From contig CAVQTC010000005.1 in assembly GCA_963716275.1 (NCBI GenBank), forward strand, positions 40,959-104,958: a stretch of DNA of 64,000 bases, in the 5' to 3' direction. Made by a program: the position numbers and the translations under genes. Of the stretch, positions 1-64,000 are shown one piece after another. A model generated the notes under the pieces. That model was not told where the DNA came from and made no database searches. It was given only the letters and a program-made list of their open reading frames with translations. The stretch is from an uncultured delta proteobacterium. GTDB taxonomy: Bacteria; Myxococcota_A; UBA9160; UBA6930. Each line of letters opens with the position of its first letter. Positions within the stretch are counted from its first letter, which is position 1.

Positions 1-2300
1 GGCCTTCGCGCTGCGGCTGCCGAGGATCGCCGGCAGCAGCAGCAGGTCCGCGAGCAGCGACGCGCCGATCGCGACGCCGGTCACGAAGCCGAAGCTCGCG
101 AGGCTCTTCCAGGGCACGAACACCAGCACCAGGAACCCGGCGGCGAGGGCGCCCGCCGAGGTGAACAGCGCGCGGCCGACCTCGCGCAACGAGGCGTCCA
201 TGGCCTGCTCCCGCGCGAGCCCTTGGCCTCGGAAGCGCTGGTAGCCCGTCAGCAGGTGCAGCGCCTCGTCCACGCCGAGCCCGAGCAGCACGGAGGCGAC
301 CATCGCCGTGCCGATATCGAGGGGGATGCCGAGGAAGCCCATCGCGCCCAGCGTGAGCAGCACGGGCCACGTGGTCGGGATCATCGCCAGCAGGGTGAGC
401 GGGATCGAGCGCAGGCAGACCCAGGTGAGCGCGGCGACGAGGGCGAGGGCGGCGCCGAAGCTCCCGATCTGGGTGTCGCGGATCTCGTCGATCATGTCGC
501 TCACCACGGCGAGCGGGCCCGTCACGATCGCGTGGGCGCCGGGAGGGAGCGCGGCGGCGACCTCGCTGCGCACGCGCTCCACCAGCGCGCGCAGCTCGTC
601 CTGCGGGAGCTTCTCGCCCTGGAAGGAGACGCGCAGCGCGGCGGGCTCGCCGCCCGTCGCCGGCGAGACGAAGAAGCCGACGAGGTCGCGCTGCTCGCCG
701 CGCATCAGCCGCAAGAGCTGGGCCGGCCGCTCTGGCAGCGCGCCTTGCCCCTCGAGCGCGAGGGGCTCGTGATGCACGAGCTCGTTCAGGTCGCGCATGG
801 GCTCGAGGATCGAGAGCGGATGGCTGAGGCCGCGCAGCGACCCGAGCCGCTCGATGCGCGCGAGCGAGGCCAGCGCCGGGAGCGAGTCGGGCTTCATGCC
901 CGGCGGGAGGAACACCGCCACCTCGAGCGTGTCGCCGCCGCGCAGCACGCGGGCCTCGCGCGCCCAGCGCACCACCTGGCTGCCCTCGCCGTAGAGCTGC
1001 TCGAAGCGCGCGTCGATCGAGAGCTCGCGCATGCCCACGAAGCTCAAGACCACCGAGGCGAGCGCCCCGAGCAGGATCGCGGCGCGGCCGCGACCCACGC
1101 GATCGGCGATCCCGTGCACCCAGCGCCGCCAGGTCGCCTGGGAGCGCGGCACCGAGATCCAGCGCGCCGGCAGGCGCACCAGCACGATCGGGAGCAGCAC
1201 GAAGGTCGCGCTGAACGCGGCCAGCACGCCGAAGGCGGAGATCCAGCCGAAGCGGACCAGGCTCTGGAGCCCGCTGTTGTAGAACGAGGCGAAGCCCGCG
1301 GCCGTCGAGAGCGCCGTGAACAAGCTCGGCCGCCCGACCTCGGCGAGCGTGCGCCCGAGCACGGCGGCGCGCGCCGCGCGGTCCCCCTGCTCCTCCTCGC
1401 TCGCGAGGTGCTCGGCGTAGGTCGAGATGACGTGGATGCCGTAGCAGACGCCGATCGTCAGCATGAGCGGTGGGCAGCACCTGGAAGAAGCTCGTGCGCG
1501 GCCAGCCGAGCCAGCCCTGGAGGCCGATCGCCCAGAGCAGCGCGAGGCCCGCGGTCGCGAGCGCGAGCAGCGCCGGCGCGACGGAGCGGAAGGCGAGCAG
1601 CAGGATCACGCCGACCAGCGCGACGATGCCGGGCACCAGACGCTGCACCTGCTGATCGAGCTCGCGCCCCGCGACCACGAACTCCACCGGCCCGCCCACG
1701 AGCGCGAACCGGAAGCCCTGCGCCTCGAAGCGCGCGAGCAGCGCGCGCGCCCCGTCCACGGCGCGCTCGGCCGTGGCGCCGGACGTATCGGTGAGCTGCA
1801 CGAGCACGGCGCCGGCGCGCCCGTCGGCCGAGATGATCTGGCCCACCCAGGCGGGATCGCGCAGCGCGCGTGGGGCGAGCTCGCGCAGGTCCGGCGGCGG
1901 GCTTTCCGTCCGGCGCGAGCTGGCGGGCGCGGGGCAGATCGAAGAGCTCCGGCGCGAGCAGCGGGCTCGTGGCCGGCCCCTCCACGTGGCGCACGCCGGG
2001 AAGCGCAGCGAGCGCGACCGCCACGTCGTGCGCCATCGCGAGCGCGCTCGCGTCGAACACGCTCCGGCACGGCGCCGGGGCCTCGCAGCGGAAGACGATC
2101 GCGAACGGCACGCCGCCGCCGAAGCGCGCGGCCACGGTCTCGAGCTCGCGCACCATGGGATGGTCGGCGCCCAGGAGCGCGCGGTAGCCGGTATCGACGC
2201 CCACGCGCAGGGCGCCCGCCGCGAGCGCGAGCGTGAACGCCGCCGCGATGAGCAGCACGACGAGCGGACGGCGCAGGCAGGCATAGAAGAGCTGCAGCAT
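1..2300 (-). pseudogene. RND-superfamily MMPL/HpnN-like lipid exporter; 3' end runs off the window; frame changes twice
   Basis: The N-terminus is in ORF 1458..2300 (MLQLFYACLRRPLVVLLIAAAFTLALAAG..., one TM then a periplasmic loop) and turns to Arg/Ala junk after about 130 aa. My reverse-complement reading continues the protein in the other two minus frames, with shifts near 1890 and 1475. The frame is open from about 1475 to base 1 and ends ...FVPWKSLASFGFVTGVAIGASLLADLLLLPAILGSRSAKA. The start at 2298-2300 lies 6 nt after the upstream stop. Confidence 0.7.
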
Positions 2301-2306
2301 CGAGCC

Positions 2307-3369
2307 TCAGCCCTCGCCCGCAGCACGGCGCAGCAGCGCTTCGAAGAGTCCTGGCGACCGCGCGAGGGCGGCGAAGGCTGCGCGCCGCAGCCGCGGGCGC
2401 TCGGTCGCGAGGCGCAGGAGCCGTGCGAACGCGCGATGCGCGCGCGAGAGGCGCCGCCAGGCGCTCTCGTACGCGCTGAGCGGCGCCTCCGCGGCGATCG
2501 TCTCGGCGAGCGCGTCGGCGCAGCGCAGCGCGAGCGTGATGCCCTCGCCGGTGACCGCATCGGTGTAGCCCGCCGCATCGCCCACGAGCGCGACGCGGCC
2601 CGCGAAGCGCCGCCGCGCGGCCTGCCAGAACGGGCCCGCGCCGCGCACCGCGCTCGCCGGCTCGGCGCCGGCCAGCTTGGCCGCGAGCTGCGGGAACTGC
2701 TCCACGAGCAGGGAGGCGTAGTCGCGCCCATCGGCTTCGTGGAGCACGGCGATGCCCACTTCGTCGGGCGCCACCGGGGTCACGTAGGCCTCCGCGCCGT
2801 CGCGGAAGGTAGACCTCCACGTAGGCGCTCCACGGCGCGAGCCGAAAGTGGCGGCGCAGACCGAAGCGGCGCGAGCGCACGGGCAGCGCGAGACCGGCGC
2901 GCGCGCGCACGCGGCTCCCGAGGCCGTCGGCCCCCACCAGGAAGCGCGCGCGGAGCTCGCCGCGCGAGGTGCGCGCGCACACGCGCCCCTCGCGCTCCGC
3001 GAAGTCGAGGAGCTCGCACTCGCTCTCCACCGCCACCCCCGCGCGCGCGGCGGCGGCGCGCAGCGCGGCGGAGAGGCGCGTGCGGCGCACGCCGAGGCCA
3101 GCGCCGCTCGCGAAATCGCCGGCGAGCTCGTGCGCGCCCTCGAGGAAGCGCACACCGCGGAAGGGCGCCCCGCCTAGCTCCTCCGCTCCCACGCCCAGGG
3201 CCGCGAGCGCGCGCACACCGGGCGGCATGATTCCTTCGCCGCACGCCTTGTCGAGCGGTCCGGCGCGCCGCTCGATCACGCGGGCGGAGACCCCGCGTCG
3301 CGCGAGCGCGATCGCGGTGGCGAGCCCCGCCGGCCCGGCGCCGACGACGAGGACGTCAACGTCGGACAC
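2307..3369 (-). pseudogene. FAD-dependent hydroxylase/oxidoreductase (FtpE/SrsC-like position); one frame disruption
   Basis: About 187 N-terminal aa are in ORF 1606..3369 (MSDVDVLVVGAGPAGLATAIALARRG, GxGxxG). The C-terminal part is in ORF 2307..3155 (GDAAGYTDAVTGEGI). The span is 1063 nt (3n+1), with the shift near 2808. Confidence 0.75.
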
Positions 3370-5092
3370 GCTGGAACGCGCGCCGGGAGCGCAGCAGCTC
3401 GAGGGCGAGGCGCGGGAGCGAGGCGGGCGGCGGCGCGGCGAGCGCGCCGGCGAGCTCGAGGCGAAGGGCCTCGGCGCGCCGGATCTTGCCGCTCGAGGTG
3501 CGCGGCAGCGTCCCCGGCGCCAGCACGCGCACGCGGCTCGGTCGCAGCCCGGTGCGCTCGAGCACGCGCCGCGTCAGGGCTTCAGCGAGCGCGGCGTCGC
3601 CGGGTCCGTCGTGCGTGCGCTCGACGAACAGCCAGAGCTGCTCGCCACTGCCGTCCTCGGCGAGCGCGCCGACCGCCGCGCTGCAGCCCGCGCGCACGCC
3701 AGCGAGCCCCTCGATCGCGTGCTCGATCTCGTGGGGCGCGTGATTGCGGCCGCGCAAGATGATCACGTCCTTGCTGCGCCCGAACAGGTGAAGCTCGCCC
3801 TCGAGCAGGAAGCCTGTGTCCCCGGTGTCGAGCCAGCCGTCGACCAGCACGCGCTTCGTCTCTTCGGGCAGGCCGTCGTAGCCCTGCATCAAGGAGGGGC
3901 CGCGCACGCGCACCCGGCCGAGCCGGCCCTCGGGAAGCGCGTCGCCGTGCGCGTCGACGATCTCCACGGCGAAGCCCGGGAGGGGCGGGCCGAGGGCCAC
4001 GATCGGCTGTCCCGCATCCAGCGCGCGCGCCTCGCCGCGCTCGGCGAGGGCGCGCGCGTCGAAGTGGCGCACCCGGAAGCGCTCGCGCAGCGCGCTGAAC
4101 GTGACGGCCAGCGCCGCCTCGGCGAGCCCGTAGACGGGCGTCAGCGCCTCGGGCGCGAGGCCGTAGGGCGCGAAGCGCGCGAGGAAGCGCGCGAGCACCG
4201 CGGGCGTCACCGGCTCGGCGCCGTTCATGGCGACGCGCCACGAGGAGAGATCGACGCCGGCGAGCTCCGCGTCTTCGATGCGCGCGGCGCAGAGCGCGTA
4301 GGCGAAGTTCGGCGCCGGGCTGATCGTCGCGCGTCGGCGCGAGATGGCGCGCAGCCAGAGCGCCGGCCGCGCAATGAACTGCTCCGGAGGGATCAGCACG
4401 AGGTCGCGCTCGTGGAAGAGCGTGGTGAACACGCCGCCCACCAGTCCCATGTCGTGATAGAGCGGGAGCCAGCTCACCGCCGAATGACGGAAGCCCGCAC
4501 TTTCGGGGTAGGCGGCGAGGATCGCGCCGCCGATCGCGTCCACGTTCGCGAGCACCTGGCGATGCGTGAGGGCGACCGGCCGCGGAGTCTGCGTCGTGCC
4601 CGACGAGAACTGGATGAAGGCGAGCGCGTCGGGGTCGGGGGCGCTCACGGCGAGCGGCGCCGCCGGGAGCTCCTCGAGGCGCGCGCAGCCGAGGGCGGGG
4701 CGCGCGCGCTCGATGGTGCGGCCGAGCACGCGCCGCGTGCGCGCGTCGGAGAGCACGAGCCGCACGCGCGCCGCCCCGAGCATCGCCGCCGTCCGCTCGT
4801 GGTATTCGGCCAGCCGGCCGAGGCGCACCGGCGGATAGAGCGGGACCGGGATGGCGCCGGCCGCGAGCGCGCCGAAGAAGCCGTCGAAGAACTCCGGCCC
4901 GGTCGCGGCGATCACGGCGACGCGGTCGCCCGGCGCCACGCCCCGCGCGACCAGCCCGCCGGCGGCGCGCTGCGCGCGCGCGAAGAGCTCGGCGTGGGGA
5001 AGCGCGAGCTCGCGCTCGCGCGCATCCAGGAAGCGGATGCAGCCGTCGCTCCGCGCCGCGCGCTCGAGGCGCGAGATCAACGTGTCAGGCAT
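3356..5092 (-). CDS. Fatty acyl-AMP ligase (FAAL) family adenylating enzyme
   Basis: Intact 578-aa ORF. Adenylation cores are present: FSSGTTQTPRPV, YGLAE, GRSKDVIILRGRNHAPHEIE and SSGKIRR. It lies next to a stand-alone ACP, and its start overlaps the ACP stop by 8 nt. Confidence 0.85.
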   Translation of the reverse strand: MPDTLISRLERAARSDGCIRFLDARERELALPHAELFARAQRAAGGLVARGVAPGDRVAVIAATGPEFFDGFFGALAAGAIPVPLYPPVRLGRLAEYHERTAAMLGAARVRLVLSDARTRRVLGRTIERARPALGCARLEELPAAPLAVSAPDPDALAFIQFSSGTTQTPRPVALTHRQVLANVDAIGGAILAAYPESAGFRHSAVSWLPLYHDMGLVGGVFTTLFHERDLVLIPPEQFIARPALWLRAISRRRATISPAPNFAYALCAARIEDAELAGVDLSSWRVAMNGAEPVTPAVLARFLARFAPYGLAPEALTPVYGLAEAALAVTFSALRERFRVRHFDARALAERGEARALDAGQPIVALGPPLPGFAVEIVDAHGDALPEGRLGRVRVRGPSLMQGYDGLPEETKRVLVDGWLDTGDTGFLLEGELHLFGRSKDVIILRGRNHAPHEIEHAIEGLAGVRAGCSAAVGALAEDGSGEQLWLFVERTHDGPGDAALAEALTRRVLERTGLRPSRVRVLAPGTLPRTSSGKIRRAEALRLELAGALAAPPPASLPRLALELLRSRRAFQRVRR

Positions 5093-5336
5093 ACGGCGGT
5101 CCGCTGGCCCGCGCCCGCTCGATCCACGCCACGAGCTCGCCGATCGTGGTGACCTCGCGGTCTTCCTCGGGCTCGAGGCACACGGAGAAGTGGTTCTCGA
5201 TCTCGACCACGAGATCGAGCTGCTCGATCGAGTCGAGGCCGAGATCGGCGACGAGCGCGGTCTCGGGCGTCAGCTCCCAATCGTTGTGGAGGCGATCCCG
5301 CACCAGGCGCTGCAGCTCGGCGAGCGTCTCGCTCAT
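5085..5336 (-). CDS. Stand-alone acyl carrier protein
   Basis: These are the last 83 aa of ORF 5085..5774, starting at ATG 5334-5336: MSETLAELQRLV...DLGLDSIEQLDLV, with the phosphopantetheine Ser in DSI. The upstream part of that ORF is Arg/Pro junk. Confidence 0.85.
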   Translation of the reverse strand: MSETLAELQRLVRDRLHNDWELTPETALVADLGLDSIEQLDLVVEIENHFSVCLEPEEDREVTTIGELVAWIERARASGPPYA

Positions 5337-5905
5337 CGCGCGCTCCGCAGGTGGGGCGCGAGCCGCGGGCGGTCGCCGAGCCGCGCCGCGTAGCCGCAGT
5401 GCTCCGCGAGCGCGCGCTCCTCCACGCGGATGCGCACGCGCAAGAGCGCGGCGTTCGCCACGCTGAAGACCAGCGCCGTCAGATAGGCGCCGTGGATCAG
5501 CGGCAGTGCGATGCCCTCGAGCACGACGGCCAGATAGTTCGGATGGCGAAGCCAGCGGTAAGGGCCGTCCACCACGACGGGCAGACCCGGCACGACGATC
5601 ACGCGCACGTTCCAGCGCGGCCCGAGCGTGGCGATCGCCCAGTAGCGAAGCGCCTGGGCGAGCCCGGCGAGGAGCGCCATCGGGATGCCCAGCGCCGGGA
5701 CGAAGGGCCGATCGAGCACCACGACTTCGAGGGCCGCGCCGGCCAGCAGGCCCACGTGGAGCGCCGCCATCCACGGGAAGTGGGAAGCGCCGACCTCGAT
5801 GCCGCCCTGCGCCAGGGCCGCGCGCGCGTTGCGGCGCGAGAGGCGCAGCTCGAACATCCGCTCGAGGCCCACCGCGGCGAGGAGCGCGAGGTACGCGCTC
5901 ACCAT
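5333..5905 (-). CDS. ICMT/PEMT-family integral-membrane methyltransferase
   Basis: These are the last 190 aa of ORF 5333..7768, starting at ATG 5903-5905. The protein has several hydrophobic spans and the RHPNYLAVVLEGIALPL signature. An ATGA overlap joins it to the ACP start. Confidence 0.8.
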   Translation of the reverse strand: MVSAYLALLAAVGLERMFELRLSRRNARAALAQGGIEVGASHFPWMAALHVGLLAGAALEVVVLDRPFVPALGIPMALLAGLAQALRYWAIATLGPRWNVRVIVVPGLPVVVDGPYRWLRHPNYLAVVLEGIALPLIHGAYLTALVFSVANAALLRVRIRVEERALAEHCGYAARLGDRPRLAPHLRSAR

Positions 5906-6943
5906 CGCAGCAGCACCAGCTCCGAGCAGAAGCCCGGGCCCATCGCGAGCAGGAGGCCGAGCGTGCCCGCCGGCGGGCGCTCGGCGAGCGCGTCGGCGAG
6001 CAGGAAGAGCACCGATGCGCTCGAGAGATTCCCGACGCGCGCGAGGTGCTCCCACGAGGCCGCCAGCGCGCTCGGCGGCAGCGAAAGCGCGCGCTCGACC
6101 GCGGTCAGCACCTTGGGCCCGCCGGGATGGCAGATGAAGCGCTCGATCTCGGCGAGCGCGACGCCCTGCTCCGCGAGGAACTTGTCCACGTCGGGCCGGA
6201 TCCCCGCGGCGAGGTTCGGCACGTCGGCGGAGAGGAGCACGCGGAAGCCGCCGTCGCCGACCTCCCAGCCCATCACGCGCTCGGTGTCCGGGTAGAGCAC
6301 CGAGCGGGTGGCGAGGATACGCGGTCCAGTGCCCGGCGCTCGGGCGCCGCGCAGGACGACCGCGGCGGCACCGTCGCCGAACAGCCCGCTCGCGATCACG
6401 TTCGCGACCGACACGTCCTCGCGCTGGAGCGTGAGACTGCAGAGCTCCACCGAGAAGAGCAGCGCGGTCTGGTCCGGGAACGCGCGCAGGTAGTCGGCTG
6501 CGCGTGCGAGCCCCGCGGCGCCCCCGACACAGCCCAGCCCGAAGAGGGGCGTGCGCTTCACGTCGGCGCGCAGGCCGATGCGGTTGGCGAGCCGGGCGTC
6601 CAGCGAAGGGGCGGCGATGCCGGTCACCGTGGTCGAGAAGACGTGGTCCACCTGGGCGGGCGTGAGATCGGCTTGCGCCAGCGCCTCGCCCGTCGCGCGC
6701 TCCGCGAGGAGCGAGGCCCTCGCGAATCCACGCGTCGTTGGCGTCCCCGAAGCCACGAAGCTTCTCGTACTCCTCGATCGGGAGCGCCAGATGACGCCCA
6801 CCGACGAGAACGTTGCGGTGAATCTCCTCCAAGCGGTGGGGATTGTGGAAGCGCCCCTTCCACAGCCGAGCGAGGGCGCCGAGCAGCTCGTCCTGGTCGT
6901 AGTAGTGAGCCGGCAGCGCGCAGGCTGCGGAGAGGATCTTCAT
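5899..6943 (-). pseudogene. Type III polyketide synthase; one frame disruption
   Basis: The N-terminal ~75 aa (MKILSAACALPAHYYDQDELLG...DANDAWIRE) are in the frame of ORF 5333..7768, and the rest is in ORF 5899..6801. The catalytic Cys (FGLGCVGGAAGL), His (FICHPGGPKV) and Asn (VGNLSSASV) are all present. The span is 1045 nt (3n+1), with the shift near 6715. Confidence 0.85.
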
Positions 6944-7707
6944 CGGCTCTCGATCTCCTTGGGCCCCAGGCGCGGCAGCCAGTAGGGGACGCTCGCCTGG
7001 TAGCGACGGTAGCCGTTGGGGTCGCGGGCGATGTAGCGGCGCTCCTTCAGGCGCGGACCGAGCCAGCAGTACGCGGTCCAGAGCGTCGCGAGGAGCAAGC
7101 GGTCTTGCGAGACGACGGGTCCCGTCCAGAGCGTGAGTGCGAACGCCAGATAGATGGGCTGGCGCGTGAAGGCGAAGAGGCCCCGCGTGGAAAAGGGGCG
7201 GTAGCGGGGGCGCCGACCGCGCGCCACGGCTCCCCAGCCCAGAAAGCCGAGCTGGAGATCGAGGCCCGCGTCGCGCATCGCCCACATCACGAGCGCCCAG
7301 GAGCCGCCGAAGGCGAGCTCGCTCACCAGGCGCCAGGCTCCCTCGAGTCGAAAGGGCGACGGATCGAGCGGCGACCACACCGCGAACGTGAGCGCGACCT
7401 GGAGCGACGCGAGGAGCACGAAGCTGGTCGTCGCGAGATCGCGACCGAGCGGCGTGCCTCCGAGCAGCCGCTGCCCACGGCGCGTGAGCAACGCGGAGTG
7501 CAGCAACGGAAACTGCAACCCCAGCGCCGCGTCGGCGGCCCAGGCCGGGATGCCTCCGAGCCCGCCGGCCCCGAAGCGCAGTCCCTCGTGGAGGCTCGCG
7601 ATCATCGCGGCCACCGCCAGCGCGAAGGCGCCGTGGCACGCGATCCCGAGGCCGACCGCGAGTCCGCGCTGGGCAGTCGAGTATCCCGCATGGGCGTTCG
7701 CCCCCAT
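6940..7707 (-). CDS. Multi-pass membrane protein, methyltransferase-fold (NnrU/DUF1295/ICMT-like)
   Basis: These are the last 255 aa of ORF 6940..8328, starting at ATG 7705-7707. The protein is hydrophobic throughout and carries the motif FTRQPIYLAFALTLW. An ATGA overlap joins it to the PKS start. Confidence 0.65.
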   Translation of the reverse strand: MGANAHAGYSTAQRGLAVGLGIACHGAFALAVAAMIASLHEGLRFGAGGLGGIPAWAADAALGLQFPLLHSALLTRRGQRLLGGTPLGRDLATTSFVLLASLQVALTFAVWSPLDPSPFRLEGAWRLVSELAFGGSWALVMWAMRDAGLDLQLGFLGWGAVARGRRPRYRPFSTRGLFAFTRQPIYLAFALTLWTGPVVSQDRLLLATLWTAYCWLGPRLKERRYIARDPNGYRRYQASVPYWLPRLGPKEIESR

Positions 7708-7724
7708 GTCCGACACGCGCGCGA

Positions 7725-8344
7725 CTAGGAGCGCGCCGTCGTTGCGACGCCGGCAGCGGGCGCCGCATCCAGCTTCACGTCGACCTCGACGCGCACGCGA
7801 TCCTCGACGCGGATGAAGCCCATCACCGTCGGCGCCTCGAGGCCGAAGTCGGCGAGCGAGACGTCGAAGGCCGCTCGGAAGCTCGCGTGCTTGCCGGGCT
7901 CCTCCTGCCAGCGCGAGACCAGCGGCACGAGGCGCCGCTCGCGCTCGCCGATGCGCAGCGTGAAGGCGAGCGAGTCCGCCGAGGCTGCGGTGTGCGCGGC
8001 GGCTCGCAGCGCGTCGGGTGCGACGTGCTCGAACTGGGCGACGATGCGCGGGTGGTGCTCGGCGTCGAACATCAGGCGCATGCGGTTGTCGCGCGCCGAG
8101 ATGCCCGTCTTCATCTGCGCCACCGCCACATCGACGCGCGCGCGGTAGGCGCCATCGCGGCCGGGGGCTCGACGGCGAAAGCCGCGCAGGGCGCCTCGCC
8201 CTCGAAGTCGTGCATCGTGGAGGAGGCGAAGAAGCGCACGGAGCAGCTGCCCGAGACGGAGATGGCGTCCGCGCGGGCGCGCGCTCCGAGCGCCAACATC
8301 CCCAACAAGAGCGCGGCGCCAGCAACAACTCGAGCGCGCGACAT
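7725..8344 (-). pseudogene. Secreted YceI-like lipid/polyisoprenoid-binding protein; frame disrupted
   Basis: The signal peptide MSRARVVAGAALLLGMLALGARARA and ...SSTMHDFEGE are in the tail of ORF 8111..8959. The rest (MKTGISARDNRMRLMFDAEHHPRIVAQF...FIRVEDRVRVEVDVKL) is in ORF 7725..8129. The span is 620 nt (3n+2), with the shift(s) between 8130 and 8165. Confidence 0.6.
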
Positions 8345-8506
8345 GACCACCTCCGAGCGTCTCCCCACAGAAACCGCTCCCAACCCTAGGGGTTCCCGGG
8401 GTATTTGCCCGCGTGAACGAATTGGAATGTTTGTCCCATCTCGCCCCGGGAGCGCGCGCGAGCCCGAGCCGAGGTAACCTGCCGCACTTCCCTGCAGGAG
8501 CGACCC

Positions 8507-9276
8507 ATGAGCGGCGTCGGCGAGCTCTTCGACTTGAGCGGAAAGGTGGCGGTCGTCACCGGCGGGAGCCGCGGGCTCGGGCGCGAGATGGTGCTGGCCT
8601 TCGCGCGCGCTGGCGCGGACGTGGTGATCGCGAGCCGCAAGCTCGAGAGCTGCGAGCGGCTCGCGGAGGAGGTGCGCAAAGAAACCGGGCGGCGCGCGCT
8701 CCCGGTCGCGTGCCACGTGGGAGACTGGGCGCAGAACGAGCGGCTCGCCGCGGTCGCTTACGAGCAGTTCGGCCACGTCGACGTGCTCGTGAACAACGCC
8801 GGCATGTCGCCGCTCTACGACCACGTCGTGAACGTGAGCGAGGCGCTCTACGACAAGGTGCTCGACGTCAATCTGAAGGGCCCCTTCCGGCTGACGGCGC
8901 TGATCGGCACGCAAGATGGTCGAGGCCGGCCGCGGCTCGATCATCTTCGTCTCGAGCACGCGGCTCGCTCCACCCGCGCGGGAGCATCATCACCTACGCC
9001 GCCGCGAAGGCGGGCGTGAACGCGATGACCACGGGCTTCGCCCACCACTTCGGTCCGCGCGTGCGCGTGAACTGCATCCTGCCCGGGCCGTTCCTGACGG
9101 ACATCTCGAAGGCCTGGGATCTCGACGCCTTCGAGAAGCGCGCGCAGACCGACATCTTCCTGAAGCGCGGCGGCCAGCCCAACGAGATCGTCGGCGCCGC
9201 GCTCTACTTCGCGAGCGACGCCTCGAGCTTCACGACCGGCGCGCACCTCGAGGTGTGCGGCGGCGGGATCGGGTGA
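8507..9276 (+). pseudogene. SDR-family oxidoreductase; two frame disruptions
   Basis: VVTGGSRGLG and NNAG are in ORF 8507..9019. MVEAGRGSIIFVSS is in ORF 8916..9497. YAAAKAG and the C-terminus (...ALYFASDASSFTTGAHLEVCGGGIG) are in ORF 8413..9276. The shifts lie near 8915 and 8958-8975, and the span is 3n+2. Confidence 0.75.
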
Positions 9277-9919
9277 GCGGCACGACGACTGCGAGCGCGA
9301 GCAGCCCCGTGAGCGCGGGCTCCGGCGCGTCGAACATCTCGTCGAGCATCAGGTTGTCGAGCCCGATGAACGCTCCACCCGGGGGCAATGCCGATCCCAC
9401 GATGGTGATCGTAGGTGCCACGCTGTCGGCAGTGAAGATGAATCCATACGTGGCCCATTGCACGCCCGAGCCGGCAGAGTCGTGTGTCAGGGTGTGACTC
9501 ACGCCTCCGATCGTCACGAGCACGGAGATCGGCCCGCCGCAGGTCGCACCGGGCACGCAGCTCGCGATGTTCGAGACGCCCAGATCGGCGCTGAAGGTGT
9601 ACTGCTGGCCGATCGTCAGTGAGGAGAGCTGCTGGGAGATCCCCTTGCCGAGCGTGTTCCCGTAGCCGGCGATGTCGAGGAAGTTGGAGCCTTCGGAGGG
9701 CGTGATCTGGTACGAATTGGGCGCGTGGCAGACGGCGATCTCGCCTCCCACCGGTGCGAACAGCGTGAGCGAGGTCGACGCCGGCGTGAGCTGGCTGCAG
9801 CCATCGCCGGCGAAGGTCCCCGTGAACGTCTCGAAGCTCGGGTTGAAGATCAGATGAGCCTGGGCTTCCGATCCCAGCCCGACCGCCAGCAGCGAGACCA
9901 ACGCGAACTGGATGCGCAT
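9230..9919 (-). CDS. Secreted PEP-CTERM-anchored protein with beta-sandwich (DUF642-like) domain
   Basis: These are the last 229 aa of ORF 9230..10936, starting at ATG 9917-9919. They contain a signal peptide (MRIQFALVSLLAVGLGSEAQA) and a C-terminal sorting signal (APEPALTGLLALAVVVPLTRSRRR: PEP motif, TM span, Arg cluster). Confidence 0.7.
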   Translation of the reverse strand: MRIQFALVSLLAVGLGSEAQAHLIFNPSFETFTGTFAGDGCSQLTPASTSLTLFAPVGGEIAVCHAPNSYQITPSEGSNFLDIAGYGNTLGKGISQQLSSLTIGQQYTFSADLGVSNIASCVPGATCGGPISVLVTIGGVSHTLTHDSAGSGVQWATYGFIFTADSVAPTITIVGSALPPGGAFIGLDNLMLDEMFDAPEPALTGLLALAVVVPLTRSRRRTPRGARRS

Positions 9920-10032
9920 GACGCCTCCGCAGCGACAAGAGTAGAGTGGCCGCGGCGGCCGATCGGTGGCAGCACATTGCGCTGATCTGTGACGGCCGAC
10001 TGGCCGAACGTCGTAAACCTGCGTTCGGTCGC

Positions 10033-11223
10033 CTATTCCTCGGTCTCCGCGGGCTCGTCCACGAGCGGCAGCCCGGCCATGCGCCGGAAGGTGCGGTGCA
10101 TGTTGATCAGCGAGGGCTCGTTGGCGCCAAAGGTGGTGTGCGTGCGCATGCCCGCGTTGAAGTTGCGCTGCACGTTCTGGCTGACCCAGTAGTCCTCTTT
10201 GTCGACGACCGAGTAGATGAACTGGAAGTGCTCGCGACCGTAGGCGCGGCGCGCCTCGCTGTCGGCGGGCTGGCGCAGGTAGAGCGAGTAGCGCGTCACG
10301 TGCTCGCCCACGCTCGCGCCCGGGAAGAGCCGGAACAGCTCGACCTCGTCGGGCGAGATCAAGAGCGAGATGTTGGGGAAGATGTAGTACACGAAGGCAA
10401 AGTACTGGAGCGGGTCGCCCCACTCGGACTCCGGCTTGTTGGGGAGCTCTCGGACCTGCTTGTTGGGGAAGCCCACGCGATGGTGCTCGCCGTGCTTCCC
10501 GTAGCGGTCGTAGGTCATGCAGTTGGTGAGCGAGAACTGGCCGACCGTATCCGGATGCAGCGGCCCGAAGTGATATCCCTCGCAGAACGTGTCGAGGGCG
10601 AGCTTCCAGTTCGACTCGAGCTGCCAGTCCCCGCTCTGGATGTGCGTGGCTCTCCCGAGTCCCCAGGTTCCGAGCTCTCGGCCGAGCTCGCCCAGGTGCT
10701 GTTCGACGGAGAGCGGCACGTTCGGATCGGGCGACACGTAGACGAAGCCGTACTTCTCCTCGCAGGGCAGCTCGACCAGGTTGTACTGCGAGCGGTCGAC
10801 GCGCCCGAAGCTCTCGGCCTTGAAGAGACCCGTGAGCTTGCCCTCGAAGTCGTAGGACCAGGCGTGATACGGGCACACGAAGCCGCGCTTCAAGCTGCCG
10901 CAGCCCTCGACCAGGCGCGCCGAGCGGTGCGCGCACTGGTTCACGAACGCGCGCACGCGCGCGTCCTTGCCGCGCACGATCGCGATCGGGATGCCGAGGT
11001 CGTCGTGCGTGCGGAAGTCGCCGGGTCTCGCGAGGTCCGAGCTGAAGCAGACGAGCTGCGGGTAGTGGCGGAAGATGCGCTCCTTCTCGAGCGCGAACTG
11101 CTCCGGGTCGGTGTAGGTGGCGATCGGGTTGCGCCGCGCGCCGTCCGGGTGGATCGCCGTCGTGCCCGTGGTCGCGTAGTGGACCATGCGGCGCAGCACC
11201 TCGAGCAGCGACTCTCGGTCCAT
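10033..11223 (-). CDS. Rieske [2Fe-2S] non-heme-iron oxygenase, alpha subunit (alpha-only, KshA/phthalate-type size)
   Basis: The Rieske motif is CAHRSARL...CPYHAWSY and the iron motif is NWKLALDTFCEGYHFGPLH. I prefer ATG 11223 (MDRESLL), which is preceded by GGGAGGG, over the GTG at 11247 used by the track. Confidence 0.85.
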   Translation of the reverse strand: MDRESLLEVLRRMVHYATTGTTAIHPDGARRNPIATYTDPEQFALEKERIFRHYPQLVCFSSDLARPGDFRTHDDLGIPIAIVRGKDARVRAFVNQCAHRSARLVEGCGSLKRGFVCPYHAWSYDFEGKLTGLFKAESFGRVDRSQYNLVELPCEEKYGFVYVSPDPNVPLSVEQHLGELGRELGTWGLGRATHIQSGDWQLESNWKLALDTFCEGYHFGPLHPDTVGQFSLTNCMTYDRYGKHGEHHRVGFPNKQVRELPNKPESEWGDPLQYFAFVYYIFPNISLLISPDEVELFRLFPGASVGEHVTRYSLYLRQPADSEARRAYGREHFQFIYSVVDKEDYWVSQNVQRNFNAGMRTHTTFGANEPSLINMHRTFRRMAGLPLVDEPAETEE

Positions 11224-11340
11224 GGTGGCGGTCCCTCCCGCCTCCACTTTATCACGTTTAAATTGGGGAGTTCGTTCACGAAATACGAGGGACCGGAAGC
11301 GGACGCCTCCGGACGGCCTGGGGTCCTCGGCGGCGGCGGC

Positions 11341-12099
11341 TCAGACGGCGGTCAGCCCCGCGTCGATGGCGATCTCGCTGCCGTTCAGGTGGCGGGATTC
11401 GTCGCTCGCGAGGAAGAGCGCGAGGTTGGCGACGTCCTCGGGCTGGCCGCCCGGGCCGCCGGCGAGCTTCGCCATCAGCGCCTGGGTGGTGGGGCCAGCG
11501 CCGTCGAGGGCGCCCGGGAGGCCCCGCACCATGGGCGTGTCCATGCCGCCCGGGTGGATGGAGTTGCAGCGCACCGGGTAGCCGAGCTGGAGGCAGTGCG
11601 CGGCGACGGTCTTGGTGAGGAGCCGCACGGCGCCCTTGCTCGCGCTGTAGGCCGCGAAGGGCGGCGTGCCGACCAGGCCCGCCGTGGAGGAGAGGTTCAC
11701 GATCGAGCCGCCGCGCTCCTTCATCGCGAGCAGCGCGAACTTGCAGCCGAGGAACACGCCCTCGACGTTCACCGCGAGCACGCGGCGCAGCTCCTCGAGC
11801 GTCGTGTCCTCGATCGAGCGCGCCACCACGATGCCGGCGTTGTTCACGAGCACCGAGAGCGGCCCGAGCTCGCGCTGGGCGTCCGCGATCACGCGCTGCC
11901 AGTCGTCCTCGCTGCGCACGTCGAGGCGCGCCGCGCGCGCGCTCGCGCCGAGCTCGGCCGCGAGCTCCTTCGCGCCGGGCTCGTTCACGTCGGCGCACAC
12001 CACCCGCGCGCCCTCGCGCGCGAGCGCTCGCGCGGTGGCCCGGCCCAGGCCCGACGCCGCTCCCGTCACGATCGCGACCTTGCCGCTCACGCGTCCCAT
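11341..12099 (-). CDS. SDR-family oxidoreductase
   Basis: These are the last 252 aa of ORF 11341..13254, starting at ATG 12097-12099. They contain VTGAASGLG, NNAG and YSASKGA. Confidence 0.85.
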   Translation of the reverse strand: MGRVSGKVAIVTGAASGLGRATARALAREGARVVCADVNEPGAKELAAELGASARAARLDVRSEDDWQRVIADAQRELGPLSVLVNNAGIVVARSIEDTTLEELRRVLAVNVEGVFLGCKFALLAMKERGGSIVNLSSTAGLVGTPPFAAYSASKGAVRLLTKTVAAHCLQLGYPVRCNSIHPGGMDTPMVRGLPGALDGAGPTTQALMAKLAGGPGGQPEDVANLALFLASDESRHLNGSEIAIDAGLTAV

Positions 12100-12162
12100 C
12101 GGCCGCGCAGGGTAGGGGGCCGGTGAGCGCGCCCGCCAGAGGCTCGGGCATACTGCGGCGCC

Positions 12163-13323
12163 ATGGTTCACCGCCCCGCGCGAGGATCGGGCCCGCGACG
12201 CCACGGGGGCGAGGTGCCGCAGCTCTCCGGCATCCCGCCCGCGACGCTCTCCGCCGAGGTCTACCGCGACCCGGCGCGCTACGAGCTCGAGCGCGAGCGC
12301 GTGCTGCGGCGGAGCTGGCTGATCGCCGGGCGCAGCGACGAGATCCCGCGGGCCGGCGACCACCTGCTCTACGAGGGCCACGGCGAGACGGTCGTGGTCG
12401 TGCGCCAGCCCGGCGGGAGCGCGCGGGCCTTCCACAACGTCTGCCAGCACCGCGGCGCGCGCATCGCGCGGGCGTGCGGCCGCGGCGCCAGCAAGTTCGT
12501 GTGCCCCTGGCACGGCTGGACCTACGACACGGACGGTCGCCTGGCCGGCGTCCCCGATCGCCGCGATTTCGCGGCCTCCCAGCTCGCGGGCCTGCGCGCA
12601 CCGGCGGTCGCCGTCGAGGAGTGGGCGGGCTGGATCTGGATCTTCCTGACGGCCGACGAGGCCCCGCCGCTCTCCGCATGGCTGGGCGAGATGCAGACCG
12701 AGCTCGCCGCTTACCGCATGGAGGAGATGTTCGTCTTCGAGAGAGCGGTCTACGACGTGCCTTGCAACTACAAGGCGATCGTCGACGGCTTCAATGAGGC
12801 CTACCACATCGCCGAGCTCCACAAGGTGCCCGGCGAGGTGGTGCGCGCGAGCCGCGAGACTTCTTACGCAGCGCTCGGCCGCCACAGCCTGATGATCGTG
12901 CCGCTCGACCCGTCCACGCTCGCGCAGCTCCAGGCGACGGGCGACCACCAAGGCACCGTCACCTGCCACTACGCGCTCTTCCCGAACGCGGTGTTCAACA
13001 ACCTGCCCGAGCACCTGCAGCTCTTCCAGCCCATTCCGACCGGGCCCCACAGCTCGCGCTTCGTGTGCTGGGAGCTCCAGTACAAGGACGGCGACGCCGC
13101 CTACCGCAAGTACGTCGAGACCGCCTGGGGCTTCCTCAAGCAGGTGGTCGAGCAGGACGTGTTCGTCTTCAACGAGCTCTCCGCCACGCGCGAGTCGATG
13201 GGCTACATCGCGAATCGCTTCAGCGAGCGCGAGTGCAAGCCGACCGCTTATCACGAGGAGATGGCGCGCCTGCTCGGCTCCGGGGCCCCGCAGCGCATTG
13301 CGAAGGGAGACCCGCTCCGATGA
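12163..13323 (+). CDS. Rieske [2Fe-2S] non-heme-iron oxygenase, alpha subunit (second paralog)
   Basis: Intact 386-aa ORF with CQHRGARI...CPWHGWTY and NYKAIVDGFNEAYHIAELH. Its stop overlaps the next start (ATGA at 13320-13323). Confidence 0.85.
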   Translation: MVHRPARGSGPRRHGGEVPQLSGIPPATLSAEVYRDPARYELERERVLRRSWLIAGRSDEIPRAGDHLLYEGHGETVVVVRQPGGSARAFHNVCQHRGARIARACGRGASKFVCPWHGWTYDTDGRLAGVPDRRDFAASQLAGLRAPAVAVEEWAGWIWIFLTADEAPPLSAWLGEMQTELAAYRMEEMFVFERAVYDVPCNYKAIVDGFNEAYHIAELHKVPGEVVRASRETSYAALGRHSLMIVPLDPSTLAQLQATGDHQGTVTCHYALFPNAVFNNLPEHLQLFQPIPTGPHSSRFVCWELQYKDGDAAYRKYVETAWGFLKQVVEQDVFVFNELSATRESMGYIANRFSERECKPTAYHEEMARLLGSGAPQRIAKGDPLR

Positions 13324-14960
13324 CGATGCAGCGCACGCCCTTGATCCTCTCGCGCATCCTGGAGCGCGGGGCCCGCGTCGCGCCCAACGAGCAGGTCGTC
13401 ACCAAATTCCCCAACGGCTTGCACCGCCAGACCCTCGCGCAGACGCGCGCCCGCGCCGCCCAGCTCGCCAACGCCCTCGCGGCCGATGGCGTTCGCGGCG
13501 GCGAGCGCGTGGCGAGCCTGCTCTGGAACAACCACCGCCACCTGGAGATGTATCAGGCCCTCCCGAGCATGGGCTGCGTGCTCCACACGCTGAACCTCCG
13601 TCTCGCGGTGGGCGAGCTCCAGTACATCATCAACCACGCCGAGGACGCGGTGATCGTGGTCGACCAGAGCCTGCTCGCGACCCTCGAGCAGCTCGCCGGC
13701 AAGCTTCCCAGCGTGCGGCGCGTGATCGTCGCCGCCGAGCCGGGCGCCGGGCCCTGGCAGTCGAGCCTGCCGGGCGCGGTGGACTACGAGCAGTTCATCG
13801 CCTCGCAGTCGCGCGAGATCGAGTGGCCCGAGCTCGACGAGAACGCGCCGATGGGCCTTTGCTACACGAGCGGCACGACCGGCGATCCCAAGGGCGTGCT
13901 GTACACGCACCGCTCCACGTACTTGCACACGCTGGCGCAGTGCATGACGGACTCGATGAATCTCTCGTCCCAGGACGCGCTGCTCCAGATCGTGCCGATG
14001 TTCCACGCGATGGGCTGGGGGGCGCCCTTCAGCACGCTCACGCTCGGCGCAAAGGTCGTGCTGCCCCACCGCTTCATGGATCCGAAGAGCCTGGTCGAGC
14101 TGATGGCGGGCGAGGAGATCACGATCTCGCTGGGCGTCCCCACCATCTGGCAGGGCGTCCGGGCGCTGCTCGAGCAGTGCCCCGGCCAGTACGACCTGCG
14201 CGCTCTGACGCGCGTCACTTGCGGCGGGTCGGCGCCGCCGGTCTCCTTGATCCGCTGGTATTGGGACACGCTGGGCGTCGAGATGATCCAGGGCTGGGGC
14301 ATGACCGAGACCAACCCGCTCGTCACCGTCTCGCGCCGCGTCGCGAAGCGCGGCCAGCGCAGAGCCCTCGCCGAGGAGCATCTCGCCAATCAGGCGAAGG
14401 CCGGCCAGGTGATCCCCGGCATCGACGTCGCGATCATGGACGAGCAGTGGAACCCGCTCCCCCACGACGGCAAGTCGGTGGGCGAGGTGGTGGTGCGCGG
14501 CCCCTGGATCTGCTCGGCGTACTACAAGAACCCGCAGCCCACGAAGTTCCACGACGGCTGGCTCGTGACGGGCGACGTCGGCATGATCGATCCCGAGGAG
14601 TACCTGATCATCACGGACCGCTCGAAGGACCTGATCAAGTCCGGGGGCGAGTGGATCAGCTCGGTGGATCTCGAGAACCACATCGTCGGCCTCGCCGGCG
14701 TGGCCCAGGCCGCGGTGGTGGGGGTGGCGCACCCGAAGTGGGACGAGCGGCCCGTGGCGCTCGTGGTGCGCGCAACCGGGAGCGCACTCAGCGCCGCCCA
14801 GGTGCTCGCCCACTGCGAGGGCCGCTTCGCCAAGTGGCAGCTCCCGGACGACGTGCTGTTCCGGGACGCGATTCCCCTCACCTCGACTGGCAAGATCGAC
14901 AAGAAGGCGATTCGCGCGGCCTTGGCCGTCGAGCACTACCGGCTCCCCGACCAGCGCTGA
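13320..14960 (+). CDS. Acyl-CoA synthetase (AMP-forming, long/medium-chain type)
   Basis: Starts at ATG 13320 (MTMQRTPLI) inside ORF 13065..14960. Motifs are CYTSGTTGDPKGVLYTH, GWGMTET, ITDRSKDLIKSGGEWISS and TSTGKIDKK. Confidence 0.88.
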   Translation: MTMQRTPLILSRILERGARVAPNEQVVTKFPNGLHRQTLAQTRARAAQLANALAADGVRGGERVASLLWNNHRHLEMYQALPSMGCVLHTLNLRLAVGELQYIINHAEDAVIVVDQSLLATLEQLAGKLPSVRRVIVAAEPGAGPWQSSLPGAVDYEQFIASQSREIEWPELDENAPMGLCYTSGTTGDPKGVLYTHRSTYLHTLAQCMTDSMNLSSQDALLQIVPMFHAMGWGAPFSTLTLGAKVVLPHRFMDPKSLVELMAGEEITISLGVPTIWQGVRALLEQCPGQYDLRALTRVTCGGSAPPVSLIRWYWDTLGVEMIQGWGMTETNPLVTVSRRVAKRGQRRALAEEHLANQAKAGQVIPGIDVAIMDEQWNPLPHDGKSVGEVVVRGPWICSAYYKNPQPTKFHDGWLVTGDVGMIDPEEYLIITDRSKDLIKSGGEWISSVDLENHIVGLAGVAQAAVVGVAHPKWDERPVALVVRATGSALSAAQVLAHCEGRFAKWQLPDDVLFRDAIPLTSTGKIDKKAIRAALAVEHYRLPDQR

Positions 14961-15014
14961 GCCGCCAAGTCGCCCCCCCGTCCTGCCGATGCACGACGCG
15001 AAGGAGGGAGAGCC

Positions 15015-15467
15015 ATGCGCAGCCTTCGCCGCGAGCTCGCGCTCGCGCTGCTCGTCGCACTCGGCGTCGAGTCGAGCGCGTGCGGGACGCTGATCTATCC
15101 GGAGCGCCGCGGACAGCGCTCGGGCCGCATCGACCCCGGCGTGGCGGTGATGGATGGCATCGGGCTCTTGCTCTTCATCATCCCGGGCATGGTCGCCTTC
15201 GCCATCGACTTCTCGACCGGCGCCATCTACCTGCCGAGCGGCCGCCGCGGGGAGGTGGAGCGCGTGCCCTTCGCTGGCGACGATCTCGCGGGCGCCCTCG
15301 CGGCCGTCGAGGCGCGCACGGGCGTCGACGTGGCCGAGCACCACGGCGATGCCTGGGTCGTGCCCCTCGAGGACGCGGACGCCGCACGCGGCGCGCTCGC
15401 CGCCTTGGCCTCGGATCCCACGGCCGCGCTGCCCGCCGGCGCCCGTCGCTGGGAGAAGGTCCGCTAG
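15015..15467 (+). CDS. Putative lipoprotein, unknown function
   Basis: 150-aa ORF with a signal peptide and a lipobox-like LGVESSAC, followed by one hydrophobic hairpin (GIGLLLFIIPGMVAFAIDF). Confidence 0.55.
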   Translation: MRSLRRELALALLVALGVESSACGTLIYPERRGQRSGRIDPGVAVMDGIGLLLFIIPGMVAFAIDFSTGAIYLPSGRRGEVERVPFAGDDLAGALAAVEARTGVDVAEHHGDAWVVPLEDADAARGALAALASDPTAALPAGARRWEKVR

Positions 15468-15518
15468 CGGCGGGGGCGTGCTCGCCAGCGATATGCTGCG
15501 CCTCCCCAGGGAGGCGCC

Positions 15519-16734
15519 TTGCCCGACCATCCGACGAATCCGAGCGTCCGGCTGCTCGATCGCTTCTTCTATCTCGACCCGCACCCGCACTTCCGCTGGC
15601 TGCGCGAGCACGCCCCGGTCTACTGGGACGCGAGCTCCGACGGAGGCATCTGGGGCGTCGCCCGCTACGACGACGTGCTCGCGGTCTCGCGCCAGCCGGA
15701 GCTCTTCTGCTCGGGCCAGAGCTCGCGGCCCGAGCGCGGCTCCTGGATCCCGTCGATGATCAACCTCGACGATCCGCTCCACAAGCGCCGCCGCAACCTC
15801 GTGAACCGCGGCTTCACGCCTCGCCGCGTCGAGGCCCACGAGCCGATGCTGCGCAAGCTGACGGGCGAGCTGATCGACGCGGTCGCCCCGCGCGGCGAGT
15901 GCGACTTCGTGCGCGACATCGCGCGCTGGATCCCGATGGTCGTGATCGGCGACATGCTCGGCGTGGAGCCGCGAGGATCGCGAGCGGCTCCTGGTCTGGT
16001 CGGACGAGATGCTGGGCGGCGGCGAGGCGCAGCACATCGCCGACGAGGAGGCGCGGCGCGCGCACCAGCGCGTGATCGCGACCGAGTACATGACCTACGC
16101 CGCCCGGGTGATCGCGGATCGGCGCGCGCGGCCGCGCGACGATCTGATGAGCATCCTCGCCCACGGCGAGGTCGACGGCGATCGCATGACGGACGAGGAG
16201 ATCCTGCAGGAGAGTCTGCTGATCCTGATCGGCGGCGACGAGACCACGCGCCACGTGATGACGGGCGGCCTGCTCGAGCTCCTGCGCCGCCCCGCGCAGA
16301 AGCGGCGCCTGCTCGAGAACCCGGGCCTCGTCCCGAGCGCCGTCGAGGAGATGCTGCGCTGGGTGAGCCCGATCCAGAACATGAATCGCACCGCTACGCA
16401 GGACACCCTGCTGCGCGGCCAGCAGATCCGCGCGGGCGACCGCCTGCTGCTGCTCTACCCCTCGGCGAACCGCGACCCCGCAGCCTTCCCAGAGCCCGAC
16501 GAGTTCGACGTGGCGCGCGAGCCCAATCGCCACGTCGCCTTCGGCGGCTACGGCACCCACCACTGCCTCGGCGCGAGCCTCGCGCGGCTCGAGCTGCGCG
16601 TGCTCCTCGAGGAGCTCTTGCGCCGTCTCCCGGATCTCGAGCTGGCCGAGGGCGAGCTGCCCGTGCGGCCCGGGAACTTCATCGTGGGCCTCGAGCGGAT
16701 GAGGCTGCGCTTCTCACCCGGGGGCGCCTCGTGA
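15519..16734 (+). pseudogene. Cytochrome P450; one frame disruption; TTG start
   Basis: The N-terminal 151 aa are in ORF 15519..17495 and the rest is in ORF 16009..16734. Motifs are the I-helix GGDETT, EMLRW, and the heme loop FGGYGTHHCLGASLA. The span is 1216 nt (3n+1), with the shift near 15972. Confidence 0.82.
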
Positions 16735-17495
16735 GCGCGCTCGAGACCGTCGCCTATCGCGTGGACGGACAGGTCGCGCGCATCCAGATGAACCGCCCCA
16801 ACAAGCGCAACGCGCTCGATCACCAGCTGCTCGACGACCTCGCGGCGGCCTTCGACGCCGCGGAGGCGGACCCCGCCGTGCGCGTCGCCGTGCTCTCGGG
16901 AGCCGGCCCCTCGTTCTGCGCGGGCTACGACCTCGCGGGCAGCTACTACACGAGCGCGCCCGAGGAAGGCTGGACCGTGCCCAGCGCGCTGCTCCGGCTG
17001 CGCGACATCGAGGCCCGCTACCAGCGCATCTGGAACTTCCCGAAGCCGACGATCGCGCGCGTGCACGGCCACGCGCTCGCGGGCGGCTGCTATCTGCAGC
17101 TGCTCTGTGACATCTCGGTCGCCGCGCTCGACGCCAAGCTCGGCCACCCCGCCGTGAAGATGGGCGGCGTGAGCAGCATGCCGCTCTGGCAGGTGATCCT
17201 CGGCGTGCGCGCCGCCCGCTACCTGCTCCTCACCGGTCGCATCGTGGACGGCGCCGAAGCCGAGCGCATGGGCCTGGTGACGCTGGCCGTGCCCGAGGCC
17301 GACCTCGACCGCGTCGTCGACGCAGTCGCGGCCGACGTCTGCGCGGTGCCGCCCGAGGGCCAGCTCCACCACAAGGAGGCCCTCAACACTGCCCTCGAGA
17401 TCCAGGGGGTCGGCGCGCTCTTCCGTTACCACGGCCAGATGAACGCGCTGGGCCGGCTCGGCCGGGCCTCGCCTTACCGGCCTCGCCCGAGCTGA
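16731..17495 (+). CDS. Enoyl-CoA hydratase/isomerase (crotonase) family
   Basis: These are the last 254 aa of ORF 15519..17495, starting at GTG 16731 (GTGA overlap with the P450 stop). They contain SFCAGYDL and GHALAGG. Confidence 0.8.
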   Translation: MSALETVAYRVDGQVARIQMNRPNKRNALDHQLLDDLAAAFDAAEADPAVRVAVLSGAGPSFCAGYDLAGSYYTSAPEEGWTVPSALLRLRDIEARYQRIWNFPKPTIARVHGHALAGGCYLQLLCDISVAALDAKLGHPAVKMGGVSSMPLWQVILGVRAARYLLLTGRIVDGAEAERMGLVTLAVPEADLDRVVDAVAADVCAVPPEGQLHHKEALNTALEIQGVGALFRYHGQMNALGRLGRASPYRPRPS

Positions 17496-17576
17496 TCCCC
17501 GGTCTGCAATGTAAGTTTGCGTATTGAAAGTGCCGGATTGGTTGCGCATAATTGAGAACAGCTCGGGAGGGCTTCG
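17496..17576 (+). promoter_or_regulatory. AT-rich promoter island upstream of the BVMO gene
   Basis: The local AT content is far above the window background. It contains GTTTGCGTAT (17515-17524) and TTGCGCATAA (17542-17551), with GGGAGGG before the ATG. Confidence 0.45.
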
Positions 17577-19409
17577 ATGGCCGCCGTGACACGGGACGAA
17601 CGGGAGACGCTGGGCTTCGATCCGGACGCGCTGCGCGACAAGTACCGGCAGGAGCGCGACAAGCGCCTGCGCCCGCGACGGCGACGAGCCAGTACTTCGA
17701 GGTCTCGGGCGAGTTCGCGCACTTCGTCGAACGACCCGTACGTCGAGCCCGGCTTCGCGCGCGCTCCGCTCACGGACGAGATCGACGTCGCCATCATCGG
17801 CGGCGGCTTCAGCGGGCTGCTCGCCGGCGCGCGCTTCCGCGAGGCCGGCATCCGACGACCTCCGCATCATCGAGGCGGGCGGCGACTTCGGCGGCACCTG
17901 GTACTGGAACCGCTACCCGGGCGCGCAGTGCGACATCGAGTCGTACTGCTACCTGCCGCTGCTCGAGGAGCTCGGCTACATGCCGAAGGAGAAGTACTCC
18001 TTCGCGCCCGAGATCTACGAGCACTCGCAGCGCATCGCCAAGCACTTCGGGCTCTACGACATCGCCTGCTTCCAGACGCGCGTGACGGAGCTGCGTTGGG
18101 ACGAGGCCGAGCGCGCGCTGGATCGTCTCGACGGACCGCGGCGACGCGATGCAGCGCGCGCTTCGTCGTGATGGCGACCGGCCCCGCGAACCGGCCGAAG
18201 CTGCCGGGCATCCCCGGCATCGAGGAGTTCGAGGGCCACACCTTCCACACCAGCCGCTGGGACTACGACTACACGGGCGGCGACCACAGCGGCGGACCTG
18301 CACGAAGCTCGCCGACAAGCGCGTGGCCATCATCGGCACCGGCGCGACGGCGATCCAGTGCGTGCCGCACGTCGGCGCGCACGCGAAGCAGCTCTACGTC
18401 TTCCAGCGCACGCCGTCGTCGGTGGACGTGCGCGGCAACAAGCCGACGGATCGCGAGTGGGCGCAGACGCTGAAGCCCGGCTGGCAGCGCGCGCGGCGCG
18501 AGAACTTCAACGACGTCGTGACGGGTCAGCCCTTCGAGGAGGACCTCGTGACCGACGGCTGGACCGACATCTTCCGCAATCTGCAGTCCATGACCCCACT
18601 CAGCGAGCAGACCGGGCAGGTGGCGATGGAGGAGGCGGAGCGGCGCGCCGAGATCGCCGACTTCCAGAAGATGAACGAGATCCGCGCGCGCGTGGACGCG
18701 ACGGTGAAGAACCCGCGCGCCGCCGACGCGCTGAAGCCCTGGTACCGGCAGTTCTGCAAGCGGCCGACCTTCAACGACGAGTACCTGCCGACCTTCAACC
18801 GCCCGAACGTCGAGCTCGTCGACACGAGCGCGAGCGGCGGGGTCGAGCGCATCACGAAGCGCGGCGTGGTGGCGAACGGCGTCGAGTACCCGGTCGACTG
18901 CATCATCTTCGCCACCGGCTTCGAGATCACGAGCGCGCCGAAGCGGCGCATGGGCATCGAGATCTACGGGCGCGACGGCAAGTCGCTCTGGCGACTACTG
19001 GGCGAAGGGTCTGCGCACGCTGCACGGCTACGCGAGCCACGGCTTCCCGAACTGGTTCTTCATCGGGATCGGGCAGAACGGCCTCTCGGTGAACATGACC
19101 TCGATGTTCGACGATCAGGCGCGGCACGTCGCCTACATCGTTCGCGAGGTGACGGCGCGCGGCGCGAAGCGCGTGCAGCCGACCGCCGCGGCCGAGGCCG
19201 ACGTGGGTCTCGACGGTGCGCAGCCTCGCGCGCCTCAACCGCGGCGTTCTCCGAGGCGTGCACGCCGGGCTACTACAACAACGAGGGCGAGATCGACACG
19301 CCCGGGTCGCTGAGCTCCGAGGCCTACGCGCCGGGCGCCAACGCCTTCAACGCGATGCTGGAGAAGTGGCGCGCGGACGGCCGGCTCGAGGGCCTCGAGC
19401 TGCGGCTAA
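17577..19409 (+). pseudogene. Baeyer-Villiger (flavin, type I) monooxygenase; about a dozen frame changes
   Basis: Conserved pieces are scattered over all three plus frames (ORFs 17577, 17552, 17980, 18149, 19089 and 19216). They include IIGGGFSG (FAD), [19 protein letters not shown], the fingerprint [23 protein letters not shown] (NADP), CIIFATGFE and ACTPGYYNNEGE...EKWRADGRLEGLEL. Approximate shift sites are 17676, 17689, 17731, 17853, 18115, 18155, 18295 (x2), 18989, 19203, 19245 and 19406. A TAA at 19407-19409 would close the repaired frame. Confidence 0.75.
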
Positions 19410-19834
19410 CGCCAGTCGTCGGGGCCGGGCGGGTCCATCTTCGGGTGGCGGCTCGGGAGGGGCGGCTCCGCCGAGCGCGTCCAGAAGACGCCGGTGTGGC
19501 CGTTGTCGACCTGGCGCACGCGCACGCGTGCCGGGTCGAGCGTGGGGATCAAGCGCGCATTGATGGCGTAGATGCGCGGCGACGTCTCATCGAGCGCCGC
19601 CGAGTGGGTGACGCAGCCGCACCCCCGGCAGCGATGGAAGGCGAGCATCCGGTCCCCCCAGACGTAGGTGTCGGTTGCCTCCGCTCCTTGCACGATGCGC
19701 GCATCTCCGGGCTCGGGGTACGTCCAGAGCCCGCCGTAGCGCCGGCAGAGCGTGCAGTTGCAGTCGAGAACCCAGTCGGGGGAGCGCGCCAGCTCCATCC
19801 GCACGGAAGTACAGTGGCAGGCCGCTCGGACCAT
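19406..19834 (-). CDS. GFA/CENP-V family zinc protein (glutathione-dependent formaldehyde-activating-like)
   Basis: These are the last 142 aa of ORF 19406..20551, starting at ATG 19832-19834. Cys clusters are present: CHC, CNCTLC and CRGCGC. Confidence 0.7.
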   Translation of the reverse strand: MVRAACHCTSVRMELARSPDWVLDCNCTLCRRYGGLWTYPEPGDARIVQGAEATDTYVWGDRMLAFHRCRGCGCVTHSAALDETSPRIYAINARLIPTLDPARVRVRQVDNGHTGVFWTRSAEPPLPSRHPKMDPPGPDDWR

Positions 19835-19906
19835 GGCGGAACCTCGACGGTCGAGTCTACCCCGCGCCGCAGTGGAGTAGGCTCCCGAGAGAGTGGAGGC
19901 GCTGCG

Positions 19907-20275
19907 ATGATTCGAACCCAGGGCCTGACTCACATCCATCTCGTCGTGCGGGACCTCGACCGCTCGCTGCGCTTCTATCAGGGCGTGTTCGGGATGCAGG
20001 AGCAGTTCCGGGACGGTCCGAGCATGGTCTTCCTCAACACGCCCGGCAGCGGCGATCTGATCACGCTGAATGCCGACCCGGACGAGGCGCGCGAGGCCGG
20101 TGTCCACGGAGGCATCGCCCACTTCGGGTTCCGGCTCGCGGAGGGCGCAACCCTCGATGCGGCCATCGGCGAGGTCGAGCGCGCGGGCGGGAAGCTGCTC
20201 CGCCGCGGAGAGCACGCTCCGGGCGTTCCCTTCGCGTACGTCGCCGACCCCGACGGCTACGTGATCGAGCTCTGA
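19907..20275 (+). CDS. VOC/glyoxalase-family protein
   Basis: These are the last 122 aa of ORF 18149..20275, starting at ATG 19907: MIRTQGLTHIHLVVRDLDRSLRFYQGVFGM... Confidence 0.75.
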   Translation: MIRTQGLTHIHLVVRDLDRSLRFYQGVFGMQEQFRDGPSMVFLNTPGSGDLITLNADPDEAREAGVHGGIAHFGFRLAEGATLDAAIGEVERAGGKLLRRGEHAPGVPFAYVADPDGYVIEL

Positions 20276-20287
20276 GGCGCCGCCCGC

Positions 20288-20717
20288 ATGAGGAACCGCT
20301 GGGTCAAGCGTCTCGCGCTCGCGGTCGCCGCCTACGTCGGGCTCGTCGTGGCCTTCGAGTCGCTGGTTCTGTTCATGGGCAAGCGCCAGGCCGAGCGCGG
20401 CCTCCAGCCTGGAGAGAGCTGGATCGCCCTCACGACCACCGACGCGGCGGGGCCGCACGTCACCGTCATCGCCGGCGTCGAGGTCGATGGCCAGCTCTAC
20501 GTCTCGGCCAATCACTGGCCACGCGGCTGGTACCACCGCGCGCTTGCGCACCCAGACGTCGAGGTCGAGCGGGCCGGTAAGCGCGCGCCGTATCGAGCGG
20601 AGCCCGTGGAGGGGCCCGAGCGCGCGCGGATCGCCGAGCGATACCGCCTGCCCGTCGGTGATTCGAGTCCTCGCCGGGTTCCCGCCGCGGTCGTTCCTGC
20701 GCCTCGTTCCGCGCTAG
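20288..20717 (+). pseudogene. DUF385/deazaflavin-dependent nitroreductase-like split-barrel protein with N-terminal TM; one frame disruption
   Basis: The first 122 aa are in ORF 20288..22003 (…YVSANHWPRGWYHRALAHPDVEVERAGKR…ERYRLP). The tail VIRVLAGFPPRSFLRLVPR is in ORF 20487..20717. The span is 430 nt (3n+1), with the shift near 20655. Confidence 0.55.
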
Positions 20718-20738
20718 AGACGTCCGGAGGCTGGGGCC

Positions 20739-21206
20739 GTGACACTGAGCCTGACGTTTCGCCTCGACGACTTGTCGGGGGAGCCCACGCGCGCGCTGAT
20801 CGCGCGGCATCTGGACGGCATGCGCGCGAGCTCTCCGCCCGAGAGCGTCCACGCACTGGGCGTCGACCAGCTCCGGGAGCCCAACGTGACGTTCTGGTCG
20901 GCGTGGGCCGGGAGCGAGATCGCCGGGTGCGGCGCCCTGAAGCGCCTGGACGCGCAGCGCGGCGAGATCAAGTCGATGCGCGTGGCGGACCCCTACCTGG
21001 GTCGCGGCGTGGGAAGGGCATTGCTCGAGCATCTCATTCGCGAGGCTCGAGCCCAAAGGCTCGAGAGCCTCTGGCTCGAGACGGGATCGTCGGAGGCCTT
21101 CACCCCGGCGCTTCGCCTGTACGAGAGCGCCGGCTTCCGGCGCTGTGCTCCGTTCGCGGACTACGTCGACGACCCGTTCAGCGTGTTCATGATGCGGGCG
21201 CTCTGA
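20739..21206 (+). CDS. GNAT-family N-acetyltransferase
   Basis: Intact 155-aa ORF with a GTG start. It carries the acetyl-CoA motif LGRGVGRALLEHLI. Confidence 0.75.
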   Translation: MTLSLTFRLDDLSGEPTRALIARHLDGMRASSPPESVHALGVDQLREPNVTFWSAWAGSEIAGCGALKRLDAQRGEIKSMRVADPYLGRGVGRALLEHLIREARAQRLESLWLETGSSEAFTPALRLYESAGFRRCAPFADYVDDPFSVFMMRAL

Positions 21207-21241
21207 GACGTGCGATGCTCGCCGCCCGGAGGAAGCAGCGG

Positions 21242-22003
21242 ATGACCTTTCGCCTCGACGGAAAAGTGGCGCTGATCACGGGCGGCTCGCGCGGCATCGG
21301 GCTCGGCTGCGCGAAGGCGATGGCGGCCGCTGGCGCGCGCGTGATGATCACCTCGCGCAAGGCGGAGTCCTGTGAGGCGGCCGCGCGCGAGATCGGGAAC
21401 GGCGCGAAGTGGGTGGCCGGGCACGTGGGCGACGCGGCCCAACGCGAGGCCTGCATCGACGCCACGCTCGCCGCCTTCGGCAAGATCGACGTGCTCGTGA
21501 ACAACGCGGCGACGAACCCCTATGCCGGCCCCACCATCGACGTCGACCTCCCGCGCTGGGAGAAGTCGCTGGCCACGAACCTCACGGCCCCGCTCGCCTG
21601 GACGCAGTCCGTCTGGAAGAAGTCGATGCAGAAGGGGCCCGGCGGCTGCTCCGTCATCAACGTGGTCTCGGCGGGCGCCTTCCACACGAGCGCGATCCTC
21701 GGCGTGTACGGCGTGACCAAGGCCGCGCTCGTCTACTTGACCCAACAGCTCGCCGCCGAGCTCGCGCCGACGGCCCGCGTGAATGCGGTCGCGCCAGCGC
21801 TGATCAAGACCGAGTTCGCGCGCGCTCTCTGGGAGGGTGGGCGCGGCGAGTCCGTCGCGAAGGGCTACCCGATGCAGCGTCTCGGCGAGACCGAGGACGT
21901 CGCGGCCGCCGCGCTCTATCTCGCCTCGGACGCGTCGAGCTGGGTCACCGGCCAGACCGTGATCCTCGACGGCGGCGCCGGCGTCGCCTTCCCGAGAGGT
22001 TGA
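21242..22003 (+). CDS. SDR-family oxidoreductase
   Basis: Starts at ATG 21242 (MTFRLDGKVALITGGSRGIG) inside ORF 20288..22003. It contains NNAA and YGVTKAA. Confidence 0.85.
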   Translation: MTFRLDGKVALITGGSRGIGLGCAKAMAAAGARVMITSRKAESCEAAAREIGNGAKWVAGHVGDAAQREACIDATLAAFGKIDVLVNNAATNPYAGPTIDVDLPRWEKSLATNLTAPLAWTQSVWKKSMQKGPGGCSVINVVSAGAFHTSAILGVYGVTKAALVYLTQQLAAELAPTARVNAVAPALIKTEFARALWEGGRGESVAKGYPMQRLGETEDVAAAALYLASDASSWVTGQTVILDGGAGVAFPRG

Positions 22004-22007
22004 GCCG

Positions 22008-23036
22008 ATGCGCGCGCTCCGCGTGAATCGCAACGGGCCGCCGGCCGAGGTCTGCGAGGTCGAGGACCTCCCCATTCCGCAGCCCGGCCCCGGCCAGCTG
22101 CGCGTGAAAGTCGCCGCGGCGTCGCTCAATTTCAACGACATCGACCGCTGCCGCGGGCGCACGACCACGATCCCGATCAAGCCGCCCTTCACACTCGGCA
22201 TGGACGTGTGCGGCGTGGTGGATGCGGCCGGCGCCGGGGGCGAGCGCTGGCTCGGGCGGCGCGTGATCGCGATCGCCCAGCAGGCTCAGGGCGGCCTCGC
22301 GGAGTATGCGCTCTCGCCGCTCGCGTCGGTCTTCGAGGCCCCGAGCGAGCTCGACGACGCGGAGGCCGTGGCGCTCCTCCTTCCCTATCACACCACGCAC
22401 CTGGCGCTCTTCCGGCGCGCGCGCCTCCAGGCGGGGGAGTGGCTGCTCGTGCACTCCGGCGCGAGCGCGCTCGGCACCGCAGCGATCCAGCTCGGCGTCG
22501 CCGCCGGCGCGCGCGTGATCGCCACGGCCGGCGGCCCGGACAAGGCGCGGCTCTGTGCGGAGCTCGGCGCGGAGCTCGCCCTCGACCACACGCGCGAGGA
22601 CTTCGCGACGCGCGTGCTCGACCACACGGGCGACGTCGGCGCGCACGTGGTGTGCGACCTCGCAGGCGGCTCGTTCGTGGAGAAGTCCTGGCGCTGTGTG
22701 GCGCGCGAGGGCCGCTACCTCTGCGCGGGCTTCGCGGACGACGACAAGAACGGCTTCACCGGGCGGCCGCTGCGGCCGGCCTGCACGGGCAACTTCTCGA
22801 TCCTGGGCGTGATGCTGGCTTACATGGACGCGGTGCCCTCGCCCGTCCGGCGCATGGGGCTTAACCCCTTCCCGCGCGCCGTCGGCGACGAGGTCCACGC
22901 CGATCTTCTCCGGCTCCTGCGCGAGAAGAAGATTCGGCCGGTGGTCGGACGCCGCATCGCGCTTCACGAGGTGGGCGCCGCCCTCGCCGATCACGAGCAG
23001 CGCCGCACGAGCGGCCGGACCGTCGTGGTGCTCTGA
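22008..23036 (+). CDS. MDR-family NAD(P)H:quinone oxidoreductase / zinc-type alcohol dehydrogenase-like
   Basis: Intact 342-aa ORF with the nucleotide-binding loop VHSGASALGTAAIQLG. Confidence 0.8.
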   Translation: MRALRVNRNGPPAEVCEVEDLPIPQPGPGQLRVKVAAASLNFNDIDRCRGRTTTIPIKPPFTLGMDVCGVVDAAGAGGERWLGRRVIAIAQQAQGGLAEYALSPLASVFEAPSELDDAEAVALLLPYHTTHLALFRRARLQAGEWLLVHSGASALGTAAIQLGVAAGARVIATAGGPDKARLCAELGAELALDHTREDFATRVLDHTGDVGAHVVCDLAGGSFVEKSWRCVAREGRYLCAGFADDDKNGFTGRPLRPACTGNFSILGVMLAYMDAVPSPVRRMGLNPFPRAVGDEVHADLLRLLREKKIRPVVGRRIALHEVGAALADHEQRRTSGRTVVVL

Positions 23037-23040
23037 GCAG

Positions 23041-23079
23041 GAATCGAAATTTCGGGGTCTGACCCCGAAATTTCGATTC
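23041..23079. terminator. Perfect 19-bp-arm palindrome between convergent genes (bidirectional terminator or dual operator)
   Basis: GAATCGAAATTTCGGGGTC T GACCCCGAAATTTCGATTC. It begins 5 nt after the stop at 23034-23036 and ends 7 nt before the stop at 23086-23088. Each arm contains the self-complementary CGAAATTTCG. Confidence 0.6.
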
Positions 23080-23085
23080 TGCGGG

Positions 23086-24243
23086 TCAAGCGCCGAACAG
23101 CTTCTCGAAGTTCTCGCTGTAGAAGCGCGCGCGCGTCGCCTCGCTCGCGTCGCCCAGTGACGCCTCGAAGCGTCCGAGCGGATTGCGCCCGCCTTCGAAG
23201 TGGGGGTAGTCGCTCGAGAACAGGTAGAGCCGATCGTCGGATTGTCGGATCAGCGTGCCCACGTCCTCATAGGGATAGGGCGTGAAGGCGAGCTGCTCGG
23301 CGACCTGCTGGGAGGGCTTGCGCTGGAGCGCGCGCAGATCCGGCTCCGACTTCTTCCAGACCTCGGCGACCCAGTCGAGGCGCGCGACCAGCGACGGCAC
23401 CCAGCCCGCGCCGAGCTCGATCGCCCCGCCGCGCAGGCGCGGGTGGCGCTCGAGCACGCCGTCGAGCACGAGCGCGCCCAGGAAGGTCTCCGCCGCGTGA
23501 TGCAGGGAGGTCATGTCCTTCCCGCGCACGTTCTCGCCGCCACCGAGCCAGTCGGTGGGGACGGGGCGGCCGGTGTTCATCCAGGCTGGCTCCACCTGGA
23601 GCGGATCGCCGCCCACGTGGAGCACGAAGGGCATGCGCGCATCGGCGAGGGCCGCCCACACCGCATCGAGCTCGTCGTGGCCCGGAGAGCGACCGCCGCA
23701 GGGTCGGTGCGGCACCCAGGCTGCCTCGAGTCCGAGGCCGAGCGCGTGCTCGAGCTCGGCGAGCGCGAGCTTCGTGTCGTCGAGCGGCAGCGCCGCGACG
23801 CCCATCAGCCGCGCGTCCTCGCCGCAGAATGCCGCCATCGCGCGGTTGTGTGCGCGCGCAGCGCCGTAGCGCACGTCGAGCGGCTCGTTGCCGTAGAAGG
23901 CCGGCCCCACCGAGAAGGTCGAGAACACGAGCTGGCGCTGGAAGCCGAGCAGGTCGAGCGCGCGGCTGCGCTCCTCTCCGTTGAAGGCGCCGAGCGCCGC
24001 GTAGCCCTTCGGCCCGCTGATCAGCTGGTCGCCGAGCGCGACCATCTCCGCCACGCGCTCGGGGGTATGCCCTTTGCGCCGGGCGGCGTCCTCGAGGCCC
24101 GAGGCCGAGCGCCCGCCCGAGGCGAACGAGATGCGCGGGAGACGCTCGCGCAGCGCCGGGTCCGCGAACTCGGTCAGAAAATCCGGCAGCTCCATGATGT
24201 GGCTGTCGGCGTCAAAGGTCGTGCGCGTCCCCGCATAGGCCAT
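23086..24243 (-). CDS. Amidohydrolase_2-family metal-dependent hydrolase/decarboxylase
   Basis: Intact 385-aa ORF with FDADSHIME near the N-terminus and SSDYPHFEG near the C-terminus. Confidence 0.8.
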   Translation of the reverse strand: MAYAGTRTTFDADSHIMELPDFLTEFADPALRERLPRISFASGGRSASGLEDAARRKGHTPERVAEMVALGDQLISGPKGYAALGAFNGEERSRALDLLGFQRQLVFSTFSVGPAFYGNEPLDVRYGAARAHNRAMAAFCGEDARLMGVAALPLDDTKLALAELEHALGLGLEAAWVPHRPCGGRSPGHDELDAVWAALADARMPFVLHVGGDPLQVEPAWMNTGRPVPTDWLGGGENVRGKDMTSLHHAAETFLGALVLDGVLERHPRLRGGAIELGAGWVPSLVARLDWVAEVWKKSEPDLRALQRKPSQQVAEQLAFTPYPYEDVGTLIRQSDDRLYLFSSDYPHFEGGRNPLGRFEASLGDASEATRARFYSENFEKLFGA

Positions 24244-24315
24244 CCGGAGGGCACCTCCGGCCGCAAGCGTAGTACGCGCGCCCTGCGGCGTCGCGCGGGA
24301 CGATTGGCGCTCGCC

Positions 24316-25323
24316 TCAGGCGGACCGCCTCCTCCGGGACCTGCGAAGCTCGAGGGGGATGGCATCCGCCTGGGCGGAGAGATCGACGACCCGGAAGTCG
24401 TGCTTGTAGGAGCGCAGCGCCTCCCAGGCCTCCAGCCGCTGAACCCCAGCGTGCAGGGCCAGCTTCTCGAACACGAGCCGCGCCAGCTCATCACGGCCCG
24501 GCGTGCTGACCAGAGCGATTACGTCGAAGCGGCCCAAGGTGATGCCGACGAAGCCCGCCGCCGGCTCCCTGGCGATCGCCTCGGCGACCCTGTGCGCCGC
24601 GCCTCGTCGCGCTTTGACGGCGATCCAGGCCGCGTATCCACCCGGGCCGATCGAGACGTCGGTGACCGCCTGGATGCGGAGCAGTGCCGCGTCCTCGAGA
24701 CGCCTCGTGCGCGCTCGGATCGTGCCCTCGGAGCAGCGCAGCCGCCTACCGATCTCGCGAAAGCTCGTGCGAGCATTCTGCTGGAACGTCTCGAGGATCT
24801 CGCGGTCGATGTCGTCGAGCTCGTTGGTCGCGTCGGCGGGGAGACGGCGCGGAGCGAGTCGATCGAGGGTCGCCCAATCGGTGCGATGGCGGACTCGCTT
24901 CAGGACGAGAAAGGACTCCAACTCCTCGACGCCGGCGATCGCGCCCACGCCCTTCTCGAGCTGCTCGGAGAGGTCCTGCTGGTCGCGAGCGTACATCGAC
25001 GCCACCACCTCGAAGCCCCCGAGGCACGAAGTGATGCCAGTCACCGAGGGGAGCGCGGCGATCTCTTCGGCGACGTCCGCAGGGCGCCGTCCCGACACCT
25101 GGATGCCGACGATCGCGAAGAGCGTGTACCCGACGATCCGCACGTCGAGGACCGCGAGCACTCGCAGCAAGTTCTCGCGTTCGAGGCGGCGGATGCGCGC
25201 AGCAACCGTCTGCTCGGTGACTCGCGCGGCCTTGGCCAGCGACCGATTCGTCGCGCCCGGGTGGCGCCGAAGGCACTCGATGATCTCGCGATCGAGGTCG
25301 TCGACGAGGGACGCGGCGGGCAT
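24316..25323 (-). CDS. Tandem-duplicated (double) Lrp/AsnC-family transcriptional regulator
   Basis: 335 aa from ATG 25321-25323. There are two complete HTH plus RAM/ACT-like repeats, with HTH regions NRSLAKAARVTEQTVAARIRRLE and SFREIGRRLRCSEGTIRARTRRLE. Confidence 0.8.
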   Translation of the reverse strand: MPAASLVDDLDREIIECLRRHPGATNRSLAKAARVTEQTVAARIRRLERENLLRVLAVLDVRIVGYTLFAIVGIQVSGRRPADVAEEIAALPSVTGITSCLGGFEVVASMYARDQQDLSEQLEKGVGAIAGVEELESFLVLKRVRHRTDWATLDRLAPRRLPADATNELDDIDREILETFQQNARTSFREIGRRLRCSEGTIRARTRRLEDAALLRIQAVTDVSIGPGGYAAWIAVKARRGAAHRVAEAIAREPAAGFVGITLGRFDVIALVSTPGRDELARLVFEKLALHAGVQRLEAWEALRSYKHDFRVVDLSAQADAIPLELRRSRRRRSA

Positions 25324-25337
25324 CGACGGCGCGCGCC

Positions 25338-26354
25338 TCAGAGCGTCTTGCGGCGCAGCGTGCGCCGCTGACTCGGAGGCGAGTACGCGCTCGCGCCGAC
25401 CGTTCTCACCGCCGACAGCCTCGCCACGCGGAGGTCGTTCTTGTAGGAATGCAGGCCGTTCCAGGCCTCCACGCGCTGGACTCCCCCCATGAGCGCCACA
25501 TCGTCGAACACGAGGCGGGCGATAGCCTCGCGATCTTCGGCGATCACCAAAGCAAGCACGTCGAAGCGGCCCAGCGTGATGCCGAGGAAGGCGATCTCGG
25601 GCTTCCTGACGATCGCTTCGCAGACCCGGCGCATCCAGCCGCGCCGGGTCTTGATTGCGATCCAAGCCCAGCTCGACCCTGGCTGGATGGAGATGTCGGT
25701 CACCGCCTGGAGTCTGCAGACGCCCTCGTTCTCCATCTGCCGCAGTCGCGTGCGGATGGTGCCCTCCGAGCGGCCGAGGCGCCGCGACACTTCGCGCAGG
25801 CTCGTGCGCCCGTCCTCGCGCAGCTGATCGAGAATCGCTCCGTCGAGGCGATCCCCCCGTTCGAGGCGGATGGCGGTCACCGGGGAGAGGGAGTCGAGTT
25901 GCGCCCAGTCGACGCGATAGAGGAGCTGCTCGAGCACCAGGAAGGACTCGATCTCCTCCACGCCCCGAATCGCTCCGATCTGTCGCTCGAGTTGCTCGTA
26001 CAGATCATCCTCGCCGCGCGCGTACAGGACGGCAACGAGCTCGTACCCGCCCAGGCAACTGGCGAGGCTGGAGACGCAGGGGAGCTCGACGAGCTCGGTA
26101 GCGACTTCTGCGGGCGCGCGCCCCGAGACCTGGATCCCTGCGATCACGAAGCGTGTGAAGCCGGCGGCCTCCATGTCGAGGACCGCGATCACGCGCAACA
26201 AGTTCGCCTGCTCGAGCCTGTGAATGCGCGCCGCGACCGTCTGCTCTGTGATGCCCAGGGCGTCGGCAATCGAGCGGCTCGTCGCACGCGCGTCCTGTTT
26301 CAAGCAGGCGATGATCGAGCGATCCACGGCGTCGACACGATTCGCATCCGCCAT
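25338..26354 (-). CDS. Tandem-duplicated (double) Lrp/AsnC-family transcriptional regulator (paralog 2)
   Basis: 338 aa from ATG 26352-26354 (MADANRVDAVDRSII). The HTH regions are SRSIADALGITEQTVAARIHRLE and SLREVSRRLGRSEGTIRTRLRQME. Confidence 0.8.
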   Translation of the reverse strand: MADANRVDAVDRSIIACLKQDARATSRSIADALGITEQTVAARIHRLEQANLLRVIAVLDMEAAGFTRFVIAGIQVSGRAPAEVATELVELPCVSSLASCLGGYELVAVLYARGEDDLYEQLERQIGAIRGVEEIESFLVLEQLLYRVDWAQLDSLSPVTAIRLERGDRLDGAILDQLREDGRTSLREVSRRLGRSEGTIRTRLRQMENEGVCRLQAVTDISIQPGSSWAWIAIKTRRGWMRRVCEAIVRKPEIAFLGITLGRFDVLALVIAEDREAIARLVFDDVALMGGVQRVEAWNGLHSYKNDLRVARLSAVRTVGASAYSPPSQRRTLRRKTL

Positions 26355-26548
26355 GGTTCCAGCCGCCTCGCTCGGGAATCGCGCGGCAGGATAGCCGCGC
26401 CGGCCGCGCGCTCGCCGCTCTCGCCTGGGCCCGCTGAAACGCGTTATAAGACCCATACGGGCATTTTATCAGCAGTATGCGCAATATTTTCTTGTAATCC
26501 CTGCGGCAACCAAGAATAATGCGCGCCGCCCCAGGAGGTGCGCCCCGG
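26355..26548. promoter_or_regulatory. Divergent AT-rich control region (double-Lrp gene and TonB receptor)
   Basis: The sequence ...CATTTTATCAGCAGTATGCGCAATATTTTCTTGTAATCC... includes TATGCGCAATA at 26477-26487. Confidence 0.45.
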
Positions 26549-29214
26549 ATGGTCAAGTTTCTCGCCTGCCTCGCCACGAGTCTCTGCCTGCTCGCGTCAC
26601 CGCTTCTGGCTCAGCAGCCCGCACCTGAGAGCGCCCAGGCCACGGCAGCCTCCAGGCCGGCGATCGAGGAGATCGTGGTGACCGCCGAGAAGCGAGTGTC
26701 GACCGTCCAAGCGACGCCCATCGCGATCACTGCACTGACGAGCGAGTGATCGAGGACGGGCCGGCTCTACAGCCCCGACCGGCTCCAGTGGTCCGTGCCC
26801 TCGATGACCTACGGGCAGCAGTCCAGCTACAACTTCATCACGTTGCGCGGCATCGGCGGCGACGTGACGGTCTCTGCCGAGTCATCCGTCGCGTCCTACG
26901 AGGACGGCGTCTACACCGGATCGCTGCTCAGCCAGCAGGTCCCGGGCTTCGATCTCGAGCGGATCGAGGTGCTGCGCGGGCCGCAGGGGACGCTCTACGG
27001 CCGCAACTCCGACGGCGGCGTCGTCAACTACATCAGCAAGGCGCCGAGCTTCGAGCCCGAGGCGAATCTCGCCGTGGCCTACGGGAAGTACAACGAGCTC
27101 CAGATCGACGCCGGCGCGACGGGCGGAATCATCGAGGACAAGCTCGCAGGCCGGATCTCCGTTCGATACGAGAAGCACGACGGCTACCGGCACAACATCG
27201 TCCTCGACGAGGACGAGTACGACCTCTCCACCGCCGCGGTGCGCGTGGCTCTGCTGTTCACGCCCAGCGAGGACTTCAGCCTGACGGTGCGAGGCGGATA
27301 CGCGAGCCACGAGACCTCGGCCGCCTACACGGTGCTCTCGGCGACTCCGACGGGGCTCCCGGGGACCGATCCGCTGACGAACATCACCGGGGGGCCGTAC
27401 GGGACGGCGCCCCTCGGCATCTTCTCCATGCCGGCACAGTTCTTCATCGACGCCCCAGGGCTCATGTCGCCGGCCGATATCGCGTCCCTCGCGGGCGGCA
27501 GCATCGCGGACTTCTACGGGCTCGTGCCGGCTGGCCCGGTCCCTCCAGATCCGGAGAAGAAGCTGAAGCACTCGAACGCAGTCGAGTCCAGCTACGACAT
27601 CGACCAGTACAACTTCAGCGCGACCATGGACTGGGATGTGGGCCCGTTCGCGTTCAAGTCGATCACGGCGTATCGCTACGGGAAGCTGACCTTCACCCAG
27701 GACAGCCTGGGCGCCGGAACGCCGGGCGTCGTCTTCTTTCCGCTGACCCACGTGACGAGGCAGTTCACTCAGGAGTTCAACTTCAGCGGGACCGCGTTCG
27801 ACGAGAAGCTCGACTGGCTCGGCGGCGTCTACTACTTCCGCGACGACTCGCACTTCAACACGTCGGTCTGGCTTCCGACCACGGGCGACTCGTTCCTTGC
27901 GGCGTGCGGCACCACCGCCGGGCTCGCGTTCCTCAATGCCACGCTGGGCTGCACGACGAGCGACGGGCGCGTTTCCCTTCGCGCCTCGTCCCCCAGAGCG
28001 CCTTCCCGTACGACGTCTGGCAACAGTTCCCGAGCGACCCGCTCACGCAGATCACCAAAGGGTCTCGATCAGAGAATCCCGTCGGCGCGGGTGGGTCCGG
28101 TGAGTCCTGGCGACGTGCCCGGAGCAGGCGTTTCTCGGCTTCGATACGGAGCAGCTCAGCTGGTCGGCCGCGGGCTTCACTCCAGCTCACGTACCACCTG
28201 ACGGACCGCCTCCGCGCCACGGGCGGGTTCCGCTACACGTTCGACGAGAAGGACGTGACGCGCTCGCTGCACTCGAACCTGATCGCGACCTTGATCAACG
28301 TCGGTCTCGCGAGCCCGGTCGCCCCGGACGGCGTGACGCCGACGCTCTGCGACGAGCAGAAGGACGACATCACGTGGGATGCCTACACGGGCACCGCAGG
28401 CGTCGACTACGACGTGCTCGAGGACGACGATGCTCTACGCCAAGTATTCGCGCGGCTACAAGGGTGGTGGCTGGAACCCGGGCGAGTGCGGCGAGGCGTA
28501 CGACCCGGAGCACCTCTCGGCTTACGAGACGGGCGTGAAGTCGACGTTCTGGAATGGCCAGGCGCGGACCAACGCCGCGTTCTATTGGTACGACTACGAC
28601 GACATCCAGTTCACGCTGTACGTCCCGAATCAGTCGTTCATCCGCAACGCGGGCACGCGCGACGGCCTACGGTCTCGAGCTCGAGTACCTCGTTCGCCCA
28701 GACTTGCTCTCGGGCGTCCAGCTCGACGGGTCGGTCTCCTGGGAGCACTCCGAGTACGGCAAGGGATTCTTCCAGGACGTCGCGGGCATCGTTCAGGCGC
28801 CGCCAGTCGGACCGGGCATCCCCATCAAGGGGAACGAGCTGATTCGCGCTCCCGAGTGGAAGGCGAATCTGGGCGCGCAATACACCTTCGACGCCGGCGA
28901 CGTCGGCAGCTTCACGGCGCGGGTCGAGGGCACCTACACCTCCACCTACTACAACGACATCTTCAACGGCGAGGCTCCCTTCGCGGAAAACGACGGTGCA
29001 GCCCGATTTCTGGCTCGGCAATGCGCGCCTGAGCTGGGAATCAGCCGATGGCCGCTACGAGGCGATGTTCTTCATCGACAACTTCACCGAGGAGCTCTAC
29101 GCCGAGAACCGCGTGTCCTTCAACACGCCCTCGGCCCTCGTGATGGTGGGCGGGCAGATGGCCGCGCCGCGAACCTTCGGCTTCCGCGTCTCGGCGAGGT
29201 TCGGCGGCCAGTAG
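26549..29214 (+). pseudogene. TonB-dependent outer-membrane receptor; heavily frame-disrupted, with a TGA at 26747
   Basis: The signal peptide and plug (MVKFLACLATSLCLLASPLLAQQ...IEEIVVTAEKR) are in ORF 26519..26749. The barrel pieces are in ORFs 26795, 26746, 28379, 28554 and 28996 (VLRGPQGTLYGRNS, LDWLGGVYYFRDDS, GGFRYTFDEKDV, YSRGYKGGGWNPG, LIRAPEWKANLGAQYTFD, ...FGFRVSARFGGQ). I count at least 8 frame changes: around 26747-26765, 27965-28190 (several), 28435, 28660 and 28990. Confidence 0.75.
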
Positions 29215-29266
29215 CTACTAAGAGGCATGGCGCTCCTGAGATCGAGCGCCCCATGGGAGCTGGATC

Positions 29267-31015
29267 ATGTTTGACATCCTGATTCGGAACGCTCACATCG
29301 TCGACGGAACCGGCGCGCCCCCGTTCGACGGCGACATCGCGATCCACCAAGGCCGGATCCACGAGGTCGGTCGCGGGCTGAGCGGCGTCGCGCGCGAGAC
29401 CATCGATGCCGCGGGACGGCTCGTCGTGCCCGGCTTCGTCGACATCCACACCCACTACGACGGCCAGGTGACCTGGGACGACGAGCTCAAGCCATCGTCC
29501 GATCATGGCGTCACCACCGTGGTGATGGGGTGTTGTGGTGTCGGCTTTGCGCCCGTGAGGCCCGGAACGGAGCCCTGGCTGATCCAACTCATGGAGGGGG
29601 TCGAGGACATCCCGGGCACGGCTCTCACCGAAGGGATCGAGTGGCAATGGGAGTCGTTCCCCGAGTACCTCGATGCGCTCGCCCGGCGGAAGTATGCGAT
29701 CGACGTCGCCGCGCAGGTTCCGCATGGAGCGCTTCGCTTCTACGTGATGGGCGAGCGAGGGGCCAACGACGAACCTGCGACCGATCGCGAGGTGGCCACC
29801 ATCGCGCGGCTCGTGCGCGAGGCGATCGACGCCGGAGCTGTAGGCTTCACCTCGTCGCGCATCATGGGCCATCAGGCGATCGACGGGCGGCCCGTGCCGG
29901 GCACGCAGGCCGCCGAGGAAGAGCTGATGGCGATCGCGCGCGAGATGCGGAAGGCGGGCCGCGGCGTCTTCGAGGTGATCCCGTCCGGCACGATCGGCGA
30001 AGTGCCCGGAATTCCGAAGGACCGCTTTACGCCCCAGCAAGAGTTCGGCTGGATGCGGCGCTTCGCGCAGGCGTCGGGCCGGCCCGTGACGTTCACGGTC
30101 GCCCAGGTGTACAGCGAGCCCGAGAGCTACCGCGAGCTGCTCGAAATGCAGGACGCCGCGGTCCGCGACGGTCTCCCGCTGCACGGGCAGTTTCCGGTTC
30201 GCCCCGGCGGGGTCCTCACCTCGCTGCAGACCTATCACGCCTTCACTGCGCGCCCGACCTACAAGAAGCTCGCGGCGCTGCCTCTCGAGCGACGCGTGGC
30301 GGAGATGCGTAAGCCCGAGTTGAGGCGCGCGATCCTTGCGGAGCGTGACGAGCCGCGCTCGAGCGCGGTCCACGACAACTTCCATCAGAACCTCCAGGCG
30401 AGCCTCGAGTTCATCTATCCGATGCGCGAGCCCGTCGACTACGAGCCGGAGCTCTCGCGCTCGATCGGAGGCATGGCTCGCGCCCGCGGCGTCGAGCCGC
30501 TCGGCTTGATGTACGACATGCTCCTCGAGGACGACGGCCAAGCCGTCCTCATCGGTCTCCTCGCGAACTTCAAGTCGAACGACCACCGCGCGATCGAGTT
30601 CATGCTCGAGAACGCGAACGCCGTGCCGGGGCTCGGCGACGGCGGGGCCCACGCCAAGCTCATCTGCGACGCCTCCTCCTCGACCTACCTGCTGACCCAC
30701 TGGGCGCGGGATCGCTGGCGCGGGAAGCAGTTCCCGATCGAGCTCCTCGTCAAGAAGCATGCGAACGACACCGCGCGCCTCTACGGCTTGCACGATCGCG
30801 GCACGCTCGCCGTTGGCAAGCGCGCCGACCTGAACGTGATCGACTTCGACCGGCTCCGCATCGGCGTTCCTCGCCTCGTCGCCGACCTTCCGGCTGGGGG
30901 GCAGCGCTATCTGCAGAGCTCCGAGGGCTACGACTACACGGTCGTGAATGGCGAGCCCACCCGACGCGAGGGCAAGGACACCGGATTGCGGCCCGGGCGG
31001 CTGGTTCGTAGCTGA
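29267..31015 (+). CDS. N-acyl-D-amino-acid deacylase (D-aminoacylase) family amidohydrolase
   Basis: Intact 582-aa ORF with [13 protein letters not shown] (HxH), GCCGVGFAP and [10 protein letters not shown]. Confidence 0.8.
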
Positions 31016-31057
31016 ACGGCGCCTAGCTCGTTACCCCACAACAACTGGGAGGACCCG

Positions 31058-31444
31058 ATGAGCGCAAACGAACTCGAGACCTTCGTGCAAGCCTTCGCCG
31101 AGGCCTTCAACAAGCGCGATCTCGCGGCGGCCGCAGACATGTTGTCGGACGATCTGCAGGTCTTCGACCACGTCCCCTACCGCTTCGACGGCAAGGAGGC
31201 ATTCGTCCGCTTTCTCGCCGCCGGCCTCGAAGGGATCGCAGCCGGCGACTTCGCGTTCCGGCAGCTCTCGTGTCGAACCTTCGGCAATGACTTTGGAGTC
31301 GCCAACGCCTACGACACCTTCTCCGGGGCAGGCAAGGACGGCAAGCCGATCGTGCTGCACGGGAGGACGACGCTCGTCGCCACCAGGCAGGGCGGCCGAT
31401 GGAAGATCGTGAGCGCGCACTTTTCGCCGCTTCCCCACGCATAG
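31058..31444 (+). CDS. NTF2/SnoaL-like (DUF4440-type) small protein
   Basis: Intact 128-aa ORF with an NTF2-like pattern (...RTTLVATRQGGRWKIVSAHFS). Confidence 0.6.
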   Translation: MSANELETFVQAFAEAFNKRDLAAAADMLSDDLQVFDHVPYRFDGKEAFVRFLAAGLEGIAAGDFAFRQLSCRTFGNDFGVANAYDTFSGAGKDGKPIVLHGRTTLVATRQGGRWKIVSAHFSPLPHA

Positions 31445-31469
31445 CCGGCGCCTCGCCGGCTCGAGCAGG

Positions 31470-32612
31470 ATGACACCGGCTCTCCGCCTACTCACCGCAT
31501 TCGCTTTCCTCTCCAGCGCCTCCCAGGCGCTTGGCGGTGATGAGCTCGACCGGGTGATCGGACGCCTGTTGGCCGCGCCGAAGATCGAGGCGGCGCCGGG
31601 CTTCCGCGCGACCGTGCTCGTTCCTCCGGGCGAGCTCTACGACCCGCTCTTCATGATTCCGCGCAAGGGAGAGGTCTGGCTCACGGACGACGGCGGCGAG
31701 GAGGAAGGCCCGGCGGGCGAGCGGGACACGGGCAGTCGGATCGTCGCGGTCGACCCACGCGGGAAGGTCTCCGTCGTCGTCGGCGCGGATCACACCGTCC
31801 CGATGATCGCCGCCGCCTTCGCCCCGCCGGGCTTCGGCAAGTACGCCGGCCAGCTCCTGGTGTTCTCCCAGGCGCGCACCGGCTGGGAGGGAGCGTTCCA
31901 GAGCCACATCATTCAGCGCCTCGACCCCGCCGAGAGCTATCGCGCCACCACAATCTGCACGCTCCCCAAGGCCGGCACGATCGGGAACGGCGTGCCGGGC
32001 CTCGGCGCGGACGCTCGCTTCGGGCCTCCGGGCACACCCTTCGCGGACCGCTTCTTCGCTGCGCTCCTGCTCAACTACTTCGTGTATCAGTTGACCGCGA
32101 ATGGTGCATGCACGCCGTTCGCCGACTTCAGCGCGTACGGAGCGCCCGCCGGCATCGGCTTCAGCCTTGACGGCGCGCACATGCTCGTGGCGGTCTCGGT
32201 GCCGAACAAAGCAGGCGAGCCCGCGTCGGGCAATCGGCCCAAGGGCGGCATGATCCTGCGCGTCTCACCCTCTGGAGCCATCGACCCCAAGCCCTTCGCC
32301 CGCGGCTTCCACTCTCCCGTCGGGATGGCGCTCGCGCCGCGCGGCTTCGGCGCCTACGGCGGGCAGCTCTTCGTGGCGGACTCCGGCGCGGGTGAGGTGC
32401 CGGTCCCCGCCACGCGCGCCCTCGATCCCGACGGCGTCGTCTACCGCGTCACGCCGACCGGCGAGCTGGCCGTCGTCGCTGCGGGCATGCCCTCGCCCGT
32501 GGGTCTCGCGTTCGTGGACGGCAAGCTCTGGGTCACGGACATCAACGGCGACTTCATCGGCGGAAAGCGCGAGCTCCCGGACGGCTACATCGCGGTGATC
32601 GAGGCGGACTGA
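31470..32612 (+). CDS. Secreted hypothetical protein, probable beta-propeller fold
   Basis: Intact 380-aa ORF with a signal peptide (MTPALRLLTAFAFLSSASQALG). It has repeated G-rich strand motifs and ends ...LAFVDGKLWVTDINGDF. Confidence 0.5.
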   Translation: MTPALRLLTAFAFLSSASQALGGDELDRVIGRLLAAPKIEAAPGFRATVLVPPGELYDPLFMIPRKGEVWLTDDGGEEEGPAGERDTGSRIVAVDPRGKVSVVVGADHTVPMIAAAFAPPGFGKYAGQLLVFSQARTGWEGAFQSHIIQRLDPAESYRATTICTLPKAGTIGNGVPGLGADARFGPPGTPFADRFFAALLLNYFVYQLTANGACTPFADFSAYGAPAGIGFSLDGAHMLVAVSVPNKAGEPASGNRPKGGMILRVSPSGAIDPKPFARGFHSPVGMALAPRGFGAYGGQLFVADSGAGEVPVPATRALDPDGVVYRVTPTGELAVVAAGMPSPVGLAFVDGKLWVTDINGDFIGGKRELPDGYIAVIEAD

Positions 32613-32729
32613 TTTTCAGCCGGGAGACCGCGGGGGCCCGCAGCTACCCTAAGACTCGGCGCCTGGCTTCCAAGTCGCCCGAGATGTCAGCGGAGCTCGA
32701 GCCCGGTTCAAAACGCCCCTTCTCTGGGT

Positions 32730-32916
32730 CCAGCCGAGCCGCTCTTAAAGTTTGCGTTCTTTAGTTGTAGTATAACGGTGCAAAGTGTATTTTGAGCGGG
32801 ACGGCACTTCAATGGCGTGCACGGCTTGCCGAGCAGGTCCCAGGGCAGCGCTTCTGAAGTCGGCTCGGATCGGCGCACGGCTGGACGGCGCACAAGAAAG
32901 GCTGGAGGTCGAGGAA
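32730..32916 (+). promoter_or_regulatory. Candidate sigma70-type promoter and leader of the LLM gene
   Basis: TTAAAG-N17-TAGTAT lies at about 32745-32773. It overlaps GTTTGCGTTC (32750-32759). Confidence 0.4.
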
Positions 32917-34269
32917 ATGCGATTCGGGATCTTCTTCGAGTTTCAGGTGCCGAAGCCGTGGCAGGCGGGCGACGAGGAGCGTGTGATCCGCGAGGCGCTC
33001 GCCCAGACCGAGCTCGCCGACCGGCTCGGCATCGAGTTCGTGTGGGAGGTGGAGCACCACTTCCTCGAGGAGTACTCCCACTCTTCGGCGCCCGAGATCT
33101 TCCTCGCCGCGGCGAGCCAGCGCACGCAGCGCATCCGCCTCGGCCACGGCATCGTGCCGATCCTTCCTGGGTATAACCACCCGGCGCGCGTGGTCGAGCG
33201 CGCGGCGATGCTCGACATCCTCTCTGGGGGGCGGCTCGAGCTCGGGACGGGCGAGACGACCACGAACGCCGAGCTGCACGGCTTCGGCATCGACGTGCCG
33301 AGCAAGGCGGCCATCTGGGCGGAGGTGATCCGCGAGATCCCGAAGATGTTCGTGCAGGAGCCTTACGCGGGTCATCAGGGACCGGCGTTCTCGATGCCGC
33401 CGCGCAACGTGCTGCCGAAGCCGAAGCAGAAACCGCACCCCCCGCTGTGGGTGGCGTGCAGCCGGCGTGAGAAGGTCGTGGACGCCGCGCGACACGGACT
33501 CGGCGCGCTGCACTTCGCGTTCACGAGCCCGCAGGAGGCGCGCGCTCACGTCGAGGCGTACCACAAGGCGATCGAGCTCGAGGCGGTGCCGGTCGGCTAC
33601 TTCGTGAACCCGAATCTCGCGGTGACGGTGGGCTTCCACTGCCACCGCAGCGAAGAGATCGCGATCGACCGCGGCATCGACGGCGTCCACTTCTTCGCCT
33701 ACTCGCTCCTGCACTACTCGGCCTTCGGCACGCATCGGCCCGCGCGGACCAGCGTGAACGCCGAGTTCGCGCAGAAGCGCGACGCGATGGGCTTTGCGCG
33801 CCGCTTCGTGAAGGCGGAGGGGCGCAACCTCGCCGAGCCGTCGCCGACGCCGGAAGAGGCCGCCTACGAGCGCGCTGCCGGCCTCTCGCCCGGCTCGCTG
33901 CAGGGGCTGCGCGGGGCGGTCGGCTCGGTCGAGCAGGTGCGCGCCTACATGCGCGCGTACGAGGCCGCGGGCGTCGACCAGGTGATCCTCGTCGCGCAGC
34001 AGGGCGCCACGAGGCACGAGCACATTTGCGAGAGCCTCGAGCTGTTCGCGCGCGAGATCCTGCCCGAGTTCCAGGACCGCCACGAAGGCCGCGAGGCCGA
34101 GAAGATGCGGCGCCTCGCGCCCGCGCTCGAGGCGGCGATGCGGCGGCGTGAGCGCGATCTGCCGGGGCCGGAGCACGAGATCGGGCCCACGCGCGGAGCG
34201 GCGCCGGCGCTGAACGTCGAGAAGCCGGCCGCCGCAGCGGCGCGTGGACCCAACGGAGTGCCGCGGTGA
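32917..34269 (+). CDS. Luciferase-like (LLM-class) flavin/F420-dependent oxidoreductase
   Basis: Starts at ATG 32917 (MRFGIFFEFQVPKPW) after GGAGGTCGAGGAA, inside ORF 32785..34269. The protein is 450 aa. Confidence 0.8.
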   Translation: MRFGIFFEFQVPKPWQAGDEERVIREALAQTELADRLGIEFVWEVEHHFLEEYSHSSAPEIFLAAASQRTQRIRLGHGIVPILPGYNHPARVVERAAMLDILSGGRLELGTGETTTNAELHGFGIDVPSKAAIWAEVIREIPKMFVQEPYAGHQGPAFSMPPRNVLPKPKQKPHPPLWVACSRREKVVDAARHGLGALHFAFTSPQEARAHVEAYHKAIELEAVPVGYFVNPNLAVTVGFHCHRSEEIAIDRGIDGVHFFAYSLLHYSAFGTHRPARTSVNAEFAQKRDAMGFARRFVKAEGRNLAEPSPTPEEAAYERAAGLSPGSLQGLRGAVGSVEQVRAYMRAYEAAGVDQVILVAQQGATRHEHICESLELFAREILPEFQDRHEGREAEKMRRLAPALEAAMRRRERDLPGPEHEIGPTRGAAPALNVEKPAAAAARGPNGVPR

Positions 34270-35478
34270 TCAGACGCAGTCGAGCGCGTCGAGATCGTCG
34301 ATCGCGGTCGCGGTCCGCTGGATCATCTCCAGCGAGACTTCTTCGGGCTGCATGTTCGGAAGCAGCGGCGAGTGGCAGAGCGTAGGCGTCCACATCAAGA
34401 GACCCTGGAAGAGCTGCTGGCGATAGAGCAGGAACGCCTCGTCGAACGCCAGCGCCGGGCCGCCGGCCGCGCGCACTCGCTCGAGATAGAGCGCGAGCAG
34501 ATCGCGCTCCCACGCGCGTCGATTCTCGACGGTGAGCGTCCCGGAGATCGCATAGGCGAGGTCGCGCGACCAGTTGCCCCGCATCACGCAACCCCAGTCT
34601 CCGAGTCCCATTCGGCTGGCGGCGGTGACGTACCAGTTCCCGAGGTGCACGTCGGAGTGGAGAAGGGTCTGTGGCAGCTGTGCGTGTCGGCCGACGGAGC
34701 GCATGAACGCGGGCCACGTCTCGGCGCGGCGCGCGTGCAATCTCGGCGGGATGACTGCGACGGCCTTCTCCATCGCTAGCGCGTGGTACTTGTCGAGCCG
34801 AAACGGCTCGGCCGCGCGGTACCAGGCTGCGACCGTGCGCAGCGGCGTGTGCGTGGCGAGGCGCGCGTCGCCCGCAAACGTCGCGTGCAGGGTCGCGAGG
34901 ATCGTGACGATCTCCTGGGCCTGCGCGCGCGAGATCACGCGCTGCGGCGTGCCGAAGGTCGCGCCGCGCGTCGCGACGAGGTCCTCGATCAGCTGGATCG
35001 AGCGCCCCGTCGTGAAGTCGTAGCAAGCGTGGTAGCCCCACGGCGCCTCGAAGTCGCGACCCAGCCGCGGGCGGAGGTCGTTGAAGAAGCACGCCTCGTC
35101 GGCCATCGCGCCGCTGCCGTAGGCGAGCCGGGCGGTGAGCGTCGGGGTCATCTTCGAGAACACGCTCGCAGGCAGGCCGCCGCGCATGCGTTCGTCCGCT
35201 TTCACGCGGCGCTCTCCTTCGGCGTTGTACGCGATCAGAAATTGACGGCGCACGGTGGAACCCGAGCTCCCGGTTCCGAGCTCGACCCCCACCACCTCGG
35301 CGCCCGGACAGTCGCGGCACAGAACGGCGGTCAACCATTCGGGCGTGACCGCCGTGTCGCGCGCGGGCACGTCGCCGAGGCGCCGCGCCTTCGGCGGGGC
35401 GAGACGCTCCCAGCCGAGCACGAGTCCGATCCTTGCGGTTCTGCCGACGAGGCGGAGTAGGGCTGCCGCTTGTCCCAT
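34270..35478 (-). CDS. APH/choline-kinase-like phosphotransferase family protein
   Basis: Intact 402-aa ORF with the catalytic loop LLHSDVHLGNWY and the metal-binding LGDWG. It is a paralog of 48919..50088. Its stop abuts the LLM stop (TGATCA at 34267-34272). Confidence 0.75.
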   Translation of the reverse strand: MGQAAALLRLVGRTARIGLVLGWERLAPPKARRLGDVPARDTAVTPEWLTAVLCRDCPGAEVVGVELGTGSSGSTVRRQFLIAYNAEGERRVKADERMRGGLPASVFSKMTPTLTARLAYGSGAMADEACFFNDLRPRLGRDFEAPWGYHACYDFTTGRSIQLIEDLVATRGATFGTPQRVISRAQAQEIVTILATLHATFAGDARLATHTPLRTVAAWYRAAEPFRLDKYHALAMEKAVAVIPPRLHARRAETWPAFMRSVGRHAQLPQTLLHSDVHLGNWYVTAASRMGLGDWGCVMRGNWSRDLAYAISGTLTVENRRAWERDLLALYLERVRAAGGPALAFDEAFLLYRQQLFQGLLMWTPTLCHSPLLPNMQPEEVSLEMIQRTATAIDDLDALDCV

Positions 35479-35605
35479 CTAGGCTCCTCGCCCGCGGGGT
35501 TGCCGATAGCTACGATCGAGGGTCGATTTTACTTAATTTTGCGCAGGAGAGTCAAAATAAGAAAACGTATAATATGATTTGAATGCCAACTTGAGGAGCC
35601 CCCGC
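35479..35605. promoter_or_regulatory. Divergent AT-rich control region (APH gene and BVMO relic/CoA-transferase operon)
   Basis: It contains TTTTGCGCAG (35537-35546) and a perfect TATAAT (35568-35573). GAGGAG lies 7 nt before ATG 35606. Confidence 0.45.
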
Positions 35606-35862
35606 ATGGCCGCGTCCACTCCCTCCGCCCGCTCTGTTGACTCTCTCGGCTTCGATCCCGACGCCCTGCGCGCGAAGTACCGCGAGGAGCGCGACAGGGC
35701 GAGCAGTACGGCGGCGGGCCGATCGAGTTCCATGAGCTGATCCGGAAGTGGCGCGCCGACGGTGAGATGAAGGGGCTGACGTTCACCGCCGATTCCGGCA
35801 CGGACACGCAGCGTCGGGAAGGCTCGCCCGCGCTCAGGACCGTGCGCTTCCCGGCCCCCTGA
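35606..35862 (+). pseudogene. Relic of a second BVMO gene (N-terminal ~30 aa fused to C-terminal ~30 aa)
   Basis: From ATG 35606 the sequence reads [31 protein letters not shown], which matches [20 protein letters not shown] of the BVMO at 17577. After a +2 shift at about 35698 it reads GEQYGGGPIEFHELIRKWRADGEMKGLTFT..., which matches EKWRADGRLEGLEL at the other BVMO's C-terminus. The stop is at 35860-35862. Confidence 0.6.
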
Positions 35863-35980
35863 GCCGGGGCCAGCCGGACGCCGCGAGCGAGAGGCCTCGC
35901 CGTGATGTGTACTCGCGGGAGTCGAACGAAGGGCTCAGCCCGATGAAGGCTCGGGGCCTCGCAGATTCGCGTGTGCCGCA

Positions 35981-38440
35981 ATGACCGGAGGGTCTCCTCC
36001 GCTCACGGACCTGCGCGTCCTCGATTTCAGCGACGAGCGCGGTCTGCTCTGCGGACAACTGCTCGCCGACCTCGGCGCCGACGTGGTTCAGGTCGAACCG
36101 CCGGGCGGGAGTGGTGCGCGGCGACTCGGCCCCTTCCTCGACGCCAGGCGGGATCCAGAGCGATCGCTGACCTGGGCGGCGTATGCACGCAACAAGCGCG
36201 GCATCACCCTCGACCTCGAGCGCGAGGTAGACCGGACGACGGCGCGCGAGCTCGTGCGCCGAGCGGACTTCGCAATCGAGTCGAGCGACCCGGTCGAGCG
36301 CTCGCGGCTGGGTCTTGGGTACCAGGAGCTCTCGCGCGAGAATCCCGCGCTCATCGTCGTTTCGATCACTGCATTCGGGCTCGACGGCCCGAAGGCGCAG
36401 TGGGCGGCGAGCGACCTCGTCGTGCAGGCGGCTGCGGGGAATCTTCTGCTGCAAGGCGACGAGGACCGGCCGCCCGTGCGGGTGAGCAGCCCGCAGGCGT
36501 TCCATCACGCGGCGGCGGAGGCGGCCTTTGGCGCACTGATCGCGCACACGGAGCGCGTGCGCTCCGGGCGGGGGCAGCACGTCGTCGTCTCCGCGCAGCA
36601 GGCGCTGCTGTCGGCGACGCAGGGCGAGGCGCTGAGCGTTGCCGTGGGCGACGTCGCGGGCGGAAGGGCAGGGGGTGGGCTGCGCCTCGGGCCGTTCCGG
36701 ATGCGCTTCACCTATCCCGCGAAGGACGGCTACGTCTCCATCATGCACGCCTTCGGCCCCGCGTTCGGCGCCGCCACCGCGCGGCTCATGGCGTGGATGG
36801 CCGAGAGCGGAGAGTGCAGCGCCGAGCTGCGCGACACCGACTGGGTCGGCTTCGGCGCGAGAATGTTCCGCGGCGAGGCGACACCCGACGAGCTCCTGGA
36901 GGCTCAGGCACGGGTGGCCGCGTCGACGAGCAAGCGCTCGAAGCAGGAGCTCTCGAGGCTCGCACTCGAGCGCAAGCTCCTTCTCGCTCCCGCAGCGACG
37001 CTCGCGGATCTGCTGGCGAGCGAACACTTCGAGAAGCGCGCAAGCTTCTGGAGGACCGAGCAGGCGGGCGTTCCAGTCACCCTACCGGGTCCCTTCGCGC
37101 GCCTCTCGCGGACGCCGCTGCGCTCGCGCCGCGGCGCTCCGCGAATCGGCGAGCACGATGCCGAGGTGCGGCGCGAGTGGCTCGCATCGCCTCCACGCGC
37201 TGGGCAGCCGCCAGCCGCGTCCTCGAAGGAGGCGTGTTCGAAGCCAGCGCTGGCAGACCTCAAGGTGCTCGACTTCTCCTGGGCGATCGCGGGCCCTACG
37301 GCGGGCCGAACGCTCGCGGACTTCGGGGCGACCGTCGTGCGCGTCGAGTCGGCGCGGAAGCTGTGCCCCAACCGCAGCGTGCGCCCCTTCCTCGGCGGCC
37401 GCTTCGGCGGCGAGCGCTCGACGCTCTTCCACAACATGAATGCCGGTAAGCTCCAGCTCGGGCTCGATCTCACGAAGCCCGGAGCGAAGGACGTGGCGCT
37501 CGATCTCGTGCGATGGGCCGATGTCGTGGTCGAGTCGTTCGTGCCTGGTGCGCTCGCGCGCATGGGACTCGGATACGACGTGCTCCGGGCCGCGAAGCCA
37601 GACGTGATCCTGGTGAGCTCTTCGCTGCTCGGTCAGACCGGGCCGCTCTCCTCGCTCGCTGGCTACGGCAACCTCGGCGCCGCGCTCGCCGGGTTCCTCG
37701 AGCTGACCGGCTGGCCGGATCGAGCGCCGGTCGGACCGTACGCCGCCTACACGGACTACATCGCTCCGCGCTTCACGGGCGCGGTGCTGCTCGCGGCGCT
37801 CGATCACCGCCGCCGAACGGGAGAAGGGCAGCACATCGATCTCGCGCAGGTCGAGACTGGGCTCCACCTGCTCGCCCCGCTCATCGCCGAGACGTCGGCG
37901 ACTGGAAGGGTTGCGACGCGTCGCGGCAACGAGGATCCCGACTGCTGTCCGCACGGCGTCTACCCTGTTGCGGGCGAGGATCGCTGGATCGCGCTCGCGA
38001 TCGCGTCCGACGCCGAGTGGCGTGCGCTCTGCGCCGTGCTCGGCCTGCCCGGCGAGGCGGCGTTGCTGAACGTCGAGCAGCGCCGCGCGAGAACGGCGAC
38101 CCTCGACGCCGAGATCTCCCGGGCCACCGCAGCGTGGGCGGGCGAGAAGCTCGAAGCGGCGCTGCAAGAGCGCGGGGTTCCAGCGCACCGGCTCCAGGAC
38201 AGCGCCGACCTGAGCGCCGATCCGCAGCTCCAGCACCTCGGGCACTTCGTCGAGATCGAGCATCCGAACGAAGGCCGCGCCGTGGTCGAGGCGTGCCGGA
38301 TTCGCCTCTCCCGCACGCCGGCGCGGCCCCCGCGCGTCGCTCCGACGCTCGGAGCGGACAATCAACGCGTGCTCGAGGAGATTCTGAGGTACGACGCGGA
38401 GCGGATCGCAAAGCTCGCGATCGACCAGGTGTTGGACTGA
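35981..38440 (+). CDS. Fused double family-III (CaiB/BaiF) CoA-transferase
   Basis: Intact 819-aa ORF. Two N-terminal signatures lie about 420 aa apart: LRVLDFSDERGLLCGQLLADLGADVVQVE and LKVLDFSWAIAGPTAGRTLADFGATVVRVE. Confidence 0.82.
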   Translation: MTGGSPPLTDLRVLDFSDERGLLCGQLLADLGADVVQVEPPGGSGARRLGPFLDARRDPERSLTWAAYARNKRGITLDLEREVDRTTARELVRRADFAIESSDPVERSRLGLGYQELSRENPALIVVSITAFGLDGPKAQWAASDLVVQAAAGNLLLQGDEDRPPVRVSSPQAFHHAAAEAAFGALIAHTERVRSGRGQHVVVSAQQALLSATQGEALSVAVGDVAGGRAGGGLRLGPFRMRFTYPAKDGYVSIMHAFGPAFGAATARLMAWMAESGECSAELRDTDWVGFGARMFRGEATPDELLEAQARVAASTSKRSKQELSRLALERKLLLAPAATLADLLASEHFEKRASFWRTEQAGVPVTLPGPFARLSRTPLRSRRGAPRIGEHDAEVRREWLASPPRAGQPPAASSKEACSKPALADLKVLDFSWAIAGPTAGRTLADFGATVVRVESARKLCPNRSVRPFLGGRFGGERSTLFHNMNAGKLQLGLDLTKPGAKDVALDLVRWADVVVESFVPGALARMGLGYDVLRAAKPDVILVSSSLLGQTGPLSSLAGYGNLGAALAGFLELTGWPDRAPVGPYAAYTDYIAPRFTGAVLLAALDHRRRTGEGQHIDLAQVETGLHLLAPLIAETSATGRVATRRGNEDPDCCPHGVYPVAGEDRWIALAIASDAEWRALCAVLGLPGEAALLNVEQRRARTATLDAEISRATAAWAGEKLEAALQERGVPAHRLQDSADLSADPQLQHLGHFVEIEHPNEGRAVVEACRIRLSRTPARPPRVAPTLGADNQRVLEEILRYDAERIAKLAIDQVLD

Positions 38441-38907
38441 TGGCAGATCGCGAGGAGAGCTCCGCAGGACCGTACGTGCGGGTCGTTGGGGATTGGACGA
38501 GCCGCGCGTGCGATGTGTTGGAGCGCGTTGCCGAGACGCTGCGCGCCGAGATCGGGCCTGCCGTGAGCGAGCCCTTCGCAAGGACCCAGGCCTTCATGGC
38601 CGCGGTCGTCGTCGAGAAGACTGCACGCGAGCTGCGGCTGCAGGCCTCTCGCGCGCAGGCGGACCAGGAGGAGGCTCTGGCCCTCGTCGCCGATCTCGAG
38701 GCGCTGCTCGCGGGAGCGAGCTCGCCCGCGCTGCGCGCGGCGCTGGCGCGTGCGCAGGGCGGATCCGCGGCCGCGCTCGGCCGCCTCGTGGAAGCGCTGC
38801 ATGCCGCGCGAGGCGAGCTCGGCGGCGACCGGTTCGAGACGGGGCTCGCGCGCGTGCGGCGCAGCTTGCGCGCGCGGCTCGACCGACAGCTCGAGTACGC
38901 GAAGTGA
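38440..38907 (+). CDS. Hypothetical helical protein (155 aa)
   Basis: Starts at ATG 38440, which overlaps the CoA-transferase stop by 1 nt. It forms the tail of ORF 37513..38907 and has an Ala/Leu/Glu-rich helical composition. Confidence 0.55.
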   Translation: MADREESSAGPYVRVVGDWTSRACDVLERVAETLRAEIGPAVSEPFARTQAFMAAVVVEKTARELRLQASRAQADQEEALALVADLEALLAGASSPALRAALARAQGGSAAALGRLVEALHAARGELGGDRFETGLARVRRSLRARLDRQLEYAK

Positions 38908-39941
38908 GCGTGGGCGACGTCGCCTCGCTGGAGAAGAGGATCCGCGACTACATCGCGGCGCGCTTCACGGCGCCGTCGCTCGAGCTGCGCTCGGCCGAGC
39001 GCATCTCGGTGGGCTGGTCGCACGAGACGTGGCTGCTCGAGGCCGGGTGGCGCGACGGCACACGCGAGCGCAGGGAGCGCCTTTGTCTGCGCCGCGATCC
39101 AGGCACTGCGCTCCTGCGCGAGCTCTCGACCCTCGCCACCCAATACCGCGTCTTGTGCTGCCTCGAGCGAACGGCGGTCCCGACGCCGCGGCCCCATTTC
39201 CTCGAGGAGGATGCGTCCCACCTCGGCGCCCCCTTCCTCGTGATGGAGTGGGTCGAAGGGGTCTGTCCAAGTCCCTGGAGTCGCGAGGGGCGCACCTTCT
39301 ACACCACCGCCGCAGCCCGCTGCGTCCTTCCGAACGACTTCACCGACGTGCTCGTGGGCCTCCACACCCTCGACTGGCGCGGCGCCGGGCTCTCGTTCCT
39401 GGGCGTTCCGCAGCCCGGCCGCGACTTTGCGCGCCGCGAGATCGCCAAGTGGCGCTCGCTCATCGAGGCATCAGAGATCGAGCCCGATCCCGTGTTGATC
39501 GACCTGCTTTGCTGGCTCGACGCGAACGCACCGGAGACGTCGCGACTATCCCTCGTGCACGGCGCCTACCGCACGGGGAACTTCCTCGTCCGCGACGATC
39601 GCATCACGGCCCTGCTCGACTGGGAGACGGCCGCGATCGGCGATCCCATGTACGACGTGGCCTACGTGCTATCGGATCTGAATCGCGAGGGAACCGACCT
39701 GCTCTCGAACCTCGTCGAGCGTGAGGCCTTCGTCCGACGCTACGAGGCCGGAACCGGGCTCTCGATCGACGAAGCCGCGTGTCGTTACTACGAGCTGCTT
39801 TACGCGATGCGGACCGCGGCGTTCTGGATGAGCGCCACCGGCCTCTACCGTACGGGCCGAAATCGCGACCTGCGCCTTGCGCGCACGGCGTGGTCGATTC
39901 CGGTGGTGCTCGACCGGGCGGCACGGCTGCTCGGCTACTGA
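38904..39941 (+). CDS. APH-like phosphotransferase family protein
   Basis: Starts at GTG 38904 (GTGA overlap). It is 345 aa and contains LVHGAYRTGNFLV and LLDWE. Confidence 0.75.
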   Translation: MSVGDVASLEKRIRDYIAARFTAPSLELRSAERISVGWSHETWLLEAGWRDGTRERRERLCLRRDPGTALLRELSTLATQYRVLCCLERTAVPTPRPHFLEEDASHLGAPFLVMEWVEGVCPSPWSREGRTFYTTAAARCVLPNDFTDVLVGLHTLDWRGAGLSFLGVPQPGRDFARREIAKWRSLIEASEIEPDPVLIDLLCWLDANAPETSRLSLVHGAYRTGNFLVRDDRITALLDWETAAIGDPMYDVAYVLSDLNREGTDLLSNLVEREAFVRRYEAGTGLSIDEAACRYYELLYAMRTAAFWMSATGLYRTGRNRDLRLARTAWSIPVVLDRAARLLGY

Positions 39942-39949
39942 GGCACGGC

Positions 39950-40921
39950 ATGCCGCAAGAGCAAACGGACACGCGCTCTCCCGTCTTCTCGCCCGAGGAC
40001 GATGCGTTTCACTTTCAGACGCTGAGCGGAGACTGGTGGGAGACGGAGACGGCCTGGTTCTCCTTCCATCACCCGGAGCGCCGGCTGGGCGGTTGGCTCT
40101 ACACGATGGTGCGCCCCAACATCGGGACCGTCGCCGGGGGCGCGTGGCTCTGGGACGCGGGCGCCTGGCTCCCTTGGGAGGCGCTCTACTCGGCCAACTA
40201 CTCGGCGCTGCCGTTCCCGCGCGGCGCCGATCTGCGAGACATCCAGCTGCCGACCGGCGTGTCGATGCGCGTGACCGACCCAACGCGCTGCTATGAGCTC
40301 GGCTACTCCGATGGAGAGCGACTCCAGGCCAGGCTGCGCTTCGCGGGCGTGATGCCGCCCGAGCCGCTCGCGACCGTGGGCTCGACGTTTGGCTCCGCGC
40401 GCCATTTCGACCAGCTCGGCCGGGTGACCGGTGAGCTCGCGCTGCACGGCGAGCGGATCGCGATCGATTGTCTCGCGATGCGCGATCGCACGTGGGGGCG
40501 CAGGCCGGAAGACCGCCCGCGCAAGGCGGCCTACGTGACTGGCGCCGCGACGGAAGACCACGCCTTCCTGGCCGTTACGAGCTCGGTGAACGAACGCGAA
40601 GCCATCGCCTACGGCTTCCTGCGTCGCGACGGCCGAACCGTGGGCCTCGCGCGCGGCGAGCGCCACGTGGTCCGGGATCCCGCCCAGGGCTGGGTTCGGA
40701 GCGTACGAATCGAGGCCTGGGACCTGGAGGGTCGTCGGCTCGTTGCGGTGGGCGAGCCGGTGAGCCGCCTGATCATCAACCGCCACACCTTCATCGACAT
40801 CAACAGCCTGGTGCGTTGGAACCTGGGCGGCGAGACCGGCTGGGGCGAAGACCAGGACATGTGGCCCGTCCACGCATTCGCCGCCTCCCGGCGCGCCGCT
40901 AGCGTGAACGCGAATGGCTGA
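39950..40921 (+). CDS. Conserved hypothetical protein
   Basis: Starts at ATG 39950 and is 323 aa, inside ORF 39779..40921. It is Trp-rich (WWETETAWFSFHHPERRLGGWLYTMVRP). I recognised no catalytic motif. Confidence 0.55.
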   Translation: MPQEQTDTRSPVFSPEDDAFHFQTLSGDWWETETAWFSFHHPERRLGGWLYTMVRPNIGTVAGGAWLWDAGAWLPWEALYSANYSALPFPRGADLRDIQLPTGVSMRVTDPTRCYELGYSDGERLQARLRFAGVMPPEPLATVGSTFGSARHFDQLGRVTGELALHGERIAIDCLAMRDRTWGRRPEDRPRKAAYVTGAATEDHAFLAVTSSVNEREAIAYGFLRRDGRTVGLARGERHVVRDPAQGWVRSVRIEAWDLEGRRLVAVGEPVSRLIINRHTFIDINSLVRWNLGGETGWGEDQDMWPVHAFAASRRAASVNANG

Positions 40922-41858
40922 GTTTCGCCTACCGAGCTTCGATGAGCTGCCGGAGCTGCCGGGAATCGGCCTCCGTCACGCGTGGAATGTGTTCGGCCCG
41001 GACGATGCGCTCGGCACCGTCAACTTGATCACGCCGGAGCGTGTCGTCGCCGCGGCGCGCTGCATCTCGACGGGCGAGCGAATCTCGCTCGACCTGCCGC
41101 TGAACCTTCCGGATCCTCCGCTCTTCGGCCGCGCGCCATACCAGCACTCGGTCGTCGCGCTCAACCGCAACGAGATGGACGATCGCGTCGACTCCTTCCA
41201 CTTGCAGGGCTCGACGCAGTGGGACGCGCTCAATCACGTGCGCTGCCGTGAGCACGGCTACTGGGGCGGGCGCACACAGGATCCGACCGAAGGGCCGAAC
41301 GGCCTCGGCATCGAGCAGTACGCATCCCACGGCATCGCCGGCCGTGGCGTGCTCCTCGACGTGGCGGGCTGGCAGGACGCGCGCGGTCGCGGCTACGACG
41401 CCTTCGCGCCGATCGCGATCACGGCCGCCGATCTCGAGGCGGTCGCTCGAGCCCAGGACGTGGGTCTCGAGATCGGCGACATCCTCTGCATCCGGACCGG
41501 CTGGACGCGCGCCTACCGCCGGCTCGACGCGCGGCGGCGGGCCGACCATGCGCGGGCCCCCAGCTTTGCCGGCCTGCACGCTGGTGAGGCCATGGCGCGC
41601 TTCCTGTGGGACTCCCATCCCGCGGCGCTCTGCTGCGACAACCCGGCGATCGAGGTGGTGCCCGGCGACCCCGCGGTGGGCTCGCTGCATCGGCGGCTGC
41701 TTCCCACGCTGGGGATGGCGCTCGGCGAGCTCTTCGACTTCGAGCCGCTCGCCGAACGCTGCCGTGCCGACGGCCGCTGGACCTTCTTCTTCGTCGCCGT
41801 GCCGCTCAAGCTACCGGGCGGAGTCGGCTCGCCCGGCAACGCCGTCGCGATCCGCTGA
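40914..41858 (+). CDS. Cyclase-family protein (kynurenine-formamidase-like fold)
   Basis: Intact 314-aa ORF that overlaps the upstream stop by 8 nt. It contains FHLQGSTQWDALNHV. Confidence 0.65.
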   Translation: MAEFRLPSFDELPELPGIGLRHAWNVFGPDDALGTVNLITPERVVAAARCISTGERISLDLPLNLPDPPLFGRAPYQHSVVALNRNEMDDRVDSFHLQGSTQWDALNHVRCREHGYWGGRTQDPTEGPNGLGIEQYASHGIAGRGVLLDVAGWQDARGRGYDAFAPIAITAADLEAVARAQDVGLEIGDILCIRTGWTRAYRRLDARRRADHARAPSFAGLHAGEAMARFLWDSHPAALCCDNPAIEVVPGDPAVGSLHRRLLPTLGMALGELFDFEPLAERCRADGRWTFFFVAVPLKLPGGVGSPGNAVAIR

Positions 41859-41861
41859 GCC

Positions 41862-41975
41862 CTACGCCGTCAGCTCGACGAACGAGCTTTCCGAAGTGTC
41901 GCTGCTTCGCGAGGTGCGTGAACGCTTCCTGGGCCGCCCCGAAGGCGAAGGTCCAACGGCTACGAGATCGCGGTC
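41862..41975 (-). pseudogene. Possible C-terminal relic of an MDR/quinone-oxidoreductase gene
   Basis: The reverse-complement reading gives ...RWTFAFGAAQEAFTHLAKQRHFGKLV, and a 1-nt shift then gives VELTA-stop (TAG from 41862-41864). This resembles the usual MDR C-terminus. There is no upstream body, because the sequence abuts the stop of the dehydratase gene. Confidence 0.3.
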
Positions 41976-41979
41976 GCTT

Positions 41980-43143
41980 TCAAGCCGCGCGCACGCGCCG
42001 CGCCGCGGGAGACACGCCGGCGCGCTCGCGCGAGGGCAGCGCGAGCGTCGCGTCGCCTGGCATCACGTCCTCGCCGCGTTGGTTGCGCGCCCAGGTCGAG
42101 ACCTCGACGCAGGCCTCGCCGTCGTCGCTCACGAACTTGCGACGCACGCTGCCACCGAGTCGCACCACGTCCGCGTGGTAGACGAACTTGCGGTACTGCG
42201 CGCTCGCCCGCCGGATCCAGCCGTCGTCGCCGATCCAGTTGGTGAGCAATTGGAGGTGCCAGCACTGGCGCTGGAAGCCGACGTCGTAGGCCTCGGGCAC
42301 GGCCATCGCGTTCGCAGCGTTGCGGTTGTAGTGGACCGAGTAGATCGGCTCGAGCGCCATGGTCGTCGGGTCGCGAAACGCCCACGCCGGATGCTTCTCG
42401 TACGCGAGGAGGGCGCTGCGATGCGCCGTCAGGCGGGGGATCGGCGCGCCGCCGCCCGCGACGAACGCGATCTCGTCGGTGAGGCCGATGGGACCCTTCG
42501 TGAGCGGCGAGAGCTCGTCGCCCTCCTGCACGTCCTCGAACCAGCGCGGCTCGGCACCGCGCGGCGCTTGGGCGAGCACCTCCGCATCGATCGAGGCGGC
42601 TTCGTCCGGGCTCCAGCGCTGCGGCAGCGAGCTCCCCTTCGTTGCCGAGCGGCGCTGCTTGGCTGCGCCGCGCTCGAAGTTGATGACCGCCCAGCGGATC
42701 GTCGCGACCAGCTCGCCGCGCTGGTTCTCGTAGCGGTTGAGAAAGCGGTCGATCACGATGAGCGGCGCGAAGTTGCTGGGCTTGGGGCCGTCGAAGCCCT
42801 CGTAGAGGCAGCTCGCGCGGATTACGTCGCCGCGCAGGACGGGCAGGTGGAGCTCGAGGTCGCTCTCGGAGTGGAAGGAGCCGAGCCCGGGCCAGCCGAA
42901 CTGGAGGCCCGAGAAGCAGCCGATCACGAAGCTCGGCGGAGCAGCCTGTCGCCCGAAACAGGTGCGCTCGGCGTAGTTCGGGTCGCACCAGAGCGGGTTC
43001 GCGTCGCCGATCCCGCCGGCGAACTTGAGGATCGCAAGCCGCGTCGCCTCCTCGTTGAAGACCGAGTGGTCGATGCGCAGCTGCGCGCCGATCTTCTTGC
43101 GCATCTCGGCGATCATCTCGTCCGAGATGCAGGCTTCCTCCAT
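41980..43143 (-). CDS. MaoC/FAS1-like double hot-dog acyl dehydratase
   Basis: 387 aa from ATG 43141-43143 (MEEACISDEMIAEMRKKIG...), inside ORF 41980..44169. Confidence 0.7.
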   Translation of the reverse strand: MEEACISDEMIAEMRKKIGAQLRIDHSVFNEEATRLAILKFAGGIGDANPLWCDPNYAERTCFGRQAAPPSFVIGCFSGLQFGWPGLGSFHSESDLELHLPVLRGDVIRASCLYEGFDGPKPSNFAPLIVIDRFLNRYENQRGELVATIRWAVINFERGAAKQRRSATKGSSLPQRWSPDEAASIDAEVLAQAPRGAEPRWFEDVQEGDELSPLTKGPIGLTDEIAFVAGGGAPIPRLTAHRSALLAYEKHPAWAFRDPTTMALEPIYSVHYNRNAANAMAVPEAYDVGFQRQCWHLQLLTNWIGDDGWIRRASAQYRKFVYHADVVRLGGSVRRKFVSDDGEACVEVSTWARNQRGEDVMPGDATLALPSRERAGVSPAARRVRAA

Positions 43144-43169
43144 CCTCGCTTCACCGGCCACGTCGCCTC

Positions 43170-44312
43170 CTAGAGCGCGGCGTAAAGCGCCTTCGTGAGC
43201 GCGTGCGTGCGCCGGTCGCCGACGATCGCATCGCCGCGCATCTGGTTCATGGCGAAGCCGATCGAGACGCGGGCATCGAGGTCGGCCACGACGAGCGAGC
43301 CGCCCCAGCCGCCCCAGAAGCACGAGCGCGGGTTGGGCGAGAACGGGAACATCTCGCTCATGCGCGCGTAGCCGAGCCCGAAGCGGATCGGCACGCCGAT
43401 CACGAGATCCACCCCGTCGGTCTGCACCTCGAGCACCGACTCGCAGGTCGCCGGCGAGAACAGGCGCTTCCCGCGCGCCGAGCCGCCGCACGCCAGCGGC
43501 GCATGCGCCAGCGCCATTGCGCGCGCGTTGCCGTGCCCGTTCGCGGCGGGAATCTCGGCGCGTCGCCAGCCGGCGTGCCGGGTCCACGCCGGGTCGACCA
43601 TGCCGCGCGCGAAGGTACGCGCCGCGATCGAGTCCGGGGGCGGGACGGGTGCGTTTGGATCGGGCGCATAGGGAATCAGCTCGGCGACGCGCGGGAAGTG
43701 CACCGGATCGAGGCCGATGTGGAAGTCCGCGCCGAGGGGCTCTGCGATCTCCTTGCGGAAGAAGCTGCCGAGCGACTCGCCGGTCGCGCGCCGCACCACC
43801 TCGCCGATCAGGTGCCCCTGGATCAGCGCGTGGTAGCCGCTCGCGGTGCCCGGCTCCCACCACGGCGCCTGCGCTGCGAGCATCCCGCACAGGCGGTCCC
43901 AGTCGTACAGAAGCTCCTCGGTGAGAGGGGCCTCCTGCGCGGGGACGCCCGCCGAATGGCTCAGGAGATGGCGGATCTCGACGCGCTCCTTTCCGTTCGC
44001 CGCGAACTCGGGCCAGTAGCGCGCGACCGGAGCGCGCAGGTCCAGCACCCCGCGGTCCGCGAGCACGAGGGCGCACAGAAAGGACATCGTCTTCGTGGAC
44101 GAGAAGACGTTCACGATCGTGTCGCGCTCCCAGGGCCGTGTGCGCGCTGCGTCGGCGAAGCCGCCCCAAAGGTCGATGGCGAGATCGCCGTCGATCGTGA
44201 CTGCGAACGACGCGCCCACGTCGTCCGAGGCGAGGTTTCGTGCAAAGGCGTCGCGCACGGCCGCGAAGCGCGGGGGGCAGACGCCGTGGACGGGGAGGTC
44301 GGGGTGGGTCAC
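43170..44312 (-). CDS. Serine hydrolase, beta-lactamase/esterase (class C-like) family
   Basis: 380 aa from GTG 44310-44312, preceded by AAGGAG with 7-nt spacing. It has the SxxK motif FSSTKTM. Confidence 0.8.
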   Translation of the reverse strand: MTHPDLPVHGVCPPRFAAVRDAFARNLASDDVGASFAVTIDGDLAIDLWGGFADAARTRPWERDTIVNVFSSTKTMSFLCALVLADRGVLDLRAPVARYWPEFAANGKERVEIRHLLSHSAGVPAQEAPLTEELLYDWDRLCGMLAAQAPWWEPGTASGYHALIQGHLIGEVVRRATGESLGSFFRKEIAEPLGADFHIGLDPVHFPRVAELIPYAPDPNAPVPPPDSIAARTFARGMVDPAWTRHAGWRRAEIPAANGHGNARAMALAHAPLACGGSARGKRLFSPATCESVLEVQTDGVDLVIGVPIRFGLGYARMSEMFPFSPNPRSCFWGGWGGSLVVADLDARVSIGFAMNQMRGDAIVGDRRTHALTKALYAAL

Positions 44313-44460
44313 CAGCGCGCTCCTTGACCCGCGGGGGGTCCGGTGGGGCCGTAAAATCACTTTCTCGCCAATTCTACACTGTAGTTCGCGTAAAAAATAC
44401 TGTATTATTCTGCGCGTATTGATTCCATCCACCCTCGTCCAACGAGACAGGAGACCCCGC
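44313..44460. promoter_or_regulatory. Divergent AT-rich control region (serine hydrolase and amidohydrolase pair)
   Basis: It contains GTTCGCGTAA (44384-44393) and TTCTGCGCGTAT (44408-44419). TACACTGTA and ATACTGTAT repeats lie about 21 nt apart. Confidence 0.4.
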
Positions 44461-46232
44461 ATGCCCCAGTTCGACACCGTGATCCGTGGTGGGACCGTAA
44501 TCGACGGAACGCGTCTCCCGCGCGTTCGTGCGGACGTCGGCATTCGCCGCGGTCGCGTCGCGAAGATCGGCCGCATCGCCGCAGGCGAGGGCGCGCGCGA
44601 GATCGACGCGACCGGGCTGATCGTCGCGCCTGGCTTCGTCGATCTGCACACCCACTACGACGCGCAGATCCATTGGGATCCCGTACTGCACGATCTCGGG
44701 CTGGCACGGCGTCACGTCGGTGGTGCTCGGCAACTGCGGCTTCGGCTTCGCGCCGGTGAAGCCCGCGGATCGCGAGCGATCCCTGCTCATGATGACTCGC
44801 ACGGAACAGATCCCCTACGAGTCGATGAAGGCGGGCATGCCGTGGAGCTGGGAGACCTTCCCGGAATGGCTCGACACCCTCGAGCGGCTGCCCAAGGGCG
44901 TGAACGTGGTGAGCTACGTGCCGGTCTCGCCGCTCATGGTCTACGTGATGGGCCTCGAGGCTGCGAAGAGCCGCCCCGCGACGAAGGCCGAGCAGCGCGA
45001 GATGCAGCGCTTGCTCGACGAGGCGATGGACGCAGGCGCCTGCGGCTTCTCGATCCAGCGCCTCGGCAAGCACTCGCTCCAGGCGGACTACGACGGGACG
45101 CCGATGCCGACCGACTGCATGGCGGACGAGGACATCCTGGTGCTCGCCGACGTGCTGCGCCGGCGCGACGAGGGCTTCATCCAGATCACGCAGGCCGAGG
45201 GCGGCGACCCGGTGCGCTCGGGCGACGCCATCAAGAGCCGCGATCGCCACTTCCTGGAGGCGCTCGCGGAGCGCGCGCAGCGACCCGATCCTGCACAATG
45301 CGATCGCCGCGATCGACGACCGCCCGCAGTTCCACAAGAGCGAGCTCGCCTGGGTGCACGATTGCAACGAGCGCGGCCTGCGCATCTACGGCCAGGGCGC
45401 GAACGTGCGCACCTGGTTCGCGTTCACGCTGGAGCTCTGGAACCTCTACGACTACAGCCCGGCCTGGAACCAGGCGACGCAGGGCACGCTCGAGGAGAAG
45501 CAGCGCAAGTTCTCGGATCCGGCGCTGCGCGAGCAGTTGCGCAACGAGGAGCCCATGCTCGCGTCGATCGGCGAGCAGACGCGCCCGGGCAATCTCACGA
45601 TCACGAAGGTCCCCGGACACCCGGAGCTCGAGAAGTACGTCGGCCGCATGGTGAAGGACATCGCGGCCGAGCAAGGCAAGCACGTGGTGGACGCGATGCT
45701 CGACATCGCGGTGGCGGGCGATCTGCGCGTCGAGTTCCGAGGCGGCGACGCGACGAGCTCGAACCCGGACATGGTGGGCGAGGTGATGCGCGACCCGTAC
45801 GTGATCGCCGGCGTCTCGGATGGCGGCGCGCACACGAAGTTCTTCACGGGCGGCTCCTTCACGACGGACTTCCTCACCTGGCTCGTGCGCGACACCAAGC
45901 AGCTCACGCTCGAGGAGGCGCACTACCACCTGAGCTATCTGCCCGCGCAGGCGGCGGGCTTCGTCGATCGCGGCTTCCTGCGCGAGGGCGCGCCGGCGGA
46001 CATCGTGGTCTACGACCTCGCCAACCTGAAGCGCACGCCGGAGTGGGACTACGAGATCGCCTACGACTTCCCGGCGAACGAGTGGCGCCGCATCCAGCGC
46101 GCCGAGGGCTACCGCTACACGCTGGTGAACGGCGAAGTGACCTTCGAGGAAGGCAAGTGCACGGGGGCCACGCCGGGTCAGCTCCTGCGCAACGGGAAGA
46201 TCGGCGCGGCCTCGCTCGGCCGGGCCGCCTGA
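44461..46232 (+). pseudogene. D-aminoacylase-family amidohydrolase (paralog 2); two frame disruptions
   Basis: MPQFDTVIRGG...PGFVDLHTHYDAQIHWDP is in ORF 44095..45654. The middle part is in ORF 44720..48208 (VVLGNCGFGFAP). The C-terminal part is in ORF 45354..46232 (GVSDGGAHTK). The shifts lie near 44683 and 45280, and the span is 3n+2. Confidence 0.78.
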
Positions 46233-46303
46233 GGTTCGCCCGCGCCGCTGGTTGTCCCTCCAGCGGCGCGGGCGGCCTCGATCGCGAACCATCGGAGGTC
46301 CCC

Positions 46304-48065
46304 ATGCTCGATCTCGTGATCCGCAACGGTCGCATCGTCGACGGCACCGGTCGCCCCGCCTTCCACGGCGATGTGGGCGTAAAGGACGGCCGCATCACCG
46401 ACGTGGGGCCGAAGCTCGGCCTCGCGCGCGAGGCGATCGACGCGGCTGGGCGCCTCGTGACCCCCGGCTTCGTGGACGTGCACACCCACTACGACGGCCA
46501 GGCGACCTGGGATGGCGCGCTCGCGCCCTCCTTCTCGCACGGCGTCACCACGGTCGTGATGGGCAACTGTGGCGTCGGCTTCGCGCCCGTGCGGCCGGGC
46601 GAGGCCGCCAAGCGCGAGCTCATCGAGCTGATGGACGGGGTCGAGGACATCCCGGGCACGGCGCTCTGGGAGGGGCTCGACTGGCGCTGGGAGACCTTCC
46701 CGCAATACCTGGATCGCCTGGCCGAGGGCCGCTTCTCGATGGACGTGGGCACCCAGGTGCCGCACGGGCCGCTGCGTGCCTACGTGATGGGCGAGCGAGG
46801 CGTGAACCACGAGGCGGCCACCGCCGCCGACATCGGGGAGATGGCGCGCCTCGCGGCGGAGGGCATCCGCGCCGGCGCGCTCGCGTTCTCGACGTCGCGC
46901 ATCCTCGGCCACCAGTCCTTGAGTGGGTCGCCCGTGCCCGGAACCTTCGCGGCGAACGACGAGCTCCTCGGCATCGGCCGCGCGGTGGCGCGCGCGGGGG
47001 GCATCTTCGAGCTCGTGCCGGGCGGCTCCGTCGGCCAGGGCGGCTTCGCCCTGGGCAGCCACGAGGCGACGCTGCGAGCCGAGCTCGACTGGATGGAGCA
47101 GCTCTCGCGCGAGACGGGCATGCCGATCACGTACCTGCTCGTCGAGTTCCAGGAGGACCCGGACGCCTTCCGGAAGGCCCTGCGCTGGACCGAGCAAGCC
47201 AACGCGCGCGGAGCCAAGCTGCGCCCGCAGTCCGCGGGTCGGCCCGGCGGCGTCCTCACCGGCTTCCAGTCGAACCACCTGTTCCAGCGCCGTCCGAGCT
47301 ATCTCAAGGTGGCGAAGCTGCCGCTGGCCGAGCGTATCCGGGAGCTGCGCCGGCCCGAGCTGCGCGCGGCAATCCTCGCCGAGGCGGACGAGCCGCCGAG
47401 CTCGCGCGCGCTGATGGACAACCTCCATCTGATCTTCCAGCGCGGGATCGAGCAGATCTTCCCGCTCGGCGACCCGGTCGACTACGAGCCGCCGCCCGAG
47501 CGATCGGTTGCCGCGCAGGCACGGCGCGAGAGCGTCGACCCGGCCGCCCGCATCTACGACCTGATGCTCGAGCAGGACGGGCGCGCGATGCTGCTGCTCC
47601 CGACGCTGAACTTCATCCGCGGCAACCACGACGCGCTCTACGAGATGCTCACGCACCCCGACGTGATCCTCGGGCTGGCCGACGGCGGCGCCCACTGCGG
47701 GCTCATCTGCGACGCCTCCACGCCCACCTACATGCTCACGCACTGGGTGAAGGGTCGCAGCCGCGGCCCGCGCCTCGCGCTCGAGCATGCGGTCAAGAAG
47801 CAGACCTCGGAGACCGCGGCGCTCTACGGCCTCTCGCGACCGCGGCCGGGTCGCGCCGGGTCTGCGGGCCGACCTGAACGTGGTGGACCTCGACGCGCTT
47901 CACTTGCCGCCGCCCTACGTCGTGCGCGACCTTCCGGCCGGCGGACAGCGGATGATGCAGGATGCGCGCGGCTACGCGGCCACGATCGTCGCGGGCGTGG
48001 TCACGCGCCGCGGCGACGAGGACACCGGCGCGCGGCCGGGGCGGCTGATCCGCGGTCCGCGCTGA
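46304..48065 (+). pseudogene. D-aminoacylase-family amidohydrolase (paralog 3); one frame disruption
   Basis: Starts at ATG 46304 after GGAGG. MLDLVIRNGRIVDG...PGFVDVHTHYDGQ...GLADGGAHCG are in ORF 44720..48208. The last ~75 aa are in ORF 47787..48065. The shift lies near 47835, and the span is 3n+1. Confidence 0.8.
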
Positions 48066-48096
48066 CGAGCCGCGAGCCTTCGCGGGGAGGACGCCC

Positions 48097-48912
48097 ATGT
48101 TGCTCGAGGGGAAGACTGCGCTCGTCACCGGCGGCGCATCGGGCATCGGCCGCGCCACGGCGCGCACGTTCGCTCGCGAGGGCGCGCGCGTGTGCGTCGC
48201 GGATCTGAACGGCGAAGGCGCCGAGGCGACGGCGAAGGAGATCGCGAGCGCAGGCGGCGAGGCCTTCGCGCTCCGCATCGACGTCACCGACCCCGCCCAG
48301 AACGAGCGCATGGTGAGCGAGACGAGCCGCCGCTACGGGCGCCTCGACGTCGCCTTCCTGAACGCGGGCATCGCGGCGGTGTCCACGATCGTGAACGGCG
48401 ACCTCGACGCGTGGCACCGCGTGATCGCGGTGAACCTCACGGGCGTCTACCTGGGGCTGCGGGCGGTCGCGCCCGCGCTGATCGCCGCGGGCGGCGGCTC
48501 GATCGTGCTCACCGCGTCCGTCGCGGGCCTGCGCGGCAGCCGCGGCATGCCCTCCTACTTCGCGAGCAAGCACGGCGTCGTGGGGCTCGCGAAGGCGGGC
48601 GCCGCCGAGCTCGCTCCCCACCGCGTGCGCGTGAACGCCATCTGCCCCGGTGTGATCGACACGCCGATCCTCGGCCCGACGCACGCGGACCCGACCTTCA
48701 CCGAGGGCATCCTGGCGCACATGCACCCGCTGCGGCGCGTGGGCAAGCCCGAGGAGGTGGCCGATCTCGTGGCGTTCCTGGCGAGCGATCGCTCACGCTT
48801 CATCACGGGCCAGGTGCACGTGATCGATGGCGGCATGTCCCAGATCCTCGCCGAAGGCGAGGCCTTCCCGGCGCAACCCGTCCAGTTCTCCTCGCTGATG
48901 GAGGAGAAGTAG
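48097..48912 (+). CDS. SDR-family oxidoreductase
   Basis: Intact 271-aa ORF with VTGGASGIG, YFASKHG and PGVIDTP. Confidence 0.85.
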   Translation: MLLEGKTALVTGGASGIGRATARTFAREGARVCVADLNGEGAEATAKEIASAGGEAFALRIDVTDPAQNERMVSETSRRYGRLDVAFLNAGIAAVSTIVNGDLDAWHRVIAVNLTGVYLGLRAVAPALIAAGGGSIVLTASVAGLRGSRGMPSYFASKHGVVGLAKAGAAELAPHRVRVNAICPGVIDTPILGPTHADPTFTEGILAHMHPLRRVGKPEEVADLVAFLASDRSRFITGQVHVIDGGMSQILAEGEAFPAQPVQFSSLMEEK

Positions 48913-48918
48913 ACCTCG

Positions 48919-50088
48919 GTGGCGGGCGAGCTCGGACCGCTGCGCACCCGCGCGCGCATCGGCGCGCACGTGGTGTGGGATGGGCTCACGCGCCCGCTGG
49001 CGCGCGCGGTGGCCGACGTGCCCTGGTGCGCGGAGGCGATCTCCCCGGAGTGGCTCACTGGGATCCTCTGCCGCGACCGACCCGATGCCCACGTCGTCTC
49101 GGTCGCCGTGCGGGGAGGTCATCAGGGCTCGAGCGTGCGGCGCCGGATCGAGGTGGCCTACGACGCGGCGGGGGTGCGCGCGGGCCTCCCGACGCACCTG
49201 TTTGCGAAGACCACCCCCGACCTGCTGACGCGCCTCTCCTCGGGCCAGGCCGCCGCCGGCGAGGCGCGCTTCTTCCGCGAGCTGCGCGGAGAGCTCGCGC
49301 TCGAGGCGCCCGTCCATCTCCACTCGGCCTGGGACCGCGAGTCCGGGCGCTCGATCCATCTCTTCGAGGATCTCACGGCCACGCGCGGCGCGCGCTTCTG
49401 CGACTACACGACGAAGATCTCCCGGGAGCAGGCCGAGCAGATCGTGGACGCGCTGGCCGCGCTCCACGGCCGCTTCCACGCGAGCCCGCGCTTCGAGGGG
49501 GAGCTGCGCTGGGTGACGACCTACGAGGCCTTCTTCCGCGTCGGCGAGAAGAACGGCATCCGCGCCGGCCACGAGCGAGCGATGGTCGAGGCGCGGCACG
49601 TGATTCCCGCGGCGCTGGCGAAGCGGGCCGACGAGATCTGGCCCGCCGCGGTCGCGGGGCTCGCGCTCCACACGGCGGGGCCGCGCACGCTCCTCCACTC
49701 CGACGTCCACCTTGGGAACTGGTACGTCACCGAGGCGGGTCGCATGGGGCTCTGCGACTGGGCGCTCGTGTGCAAGGGGCACTGGGCGCGCGATTTCGCT
49801 TACGCGCTCGCGACGACGCTCGCGATCGCCGACCGCCGGGCGTGGGAGCGCGAGCTCCTCGAGCGCTACCTCGCCCGCATGCGCGCGGCGTGTGGCCTGG
49901 CGACCGGCCTCGACACCGCGCAGACCCAGGTGCGCCAGCAGCTCGCGGCGGCGCTCCTCATGTGGACCCCGACGCTGTGCCATCCGCCCACGATGCCGGA
50001 CATGCAGCCCGAAGCGATGTCGCGCGAGATGATCGCCCGGATCGCGGCGGCCATGGACGACTCGGACGCGCTCGACAGCGTGAAGTGA
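48919..50088 (+). CDS. APH/choline-kinase-like phosphotransferase (paralog of 34270..35478)
   Basis: Intact 389-aa ORF with LLHSDVHLGNWY and LCDWA. It shares the C-terminus LLMWTPTLCHPPTMPDMQPE with its paralog. Confidence 0.75.
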   Translation: MAGELGPLRTRARIGAHVVWDGLTRPLARAVADVPWCAEAISPEWLTGILCRDRPDAHVVSVAVRGGHQGSSVRRRIEVAYDAAGVRAGLPTHLFAKTTPDLLTRLSSGQAAAGEARFFRELRGELALEAPVHLHSAWDRESGRSIHLFEDLTATRGARFCDYTTKISREQAEQIVDALAALHGRFHASPRFEGELRWVTTYEAFFRVGEKNGIRAGHERAMVEARHVIPAALAKRADEIWPAAVAGLALHTAGPRTLLHSDVHLGNWYVTEAGRMGLCDWALVCKGHWARDFAYALATTLAIADRRAWERELLERYLARMRAACGLATGLDTAQTQVRQQLAAALLMWTPTLCHPPTMPDMQPEAMSREMIARIAAAMDDSDALDSVK

Positions 50089-50100
50089 GGAGGCACGCCA

Positions 50101-50316
50101 TTGGAACGCGAGGTGGCTCTGGCCGACTGGGGGAAGGCGCTGCTCGAGGAAGTCCTGGTGCGCGCGGCCGAGCGCCTGGCCGCTTCGGGAGCGGGGGCGG
50201 ATCGCGTCGACGTCTCGCTAGAGTTCCAGCTGACCCCGAGTGCGGACGGCCTCGAGATCCGCACGCCGGGAGCCCTGGAGCCGCCTCTGCTGACGCGCCT
50301 CGCACGGCCGTTCTGA
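50101..50316 (+). CDS. Small hypothetical protein (71 aa, TTG start)
   Basis: GAGGAGG lies 7 nt upstream of TTG 50101. The ORF has high GC3 and a non-repetitive acidic sequence. Confidence 0.4.
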   Translation: MEREVALADWGKALLEEVLVRAAERLAASGAGADRVDVSLEFQLTPSADGLEIRTPGALEPPLLTRLARPF

Positions 50317-50336
50317 ATACCCACCGGAGAACTCAG

Positions 50337-51515
50337 ATGGATCTCTTCGACCAGCACCGCGTCATCGACGTCGACACGCATCTCACCGAGCCGGCGGACC
50401 TGTGGAGCTCCCGCCTGCCGCGCAAGTGGCATGAGCGCGCGCCGCACATCGAGCGCATCGACGGCAAGGACATCTGGGTGATCGACGGAAAGCCCGGCCT
50501 CCCGCCCGGCGTCGTCTCGATCGCGGGCTACGACGGCTATCCGCCCGACGAGTACCCGCCGACCTACGCGGAGATCCTGCCGAGCATGTACGACGCCAAG
50601 GCGCGGCTGCGCCAGATGGACGGCGAAGGCATCTACGCGCACGTGCTCTATCCGAACGTCGGCGGCTTCGGCTCGCAGGTCTTCCTGCGCATCGACGACG
50701 CCGAGCTCAAGCTGGCCTGCGTGCGGGCCTACAACGACTTCACCGCCGAGTGGGCGAGCGCCGATCGGCGGCGCCTCTTGCCGGTTCTGGCTCTGCCGTA
50801 TTGGGATCTCGAGGCGTCGGAGCGGGAGATCCGCCGCTGTGCAGATCTCGGTCATCGCTCGATCCTGTTCCCGAGCCAGCCCCAGGACTTCGACCAGCCC
50901 GAGCTCTCCGCTCGGCACTGGGACCCGATCTGGGCGACGGCCCAGGAGATCGGGCTGCCGATCAGCTTCCACATCGGGGGCCAGGCTCCCCTCGGTCTCA
51001 AGGAGGCCGAGTTCCCCAAGGCGGGGACACCGATGGGCCAGAAGGCGAAGTTTGCGCAGGTCTCTGCGCTGACCTTCATCGGCAACGCGATCGGCATCAG
51101 CGAGATCCTCTGCGGGGGCGTGTGCCATCGCTTCCCACGGCTGAACTTCGTCTCCGTCGAGAGCGGCGCCGGCTGGGTCCCGACCCTGCTCGAGAGCCTC
51201 GACTGGCAATGGCACAACGCCGGCGTCGCGCGCGAGCACCCCGAGTACAAGCTGCTGCCGAGCGAGTTCTTCCGACGCCAGGTCTACGCGTGTTTCTGGT
51301 TCGAGCGCACAATGATCGGTCGGGCCATCGAGCTGTACCCGGACAACCTCATGTACGAGACGGATTTCCCGCACCCGACGTCGATGTCGCCGGGGCCCGC
51401 CACGATTGCGAAGCATCCGCGCGAGTACGCGAGCGAGGTGCTCGGGAAGCTGCCGACCGCGGTGATCGGCAAGCTGCTGCACGACAACGCGGCGCGCGTG
51501 TATCACGTGGTCTGA
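50337..51515 (+). CDS. Amidohydrolase_2-family metal-dependent hydrolase
   Basis: 392 aa from ATG 50337, forming the tail of ORF 48192..51515. It contains IDVDTHLTEP and ETDFPHPTS. Confidence 0.8.
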   Translation: MDLFDQHRVIDVDTHLTEPADLWSSRLPRKWHERAPHIERIDGKDIWVIDGKPGLPPGVVSIAGYDGYPPDEYPPTYAEILPSMYDAKARLRQMDGEGIYAHVLYPNVGGFGSQVFLRIDDAELKLACVRAYNDFTAEWASADRRRLLPVLALPYWDLEASEREIRRCADLGHRSILFPSQPQDFDQPELSARHWDPIWATAQEIGLPISFHIGGQAPLGLKEAEFPKAGTPMGQKAKFAQVSALTFIGNAIGISEILCGGVCHRFPRLNFVSVESGAGWVPTLLESLDWQWHNAGVAREHPEYKLLPSEFFRRQVYACFWFERTMIGRAIELYPDNLMYETDFPHPTSMSPGPATIAKHPREYASEVLGKLPTAVIGKLLHDNAARVYHVV

Positions 51516-52354
51516 GGGGCGCCTCGCGGCCGCACGCGCGGGAACTCGGGATGCCGGAACGGCTCGCCGGGCGCGAGCCGGCCCGGGAGGAGCTGGAACA
51601 CGCTCGTGGCGCGCGCCTCCGGGATCGAGACGCTGGTGAGCGCGGTGCGCGGCACGTAGCGCGCGTCGGCCCCGAAGAAGCGCAGCGACACGGTGCGGCG
51701 CCGCTGACCGGCGCGCGTCGCGGCGCCGCCGTGGAGGAGGCCGGGGTGGAACGCGACCACGTCGCCGGGCTCGACGGCGAAGCCGACGATGTCCCATTTC
51801 TCCCGCTCGGCCTCGATGTTCGGCAGGCGCGGCAGCGAGCCGTCCCCGTAGAGCGGGGCCGTGTCGTCCTGCGGGTCGAAGCGCGAGCCGTCGTAGAGCG
51901 GCCCCCGATGCGATCCCCGCACGAACTCGAGGGCGTTCGCGCGCGGGACCGCGTCGAAGGAGATCCACAGCACGGCGAGCTGCGCGCCGTCCACCGGCAG
52001 ATAGGAGGAGTCCTGATGCCAAGGCGTGCGCCGCGTGTCGCCGCCTTCCTTCAGGAAGACCTGCTCGTACATGAACCACACGTCGGCCGCGCTCCAAAGA
52101 AGCGCCGCGAGATCGGCGGCCGGGGAGTCGTGCACGAGGTCGCGGTAGGCGGGCTGCGCCTCCCGGTTGGCGAGATCCTGATAGAAGAGGCCGCCTCCTT
52201 CGTACCGCGAAGCGCTGGGGCTCGGGTGCGCGAGGCTCCACGCATAGGCGCGCTCGGCCAGCGCGAGGGCGCGCGCGTCGAGCGCGCCGCGCAGGCAGAC
52301 GACGCCGTCGGCCGCGAAGGCGGCCTGGAGATCGCGCTCGGTCGCGTCACGCAA
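51503..52354 (-). CDS. Phytanoyl-CoA dioxygenase (PhyH) family Fe(II)/2-oxoglutarate oxygenase
   Basis: Intact 283-aa ORF with PWHQDSSY (HxD) and the distal His in FHPGLLHGG. It overlaps the convergent gene by 13 nt. Confidence 0.75.
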   Translation of the reverse strand: MRDATERDLQAAFAADGVVCLRGALDARALALAERAYAWSLAHPSPSASRYEGGGLFYQDLANREAQPAYRDLVHDSPAADLAALLWSAADVWFMYEQVFLKEGGDTRRTPWHQDSSYLPVDGAQLAVLWISFDAVPRANALEFVRGSHRGPLYDGSRFDPQDDTAPLYGDGSLPRLPNIEAEREKWDIVGFAVEPGDVVAFHPGLLHGGAATRAGQRRRTVSLRFFGADARYVPRTALTSVSIPEARATSVFQLLPGRLAPGEPFRHPEFPRVRPRGAPQTT

Positions 52355-53498
52355 GCTGGTAGATCCGCCGCACGTTGTCGCCGAGCAGCTTGGCGCGCGT
52401 CGTGGGGCTGAGGGTCGAGACGTAGCGCTCGAGGTCCGGCACCCAGGTGTGCGGGTGGTCCGGGTGCGGGTAGTCGGTGGCCCACATGAAGCAGTCCGCG
52501 CCGACGTGGTCGATCGTGTAGGGCGCCGCGGTCTCGTCGGGATCGCCCGAGATGAAGCACTGGCGGCGGAAGTAGTCGCTGGCGGTCGGGCGCGAGGCGG
52601 CGCCGCGGCGATTCATCGCCCGGAAAAGCGCCTCGAAGCGGTCGAGGAAGGCGCCCATCCAGCCGCTGCCCACCTCGAGCACGCCCACGCGCAGCTCCGG
52701 GAAGCGGTCCAGCGTGCCGAGCGTGAAGAAGGAGAAGAAGGCCTCCTGGGAGAGCGCGCGCAAGCGGATCAGGTCGCCGATGCCGCGCGTCTGGCCCGGC
52801 CAATCGAAGTTGCCGGGCGCCATCTCGAGCGGTGTGAAGGTGGGATGGATCGCGAGCGGCACGCCGAGCCGGCTGCACGCCGCGAAGATCGGGTCGTGCT
52901 CGGGGCTCCCGTGCACGATGCGCCGGTGGTTGAACGGATTCACCCAGGCGCCGCGGCAGCCGTCGCGCGACCGCGCGCTCGAGCTCCTGCGCGGAGCCCT
53001 CGGGATCGAGCAGCGTGAGCTGCGCGATCGGCACCAGGCGCCCCTTCGTGTCGCGGCAGAAGTCGGCGATCCAGCGGTTGTACGCGCGCGCGTAGGCGAG
53101 CGAGAGCTCCGGGTCGGTGACCTCGCACTCCCAGAGCAGGCCGATCGTGGGGTAGAGGAGCGCCTTCTCGAGGTTCTCCTGGTCGAGGAGATCGACGCGC
53201 TGCTTCGGGTCCGAGGCGCCGTACGGGAAGCTCTCGGCATAGCGGCGGTCCGGGCGGGGCATCATGTCCTCCTCGCCCATCGCTCCGAGCAGACCGAGCG
53301 AGCCCTTGACCGTCCGCTTCGAGGGCTTGCCGTCGATCTCGAGGTACTCGTAGCCCTGCGCGTCGGTCTGGATGCGCATGCGCCCGCTCGCGGAAGCGCG
53401 CCTCGAGGTAGTTGCTCCCACAGGTCCGGCGGCTCGAGCACGTGGCCGTCCGCGTCGATGGTGCCGGGGTAGGGGAAGCGCCGAATCTCGTAGGCCAT
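52347..53498 (-). pseudogene. Amidohydrolase_2-family hydrolase (paralog); frame leaves and returns
   Basis: MAYEIRRFPYPGTIDADGHVLEPPDLWE is in ORF 53262..53498. The middle part is in ORF 52051..54273. The C-terminal part (WATDYPHPDH) is in ORF 52347..53240. The shifts lie near 53410 and 52975, and the total span is 3n. Confidence 0.75.
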
Positions 53499-53540
53499 CC
53501 GAGTTCTCCCGCGCGAGAGGATGCCGCGCCGGCGTGCGCC

Positions 53541-54569
53541 TCAGCCAGTACCGCGGCGGTTGCCCTTGCGCGCGCGCGGCGAGCGCGCAGCCGTGATCGC
53601 GGCCGGCAGCGCTCGCGATGCCGAGAGCTTCGCGATGCGGAAGTCGTTCTTGAAGCTCTGGAGCCCGCCCCACGCTTCCACGCGCTGCACGCCTCCGATC
53701 AGCGCGACGTTCTCGAAGACCAGGCGCGAGAGCTCGTCGCGATCCGCCGCGACCACGAGCGCAATCACGTCGAAGCGGCCCAGCGTGATGCCCACGAAGC
53801 CCGCCTCGGGCGCCTTTGCGATCGCCTCGGCGACGCGCCGGATCCACCCGCGCCGCGCCTTGATCGCCACCCAGACGGAGTTCAGGCCGGGTCCCACCGA
53901 GATGTCCGTCACGGCCTGGAGGCGACAGATGCCCTCCGCCTCCATGCGCCGCAGCCGCGCGCGGATCGTCCCCTCGGAGCGGTCGAGGCGGCGGCCCACC
54001 TCGCGCAGGCTGGTGCGGCCGTTCTCCTGGAGCTCGGCCACGATCGCACGATCGAGCTGGTCGAGGCCGCTCCCGCTGACCGGCTTGACCGCGATCGGCC
54101 CGAGCACCTCCATGCTCGCCCAGTCGACGCGGTGCAGGACCTGCTCGAGCACCAGGAAGGACTCGATGTCTTCGACGCCTCGGATCGACCCGATTCGGCG
54201 CTCGAGCTGCTCGAACAGATCCGCCTCGTCGCGCGCGTAGAGCGTCGCGACCAGCTCGAAGCCCCCGAGGCACGAGGCGAGGCCGGTGACGGTGGGCAGC
54301 GTGGCGATCTCCGCCGCGACCTCGGCGGGCGGCCGGCCCGAGACCTGGATGCCGGCGATCACGAAGAGTCCGTAGCCCGCGGCCTGCATGTCGAGCACGG
54401 CCATCACCCGGAGGAGCTTGGCGTCCTCCAGCCGCCGGATGCGGGCGGCGATGGTCTGCTCAGTCACGTCGAGCGCCTCGGCGATCGAGCGATTCGTCGC
54501 GCGCGCATCCTGCTTGAGCCGATCGATGATGGCGCGATCGAGCTCGTCGACTCCCTTGGCGTCGGTCAT
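53541..54569 (-). CDS. Tandem-duplicated (double) Lrp/AsnC-family transcriptional regulator (paralog 3)
   Basis: Intact 342-aa ORF. The HTH regions are NRSIAEALDVTEQTIAARIRRLE and SLREVGRRLDRSEGTIRARLRRME. It shares many identical residues with 25338..26354 when the two are aligned by eye. Confidence 0.82.
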   Translation of the reverse strand: MTDAKGVDELDRAIIDRLKQDARATNRSIAEALDVTEQTIAARIRRLEDAKLLRVMAVLDMQAAGYGLFVIAGIQVSGRPPAEVAAEIATLPTVTGLASCLGGFELVATLYARDEADLFEQLERRIGSIRGVEDIESFLVLEQVLHRVDWASMEVLGPIAVKPVSGSGLDQLDRAIVAELQENGRTSLREVGRRLDRSEGTIRARLRRMEAEGICRLQAVTDISVGPGLNSVWVAIKARRGWIRRVAEAIAKAPEAGFVGITLGRFDVIALVVAADRDELSRLVFENVALIGGVQRVEAWGGLQSFKNDFRIAKLSASRALPAAITAARSPRARKGNRRGTG

Positions 54570-54603
54570 GGCGCGCGCGATCCTCGTTTCGGGCGGGAGG
54601 TTC

Positions 54604-56097
54604 TCACGCGGCGAGCATCTCCGCCCGCGTGGGCCGCACGCTCCGCTCCTCGAGCGCCCGGCGCTGGCGCGGCCGCGTCAGTGCGAAGCGTGCGAGCCCC
54701 AGCCAGGCGCGCGGGTCGCGCGTCCACGCGGACATCCCGGCGAGGCCGTGGTAGCCGGTCCAGATCGCGCGGAACACCGCGGGATCGGCGAGCTGGGCCT
54801 CGTCGAGCAGATTCGAGAACGCCTCGCGCGCGCGGTCGGCGACGCTCGCCGCGCGCCGTCCGGCGGCCACTTCGAAGCGGCGGCGCGTCGCGCGGTCGAT
54901 GGCGAGTGTCGTCTCCCAGTCCCGGCGGAGCTCGGAGCGGAGCGCGCGCTCGTAGCGGAGCGCGCGTTCGAGGGGGTCCGGCGTGGCGGCGAGCACCGCC
55001 GCGAGCTGGTCGGCCGAGACGAACGCCCACGTGCAGCCACGCCCATAACGCGGATTGGTGCGAACCGCCGTGTCGCCCGCGAAGAAGAACCCCAACACCC
55101 CAGGCCGGCCGCCGGCGAGCGTGCTCCGCCAGTACGCGTCCATCGCACCGAAACCGAAGATGTCGCTGATCGGCCGCGCCTGCTCGGGGGACACCCAACG
55201 CGCGAGCACCGGGAGACGCATGCAGAGCGCCTGGAACTTCACGGGGTCCTTCACGACGCGCGCGAGCTCCGGATCGTCGCGGTAGACCTGGAACGTGACG
55301 GTGAAGGTGCCCGAGTCCGCCGGGAGCGCTCCGATCACGAAGTCGGCGAAGATCTGGCCCGGCAGGCCGTGAGAGCTCGGCAGCTGGCGCCCGGGCAGAA
55401 GCTCGTAGTGGCGCGTGAAGTAGACGATGCCGGCGTCGTGCTGCTCGACCCCGAGCGGAACTCCGAGCGCCGCTAGGTCGCCCGCGAGGCTTCCCGCGCG
55501 GCCCGAGGCGTCGACCACGATCTCGGCGTCGACCTGCACGTCGCGACCATCTGCGCGTCGCACGCGCACGCCCTCGACGCGAGCGGGCGCCTCGGCGTTC
55601 GCAGCGCGGCCCACGAGCTCGGTCACCTCGCAGCTGCTCTCGATGCGGGCGAGGCGCCGCTCTTCCACGTAGTCGCGCAGCACCCTCTCGAAGGTGGTGC
55701 GCCGCGCAGCGATCGACGTGAGCGCCGCGTCGCCGGGACTCTCCTGGTAGCGGCGGCGCGCGAGCGGGTGCAGGGATTCGACGAAGCGCCCCTCGCCGGC
55801 GCCTGCCGCAGCCAGGCGAGCGAGCAGATCCGGATGGCGCGCCCGCAGAGACTCGCGTAGGCGCCCCATGAAGAAGTGGGGATGGACCGCCTGAGGCACG
55901 CCACGCCTTCGCTCCGAGATCGCGCGCACCGACTCGGAGCCGCCGCGCGGCGCTGCGTCGCGCTCGTAGAGCGTGACGTCGAACCCGCGCTCGGAGAACG
56001 CGAGCGCGCACGAGAGGCCCGCCATGCCCGCGCCGACGACCGCGACGCGCTCGCTCACGGGGCGATCAGCGCTCGCCTCAGCGCTTGCTCTCGCCAT
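54604..56097 (-). CDS. FAD-dependent oxidoreductase/monooxygenase
   Basis: Intact 497-aa ORF with VAVVGAGMAGLSCALAFSERG (GxGxxG). The exact start is uncertain. Confidence 0.7.
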   Translation of the reverse strand: MARASAEASADRPVSERVAVVGAGMAGLSCALAFSERGFDVTLYERDAAPRGGSESVRAISERRRGVPQAVHPHFFMGRLRESLRARHPDLLARLAAAGAGEGRFVESLHPLARRRYQESPGDAALTSIAARRTTFERVLRDYVEERRLARIESSCEVTELVGRAANAEAPARVEGVRVRRADGRDVQVDAEIVVDASGRAGSLAGDLAALGVPLGVEQHDAGIVYFTRHYELLPGRQLPSSHGLPGQIFADFVIGALPADSGTFTVTFQVYRDDPELARVVKDPVKFQALCMRLPVLARWVSPEQARPISDIFGFGAMDAYWRSTLAGGRPGVLGFFFAGDTAVRTNPRYGRGCTWAFVSADQLAAVLAATPDPLERALRYERALRSELRRDWETTLAIDRATRRRFEVAAGRRAASVADRAREAFSNLLDEAQLADPAVFRAIWTGYHGLAGMSAWTRDPRAWLGLARFALTRPRQRRALEERSVRPTRAEMLAA

Positions 56098-56470
56098 GGA
56101 TCTGGTTCGATCTCCCGGTCGGATCGGCCGCGTAGCTGTGGTCCTGCACCACCTGGCCGCGCTCGTCGAAGGTGAGGAACACGCAGGCCGGGAAGGTCGC
56201 GCCCGGGAAGATGCCCTCGCACTCGAGCGCCACGGTGTCGCCGCTCGCGACCGCCTTCAGCACGCGCAGCCGGCGCGTTGGGGCGATCTCCACCATGCGC
56301 AGCTCGAACTTGCGCAGCTCCTCGCGCCCGCGCAGGGTCACGCCGCGCAGCATGTCCACGACCTCGCAGTCGGGGGCATAGACCTCGTCCACCATCTTCT
56401 CGACGGCGTGGTTGTAGGTCTCCTCCCAGCGCGCGACGGCCTGGAGATTGCGGCGTTCCTGATCGGTCAT
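56078..56470 (-). CDS. SnoaL-like/NTF2-fold protein (polyketide-cyclase-like)
   Basis: Intact 130-aa ORF that overlaps the downstream start by 20 nt. Confidence 0.6.
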   Translation of the reverse strand: MTDQERRNLQAVARWEETYNHAVEKMVDEVYAPDCEVVDMLRGVTLRGREELRKFELRMVEIAPTRRLRVLKAVASGDTVALECEGIFPGATFPACVFLTFDERGQVVQDHSYAADPTGRSNQIHGESKR

Positions 56471-56557
56471 GTCGGCCTCCCCGTATGCGCGGATTCTACC
56501 ACTGCGACGGTCACCCGTTCAAGATTGCGATTGAATTCTCAAAGGAGTCTACGCAAA
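56471..56557. promoter_or_regulatory. Divergent control region (SnoaL-FAD-Lrp operon and hydrolase-SDR-ACAD operon)
   Basis: It contains GTATGCGCGG (56483-56492), GATTGCGATTG (56523-56533) and an AAGGAG Shine-Dalgarno sequence. Confidence 0.4.
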
Positions 56558-57595
56558 CTGTGGGACGTCTCCGAGGTGCCGGTGGCGCTCCGCAACCGCT
56601 TCGTCCGGGCGAATGGCCTTCGCACGCACCTCCTCGAAGGGGGCAGCGGCCCGCCGTTGATCCTGCTCCACGGCTGGCCCGAGACCAGCCACGAGTGGCG
56701 AGGCGTGGGCGCGCGGCTCGCAGAGCACTTTCGCGTGATCGCGCCGGACACGCGCGGCCACGGGCGCAGCGAGGCGCCTCCCGCCGGCTACACGCGCGCC
56801 GAGCTCGCGCGCGACGTCGTCGGCCTGATGGATGCGCTCGGGCTCGAGCGCGCGGCGGTCGCCGCGCACGACTGGGGCGGCATCATCGCCGTGAAGCTCG
56901 CGCTCGACCATCCCGACCGGGTCGCGAAGCTCGCGCTGCTCGACACGATCTGCACGGGCTGGCCGATCTTCGTGACCTACTTCTACTGGATGATGGTGCC
57001 CGGCCGGGCCGAGCGCTTCTTTGGCGAGCGCTCGCGCGACTTCATCGCCTCGATCATCGGAGGCCGGAGCGAGCGGCCCCTTCCGCCGCCGCCGGAGTGC
57101 CCGATCGAGTTCGCGTCCCCCGGCCTCACGGCGCCGCGGCCGTGGGCGAAGCCCGCCGACCTCGAGGAGTACGCAGCGCCCTACGAGCGCCCCGGCGAGC
57201 TCGCGGCGACGCTCGCCTACTACCGCTCGATGCAGTTTCACCGCGTGATCGCGGACCCGAGTGCGCCCCACGGCGAGCGCTACGAGCCCGTCTCCCACGC
57301 AGAGATGGCGCGGGCCTGGGAGGCCGGCAGGGCCGGGGGCGAGTACCTCGACTACGGCGTCGAGGATCGCCACAAGCAGTACCCGGGCCCGACGCTCTGG
57401 CTGTACGGGAACTATCTGGTCGCGGCGGCGGCTGCGCGGCTCGATGCGCGCGGCTTCCCGAGCGGCGACCCGGCGTTCGACTCGTTCCCGCGCCACTTCC
57501 CGAATCTGCGCGCGCGCGGTGTCGAAGGCGGCCACTTCTTCCCGGAAGAGGATCCGGGCGGGACGGCGGCGGCGCTCTTGGAGTTCCTGGGTTAG
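56558..57595 (+). CDS. Alpha/beta hydrolase, epoxide-hydrolase/dehalogenase-like
   Basis: Contains HGWPETSHEW and the nucleophile elbow AHDWGG, inside ORF 55973..57595. The start is uncertain: CTG 56558 lies about 10 nt after AAGGAG, and the alternative is GTG 56576. Confidence 0.72.
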   Translation: MWDVSEVPVALRNRFVRANGLRTHLLEGGSGPPLILLHGWPETSHEWRGVGARLAEHFRVIAPDTRGHGRSEAPPAGYTRAELARDVVGLMDALGLERAAVAAHDWGGIIAVKLALDHPDRVAKLALLDTICTGWPIFVTYFYWMMVPGRAERFFGERSRDFIASIIGGRSERPLPPPPECPIEFASPGLTAPRPWAKPADLEEYAAPYERPGELAATLAYYRSMQFHRVIADPSAPHGERYEPVSHAEMARAWEAGRAGGEYLDYGVEDRHKQYPGPTLWLYGNYLVAAAAARLDARGFPSGDPAFDSFPRHFPNLRARGVEGGHFFPEEDPGGTAAALLEFLG

Positions 57596-57639
57596 TGCGC
57601 GCGGCGTGATCTACGCTCCGTGCGCTCGGAGGAGAAGCG

Positions 57640-58446
57640 ATGGGACGGCTGGACGGCAAAGTGGCAGTGATCACGGGGGGCGCCTCCGGGATGGGCGAGG
57701 CGTCGGCGCGGCTCTTCGTCGCGGAGGGCGCGCGCGTCGCGATCGGCGACCTGCAAGGCGAGCGCGCCGAGTCGCTCGCGAAGTCGCTCGGCGAGCGCTG
57801 CATCGCGCTCGGCGTCGACGTGAGCTCGAGTGCCGACGTGAAGCGCCTGGTGGACGCCGCGGTCGCGCGCTTCGGCCGGCTCGACGTGATGTTCAACAAC
57901 GCCGGCATCGGGGGCAGCGAGGGCTTGATCCACGAGACGCCCGAGGCGCTCTTCGATCGCATCCTCGCCGTCGATCTCAAGGCGGTCTGGCTCGGCATCA
58001 AGCACGCGGTGCCGCACCTGATCGCGGCCGGCGGGGGCTCGATCATCAGCACGGCCTCGGTCTCGGCGCACCTCGGCATGAAGTATCAAGGCGCGTACGG
58101 GGCCGCGAAAGGCGGCGTGGTGCAGCTCACGCGCGTCGCGGCCGTCGAGTACGCCGAGCAGGGCATCCGCGCCAACGCGATCTGCCCGGGCGGCGTGCTG
58201 ACGCCGCTGATCTGGGCGAACCCGGGGCTCCCCGAGCCCCTCGATCCCGGCGTCGTGGCGGAGCAGCTCGCGCGCGTGCAGCCGATCCGGCGCGCGGGCA
58301 TGCCCCTCGACATCGCCCACGCTGCACTCTGGCTCGCGAGCGACGAGTCCTCCTTCGTGACCGGTACGACGATCGTGGTCGACGGGGGCTGGACCGCGTC
58401 GGCGCGCCCGCCCGAGGAGCTCGCCGAGCTCGCGCGGCGGCGCTGA
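57640..58446 (+). CDS. SDR-family oxidoreductase
   Basis: Intact 268-aa ORF with ITGGASGMG, NNAG and YGAAKGG. Confidence 0.85.
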   Translation: MGRLDGKVAVITGGASGMGEASARLFVAEGARVAIGDLQGERAESLAKSLGERCIALGVDVSSSADVKRLVDAAVARFGRLDVMFNNAGIGGSEGLIHETPEALFDRILAVDLKAVWLGIKHAVPHLIAAGGGSIISTASVSAHLGMKYQGAYGAAKGGVVQLTRVAAVEYAEQGIRANAICPGGVLTPLIWANPGLPEPLDPGVVAEQLARVQPIRRAGMPLDIAHAALWLASDESSFVTGTTIVVDGGWTASARPPEELAELARRR

Positions 58447-58454
58447 GCCGCGCG

Positions 58455-59621
58455 ATGGACTTTGCGCTCGGCCCCGAGCTCGAGTCGATCCGCCAGCAGG
58501 CGACGCTGCTCAGCGAGCGCTTCGACGACGAGTACTGGAGCGCGCACGACGAGAAGCACGAGTTTCCCTGGGAGTTCTACCGCGCCTTCGCCGAGCAGGG
58601 TTGGATCGGCATCCTCGTCCCCGAGGCCTACGGCGGAGCGGGGCTCGGCACGCTCCACGCCGGCACGCTCCTCAACGCGGTCGCGGCCAGCGCGGGCGCG
58701 CAGAATGCCGCGTCGGCTCTCCACCTCTCGATCTTCGGCATGGGGCCCGTCATCCATCACGGCTCCGAGGAGCTGAAGCGCCGCACGCTGCCCGCCACCG
58801 CGAGCGGGGAGCTGCACGTCTCGTTCGGCGTGACCGAGGACGATGCGGGCACCGACACGAGCCGCATCCGCACCTTCGCGCGCCCGCACGGCGACGGCTT
58901 CCTGGTGAGCGGCAAGAAAGTGTGGAACTCCAAGGCGAAGCAGGCGCAGAAGATCCTGCTGCTCGCGCGCACCACGCCGCGCGAGGAGTGCAAGCGGCCC
59001 CTCGACGGGATGACGCTCTTCCTCGCCGACCTGAATCCGAAGCACGTCCAGATCCGCGAGATCCCGAAGCTCGGCCGCAACGCTGTCAACTCGAACGAGG
59101 TCTACATCGAGGATCTGCCCGTCTCGGCGAGCGACGTCGTCGGCGAGGTGGGCCGCGGCTTCTACTGCCTGCTCGACGGTCTCAACCCCGAGCGCATCGT
59201 GATCGCCGCCGAGGCGGTGGGAATCGGCCGGCGCGCCCTCGACGTGGCGGCGCGCTACGCGAAGGGGCGCATCGTCTTCGATCGCCCGATCGGGAAGAAC
59301 CAGGCGATCGCCCACCCGCTCGCCGACTCGCTCTCGGAGCTCGAGGCCGCCGACCTGCTCTGGCAGAAGGCCGCCTGGACCTACGATGCCGGCCTACCCG
59401 CGGGGCCCCTCGCGAACATGGCGAAGCTGCGCGCCAGCGAGGCCGCCTTCCGCGCCTGCGACCGCGCGCTCCAGACCTTCGGCGGCTTCGGCTACGCGCG
59501 CGAGTTCCACGTCGAGCGCTACTGGCGCGAGTCCCGCCTCGCCCGCATCGCCCCCATCTCGAACGAGATGGTGCTGAACTTCATCGCGGAGCACGTGCTG
59601 GGGCTGCCGCGCGGGTACTAG
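58455..59621 (+). CDS. Acyl-CoA dehydrogenase
   Basis: 388 aa from ATG 58455, forming the tail of ORF 57261..59621. It contains FGVTEDDAGTD, GKNQAIAHPLAD and YAREFHVERYWRE. Confidence 0.85.
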   Translation: MDFALGPELESIRQQATLLSERFDDEYWSAHDEKHEFPWEFYRAFAEQGWIGILVPEAYGGAGLGTLHAGTLLNAVAASAGAQNAASALHLSIFGMGPVIHHGSEELKRRTLPATASGELHVSFGVTEDDAGTDTSRIRTFARPHGDGFLVSGKKVWNSKAKQAQKILLLARTTPREECKRPLDGMTLFLADLNPKHVQIREIPKLGRNAVNSNEVYIEDLPVSASDVVGEVGRGFYCLLDGLNPERIVIAAEAVGIGRRALDVAARYAKGRIVFDRPIGKNQAIAHPLADSLSELEAADLLWQKAAWTYDAGLPAGPLANMAKLRASEAAFRACDRALQTFGGFGYAREFHVERYWRESRLARIAPISNEMVLNFIAEHVLGLPRGY

Positions 59622-59624
59622 GAT

Positions 59625-59713
59625 GGGGACGTTCGTTTACGAAGTTTACGAGTGAGACGATTGCGCACGACTCCGAGCGGTCGTTCTCGTAAACTTCGTC
59701 AACGAACGTCCCC
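59625..59713. terminator. 89-nt imperfect palindrome (28-bp arms, 1 mismatch, 33-nt structured loop) at a convergent junction
   Basis: The left arm is GGGGACGTTCGTTTACGAAGTTTACGAG (59625-59652) and the right arm is CTCGTAAACTTCGTCAACGAACGTCCCC (59686-59713). An inner 5-bp stem pairs ACGAC with GTCGT. The element starts 4 nt after the ACAD stop. Confidence 0.6.
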
Positions 59714-60710
59714 TCAGAATCTCCGCGATGCGGGCGTCGTAGGCGCGGCGGGCGTCGCCGGGGACGGGCGGCGGCTGGAGGCAGAGCGAGTCGGCGATCT
59801 CGCGCAGCGGCTCGAGCTGGCGCGCGACGTCGGCCGGCGTGCCGCACACGACGAAGGTGCGCGCCATCTCGTCCGGCACGAGCTCGACTGCGTCGCGTCG
59901 GCCCGCGGCGACCGCCGCCTGGAGCGCGCGCGCCTCGGCGCCGAAGCCGTGCGCCGCGAAGTAGCTCTCGTACTGCGCGATCGAGCCGTAGAGTGCCACG
60001 TGGCTCTTCGCGTCGCGCACCGACTCCTGGGCATCGGGATTCGGCGCCACGACCTGCCAGAGGTTCACCTCGACCTGGGCGCGCTCGCGCCCGCTCTTGC
60101 GCAGCGCTTCGGCGTAGGGCCCGCGCACCTGCTCGAGCGCGTGGCGCACCGACCACGAGGGGTGACCGATCAGGCCGTCGGCGAGCTCGCCCGCCACGCG
60201 CACGAGCGGCTCGCGCAGCGCGGCAATCCAGAGCGGGAGGTTCGGGCGCAGCGGGCGCGGGAGCGCGAGCCGCGAGAAGTCGAGCCGCCAGAACTGGCCC
60301 TCGAAGCGCCCGGCCTTGCGCGCCTCGCCCGTCAGCAAGAGCTTGATGATGCGCGCCGCCTCGGCCATGCGCGCGACGGGTCGCGCATAAGCCGATCCGT
60401 ACTGCTCCTCGTGCATCCAGCCCACGCCGGTGCCGAGCCCGAGCGTGAAGCGGCCGCCCGAGAGCTGGTCGAGGTCGAGCGCGGCGAGCGCCGTCTCGAG
60501 AGGCGAGCGCGTGAAGGCGAGCGCGATCCCGGTGGCGAGACGGATGCGCTGCGTCGTCGCCGCGACCGCGCCGAGGGGAACCCACGGGTTCGAGGCGAGC
60601 TGGATCGAGAAGACGCCCTCGAGCCCCCGCGCTTCGGCGTCGCGCGCCTGCGCCACGGTGCGCTCCGCGGAGCGGGACGGAGCCAGCATGATCCATTGGC
60701 GCCCGCGCAT
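59646..60710 (-). CDS. LLM-class flavin/F420-dependent oxidoreductase
   Basis: 354 aa from ATG 60708-60710 (MRGRQWIMLAPS...), inside ORF 59646..62660. The last ~23 codons read through the palindrome, so the true 3' end may be near 59714. Confidence 0.72.
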   Translation of the reverse strand: MRGRQWIMLAPSRSAERTVAQARDAEARGLEGVFSIQLASNPWVPLGAVAATTQRIRLATGIALAFTRSPLETALAALDLDQLSGGRFTLGLGTGVGWMHEEQYGSAYARPVARMAEAARIIKLLLTGEARKAGRFEGQFWRLDFSRLALPRPLRPNLPLWIAALREPLVRVAGELADGLIGHPSWSVRHALEQVRGPYAEALRKSGRERAQVEVNLWQVVAPNPDAQESVRDAKSHVALYGSIAQYESYFAAHGFGAEARALQAAVAAGRRDAVELVPDEMARTFVVCGTPADVARQLEPLREIADSLCLQPPPVPGDARRAYDARIAEILRGRSLTKFTRTTARSRAQSSHS

Positions 60711-60845
60711 CCGGTCCTCGCTACTTGTTCGGGTCCTTTGCCTCGCGCCGAGCTTTCGCCAGCAATTTGCGCAAAAGATCCGTTGAGCGCAGCGCAAGCT
60801 TGGCACAGAATGCCGGCCGCCCGCACGCCCAGGAGATCCACACGC
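60711..60845. promoter_or_regulatory. Divergent control region (LLM gene and TonB receptor 2) with a perfect palindrome
   Basis: TTTGCGCAAA at 60766-60775 is a perfect 10-bp palindrome. Confidence 0.45.
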
Positions 60846-63294
60846 ATGCGACGAGCTCTCTTCGCCTCGGCCCTCGCCTTCGCCCTCGCGGCGCCCACCC
60901 TCGCGCAGGAGGCGAGCCAACCGCAACCGACGCCGGCCGCGCAGCCCGCGGCCGAGCCTCAGCGCGGCGGGGTCGAGGAGATCATCGTCACCGCCGAGAA
61001 GCGCGCGACGAACCTGCAGGAGACGCCGGTCGCGATCACCGCGATCACGAGCGACGCGATCGAGCAGCAGGGCATCGAGGACTTCAACGACGTTCAGTTC
61101 ATGGCGCCGGCGCTGGTCTACGGCGAGATCGCCGACATGGCGCAGATCACCATGCGCGGCATCGGCGTCGACATCTCGACGATCGACGCCGAGCCCGGCG
61201 TCGCGCTCCACCAGGACGGCGTCTACCGCGGCGGCCTGGTCTCCTCCTCGGCGCTCTTCTTCGACGCCGAGCGCGTCGAGGTGCTGCGCGGGCCCCAGGG
61301 CACCCTCTACGGCCGCAACTCGACCGGCGGCAGCCTGAACGTGATCACGAAGCTGCCGGGGGACGACCCTCGCCTCGAGGGCCACGTCCTCTACGGCGAC
61401 TACAGCCGCTGGCGCGCTGAGGTGGCCGGCGACCTCCCGTTGATTCCCGAGGTGCTGAGCGTGCGCGGCGCCTTCGCTTACGACTCGCGCGGGGGCTACA
61501 CCGACAACCACTTCACCGGGAACGAGGAAGACGACGCGCGCTACCGGCAGGCCAAGCTCGCGGCCGTCTTCACGCCCACCGAGAGCCTCGAGCTCGACTT
61601 CCGCTTCAACTGGCTCTCCAGCGACTACGGCGGCCCGCCCTTCATCAAGACCGACGACCACGCGGCGGCGCCTCTCTTCATCAGCGGCAACAACCCGGGT
61701 GGGGTCCTCGCGGGTTTGCCCGGCATCTCGCCTCCCGGCATCTGCTCTCCGGGAGCAGATCGGTTGAATCCGAATGGTGCGTGCAACAACACCAAGGACC
61801 CGCGCAACGTCTTCTACGAGGGCGACCAGGAGTACATCCGGGACGCCTGGGACTTCAACACGACCGTCACCTGGAATGCGACGGACGACATCGCGGTCAA
61901 GTGGATCTCGTCCTACCTCGATCTGGACCAGGACCTGAATCCGTCCAACAACGACGGCATCGACATCCAGCTCCTGACCGGCGACTACGAGCAGTTCAAT
62001 ACGGAGTGGTCGCAGGAAGTCGACGTGACCGGCAGCGCCTTCGACAGCCGGCTCGATTGGCTCGGCGGCTTCTTCTACTACCACGCCGACACGTCCGAGG
62101 TGTACCGCTACACGCTCCCGGCGCTGCAGATCACATACGAATGGCTGTTCTCCACGTTCCCCGGCCTCGGGTTCTGCGCTCCGACGCCGACCGGACCCAC
62201 CACGGCAACGCCTTCGAACTGTCTGGCTCTCTTCGGGACGAAGCTGGATGGCACGACGTCGCCGGTCCCCTTTCTGGAGTTCTCTCTCGACCAGGACCTG
62301 ACCTCCTGGGCGCTGTTCACCCAGGAGACCTTCCACGTCACCGACTGGCTGCGCGTGACGGGCGGCTTCCGCTGGACGAAGGACGAGAAGGTCGACGTTC
62401 ACTCGCAGGTGCTGAATCTCGGCGCTCCCGGCTGCCGCGACCTCGAGTCGACCCAGACCTGGAGCGAGCCCACGGGCAAGCTCGGCGTGGACGCCGACGT
62501 GGGCGAGGACACGATGGTCTACGCGAGCTACTCGCGGGGCTTCAAGGCCGGCGGCTACAACGTCGGCACCTGCGGCGACCTCTACGACCCGGAGTTCGTG
62601 AACGCCTACGAGATCGGCGAGCAAGACGACCTGGCTCGAGAACACGTTGCTCGTGAACATCTCGGCCTTCTACAACGACTACACGGACTACCAGGCCCGC
62701 CTGTTCGTGAACAACGCGGCGATCGTGGACAACGCCGCGGACGCCGAGACCTACGGCATCGAGGTGGAGTCGACGTGGGTCCCCGTGGAGGCCGCGCGCT
62801 TCGATCTCTCGGTCTCCTTCCTGAAGGCGAAGTTCAAGGAGTTCCTGGCCACCGACCCGATGAATCCGGATCAAGGCGCGAACTGCAATCTCGCGGGCCT
62901 CGACTGCCTGAAGGACGTCTCCGGCAAGAACCTGCTGCGCGCGCCCGAGTGGAAGCTCAGCCTCGCCGGGCAGTACGCCTTCGATCTCGGCAACCTCGGC
63001 ACGGTCACACCGCGCGCCGAGTACGCCTACACGAGCGAGCAGTTCCACACCGTCTTCAACAACGCGTTCGGCCGCCAGGAGGGGTACTCGATCGGCAACC
63101 TCCGCCTGATGTGGGATCTCCCCGAAGCCTGGGTGCACGGCGTCAGCTTCCAGGCCTTCGTCGAGAACATCGGCGACGTGGACTACGTGACGAACAAGGC
63201 GCCGAACGCGACGACGGGCAGCACGCTCTCGACCTTCGGCCCGCCGCTCACCTGGGGCGTGCAGCTCAACTACACCTGGGGCGGCAACGGCTAG
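60846..63294 (+). pseudogene. TonB-dependent outer-membrane receptor (paralog 2); one frame disruption
   Basis: Starts at ATG 60846 after AGGAG. The signal peptide is MRRALFASALAFALAAPTLAQE. Motifs include VEEIIVTAEKR, VLRGPQGTLYGRNS and GGFRWTKDEK. The C-terminal 215 aa are in ORF 62647..63294. The shift lies near 62619, and the span is 2449 nt (3n+1). Confidence 0.82.
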
Positions 63295-63458
63295 GAGCCA
63301 GACCCAAGATGGGCAAGCTCGCCTCGCCGCCGATCCATCGCCGCCAGCGGCGTTGCGCTCCCTGCGGCGTAACACACGCTACGCCTCGGTCGCGCGCCTT
63401 GCTGGCGGCGCGTCTCGGCGGCGAATGCTTCGCTTCCCATCTTGGGTCGGGCTCCTAG
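63291..63458. repeat. 168-nt extended imperfect palindrome filling a convergent intergenic gap
   Basis: The outer arms are CTAGGAGCCAGACCCAAGATGGGCAAGC (63291-63318) and GCTTCCCATCTTGGGTCGGGCTCCTAG (63432-63458), with one indel and one mismatch between them. Inner complementary blocks include GCCGCCAGC with GCTGGCGGC. Confidence 0.55.
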
Positions 63459-63461
63459 CGG

Positions 63462-64000
63462 CTAGCGCGCGATCTTGAAGTGATCGCGGATCAGCGCGAG
63501 CACCGCGCCGTCGGGAAGTAGCCGGCGGCCGAGCGGCACGAGCCGCGCGTCGGCGCCCACCGGGTAGCGGACGCGGGGCCGGCGCGCCGAGAGCGCGTGC
63601 AGGATCGCGCGCGCCGCGACCGCGGGCGGCGGCGCCTTCGGCAGGAGCTCGCGGATCACGCGCTCGGTGCTCCGGATCGCCGCGCCGTAGGGTGAGCGCT
63701 CGCGCGGCTCGCCCCAGTCGGTGGCGTCGTTGAAGGCTGGTGGCGAGGTCGCCCGGCTCGATCAGCGCGACGTGGACGCCGAAGCCGCGCAGCTCGTTGT
63801 GGAGCGAGCCTGCGAGGGCGTCCAGGGCGCCCTTGGTCGCCGAGTAGTGGGCCTGGAAGGGGATCGGCGCGCGCCCCGCGAGGGACCCCACGATCGCGAT
63901 GCGGCCCGCGCGCGCCTCGCGCAGCGGCGGGATCACGGCGCGCAGCGTGTGCAGCACCCCGAACACGTTGGTCTCGAACTGCGCGCGCGCGCGCGCCATC
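63462..64000 (-). pseudogene. SDR-family oxidoreductase, 5' end beyond the window; one frame disruption
   Basis: ORF 63379..63999 reads ...IAIVGSLAGRAPIPFQAHYSATKGALDAL...ALIEPGD (YxxxK). The C-terminus is in ORF 63462..63659. The shift lies near 63745. Confidence 0.7.

Follow-up and report, generated by a model that had tools for sequence, protein, structure and literature searches.

A putative ftp-type operon for a long-chain phenolic or quinone lipid, extended by three genes, in an uncultured Myxococcota bacterium

The window, that is, the whole stretch of 64,000 nt analysed here, comes from an uncultured Myxococcota bacterium with a GC content of about 74%, and its positions 1-8344 are wholly occupied by a row of eight genes on the minus strand, as judged from ORF coordinates and Pfam. 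In the order of the minus strand, they encode a YceI-family lipocalin, the membrane protein MP260 (ICMT/MddA-like), a type III PKS, an ICMT-family methyltransferase, an ACP, a FAAL, an FAD-dependent monooxygenase and an MMPL transporter. A minus-strand operon across this interval had been proposed in the first-pass annotation, and the gene row is indeed real, with each family assignment backed by Pfam, but eight genes are counted here rather than nine. The intergenic region at 8345-8506, delimited by segmentation, is the presumed promoter region and separates the operon from a divergent SDR gene on the plus strand (8507-9270), which carries two frame shifts. No sigma-70-like site was found in this intergenic region. 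The same arrangement, with SDR on the minus and YceI on the plus strand, recurs in two related loci (L003 and L088).

The six gene junctions quoted previously are all exact when compared with the ORF coordinates. There are ATGA overlaps between MP260 and the PKS (6940-6943) and between the methyltransferase and the ACP (5333-5336), a 7-nt overlap between the PKS and the methyltransferase (5899-5905), an 8-nt overlap between the ACP and the FAAL (5085-5092), a 14-nt overlap between the FAAL and the monooxygenase (3356-3369), and a 6-nt gap between the monooxygenase and the MMPL gene (2301-2306). Gene order and overlap lengths are the same in intact orthologous loci; for example, the junction overlaps of L001 are 7, 4, 8 and 14 nt, equal to those in the window. 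However, the tight coupling suggested for all genes does not extend to YceI, which has no overlap with the next gene and is followed by a 17-nt gap if MP260 starts at ATG 7707, the start used in the collection's gene call P0121 (a GTG at 7725 could serve as start instead).

The type III PKS (5899-6943, minus strand, 347 aa after repair of its frame) matches the Pfam models Chal_sti_synt_N and Chal_sti_synt_C, and the repaired protein is 77% identical over 100% of its length to 347-aa proteins from many MAGs of uncultured Myxococcota. The Cys/His/Asn triad read earlier from the sequence is present as C138, H272 and N305 and is invariant in alignment A1. Among proteins of known structure, Pks11 and CylI are the closest to it, the best PDB sequence match being M. 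tuberculosis Pks11 (E 7e-100). In the neighbour-joining tree, the PKS groups with enzymes whose loci nearly all include ACP and FAAL genes, and this clade is sister to that of the Myxococcaceae ftp-type PKSs. A close relative, L089, whose PKS is 73% identical, has only the PKS, methyltransferase and hydroxylase, without ACP and FAAL.

The ICMT-family membrane methyltransferase (5333-5905, minus strand, 190 aa; Pfam PF04140, E 1.4e-27) occupies the SrsB/FtpB position and is 53-60% identical to those of the Corallococcus, Actinacidiphila and Mycobacterium clusters. The stand-alone ACP (5085-5336, minus strand, 83 aa) matches Pfam PP-binding (E 6e-09) and NCBIfam ACP models, with LGLDSIEQ as its phosphopantetheine site. 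The FAD-dependent monooxygenase (2307-3369, minus strand, about 353 aa after repair; Pfam FAD_binding_3, E 9e-23) takes the SrsC/FtpE position and also matches the Ubi-hydroxylase and geranylgeranyl-reductase superfamily; it is 66-68% identical to the proteins of L001, L005 and L006, and 39-48% identical to ftp- and srs-type hydroxylases.

The intact 578-aa protein encoded at 3356-5092 (minus strand; Pfam AMP-binding) is predicted to be a FAAL, which would load an ACP, rather than an acyl-CoA synthetase. Among the NCBIfam models, it fits NF006624 'fatty acyl-AMP ligase' best, with E 3.7e-134 and 448 bits, under the cut-off of 600. Annotated FAALs or FAAL-type loading domains make up most of its 18 best PDB sequence matches, including 3pbk (E 5.9e-91), FadD23, FadD32 and FadD28, while the first matches of the CoA-ligase type appear at about 1e-30, about 60 orders of magnitude weaker. 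In addition, the protein is collinear with the E. coli FAAL 3pbk across residues 335-375, a segment which we take to be the FAAL-specific insertion.

The YceI-family lipocalin (7725-8344, minus strand) was recognised from its C-terminal piece (Pfam PF04264, E 1.7e-08, 35.4 bits versus a cut-off of 23.7), and a 1-nt deletion places its N-terminal third in a different frame. A Sec signal peptide (MSRARVVAGAALLLGMLALGARARA/DA) is readable at the N-terminus of the translation. The protein is 50% identical to the YceI proteins of L001, L003 and L006, and there is no detectable PDB sequence match. It shares the YceI domain and the signal peptide with the YceI/BcnA lipocalins of Gram-negative bacteria, whose known members usually contain bound octaprenylphenol or ubiquinone-8 and are associated with cytochrome b561 genes rather than with a PKS (PMC9113575). 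The YceI gene of the window, by contrast, stands in a row with a PKS gene. Such a neighbourhood occurs elsewhere. YceI adjoins the core in L001, L003, L006, L007 and L088, and is linked to clusters of type III PKS and monooxygenase in 24 of 80 species loci (about 30%), mainly from Acidobacteriota.

MP260 (6940-7707, minus strand) is a polytopic membrane protein of 255 aa and a putative second methyltransferase. The methyltransferase fold assigned to it earlier agrees with a probable place in the ICMT/MddA/SRD5A superfamily, with fold matches that are not significant: the AF2 model (pLDDT 92.8) has 7c83, 4a2n and 5v7p as its top three Foldseek matches in the PDB, all from the ICMT/PEMT/SRD5A superfamily (E 0.04-0.3), and a profile search of the PDB gives 4a2n weakly (E 0.3). 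Its relatives are named Ste14/ICMT family by the source annotations, the match to Pfam DUF1295 is weak (E 0.045), and its motif FTRQPIYLAF aligns with LRHPNYLAV of the operon's own ICMT (RQPIYLA versus RHPNYLA). It should be noted that MP260 is not an MddA methanethiol S-methyltransferase but only a distant relative, as its match to NCBIfam NF045656 (MddA; E 2.3e-15) reaches 56.6 bits against an equivalog cut-off of 270. MP260 could also belong among the reductases of this superfamily, or act on something else. It adjoins the core in L003, L005, L007, L083 and L086, and, judging by matching lengths of the longest contig, at least nine of its homologues seem to lie on the same contig as a homologue of the PKS.

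The MMPL/RND-type transporter (1-2300, minus strand, about 765 aa) matches Pfam MMPL PF03176 on two pieces (52 and 82 bits) and is 71-72% identical over 97% of its length to the MMPL proteins of L001, L005 and L006; the intact proteins have 767-782 aa. The gene reaches window position 1, and comparison with the C-termini of relatives places its last few residues beyond the edge. In each of the six close relatives in which this region is visible (L001, L005, L006, L086, L087 and L088), the gene directly after the monooxygenase encodes MMPL, and MMPL is the most constant of the three additional genes among related Myxococcota MAGs. Taken as a group, these three genes do recur beside the core in such MAGs, within the clade of the window itself, but in varying combinations and not as a fixed set; all three together were found in no retrieved relative, L003 being cut off before the MMPL position.

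The core order, that is, PKS, methyltransferase, ACP, FAAL and hydroxylase, is collinear with the ftp-type loci of Corallococcus, Archangium and Pyxidicoccus, which served in all comparisons as stand-ins for the ftp operon of M. xanthus, and the resemblance noticed at first reading is thereby supported. In M. xanthus, ftpABCDE encode a type III PKS, a methyltransferase, an ACP, a FAAL and a hydroxylase, in this order. The five core families are thus common to both systems, with identities to the stand-ins of 61-64% for the PKS, 53-58% for the methyltransferase, 49% for the FAAL and 48% for the hydroxylase (for Corallococcus coralloides, 64%, 53%, 49% and 48%, respectively, and 35% for the ACP). 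The window differs from the ftp type by YceI and the MddA-like protein upstream and MMPL downstream. These three had been regarded as foreign to the characterised systems, and they are absent from the Myxococcaceae ftp-type loci; none of them was found within 10 kb of the C. coralloides locus. The M. xanthus system was described by Hayashi et al. (2011), as cited in PMC10896814 and PMC5707447. Its FAAL, FtpD, supplies the acyl-ACP on which FtpA acts (PMC5707447), and the products of SrsA and FtpA are oxidised to alkylquinones (PMC10896814).

A likeness to srs-type operons was also proposed, and it holds for part of the row. The PKS, ICMT-type methyltransferase and FAD hydroxylase are homologous, in the same relative order, to those of Streptomyces griseus srsABC and the M. 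smegmatis PKS10 operon, and to the clusters of Actinacidiphila and Mycobacterium; identities to the srs-type loci L081 and L045 are 57% for the PKS, 57-60% for the methyltransferase and 39-45% for the hydroxylase. The expected chemistry, from alkylresorcinol through its methyl ether to alkylquinone, is common to these systems and the window (PMC10896814, PMC5916927), and polyketide quinones are the product of PKS10 followed by O-methylation and oxidation (PMC5916927). However, the srs-type clusters have three genes, without ACP, FAAL, YceI, MMPL or second methyltransferase, and their starter is therefore presumably an acyl-CoA or the ACP of fatty acid synthase. The window does not contain a three-gene operon of the srsABC type, since ACP and FAAL sit between the methyltransferase and the hydroxylase.

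Based on these comparisons, it is quite probable that the locus is an ftp-type operon which directs the synthesis of a long-chain phenolic or quinone lipid and carries three additional genes, that its frame breaks are assembly errors, and that it is functional. By analogy with the known systems, the FAAL would adenylate a fatty acid and load the stand-alone ACP, and the type III PKS would accept the acyl-ACP starter and condense malonyl units to an alkylresorcylic acid or alkylresorcinol. The ICMT-family methyltransferase would then O-methylate the PKS product; in the case of SrsB, O-methylation is accompanied by decarboxylation. Ring hydroxylation by the FAD monooxygenase would give a methoxy-alkylhydroquinone or alkylbenzoquinone, so that the operon's product is most likely a methylated long-chain phenolic or quinone lipid. 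A further methyl group probably comes from MP260. The lipid probably leaves the inner membrane by way of the MMPL/RND transporter and is probably bound in the periplasm by the YceI lipocalin, which bears a signal peptide. A known five-gene pathway would be extended here by a carrier that binds lipid, an exporter and a second membrane protein resembling methyltransferases.

The product could instead be a membrane-resident polyketide quinone that acts as a respiratory electron carrier, as in M. smegmatis, with YceI and MMPL serving to distribute it or to recycle its redox state. Polyketide quinones with a respiratory role are produced by the PKS10-type cluster (PMC5916927), ubiquinone-8 is a ligand of YceI proteins, which are proposed to work with cytochrome b561 (PMC9113575), and in two Myxococcota MAGs, L086 and L087, the operon sits directly downstream of Alternative-Complex-III-type and cytochrome c genes. 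We consider this rather doubtful, as adjacency to respiratory genes is seen in these two loci only and is absent at the window, L001, L003, L005 and L088, and an RND/MMPL exporter matches export better than retention in the membrane. L086 and L087 share their surrounding gene order and may therefore be related genomes.

The first-pass annotation had mentioned frame repair in passing; the breaks do exist, but they were given too little weight, as five single-base indels affect four of the eight genes. According to a GC3 frame plot and to alignment of the DNA with that of orthologues, they are insertions near 6708 in the PKS gene, near 2809 in the monooxygenase gene, and near 1897 and 1474 in the MMPL gene, and a deletion near 8155 in YceI, relative to L001, L003 and L006. 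If they were real mutations, the row would be a decaying pseudogene cluster and the pathway would no longer be made in this organism. Such decay would account for the broken frames, as well as for the public PKS gene call P0008, which is truncated to 285 aa because of the frame break. The density of breaks is also nominally about twice as high in the operon (5 per 8.3 kb, versus about 16 per 55.7 kb elsewhere), but this enrichment is not significant (p=0.13). The repaired proteins, on the other hand, are of full length, without in-frame stops or large deletions, and 50-77% identical to intact orthologues, and the other indels in the DNA alignment are almost all multiples of three, except for two gaps of 4 columns close to the 3' end of YceI, which look like alignment noise. 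Furthermore, about 16 additional frameshift candidates occur elsewhere in the window in unrelated genes, among them a TonB receptor, whose split is confirmed by Pfam (profile coverage 50-278, then 284-436 across the break), and a P450, a BVMO and an amidohydrolase, whose splits are visible in the translations. Over the whole window, 18 of 21 breaks are of the +1 type, a one-sided bias that we would expect of technical error rather than of natural mutation. Decay is therefore quite unlikely, and the five breaks most likely arose as consensus errors in the assembly, in which case the organism would have a functional operon.

It is very improbable that YceI, the MddA-like protein and MMPL are mere neighbours of a standard five-gene ftp operon with no role in the pathway, because, despite their absence from Myxococcaceae, their variable presence among relatives and a literature search that found no published link, they share one strand with the core and are joined by junctions of at most 17 nt (an overlap between MP260 and the PKS, a short gap before MMPL), and the position of MMPL in close relatives, the adjacency of YceI across phyla and the apparent sharing of contigs by MP260 and PKS homologues all argue for association.

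The combination of FAAL, PKS and MMPL has a counterpart in the lipid export modules of mycobacteria, such as FadD26/Pps/MmpL7 and FadD32/Pks13/MmpL3. The principle is shared, in that a FAAL-activated fatty acid is passed to a PKS and the resulting lipid is moved by a co-encoded MMPL protein. However, the mycobacterial modules use type I PKSs and serve the mycobacterial envelope, whereas the putative pathway in the window has a type III PKS and a periplasmic lipocalin in a diderm bacterium.

The operon on the minus strand of the window is an extended version of the ftp type, named after ftpABCDE of Myxococcus xanthus. This extended operon has been kept within a clade of uncultured Myxococcota, and its link with YceI reaches the Acidobacteriota. 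The GC content of the window is about 74%, and a mechanical list of open reading frames at this value consists mostly of spurious frames. Therefore, genes were called by third-position GC, according to which the minus strand is coding nearly throughout from 8344 to 1. Based on the Pfam and NCBIfam assignments, eight genes were counted, instead of the nine given in the first-pass annotation. They encode, in order, a YceI lipocalin in which a Sec signal peptide is readable (8344-7725, PF04264), a polytopic membrane protein of 255 aa without Pfam match above threshold (7707-6940, denoted MP260), a type III PKS (6943-5899, Chal_sti_synt N and C), an ICMT-family methyltransferase (5905-5333, PF04140), an ACP (5336-5085, PP-binding), an AMP-binding enzyme of 578 aa with 'fatty acyl-AMP ligase' (FAAL) as its top NCBIfam model (5092-3356), a FAD monooxygenase (3369-2307, FAD_binding_3) and an MMPL transporter (2300-1, PF03176), within a few residues of whose end the window edge falls. 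The six gene junctions quoted previously are all exact against the ORF coordinates. The overlaps of 7, 4, 8 and 14 nt are repeated in L001, an intact orthologous locus (L numbers denote homologous loci from other genomes), and consequently the overlap lengths are a conserved property and not due to chance. The promoter and terminator scan of window 1-9000 gave no credible signal at the 5' end of the operon, and no Rfam family reached the gathering score in the full window (1-64000).

The frame plot switches inside four of these genes. According to the DNA alignment with four orthologous loci, the PKS gene has one extra C near 6708, the monooxygenase gene one near 2809 and the MMPL gene two, one near 1897 and one near 1474, while YceI lacks a base near 8155. 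The remaining indels relative to the orthologues are almost all multiples of three; two gaps of 4 columns close to the 3' end of YceI resemble alignment noise. Once repaired, the eight proteins are all free of stop codons and can be aligned over the full length with 50-77% identity, and the PKS has 347 aa, the same length as its relatives. The public gene call for this PKS (P0008, on the 169,761-bp contig) is truncated to 285 aa; therefore, the breaks are present in the deposited sequence.

Similar breaks occur elsewhere. Listing the same-strand switches of the whole window with the upstream frame open for more than 100 nt yields about 16 further candidates in the other 55.7 kb. Apparent single-base frameshifts in 8491-64000 include those at 8913, 8966, 15968, 17852, 18991, 20656, 28430, 28668, 28994, 45280, 47836, 52966, 53410, 62633 and 63734. 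The genes hit outside the operon encode an SDR, a P450, a Baeyer-Villiger monooxygenase, an amidohydrolase and a TonB-dependent receptor. The split of the receptor is confirmed by Pfam, with the pieces matching β-barrel profile positions 50-278 and 284-436, while those of the P450, Baeyer-Villiger monooxygenase and amidohydrolase were read from translations with partial Pfam support. Two frame switches lie within 55 nt in the SDR gene adjoining the operon. The +1 type accounts for 18 of the 21 events in the operon and the rest of the window, and nearly all events outside the operon belong to it, which points to systematic insertion errors in this contig. Consensus errors of the assembly are the best explanation for breaks that are so widespread, go mostly in one direction and do no other damage. 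Real pseudogenisation, in which the breaks would be true mutations, is improbable; as a process specific to the operon it was rejected as the main reading, and the enrichment of breaks in the operon is not significant (p=0.13). Programmed frameshifting was also rejected, because the break positions and genes are unrelated and the orthologues read straight through. With roughly one frameshift per 3 kb on this contig, any inference on gene content or pseudogenes requires prior frame repair.

The repaired PKS has thousands of relatives, the nearest of which belong to uncultured Myxococcota and are about 77% identical to it, and its closest solved relatives are Pks11 of M. tuberculosis (7e-100) and CylI, a resorcinol synthase using acyl-ACP. 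In a neighbour-joining tree without bootstraps and without locus L089, the window PKS falls in a clade whose loci have ACP and FAAL, beside the Myxococcaceae ftp-type clade. The 18 best PDB sequence matches of the FAAL are mostly annotated FAALs or FAAL-type loading domains, headed by E. coli 3pbk (6e-91) and followed by FadD23, FadD32 and FadD28, and matches of the CoA-ligase type start near 1e-30. The protein also aligns collinearly with 3pbk across the segment of the FAAL-specific insertion. In sum, every testable defining feature of the ftp-type core was found in the window, with Myxococcaceae loci as stand-ins, and the operon is not of the three-gene srs type of Streptomyces. Neither the characterised systems nor the cultured Myxococcaceae loci examined have the YceI, MddA-like membrane protein and MMPL extension of the window.

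The families and order of the genes, the catalytic residues, the signal peptide of YceI and the arrangement kept in relatives can be seen directly; the reactions are proposed from characterised homologues. The FAAL would load a fatty acid onto the ACP, as described for FtpD/FtpA (PMC5707447), and the PKS would build an alkylresorcylic acid or alkylresorcinol. The ICMT-type enzyme may then methylate the product and the monooxygenase may hydroxylate it, giving a hydroquinone or quinone as in characterised homologues (PMC10896814, PMC5916927).

For MP260, the context suggests the addition of a second methyl group. The NCBIfam MddA model matches it with an E value of 2e-15, although the score is 56.6 bits and the cut-off 270, and the DUF1295 match is weak. 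Its relatives are named Ste14/ICMT family in the source annotations. A PDB profile search gave a non-significant ICMT match only. The AlphaFold model is confident (pLDDT 92.8), and its top three PDB matches are a bacterial steroid 5α-reductase, Ma-ICMT and a eukaryotic ICMT, none at E<0.01. MP260 and the operon ICMT have in common the motif R-x-P-x-Y-L-A and nothing beyond. Based on these matches, names, folds and the motif, MP260 probably belongs, as a remote relative, to the ICMT/PEMT/SRD5A superfamily, and methyltransferase, ahead of reductase, is the likeliest activity. Recent paralogy of the two proteins was rejected, since the BLASTP likeness is at motif level only.

Nine loci of the close clade were recovered, with the duplicates L002 and L004 counted with L001 and L003. 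The core five genes (PKS, methyltransferase, ACP, FAAL and monooxygenase) are accompanied by YceI and MMPL in L001, L006 and L088, by MP260 and MMPL in L005, by MP260, MMPL and a second RND pump in L086, by MMPL and a second RND pump in L087, and by YceI and MP260 downstream in L007. In L003, YceI and MP260 occur with the core, and the contig ends before the remainder. The co-conservation of the accessory genes, which had been put forward as a test, is seen in varying combinations: MMPL comes after the monooxygenase in each of the six close relatives that show this region, and YceI and MP260 are variably present. The window is alone in being shown to have all three together. L089 (7001-9709), whose PKS is 73% identical to that of the window, has only the PKS, methyltransferase and hydroxylase. 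Since it is without ACP and FAAL, these are not universal among close relatives, and the supply of starter units seems exchangeable within the clade.

A wider survey, using domain-trimmed seeds for the synteny profiles, covered one genome per species and the best 80 of about 600 type III PKS loci in GTDB species genomes. The bare five-gene ftp-type order occurs in the cultured Myxococcaceae Corallococcus, Archangium and Pyxidicoccus, with Hyalangium similar, and no look-alikes of YceI, MMPL or MP260 are present within 10 kb in C. coralloides. Actinacidiphila and Mycobacterium have the three-gene srs/PKS10-type order. YceI adjoins the cluster in 24 of these 80 loci. It joins the five-gene order in several Thermoanaerobaculia and Acidobacteriota, and a PKS, monooxygenase and YceI arrangement is found in at least 17 Acidobacteriota (compact loci L029, L036, L040, L048, L053, L055, L058, L059, L063, L070, L071, L076, L077, L078, L080, L084 and L085), where no ICMT-type methyltransferase was detected between PKS and monooxygenase. 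The association of YceI with type III PKS clusters reaches many Acidobacteriota, bacteria that are numerous in soil and difficult to cultivate.

Phenolic lipids and polyketide quinones of type III PKSs have effects on tolerance to antibiotics, on the envelopes of cysts and spores and on respiration at low oxygen, and we know of no route for their exit from the cytoplasmic membrane. Judged from context, MMPL could extract the lipid from the inner membrane and YceI could receive it in the periplasm. A PDB sequence search with YceI gave no match. YceI lipocalins typically hold octaprenylphenol or ubiquinone-8 (PMC9113575), long-chain phenols or quinones shaped like the expected product, and the YceI step is therefore plausible. 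We put forward, tentatively and as a rather doubtful proposal, that type III PKS phenolic lipids or non-isoprenoid polyketide quinones are handled by a dedicated route consisting of YceI lipocalins and an MMPL pump. This pairing would be widespread in Acidobacteriota and Myxococcota and might supply the respiratory chain in some lineages. If so, the YceI family, so far little understood, would gain a class of native ligands and, besides cytochrome b561, a further genetic partner. Synthesis coupled to an RND/MMPL pump and a periplasmic lipocalin offers a concrete, testable export route and a candidate for what some YceI proteins bind in nature. No paper naming both YceI and type III PKS was found in the literature search, and the combination of MMPL, type III PKS and alkylresorcinol retrieved only a Mycobacterium avium pan-genome study, the title and abstract of which are not about such an operon. 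The architecture as such is sensible rather than startling, and the YceI link is its one element that opens a testable question.

That the product is a respiratory polyketide quinone is thinly hinted at by two Myxococcota MAGs, L086 (1-6021) and L087 (1-6927), where the operon, together with MMPL and the second RND pump, sits immediately downstream of genes of the Alternative-Complex-III type (NrfD, ActD) and of genes for cytochrome c.

Outside the operon, window 9271-9945 encodes on the minus strand a secreted protein with a C-terminal PEP-CTERM-like sorting motif (…PEPALTGLLALAVVVPLT…). Translations of 9946-19214 present a catabolic-looking block with an SDR, two Rieske-type oxygenases, an acyl-CoA synthetase, a P450 and a Baeyer-Villiger monooxygenase, for which Pfam confirmation covers the C-terminal piece of the P450 alone. 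Similar flanks (SDR, Rieske, AMP-binding, enoyl-CoA hydratase) adjoin the operon in L003 and L088.

Follow-up and report, generated by a model that had tools for sequence, protein, structure and literature searches.

Does a series of frame-broken genes record the loss of those genes by a bacterium, or errors in the sequence that was assembled for it? The question is raised by the stretch of 64,000 nucleotides analysed here (the window), which is part of a metagenome-assembled draft genome of 4.3 Mb in 20 contigs. The preliminary description of the window named 14 genes as frame-disrupted, and all 14 were borne out by the continuity of Pfam profiles across frames and by alignments with orthologues (distant homologues in the case of TonB receptor 1). 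The window contains about 57 genes by our own count, and no further disrupted gene was found among them. The broken genes carry 34 events, 33 of which add one base while one has a net effect of -1, and a single extra base is indeed the usual lesion, as had been proposed. Profile coordinates are consecutive across the frame changes, for example in adh_short (1-119, then 141-190), Amidohydro_3 (1-428, then 424-471) and the TonB barrel (50-278, then 281-436).

Events were placed by frameshift-aware protein-to-DNA alignment (dynamic programming) against same-genus orthologues, with an aligner that was tried on a random sequence into which one insertion and one deletion had been introduced. This aligner replaced an earlier chaining of tblastn HSPs, which gave only 12 junctions because short segments fell short of the E-value threshold. 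Comparison with orthologous loci of related genomes, which the preliminary description had suggested, placed the events against same-genus orthologues in 13 of the 14 genes (extra bases throughout, apart from the net -1 of the YceI-like gene), TonB receptor 1 being the exception. No Rfam family was found at threshold anywhere in the window.

Six of the broken genes lie in the first 17 kb. The gene for an MMPL transporter (1..2319, minus strand, running beyond the window), with its Pfam MMPL domain divided among frames, has +1 events near 1474 and 1893, each supported by six of six orthologues; a third candidate near 2283 appeared only with two loci of one relative and was left out of the count. 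The FAD-dependent hydroxylase gene (2313..3528, minus strand) has a +1 at 2808-2811 in eight of eight orthologue alignments, and only positions 1-176 of the 349 in FAD_binding_3 fall in one frame. In the type III PKS gene (5902..6997, minus strand), which encodes Chal_sti_synt domains, the +1 lies near 6703-6709 (four of four orthologues), with an inserted column unique to the window at 6703. Another window-only column, at 6950, was not counted; a 97%-identical contig crosses that position without a gap. The YceI-like gene (7731..8377, minus strand) contains the net -1, at 8154-8169 (five of five orthologues, 50-53% identity), and the YceI profile is matched at 44-149 only in one frame; the event may be one missing base or two neighbouring extra bases. 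The gene for an SDR (8507..9273, plus strand) has +1 events near 8912 and 8961 (five of five orthologues), which leave its two adh_short segments in two frames, and the cytochrome P450 gene (15480..16731, plus strand) has one at 15971-15973 (eight of eight orthologues).

The gene for a BVMO, a flavin monooxygenase (17577..19409, plus strand), is the most heavily affected, with twelve +1 events at 17676, 17689, 17732, 17856, 18109, 18155, 18294, 18304, 18992, 19203, 19243 and about 19405; these are the approximately 12 events in 1.8 kb that had been reported. Eleven of them were placed against a full-length orthologue and recur with seven others as far as each extends, and ten insertions are window-only columns of the DNA alignment. 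We infer the twelfth, immediately ahead of the stop codon TAA (19407-19409), from a C-terminal LELR that is followed by this TAA in the next frame. In the DUF385 or F420H2-dependent quinone reductase-like gene (20288..20717, plus strand), where positions 23-106 of the 130 in the profile fall in one frame, the +1 lies near 20657 (the single orthologue available), and the orthologue alignment stops just short of the stop codon at 20715-20717, which is in the next frame. The gene for TonB receptor 1 (26750..29211, plus strand) has about five +1 events, all in its 3' 1.0 kb (about 27970, 28182, 28426, 28655 and 29004), which recur against ten distant homologue alignments (33-44% identity). Their positions are approximate because no orthologue above 36% identity was found in 80 genomes of the order; barrel profile segments 138-230, 230-322 and 314-406 in three frames and the GC3 frame path support them.

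Two Amidohydro_3 amidohydrolase genes on the plus strand follow. The first (44461..46229) has +1 events near 44680 (two of two spanning orthologues) and 45284 (three of three), and the second (46256..48065) has one near 47834 (six of six), with its profile in two frames. Three +1 events, near 52968 (11/11 orthologues), 53380 (9/9) and 53414 (9/9), occur in an Amidohydrolase_2 gene (52350..53498, minus strand), with window-only columns at 52969, 53379 and 53414. TonB receptor 2 (60741..63291, plus strand) has its barrel in two frames and a +1 at 62619 (eight of eight spanning orthologues), and a second SDR gene (63471..64000, minus strand, running beyond the window) has a +1 near 63738 (five of five orthologues). 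The sites originally named as 15972, 44683, 45280 and 47835 agree with the aligned positions within 4 bases. The idea that two spans are multiples of three through cancelling shifts also held, with 12 insertions in the BVMO gene and, in Amidohydrolase_2, a span of 3n because its insertions total 3.

Longer neighbours had been described as intact, and they showed no internal events. The AMP-binding ligase gene at 3359..5092 (minus strand) has none against seven orthologues, its sole window-specific indel being one of 3 bases, and the AMP-binding ligase gene at 13320..14957 (plus strand) has none against three orthologues, with a 3-base insertion at 14187 as its sole indel. A double CoA-transferase III gene (35981..38437, plus strand) lies in one frame, with profile positions 1-366, and has no internal event against eight homologues; events occurred only in the upstream extension of three homologues. 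In eight intact control genes only 3-base indels were detected, alignment ends and start regions aside.

Independent environmental sequence was available as Logan contigs from public metagenome runs on bog and soil, which were compared with positions 1-20000 of the window. The extra base was absent from contigs at at least 9 of 20 sites in this part (one contig 99% identical, the others 93-97%); given identities of 93-99% to the window, the contigs may represent other strains. Exactly one base was missing in contigs at 1471 (MMPL transporter), 8911 (SDR), 15973 (cytochrome P450, in two X1 contigs) and 17732, 18112 and 18992 (BVMO). Three contig pieces among those listed cross predicted sites and lacked just the 1, 2 and 3 bases expected of them; they include an X3-run contig 99% identical to the SDR gene (2 mismatches in 214) that is 2 bases shorter across 8837-9052, and a contig 3 bases shorter across 18899-19286 in the BVMO gene. 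None of the 25 gap-free pieces among those listed crosses a predicted site, and all other listed indels were compensated or multiples of three. At each of the six sites some summed depth lacks the gap; for instance, contigs with the gap account for 40.5 out of 194.1 at position 15973, and for 38.3 out of 190.2 at 18112. A metagenome collection was also scanned with the BVMO piece 18305-18991; none of the 80 loci obtained was near-identical, the best having 81% amino-acid identity. Contig gaps without an exact position were also seen, two over 7566-8018 and three over 14882-15234.

The preliminary description offered two causes, local assembly or consensus error and recent selective inactivation. 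The second would have a lineage losing accessory catabolic genes by real frameshifts while selection guards its essential genes, and the difference between the window and the metagenome contigs that lack the bases is compatible with it. Bacterial gene decay is deletion-biased and includes stop codons. After frame correction, 11 broken genes (5,254 codons) contained no premature stop, the one stop seen being a normal end (48063-48065), and a single net -1 among 34 events is not the mixture of inactivating lesions expected of decay. Neither was the relaxed constraint of pseudogenes observed, namely loss of codon bias and faster divergence. GC3 was 0.90-0.98 in broken genes and 0.92-0.96 in intact ones, and identity to orthologues was similar on both sides of each break; the BVMO gene, with twelve hits, retained a GC3 of 0.98 and its orthologue identity. 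Neighbouring pairs of events are +1/+1 and do not compensate each other.

The pattern had been regarded as local, but the same insertion-biased, over-dispersed events were detected, equally densely, on every contig above 17 kb. Same-strand frame switches without a nearby stop codon numbered 1,346 in 4.30 Mb (31 per 100 kb). None of the 14 contigs of this size had fewer than 23 or more than 78 per 100 kb, and the window had 18 (28 per 100 kb). Run on 400 kb from two same-genus genomes, the same script counted 4 (1.0 per 100 kb). The net shift was +1 in 1,073 of the 1,346. Among 105 orthologue pairs from loci unrelated to the window, 24 of the sampled genes were hit within their last three quarters, and 37 of the 42 events there were +1. 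First-quarter events (39 in number: 13 +1, 15 -1, 6 +2 and 5 -2) were excluded from this tally of direction, such shifts being spurious because stop-to-stop query frames extend upstream of the true start. With all gene parts included, there were 50 +1, 17 -1, 8 +2 and 6 -2 events in 114 kb, and 40 of the 105 genes were hit.

Housekeeping genes were among those broken. The tsaD gene (contig C15, 33.4-34.6 kb) is cut into three pieces by changes of frame (profile 1-35, 33-127 and 124-312) and lysA (contig C2, 190.1-191.5 kb) into at least three, whereas each is a single frame in two other genomes (G001 and G004). The panC, ksgA, dksA, xth and cpoB genes are likewise frame-broken, and no second copy of tsaD, lysA, panC, ksgA or dksA was found in the draft genome (G000). 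The draft, in only 20 contigs, has a marker completeness of 80%, compared with 83-100% in eight same-genus genomes. Some observations count against an artefact and for real insertions. The rpoB and rpoC genes are single open frames and, with the ribosomal-protein region, are event-free (only 1-2 candidate switches were detected in this 41-kb stretch, and 15 in the adjoining 8 kb), and the same pattern would be expected from purifying selection on real mutations. The event rate was also lower in more conserved genes, with 6 events in 20.9 kb of genes that share 80% identity or more with their orthologues vs. 36 in 64.7 kb for the remainder. Selective inactivation would nonetheless have to break tsaD, lysA, panC, dksA and ksgA with no second copy and would imply that about a quarter to a third of the genes in a 4.3-Mb genome are dead. 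Mycobacterium leprae and Sodalis are examples of genome decay with many pseudogenes, and they resemble the present genome in having frameshifts in a large share of genes with gene order retained. The resemblance ends there, as the genes examined here show neither premature stops nor deletions, codon bias and orthologue identity are kept, and single-copy housekeeping genes are hit. Selective inactivation is very improbable given the genome-wide spread, the housekeeping hits and the absence of decay. Real single-base additions at non-repeat sites, introduced in bursts of 5-9 per kb by an error-prone repair patch or a mutator polymerase in a free-living bog bacterium, appear extremely unlikely; if they were real, the population would have been caught right after a burst and before any other decay, and the hot stretches would be repair tracts.

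The bursts themselves are well beyond chance. Strong clustering had been noted, and the 34 events in 64 kb include seven gaps below 50 bp (0.87 expected) and 14 below 250 bp (4.1 expected); none of 20,000 uniform simulations matched either count. The densest 1,833 bp contains 12 events against a simulated maximum of 9, and the variance/mean ratio of events in 2-kb bins is 2.9. By these simulations, the earlier argument that a uniform error process cannot yield the pattern is correct. Candidate explanations for the bursts were examined and rejected. Events rose from 1.40 to 1.83 per 5-kb bin between the lowest and highest fifth of GC content, which is too weak an effect (Spearman rho 0.08, p = 0.02), and distance from the contig end had no influence (1.52-1.66 events per 5 kb in every class; rho -0.03). 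Homopolymer expansion was also set aside as a source of the extra bases. G/C runs of at least 5 are about 1.4-2.4 times commoner than in 400 kb of relatives, but this excess was given no weight, as the GC content differs too (0.715 vs. 0.70) and the resolved insertions lie outside runs, 7 of 23 adjoining the same base.

The bursts could alternatively come from reads of paralogues or co-occurring strains drawn into the consensus or its polishing in multi-copy families (BVMO, TonB receptors, SDRs and amidohydrolases). Many of the broken genes do belong to such families, the BVMO has three paralogues of 71-78% identity in the genome, and related metagenome contigs add up to a high depth over the BVMO and SDR genes, although such summed depth cannot rank genes. 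This origin is distinctly unlikely all the same, as across the genome paralogous matches are no more frequent in 2-kb bins with three or more events than in bins without events (31 of 100 vs. 26 of 100, Mann-Whitney p = 0.30), TonB receptor 1 has five events although 80 genomes of the order contain nothing closely related to it, and intact paralogues of SDR, amidohydrolase and AMP-ligase genes stand beside broken ones.

Events of +1 with downstream frames that are still protein-like might also suggest programmed +1 frameshifting or four-base codons at the sites. The 23 resolved contexts, judged by eye, share no common motif, however, and the inserted base may be G, C, A or T. The base is absent from orthologues and metagenome contigs, sites within bursts are only 10-50 bases apart, and about 2,000 such sites would be required, which makes decoding so improbable as to be practically negligible.

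We consider it highly probable (roughly 0.9) from the sequence comparisons that the extra bases are insertion-biased, bursty consensus errors of a long-contig metagenome assembly rather than marks of pseudogenes. Spurious single bases in bursts across the whole draft genome point to a problem of data quality rather than gene decay, and the living bacterium almost certainly carries the 14 disrupted genes of the window in intact form. Coding DNA would contain about 0.5 spurious insertions per kb, or about 2,000 when extrapolated to the whole genome, and the error process would be nearly one-directional, adding bases and hardly ever deleting them, with no tie to homopolymers. Two regimes are suggested, a background with about 0.3 events in each kb and hot stretches, 0.5 to 8 kb long, in which the figure is about 5-9 per kb; examples of hot stretches are the BVMO gene, the 3' part of the TonB receptor 1 gene and lysA elsewhere in the genome. 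The assembly was probably built from long reads, and in the hot stretches the consensus may depend on a single noisy read or very few of them, or polishing may have missed these stretches.

Published assemblies from long reads offer a partial parallel. Frameshift errors are reported to lower the marker completeness of long-read MAGs, more so at low coverage, and two MAGs rose from about 85% to 94-95% completeness after frameshift correction (PMC8103633). Two further papers describe gene-fragmenting assembly errors and their correction (PMC12007338) and the need for short-read polishing against indels from homopolymer regions (PMC9262707). The present genome shares with these the genome-wide splitting of genes, marker genes included, and long contigs with depressed completeness. 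Published Nanopore and HiFi errors mainly concern homopolymer length and are mostly deletions (PMC12007338), whereas the errors seen here are almost only insertions, are not tied to homopolymers and come in bursts; this departure from the profile described for Nanopore assemblies is a point against consensus error. PacBio continuous long reads are insertion-rich. They are described as having a random-error profile (PMC4678779). The random-insertion profile found here would fit such reads better than Nanopore or HiFi, which would make PacBio a candidate platform.

Consensus error implies no new biology, and its consequence lies in annotation. About a quarter to a third of the genes in this genome would be annotated as fragments or pseudogenes, and its true completeness is probably higher than the 80% given by marker genes. 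Should the genome be used to represent its species, the errors would spread into protein databases as truncated sequences, and the insertion-only, bursty, non-homopolymer profile would be useful to know for filtering such assemblies. The preliminary description held that the disruptions affect every functional inference, including whether the PKS operon works. They do, but in the opposite direction; the frame breaks give no basis for calling inactive the type III PKS operon, the BVMO, P450 and Rieske catabolic genes, the TonB receptors or any other gene.

The source draft genome (G000), in which the window occupies C5:40959-104958, comprises 4.30 Mb in 20 contigs with zero N, and its G+C content of 71.5% makes plain ORF lists useless (238 ORFs of at least 80 aa in the window), so the coding frame was traced by a GC3-based Viterbi path. 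Stop-to-stop pieces along this path were searched against Pfam, and a custom protein-to-DNA aligner that permits frame steps, checked on a planted example, was run with queries consisting of ORFs at the syntenic loci in eight genomes of the same genus (70-90% nucleotide identity). All genes that a preliminary description, made from the sequence alone, had named as disrupted were found to be frame-broken, with Pfam domains carrying on across frames at consecutive profile coordinates in each; the three neighbours that it had called intact were intact by both Pfam scan and orthologue alignment. Frame-step alignment placed 34 events (single-base frame breaks), reproducible across orthologues, in 14 of the ~57 window genes. 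Thirty-three were one extra base, and the remaining event, in YceI at 8154, was a net -1.

The Baeyer-Villiger monooxygenase (BVMO) gene (17577-19409) had 11 events when aligned with a full-length orthologue, and a twelfth lies just 5' of the TAA, where the protein ends in LELR as in the orthologue and the stop is in the next frame. Because this last event precedes the TAA, 12 insertions account for the span of this gene, earlier noted to be a multiple of three. When up to six orthologues were aligned at the DNA level, ten of the BVMO events stood out as window-only columns. TonB receptor 1 (26750-29211) carried ~5 events, placed by distant homologues and all within 27970-29004. No relative of this receptor above 36% identity was detected among 80 sampled genomes of the order, where it matched best the orthologues of TonB receptor 2. 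The gene is probably acquired or specific to this strain.

The events were far from evenly spaced. For 34 events in 64 kb, seven gaps were shorter than 50 bp (0.87 expected) and 14 were shorter than 250 bp (4.1 expected), and none of 20,000 uniform simulations reached either count. The most events within 1,833 bp was 12, compared with a simulated maximum of nine; the strong clustering originally described is therefore correct. Two scales were evident, a fine one of pairs 10-50 bases apart (e.g., 17676/17689, 18294/18304, 53380/53414, and 8912/8961) and a coarse one of bursts of 1-2 kb. Hot stretches had a density of ~5-9 events per kb and included BVMO (12 events in 1.73 kb), TonB receptor 1 (five in 1.03 kb), lysA (eight in 1.1 kb) and a gene on another contig of G000 (C4:27434-27993; five in 0.56 kb). 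The window without BVMO and TonB receptor 1 held 17 events over ~61 kb. As sources of the bursts, GC content had nearly no effect (rho 0.08), distance to the contig end had none, and nor did paralogy, with paralogous matches in 31 of 100 hot bins and 26 of 100 cold bins.

The Viterbi path was also run genome-wide, counting same-strand frame switches without an upstream-frame stop within 45 bases. The whole of G000 contained 1,346 such switches (31 per 100 kb; 1,073 of them net +1), with a range of 23-78 per 100 kb over all 14 contigs longer than 17 kb; the window had 18 (28 per 100 kb), and two same-genus genomes had four in 400 kb with the same script. Frame breaks are thus not a feature of the window locus alone. 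Counts were over-dispersed at every bin size (variance/mean ratio 1.9-2.9), and 64 of 420 10-kb bins were without any event. An unbiased sample was drawn from 243 composition-filtered ORFs of at least 120 codons from the same 400 kb of two same-genus genomes; 105 of them matched a G000 locus at 62% identity or more across 60% or more of the ORF and were aligned with frame steps. The last three quarters of these genes (85.6 kb) contained 42 events (37 +1, two -1, two +2, and one -2); 24 of the 105 genes were hit, and the variance/mean ratio was 2.4. First quarters, which had 39 events of mixed type, were excluded because stop-to-stop queries run past the true start; with them, 40 of the 105 genes were hit.

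Independent DNA was provided by Logan contigs of four public metagenome runs (two from a single bog study, another run of the first sample, and one from a soil study), which were compared with window positions 1-20000. Among the 12 indel rows listed, with 30 more beyond the listing, six were uncompensated differences in which the contig left out one base (1471, 8911, 15973, 17732, 18112, and 18992), each on a predicted site; the other six made up compensated or 3-base sets. Of the listed pieces, three lay over predicted sites and were shorter by exactly the predicted one, two and three bases, the piece shorter by two being 99% identical and from a different study, and none of the 25 gap-free listed pieces spanned a predicted site. 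The extra base was absent from some contig at nine of 20 sites; the contigs compared were mostly 93-97% identical, and at every site part of the depth was without a gap. Contigs of the 94-96% identity class also differed by two gaps (net two bases) at 7566-8018 and by three gaps (net one base) at 14882-15234. These gaps, matched to no frame break, may reflect additional errors lying beyond genes or at gene ends, or indels that other strains carry naturally.

Housekeeping genes were among those hit. NCBIfam names of the orthologues included lysA (eight events), tsaD (two), panC, ksgA/rsmA, dksA, xth and cpoB, among others, and no second copy of lysA, tsaD, panC, ksgA/rsmA or dksA was found in G000. 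By direct family search, tsaD was split into three frame pieces in G000 and lysA into three or more, and each was a single frame in two related genomes (G001 and G004). Signs of decay were absent: frame correction left no premature stop in 11 broken genes (5,254 codons), orthologue identity was equal before and after each break in these genes, and broken-gene GC3 was 0.90-0.98 (0.98 in BVMO with its 12 hits). In eight intact control genes, once alignment ends and start regions were set aside, all indels were 3 bases long. Events were nearly all +1 and close pairs were +1/+1 rather than compensating, a direction that fits a systematic process and does not fit natural decay. Together, the housekeeping hits, lack of decay, direction and independent DNA point to errors. 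On the other side, more conserved genes were less hit (six events in 20.9 kb vs. 36 in 64.7 kb), and real mutations under selection would yield fewer events in such genes and in rpoBC. Moreover, rpoB and rpoC were intact, and in the contrast region G000:C10:135500-185300 the 41-kb ribosomal-protein/rpoBC stretch had one or two candidate switches and the adjacent 8 kb (C10:135.5-143.8 kb) had 15. Given the 64 empty bins, an event-free rpoBC is unsurprising if errors come in bursts, and an error rate tied to local read depth could also leave fewer core-gene events if core regions common to co-occurring strains were sequenced more deeply. We infer that in hot stretches the consensus would depend on a single noisy read or very few such reads, or would have escaped polishing.

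Of 23 resolved insertions, seven had the same base as a direct neighbour, and G, C, A and T all occurred as the inserted base, so the insertions are not homopolymer errors. PacBio continuous reads are insertion-rich. Their errors are described as randomly distributed (PMC4678779), which fits the insertions in G000, unlike the Nanopore and HiFi profiles described in PMC12007338. Marker completeness of G000 was 80% despite its 20 contigs, compared with 83-100% in its genus. This agrees with a report on long-read MAGs, where frameshift correction lifted completeness from ~85% to 94-95%, an effect clearest where coverage was low (PMC8103633). Indel errors in long-read assemblies are a well-known problem; G000 is unusual in that its errors are insertion-only and bursty.

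Several features of the window were observed alongside the breaks. A ~170-bp intergenic element between TonB receptor 2 and the SDR gene (63285-63465) had at least 12 other copies (89-99% identity) on eight G000 contigs, and none among the matches listed for eight same-genus genomes. It folds as one long near-perfect hairpin (-123.7 kcal/mol; z = -10 vs. shuffles), had no Rfam family match, and resembles a MITE or a REP-like palindromic repeat. Three AsnC/Lrp-type regulator genes (24319-26456 and 53544-54569), two of them adjacent, each encode two HTH and two ligand-binding domains, and the window copies are ~70-73% identical to one another at the DNA level. An operon-like row on the minus strand (1-8400), syntenic in seven same-genus genomes, runs in transcription order from YceI through an unknown gene (6946-7719), a type III PKS, an ICMT-family methyltransferase (5336-6028), an acyl carrier protein (~5088-5330), an AMP-ligase and an FAD hydroxylase to an MMPL transporter. 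The row presumably resembles PKS-methyltransferase-hydroxylase operons for alkylresorcinol-type phenolic lipids (srsABC).

We consider it very likely (a probability of about 0.9) that the window frame breaks are an assembly artefact and not a biological feature. For functional inference, the window genes should be treated as intact, including the type III PKS operon (1-8400), the Rieske, P450, BVMO and CoA-ligase catabolic genes, the amidohydrolases, and both TonB receptors.

Follow-up and report, generated by a model that had tools for sequence, protein, structure and literature searches.

Single-chain tandem Lrp/AsnC regulators and a candidate bipartite operator in an uncultured delta proteobacterium

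Three genes (A, B and C) of the 64-kb stretch of DNA analyzed here, referred to as the window, encode proteins in which two complete Lrp/AsnC units, each a helix-turn-helix (HTH) followed by a RAM domain, are joined in one chain. With a probability of about 80% for the whole reading, they are best explained as genuine single-chain tandem Lrp/AsnC regulators whose halves would pack as a pseudo-dimer, with C acting at a bipartite DNA site. This reading draws on the architecture of the proteins, their conservation, the age of the fusion, synteny, and the conservation and position of a DNA motif; the pseudo-dimer packing, the oligomeric state, the motif-binding protein, the direction of regulation, and the ligand are put forward as proposals.

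The three open reading frames of 335-342 aa reported in the preliminary description are present, all on the minus strand (Table 1). Their lengths were counted from the ATG starts used in that description, and a public gene call yields the same proteins for B (338 aa) and A (335 aa). An alternative in-frame ATG at 26456 would add 34 residues upstream of B; alignment with A, C, and homologues favors the start at 26354. Pfam searches returned both domains twice in each of the three proteins, in agreement with the claimed two-HTH, two-RAM chains: two HTH_AsnC-type matches (E 1e-22 to 6e-25; also HTH_24) and two AsnC_trans_reg (RAM) matches (E 1e-17 to 1e-20), located approximately at residues 8-52 (HTH), 66-146 (RAM), 169-214 (HTH), and 228-308 (RAM). 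Both HTH peptides quoted in the preliminary description were located in protein C. The genes together span 30.25 kb, and tblastn revealed no further Lrp-like gene in the 64-kb window. A is 55-60% identical to B and C, and B is the most diverged of the three paralogues. An exact look-up of the protein C sequence found no public record.

Table 1 Features of the window discussed in the text, with the parts of protein C.
Feature	Position	Strand	Basis or remark
A, tandem Lrp/AsnC regulator, 335 aa	24316..25323	-	HTH-RAM-linker-HTH-RAM plus Arg-rich tail (ORF, Pfam)
B, tandem Lrp/AsnC regulator, 338 aa	25338..26354	-	ORF, Pfam, identity to paralogues
C, tandem Lrp/AsnC regulator, 342 aa	53541..54569	-	Third gene of SnoaL-epoxidase-Lrp module
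Amidohydro_2 gene	23086..24243	-	Pfam; 72 bp downstream of A
Divergent control region, B / TonB-dependent receptor	26355..26548		AT-rich island 26432-26525
C, N-terminal winged HTH, residues 8-52, recognition helix TEQTIAARIRRLE	54414..54548	-	Pfam, model
C, first RAM, residues 66-146, loop C-L-G102-G-F-E105	54132..54374	-	Pfam AsnC_trans_reg 73-143
C, inter-repeat linker, residues 147-168	54066..54131	-	Variable, pLDDT 70-73, conservation 0.62
C, second winged HTH, residues 169-214, recognition helix SEGTIRARLRRME	53928..54065	-	Pfam 169-210
C, second RAM, residues 228-308, loop T-L-G264-R-F-D267	53646..53888	-	Pfam AsnC_trans_reg / AsnC_trans_reg_3
C, disordered, strongly basic C-terminal tail, residues 316-342	53544..53624	-	pLDDT <50
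SnoaL_2 / NTF2-like protein, 130 aa, start MTDQERRNLQ	56078..56470	-	First module gene; Pfam SnoaL_2
FAD-dependent monooxygenase, 497 aa	54604..56097	-	Second module gene; Pfam
Candidate operator AGATTGCG-N22-CGCAAACT	56522..56559		Exact pattern match; inner TGAAT beside one arm
Sigma-70-like promoter of the SnoaL-epoxidase-Lrp operon (TTGAAC, 18 nt, TG-n-TAGAAT)	56493..56522	-	-35 box abuts motif arm
Second-best motif copy, 2 mismatches, 27.6 bits	32749..32786		Just upstream of luciferase-like monooxygenase gene

The best NCBIfam matches of A, B, and C were Lrp-type regulators, at 78-93 bits against equivalog cut-offs of 180-250, and orthology to the named equivalogs (LrpA, LysM, AsnC, Lrp, ChrS) was rejected on these scores. 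Judged by such profile matches, the three proteins are members of the Lrp/AsnC family orthologous to no named regulator. Searching the PDB by sequence gave PH0140 as the best solved match of the C-half (E 1e-20) and PH1519/FL11 and LrpA as those of the N-half. Fused forms, whose rarity the preliminary description had proposed to gauge from protein lengths, turned out to be common: among the 150 best cluster representatives at 50% identity, 147 were double-length (298-384 aa), and tandem-Lrp cluster representatives came from Myxococcota, Actinomycetota, Alphaproteobacteria, and Gammaproteobacteria. The tandem architecture is evidently widespread. A non-exhaustive literature search yielded no work on the function or structure of tandem Lrp/AsnC transcription factors, and PDB sequence and structure searches yielded no solved structure of such a regulator.

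Frameshifts or an in-frame stop interrupt several other genes of the window, which makes indels in the assembly or genome evident, and the long open reading frames could in principle be two ordinary adjacent Lrp genes joined artefactually through a lost stop or an assembly indel. We attach almost no probability to this explanation. The architecture is identical in all three paralogues, and the double-length representatives come from many unrelated assemblies and align collinearly over their full length. A Logan contig from a different sequencing run encodes the same B and A proteins, and in a related bog strain (~96% identical) A and B are both open, with only in-frame indels inside them, among these a 6-bp insertion/deletion pair in B at the position equivalent to the C linker. 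Within A, B, and C, the N-halves are 59-72% and the C-halves 57-65% identical to one another, compared with 25-35% between N- and C-halves, a divergence that points to an old fusion; in most of the distant tandem loci, too, the N-half is nearest to N-halves and the C-half to C-halves. The preliminary description had named a second half without an HTH or RAM fold, or a lost stop, as grounds for abandoning its reading. The second half is intact and conserved as strongly as the first, and since the fusion is old and common to many homologues, a lost stop is ruled out; the second assembly, the divergence of the halves, the homologue lengths, and the open genes of the related strain likewise exclude an assembly fusion. 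The tandem fusion is ancient and common to the tandem Lrps of several phyla. Among the 40 differences from the related bog strain that were listed, 19 were synonymous and 21 non-synonymous; B contributed 4 synonymous and 11 non-synonymous changes and may be under relaxed constraint.

Over the close family, mean column conservation was nearly equal in the two halves, at 0.83 (N) and 0.84 (C) for the HTHs and 0.83 (N) and 0.81 (C) for the RAMs. The helices of the N-terminal HTH of C lie at residues 9-20, 26-33, and 37-49 in the AlphaFold2 model, and in the second HTH E199, G200, R203, and R205 are invariant across 47 sequences. The invariant recognition-helix residues are half-specific, TEQT..AARIRRLE in the N-half versus SEGTIRARLRRME in the C-half. 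The ligand-loop glycine is conserved in both RAMs of C: G102 is kept in at least 90% of sequences and G264 is invariant, the loop of the second RAM aligning with the TGAHD loop of PH0140. In MtbLrp, Gly102 likewise lies in the ligand loop, the role of which has been described (PMC2175373). Given the low identity of the halves (25-35%) and the invariant residues specific to each, the non-identical heads and pockets per chain suggested in the preliminary description are a fair inference.

Only one half might nevertheless be working, the other being a degenerate scaffold that serves as a dimer partner without binding DNA or ligand. Both arms of the bipartite motif described below are alike (TTGCG), and a single type of head could be enough to read them; the loop of the N-RAM carries a Glu at the position at which the C-RAM keeps the usual Asp, and the C-half scores higher against solved regulators. 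This arrangement seems unlikely to us in view of the equal conservation of the halves: each HTH passes Pfam independently, each head has its own invariant residues, and MtbLrp also has a Glu at the position matching that of the N-RAM (PMC2175373). The C-terminal tail is more restricted. R/K-rich tails of 18-48 residues were found in all 34 close-clade proteins that have a tail; P0034 and 10 of 12 distant tandem Lrps have no tail, and the other two distant proteins, P0046 and P0048, have 8-residue tails without R/K.

The AlphaFold2 model of C (pLDDT 89, pTM 0.84) is compact and shows the canonical topology twice, with three helices per head and two beta-alpha-beta-beta-alpha-beta RAM folds. The sole full-length structural match was the fused NirDL (4CH7, 4CZC; TM 0.62-0.69, rmsd 5.3-5.8 A), an enzyme with splayed HTH domains. 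The "covalent dimer" of the preliminary description fits the compact model and this superposition, and the proposed HTH spacing and RAM-RAM packing of C draw on the pTM and on the superposition at that rmsd.

The NirDL match, the weak matches to the AhbA/AhbB and NirdL-like_HTH models, and the AhbA-AhbB fusions common in archaea (PMC4145669) could also mean that A, B, and C are siroheme decarboxylase-type enzymes, which share the Lrp fold and are also found fused, and not regulators. We consider this highly improbable. The AhbA/AhbB models gave 26-35 bits against cut-offs of 125-140, the NirdL-like_HTH match was below its cut-off, and identity in the structural matches was 16-17% to NirDL versus 22-33% to single Lrp regulators. 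The HxYxR motif, which is conserved in AhbA/AhbB and faces the central cavity (PMC4145669), occurs in none of 47 tandem Lrp family sequences, and both recognition helices retain a strongly conserved Lrp consensus. No haem, haem d1, or radical-SAM family was found among ~25 annotated neighboring genes, which comprise TonB receptors, amidohydrolases, SDRs, monooxygenases, a CoA-transferase, and similar genes. The missing motif, the low HMM scores, and the lack of a haem-pathway neighborhood led us to reject a siroheme decarboxylase identity and to regard A, B, and C as regulators.

The trio of SnoaL-like protein, flavin epoxidase, and tandem Lrp that ends in C was found in all 11 close loci (L001-L011), where the SnoaL-like protein is 72-84% and the MonCI/LasC-like flavin epoxidase 62-70% identical. 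Among solved structures, the monooxygenase comes nearest to the polyether epoxidases MonCI and LasC (PDB sequence search, E 6e-21). A bipartite motif of 38 bp with the consensus AGWTTGCG-N22-CGCAAWCT and fixed spacing precedes the orthologous operon in L001, L002, L003, L005, L008, L010, and L011, and the motif occupies the operon promoter in at least eight loci. The window copy at 56522 scored 44.6 bits against a weight matrix built from the other loci, with the window copy left out. Three window matches had no more than three mismatches, compared with 0.56 expected, and 3 of 100 shuffles reached three; the excess in the window alone is modestly above chance. A sigma-54 promoter reading of TTGC was discarded upon sequence inspection, as there is no GG element at the required distance upstream.

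We regard this conserved fixed-spacing motif as a putative operator. Motif and protein are linked by position alone, and another factor might bind it or it might be a promoter feature, the tandem Lrps acting elsewhere; the distal arm and inner sequence could serve a divergent promoter, and TTGCG-type sequences also occur in several AT-rich islands of the window. Such an alternative is a real possibility, albeit the less probable one: the fixed-spacing motif lies directly upstream of the regulator's own operon, and in the annotated loci L001-L003 no other recognizable DNA-binding regulator was found within ~17 kb of the tandem Lrp. Autoregulation and sites for several dimers are usual in the Lrp family.

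B precedes A on the same strand at a distance of 14 bp, and the Amidohydro_2 gene is probably co-transcribed with the pair. The intergenic region 26355..26548 contains the TTGCG-type half-sites TATTGCGCATAC (minus-strand reading) and ATAATGCGCG and a promoter-like site directed at the TonB-dependent receptor; a weight-matrix scan found no full bipartite motif in the region, which contains half-site-like sequences only. No adjacent tandem-Lrp pair resembling B-A was found within 6-8 kb at 66 loci. The suggestion that the paralogues form a regulatory family dedicated to this island holds in part: C belongs to a conserved module, and its upstream motif recurs in degenerate form at other island promoters, but A and B have no syntenic counterpart among the loci examined.

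We propose that the two HTH-RAM units of one chain pack like the two subunits of an ordinary Lrp dimer, so that each chain would be an obligate 1:1 pseudo-heterodimer whose two DNA-reading heads differ, as do its two RAM sensors. C would bind the AGWTTGCG-N22-CGCAAWCT site abutting the -35 box of its operon. With 27 bp between the centers of the motif arms, a single pseudo-dimer could not reach both, and at least two chains would be needed, as a dimer of pseudo-dimers. The outer TTGCG arms would be recognized by one head type and the less conserved inner sequence by the other, and a small molecule in the RAM domains would modulate DNA binding. The arms are near-identical inverted repeats and do not in themselves require two different heads; another regulator could bind the motif. 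B and A would behave likewise at their own locus, divergent from the TonB-dependent receptor, and their recognition helices are nearly identical to those of C, so cross-talk or mixed oligomers with C are possible. Far more tentatively, a Myxococcota-type clade could represent a distinct single-chain Lrp class, in which non-equivalent heads recognize TTGCG and inner TGAAT-like sequences, two chains occupy each 38-bp operator, the basic tail contributes non-specific affinity for DNA, an intermediate of the linked flavin-epoxidase/NTF2-hydrolase pathway serves as effector in place of an amino acid, and the three paralogues integrate several signals across the catabolic island in mixed oligomers; this extended scheme is doubtful as a whole.

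Few prokaryotic regulators are as widespread as the Lrp/AsnC proteins, and to our knowledge all mechanistic understanding of them comes from symmetric homodimers building octamers. A natural covalent pseudo-heterodimer would break this symmetry; it would permit head- and pocket-specific mutations, which are impossible with homodimers, and could reveal the mode of assembly of asymmetric Lrp units on DNA. This large subfamily includes members from cultured Rhodococcus, Nocardia, Mycolicibacterium, and sphingomonads, and the conserved operon with its candidate operator offers a concrete entry point. For genome annotation, double-length Lrp genes should be taken as real, neither NirDL-type enzymes nor mis-assemblies.

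Each half of the tandem proteins corresponds to the unit of canonical Lrp/AsnC regulators (E. coli Lrp and AsnC; M. tuberculosis LrpA Rv3291c; Pyrococcus FL11/PH1519, PH0140, and LrpA), which are the best sequence and fold matches for each half, and the recognition-helix consensus and the ligand-loop glycine are preserved in both. Canonical members have ~140-180 aa, form homodimers through RAM-RAM beta-sheet pairing and then tetramers to octamers and larger assemblies by which DNA is wrapped or bridged, respond to an amino acid or another small effector, and lack the basic disordered tail typical of the close clade, whereas A, B, and C have 335-342 aa with a ~20-residue linker between the repeats. 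With two diverged units in one chain, the basic unit would be an obligate asymmetric pseudo-heterodimer, its RAM-RAM pairing then being intramolecular. NirDL and AhbA/AhbB (4CZD) likewise consist of two Lrp-like units, in one chain in NirDL and as an obligate heterodimer in AhbA/AhbB; these, however, are enzymes with the HxYxR active-site motif and a haem-pathway gene context, and A, B, and C have neither.

Tandem Lrp/AsnC proteins of cultured bacteria, which are named merely "Lrp/AsnC family transcriptional regulator", include those of Rhodococcus aetherivorans (WP_450089082.1, 332 aa) and Nocardia nepalensis (337 aa), with further loci in Mycolicibacterium moriokaense, Croceicoccus estronivorus, and Sphingomonas jatrophae. 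Like A, B, and C, they are collinear HTH-RAM-HTH-RAM proteins (32-41% identity); unlike C, they have neither the basic C-terminal tail nor the SnoaL and epoxidase genes as partners. For the majority, the N-half matches the N-halves and the C-half the C-halves of A, B, and C, which points to a single old fusion. The three proteins of the window join a known family as new members, in a widespread subfamily of which no characterized member was found. Within the Myxococcota-like lineage, the clade appears to have gained the disordered Arg/Lys-rich tail, and this genome to have expanded the tandem regulators to at least three copies.

All three double-length Lrp/AsnC genes of the window (A, B, and C) encode two HTH-RAM units in one chain, as the preliminary description had proposed. 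A Pfam search confirmed both the open reading frames and their architecture, returning an HTH_AsnC-type/HTH_24 domain and an AsnC_trans_reg domain twice in each product (residues ~8-52 and 66-146, then 169-214 and 228-308), and tblastn detected no other Lrp-like gene in the window. A mechanical ORF listing gave longer products for A (449 aa) and B (372 aa) from starts further upstream; the shorter forms were favored because the N-termini of A, B, and C align (M..A..VD.LDR.II) and public gene calls give 338 and 335 aa. The top NCBIfam matches were Lrp-type regulators (LrpA, LysM, AsnC, Lrp, and ChrS), each model matching twice and always below its equivalog cut-off.

When the chains were split at residue 160, identity among A, B, and C was 59-72% between N-halves and 57-65% between C-halves, compared to 25-35% between N- and C-halves (55-66% overall), showing that the internal duplication is much older than the three paralogues. 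Identical B and A proteins were called as neighbors on a Logan contig assembled from a separate sequencing run, and both genes stay open in a ~96% identical bog-metagenome strain. Together with the divergence of the halves, this argues against the long frames having arisen by loss of a stop between two ordinary Lrp genes. The sole indels separating this strain from the window inside A and B are a 6-bp insertion and, 11 bp away, a 6-bp deletion, both in frame and in the inter-half linker of B, a pattern that fits a flexible, tolerant linker. The 40 substitutions listed, a subset of the total, comprised 11 non-synonymous versus 4 synonymous changes in B and 10 versus 15 in A. In the close family, mean column conservation of HTH and RAM was 0.83 and 0.83 in the first unit and 0.84 and 0.81 in the second, indicating similar constraint on both halves; these values and the Pfam domains also speak against a second half lacking either fold. 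Across 47 sequences, E37 and R43 are invariant in the N-half recognition helix (TEQT..AARIRRLE), as are E199, G200, R203, and R205 in that of the C-half (SEGTIRARLRRME). All three tandem Lrp/AsnC-family proteins are intact and conserved, their two HTH-RAM units are diverged but equally constrained, and their fusion is ancient; the initial interpretation was essentially right. Outgroup proteins resembled A and C to about the same degree (63-72%) and B less closely (55-60%), so that A and C look like recent duplicates and B more diverged.

Features of the tandem Lrp loci and their surroundings (window positions, except for copies in the close loci of relatives, L001-L011)
Feature	Position	Strand	Remark
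A, tandem Lrp/AsnC	24316-25323	minus	ORF, 335 aa
B, tandem Lrp/AsnC	25338-26354	minus	ORF, 338 aa
C, tandem Lrp/AsnC	53541-54569	minus	ORF, 342 aa
C-terminal tail of A	24319-24378		
C-terminal tail of B	25341-25415		
C-terminal tail of C	53544-53624		
Linker indels of B	25872-25883		bog strain
Amidohydro_2 gene	23086-24243	minus	72 bp after A, same strand
Inverted repeat	23039-23081		GAATCGAAATTTCGGGGTC / GACCCCGAAATTTCGATTC
TonB-dependent receptor	26549-29211		divergent from B
SnoaL_2 (NTF2-like) protein	56078-56470	minus	first gene of C series
FAD monooxygenase	54604-56097	minus	second gene of C series
Amidohydro_2 gene	52350-53498		downstream of C
Second TonB receptor	60936-63288		
P450 fragment	16009-16734		
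Double CoA-transferase	35981-38440		819 aa
Bipartite element AGATTGCG-N22-CGCAAACT	56522-56559		directly upstream of SnoaL gene; 44.6 bits
Next-best site	32749-32786		matrix match at 32746; upstream of luciferase-like monooxygenase; 27.6 bits
Further site	35533-35576		between APH-like and CoA-transferase genes; 22.4 bits
Further site	44380-44423		18.3 bits
Further listed element site	59658-59695		
Element copies, L001	1361, 6021		
Element copies, L002	3854, 3980		
Element copies, L003	168, 6017		
Element copy, L005	71		
Element copy, L008	918		
Element copies, L010	416, 4003		
Element copy, L011	3962		

The rarity of fused forms, raised in the preliminary description, did not hold up: when 1.84 billion representatives of 50%-identity clusters were searched exhaustively with phmmer, 5695 matched at E <= 1e-3, 1491 at 1e-10, and 109 at 1e-30, and 147 of the best 150 were 298-384 aa long, nearly all being collinear over query residues 7-313. 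Nocardia nepalensis and Rhodococcus aetherivorans are among the named carriers. Full-length tandem genes were also recovered by a pattern-limited scan of GTDB species representatives, with 66-73% identity in Myxococcota/'Deltaproteobacteria' MAGs, and with 32-41% identity in Solirubrobacterales, Acidimicrobiales, Mycolicibacterium, Halieaceae, Spongiibacteraceae, Pseudomonadales, Caulobacterales, Hyphomonadaceae, Croceicoccus estronivorus, and Sphingomonas. At most of these loci the first half was nearest the window N-halves and the second nearest the C-halves, an assignment that was ambiguous in some protein-level comparisons, suggesting one old fusion that has since spread widely. The tandem form is thus widespread in databases, where it is labeled 'Lrp/AsnC family transcriptional regulator', and belongs to that well-known family. 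A literature search found no published study of a tandem Lrp/AsnC regulator, and we could find no characterized member of the A/B/C subfamily.

B and A are separated by 14 bp, and none of the 11 close loci has such an adjacent pair. The 194-bp region between B and the divergent TonB receptor contains an AT-rich island. This receptor gene is interrupted by an in-frame TGA at 26747 and changes frame at least four times; in the bog strain, an extra C after 26745 and a 1-bp deletion at 26757 would bypass the stop. Downstream of C, the Amidohydro_2 gene is broken into three frame segments, and the second TonB receptor has one frameshift. Such broken genes near the intact regulators are either assembly indel errors or real pseudogenes. 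The P450 fragment covers only the C-terminal part (profile positions 234-432 of 462); its N-terminal part probably lies upstream in another frame, possibly a further frameshift. A near-perfect inverted repeat (19-20 bp), probably a bidirectional terminator hairpin, lies where the quinone-oxidoreductase and Amidohydro_2 genes converge.

The C series runs SnoaL_2, FAD monooxygenase, C, Amidohydro_2, and PhyH dioxygenase, all on the minus strand. The SnoaL-FAD-Lrp trio was kept in 11/11 close loci, with partner genes 62-84% identical. Among solved structures, the FAD protein is nearest to the polyether epoxidases MonCI and LasC (E 6e-21 to 1e-12), and the epoxide hydrolases that partner such epoxidases, MonB and Lsd19, have an NTF2/SnoaL-like fold. 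By analogy, the conserved pair may comprise an epoxidase and an epoxide-opening enzyme, resembling the pairs of polyether biosynthesis but in an apparently catabolic setting. The rest of the island is syntenic with relatives and encodes amidohydrolases, a luciferase-like monooxygenase, the P450 fragment, an APH-like kinase, a beta-lactamase-fold protein, a cyclase, further TonB receptors, and a double CoA-transferase. The latter, another internally duplicated protein, has two CoA-transferase family III units (two Pfam stretches) and shares 79% identity with an 816-aa homologue adjoining the tandem Lrp in L002.

A bipartite element (consensus AGWTTGCG-N22-CGCAAWCT) precedes the SnoaL gene and the orthologous operon in L001, L002, L003/L004/L009, L005, L008, L010, and L011, and recurs between the divergent TonB-receptor and Amidohydro_2 genes in L001, L002, L003, and L010. 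The spacing from TTGCG to CGCA(A) is always 22 bp, and nnTGAAT(C) usually follows one arm, making the element internally asymmetric. Scores in the table are from a weight matrix trained with the window copy left out. With up to three mismatches the pattern occurred 3 times versus 0.56 expected, and TTGCG/CGCAA occurred 8 times in AT-rich islands versus 1.9 expected, a count reached by 2/2000 shuffles. Only half-site-like sequences, and no full element, were found between B and its TonB receptor. The elements lie in promoter regions of the island and its relatives; the proximal arm upstream of SnoaL directly adjoins the -35 box of a promoter-like site (TTGAAC, 18 nt, TG-n-TAGAAT), whose position is right for the start of SnoaL. 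Since the tandem Lrp is the only recognizable DNA-binding protein within ~17 kb in L001-L003, we propose the element as its putative operator. The arm centers are 27 bp apart, too far for one (pseudo)dimer, implying two or more chains at each site. Each chain would fold as an obligate asymmetric pseudo-dimer, chains would pair or group on bipartite sites beside island promoters, and a small molecule would modulate binding. The recognition helices of A, B, and C are near-identical, and cross-talk or mixed oligomers might occur. In the close clade, all 34 proteins with a tail carry an Arg/Lys-rich extension of 18-48 residues (4-13 basic, 0-2 acidic), predicted disordered, which probably adds non-specific DNA affinity. 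The tail is absent from P0034 and from 10/12 more distant tandem Lrps; in P0046 and P0048 it is 8 residues long and lacks R/K.

The AlphaFold2 model of C, built on the 47-sequence alignment (mean pLDDT 89, pTM 0.84), predicted three helices followed by beta-alpha-beta-beta-alpha-beta, occurring twice, with lower confidence in linker residues 147-168 and a disordered tail from ~residue 316. Its only full-length PDB matches were the fused siroheme decarboxylase NirDL (4CH7 and 4CZC; TM 0.62-0.69, 16-17% identity), the remainder being half-length single-unit Lrp/AsnC regulators or stand-alone RAM proteins. In the PDB sequence search every matched chain was 66-190 aa, the best matches being PH1519/FL11 and LrpA for the N-half and PH0140 for the C-half (E 1e-20); no solved structure of a tandem Lrp transcription factor appears among the matches of either search. 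AhbA/AhbB and NirDL share the Lrp fold, fusions among them are frequent, and AhbA/AhbB-type enzymes conserve an HxYxR motif (PMC4145669). NirDL, like A, B, and C, joins two Lrp-fold units in one chain; however, the enzymes carry HxYxR, whereas 0/47 tandem family members do. With AhbA/AhbB scores of 26-35 bits against cut-offs of 125-140, and no haem-pathway genes seen among annotated neighbors, a siroheme decarboxylase identity was rejected. The effector sites of MtbLrp, located at the dimer interface as well as between dimers, involve a conserved-Gly loop (PMC2175373); both RAM loops of the tandem Lrps keep this glycine.
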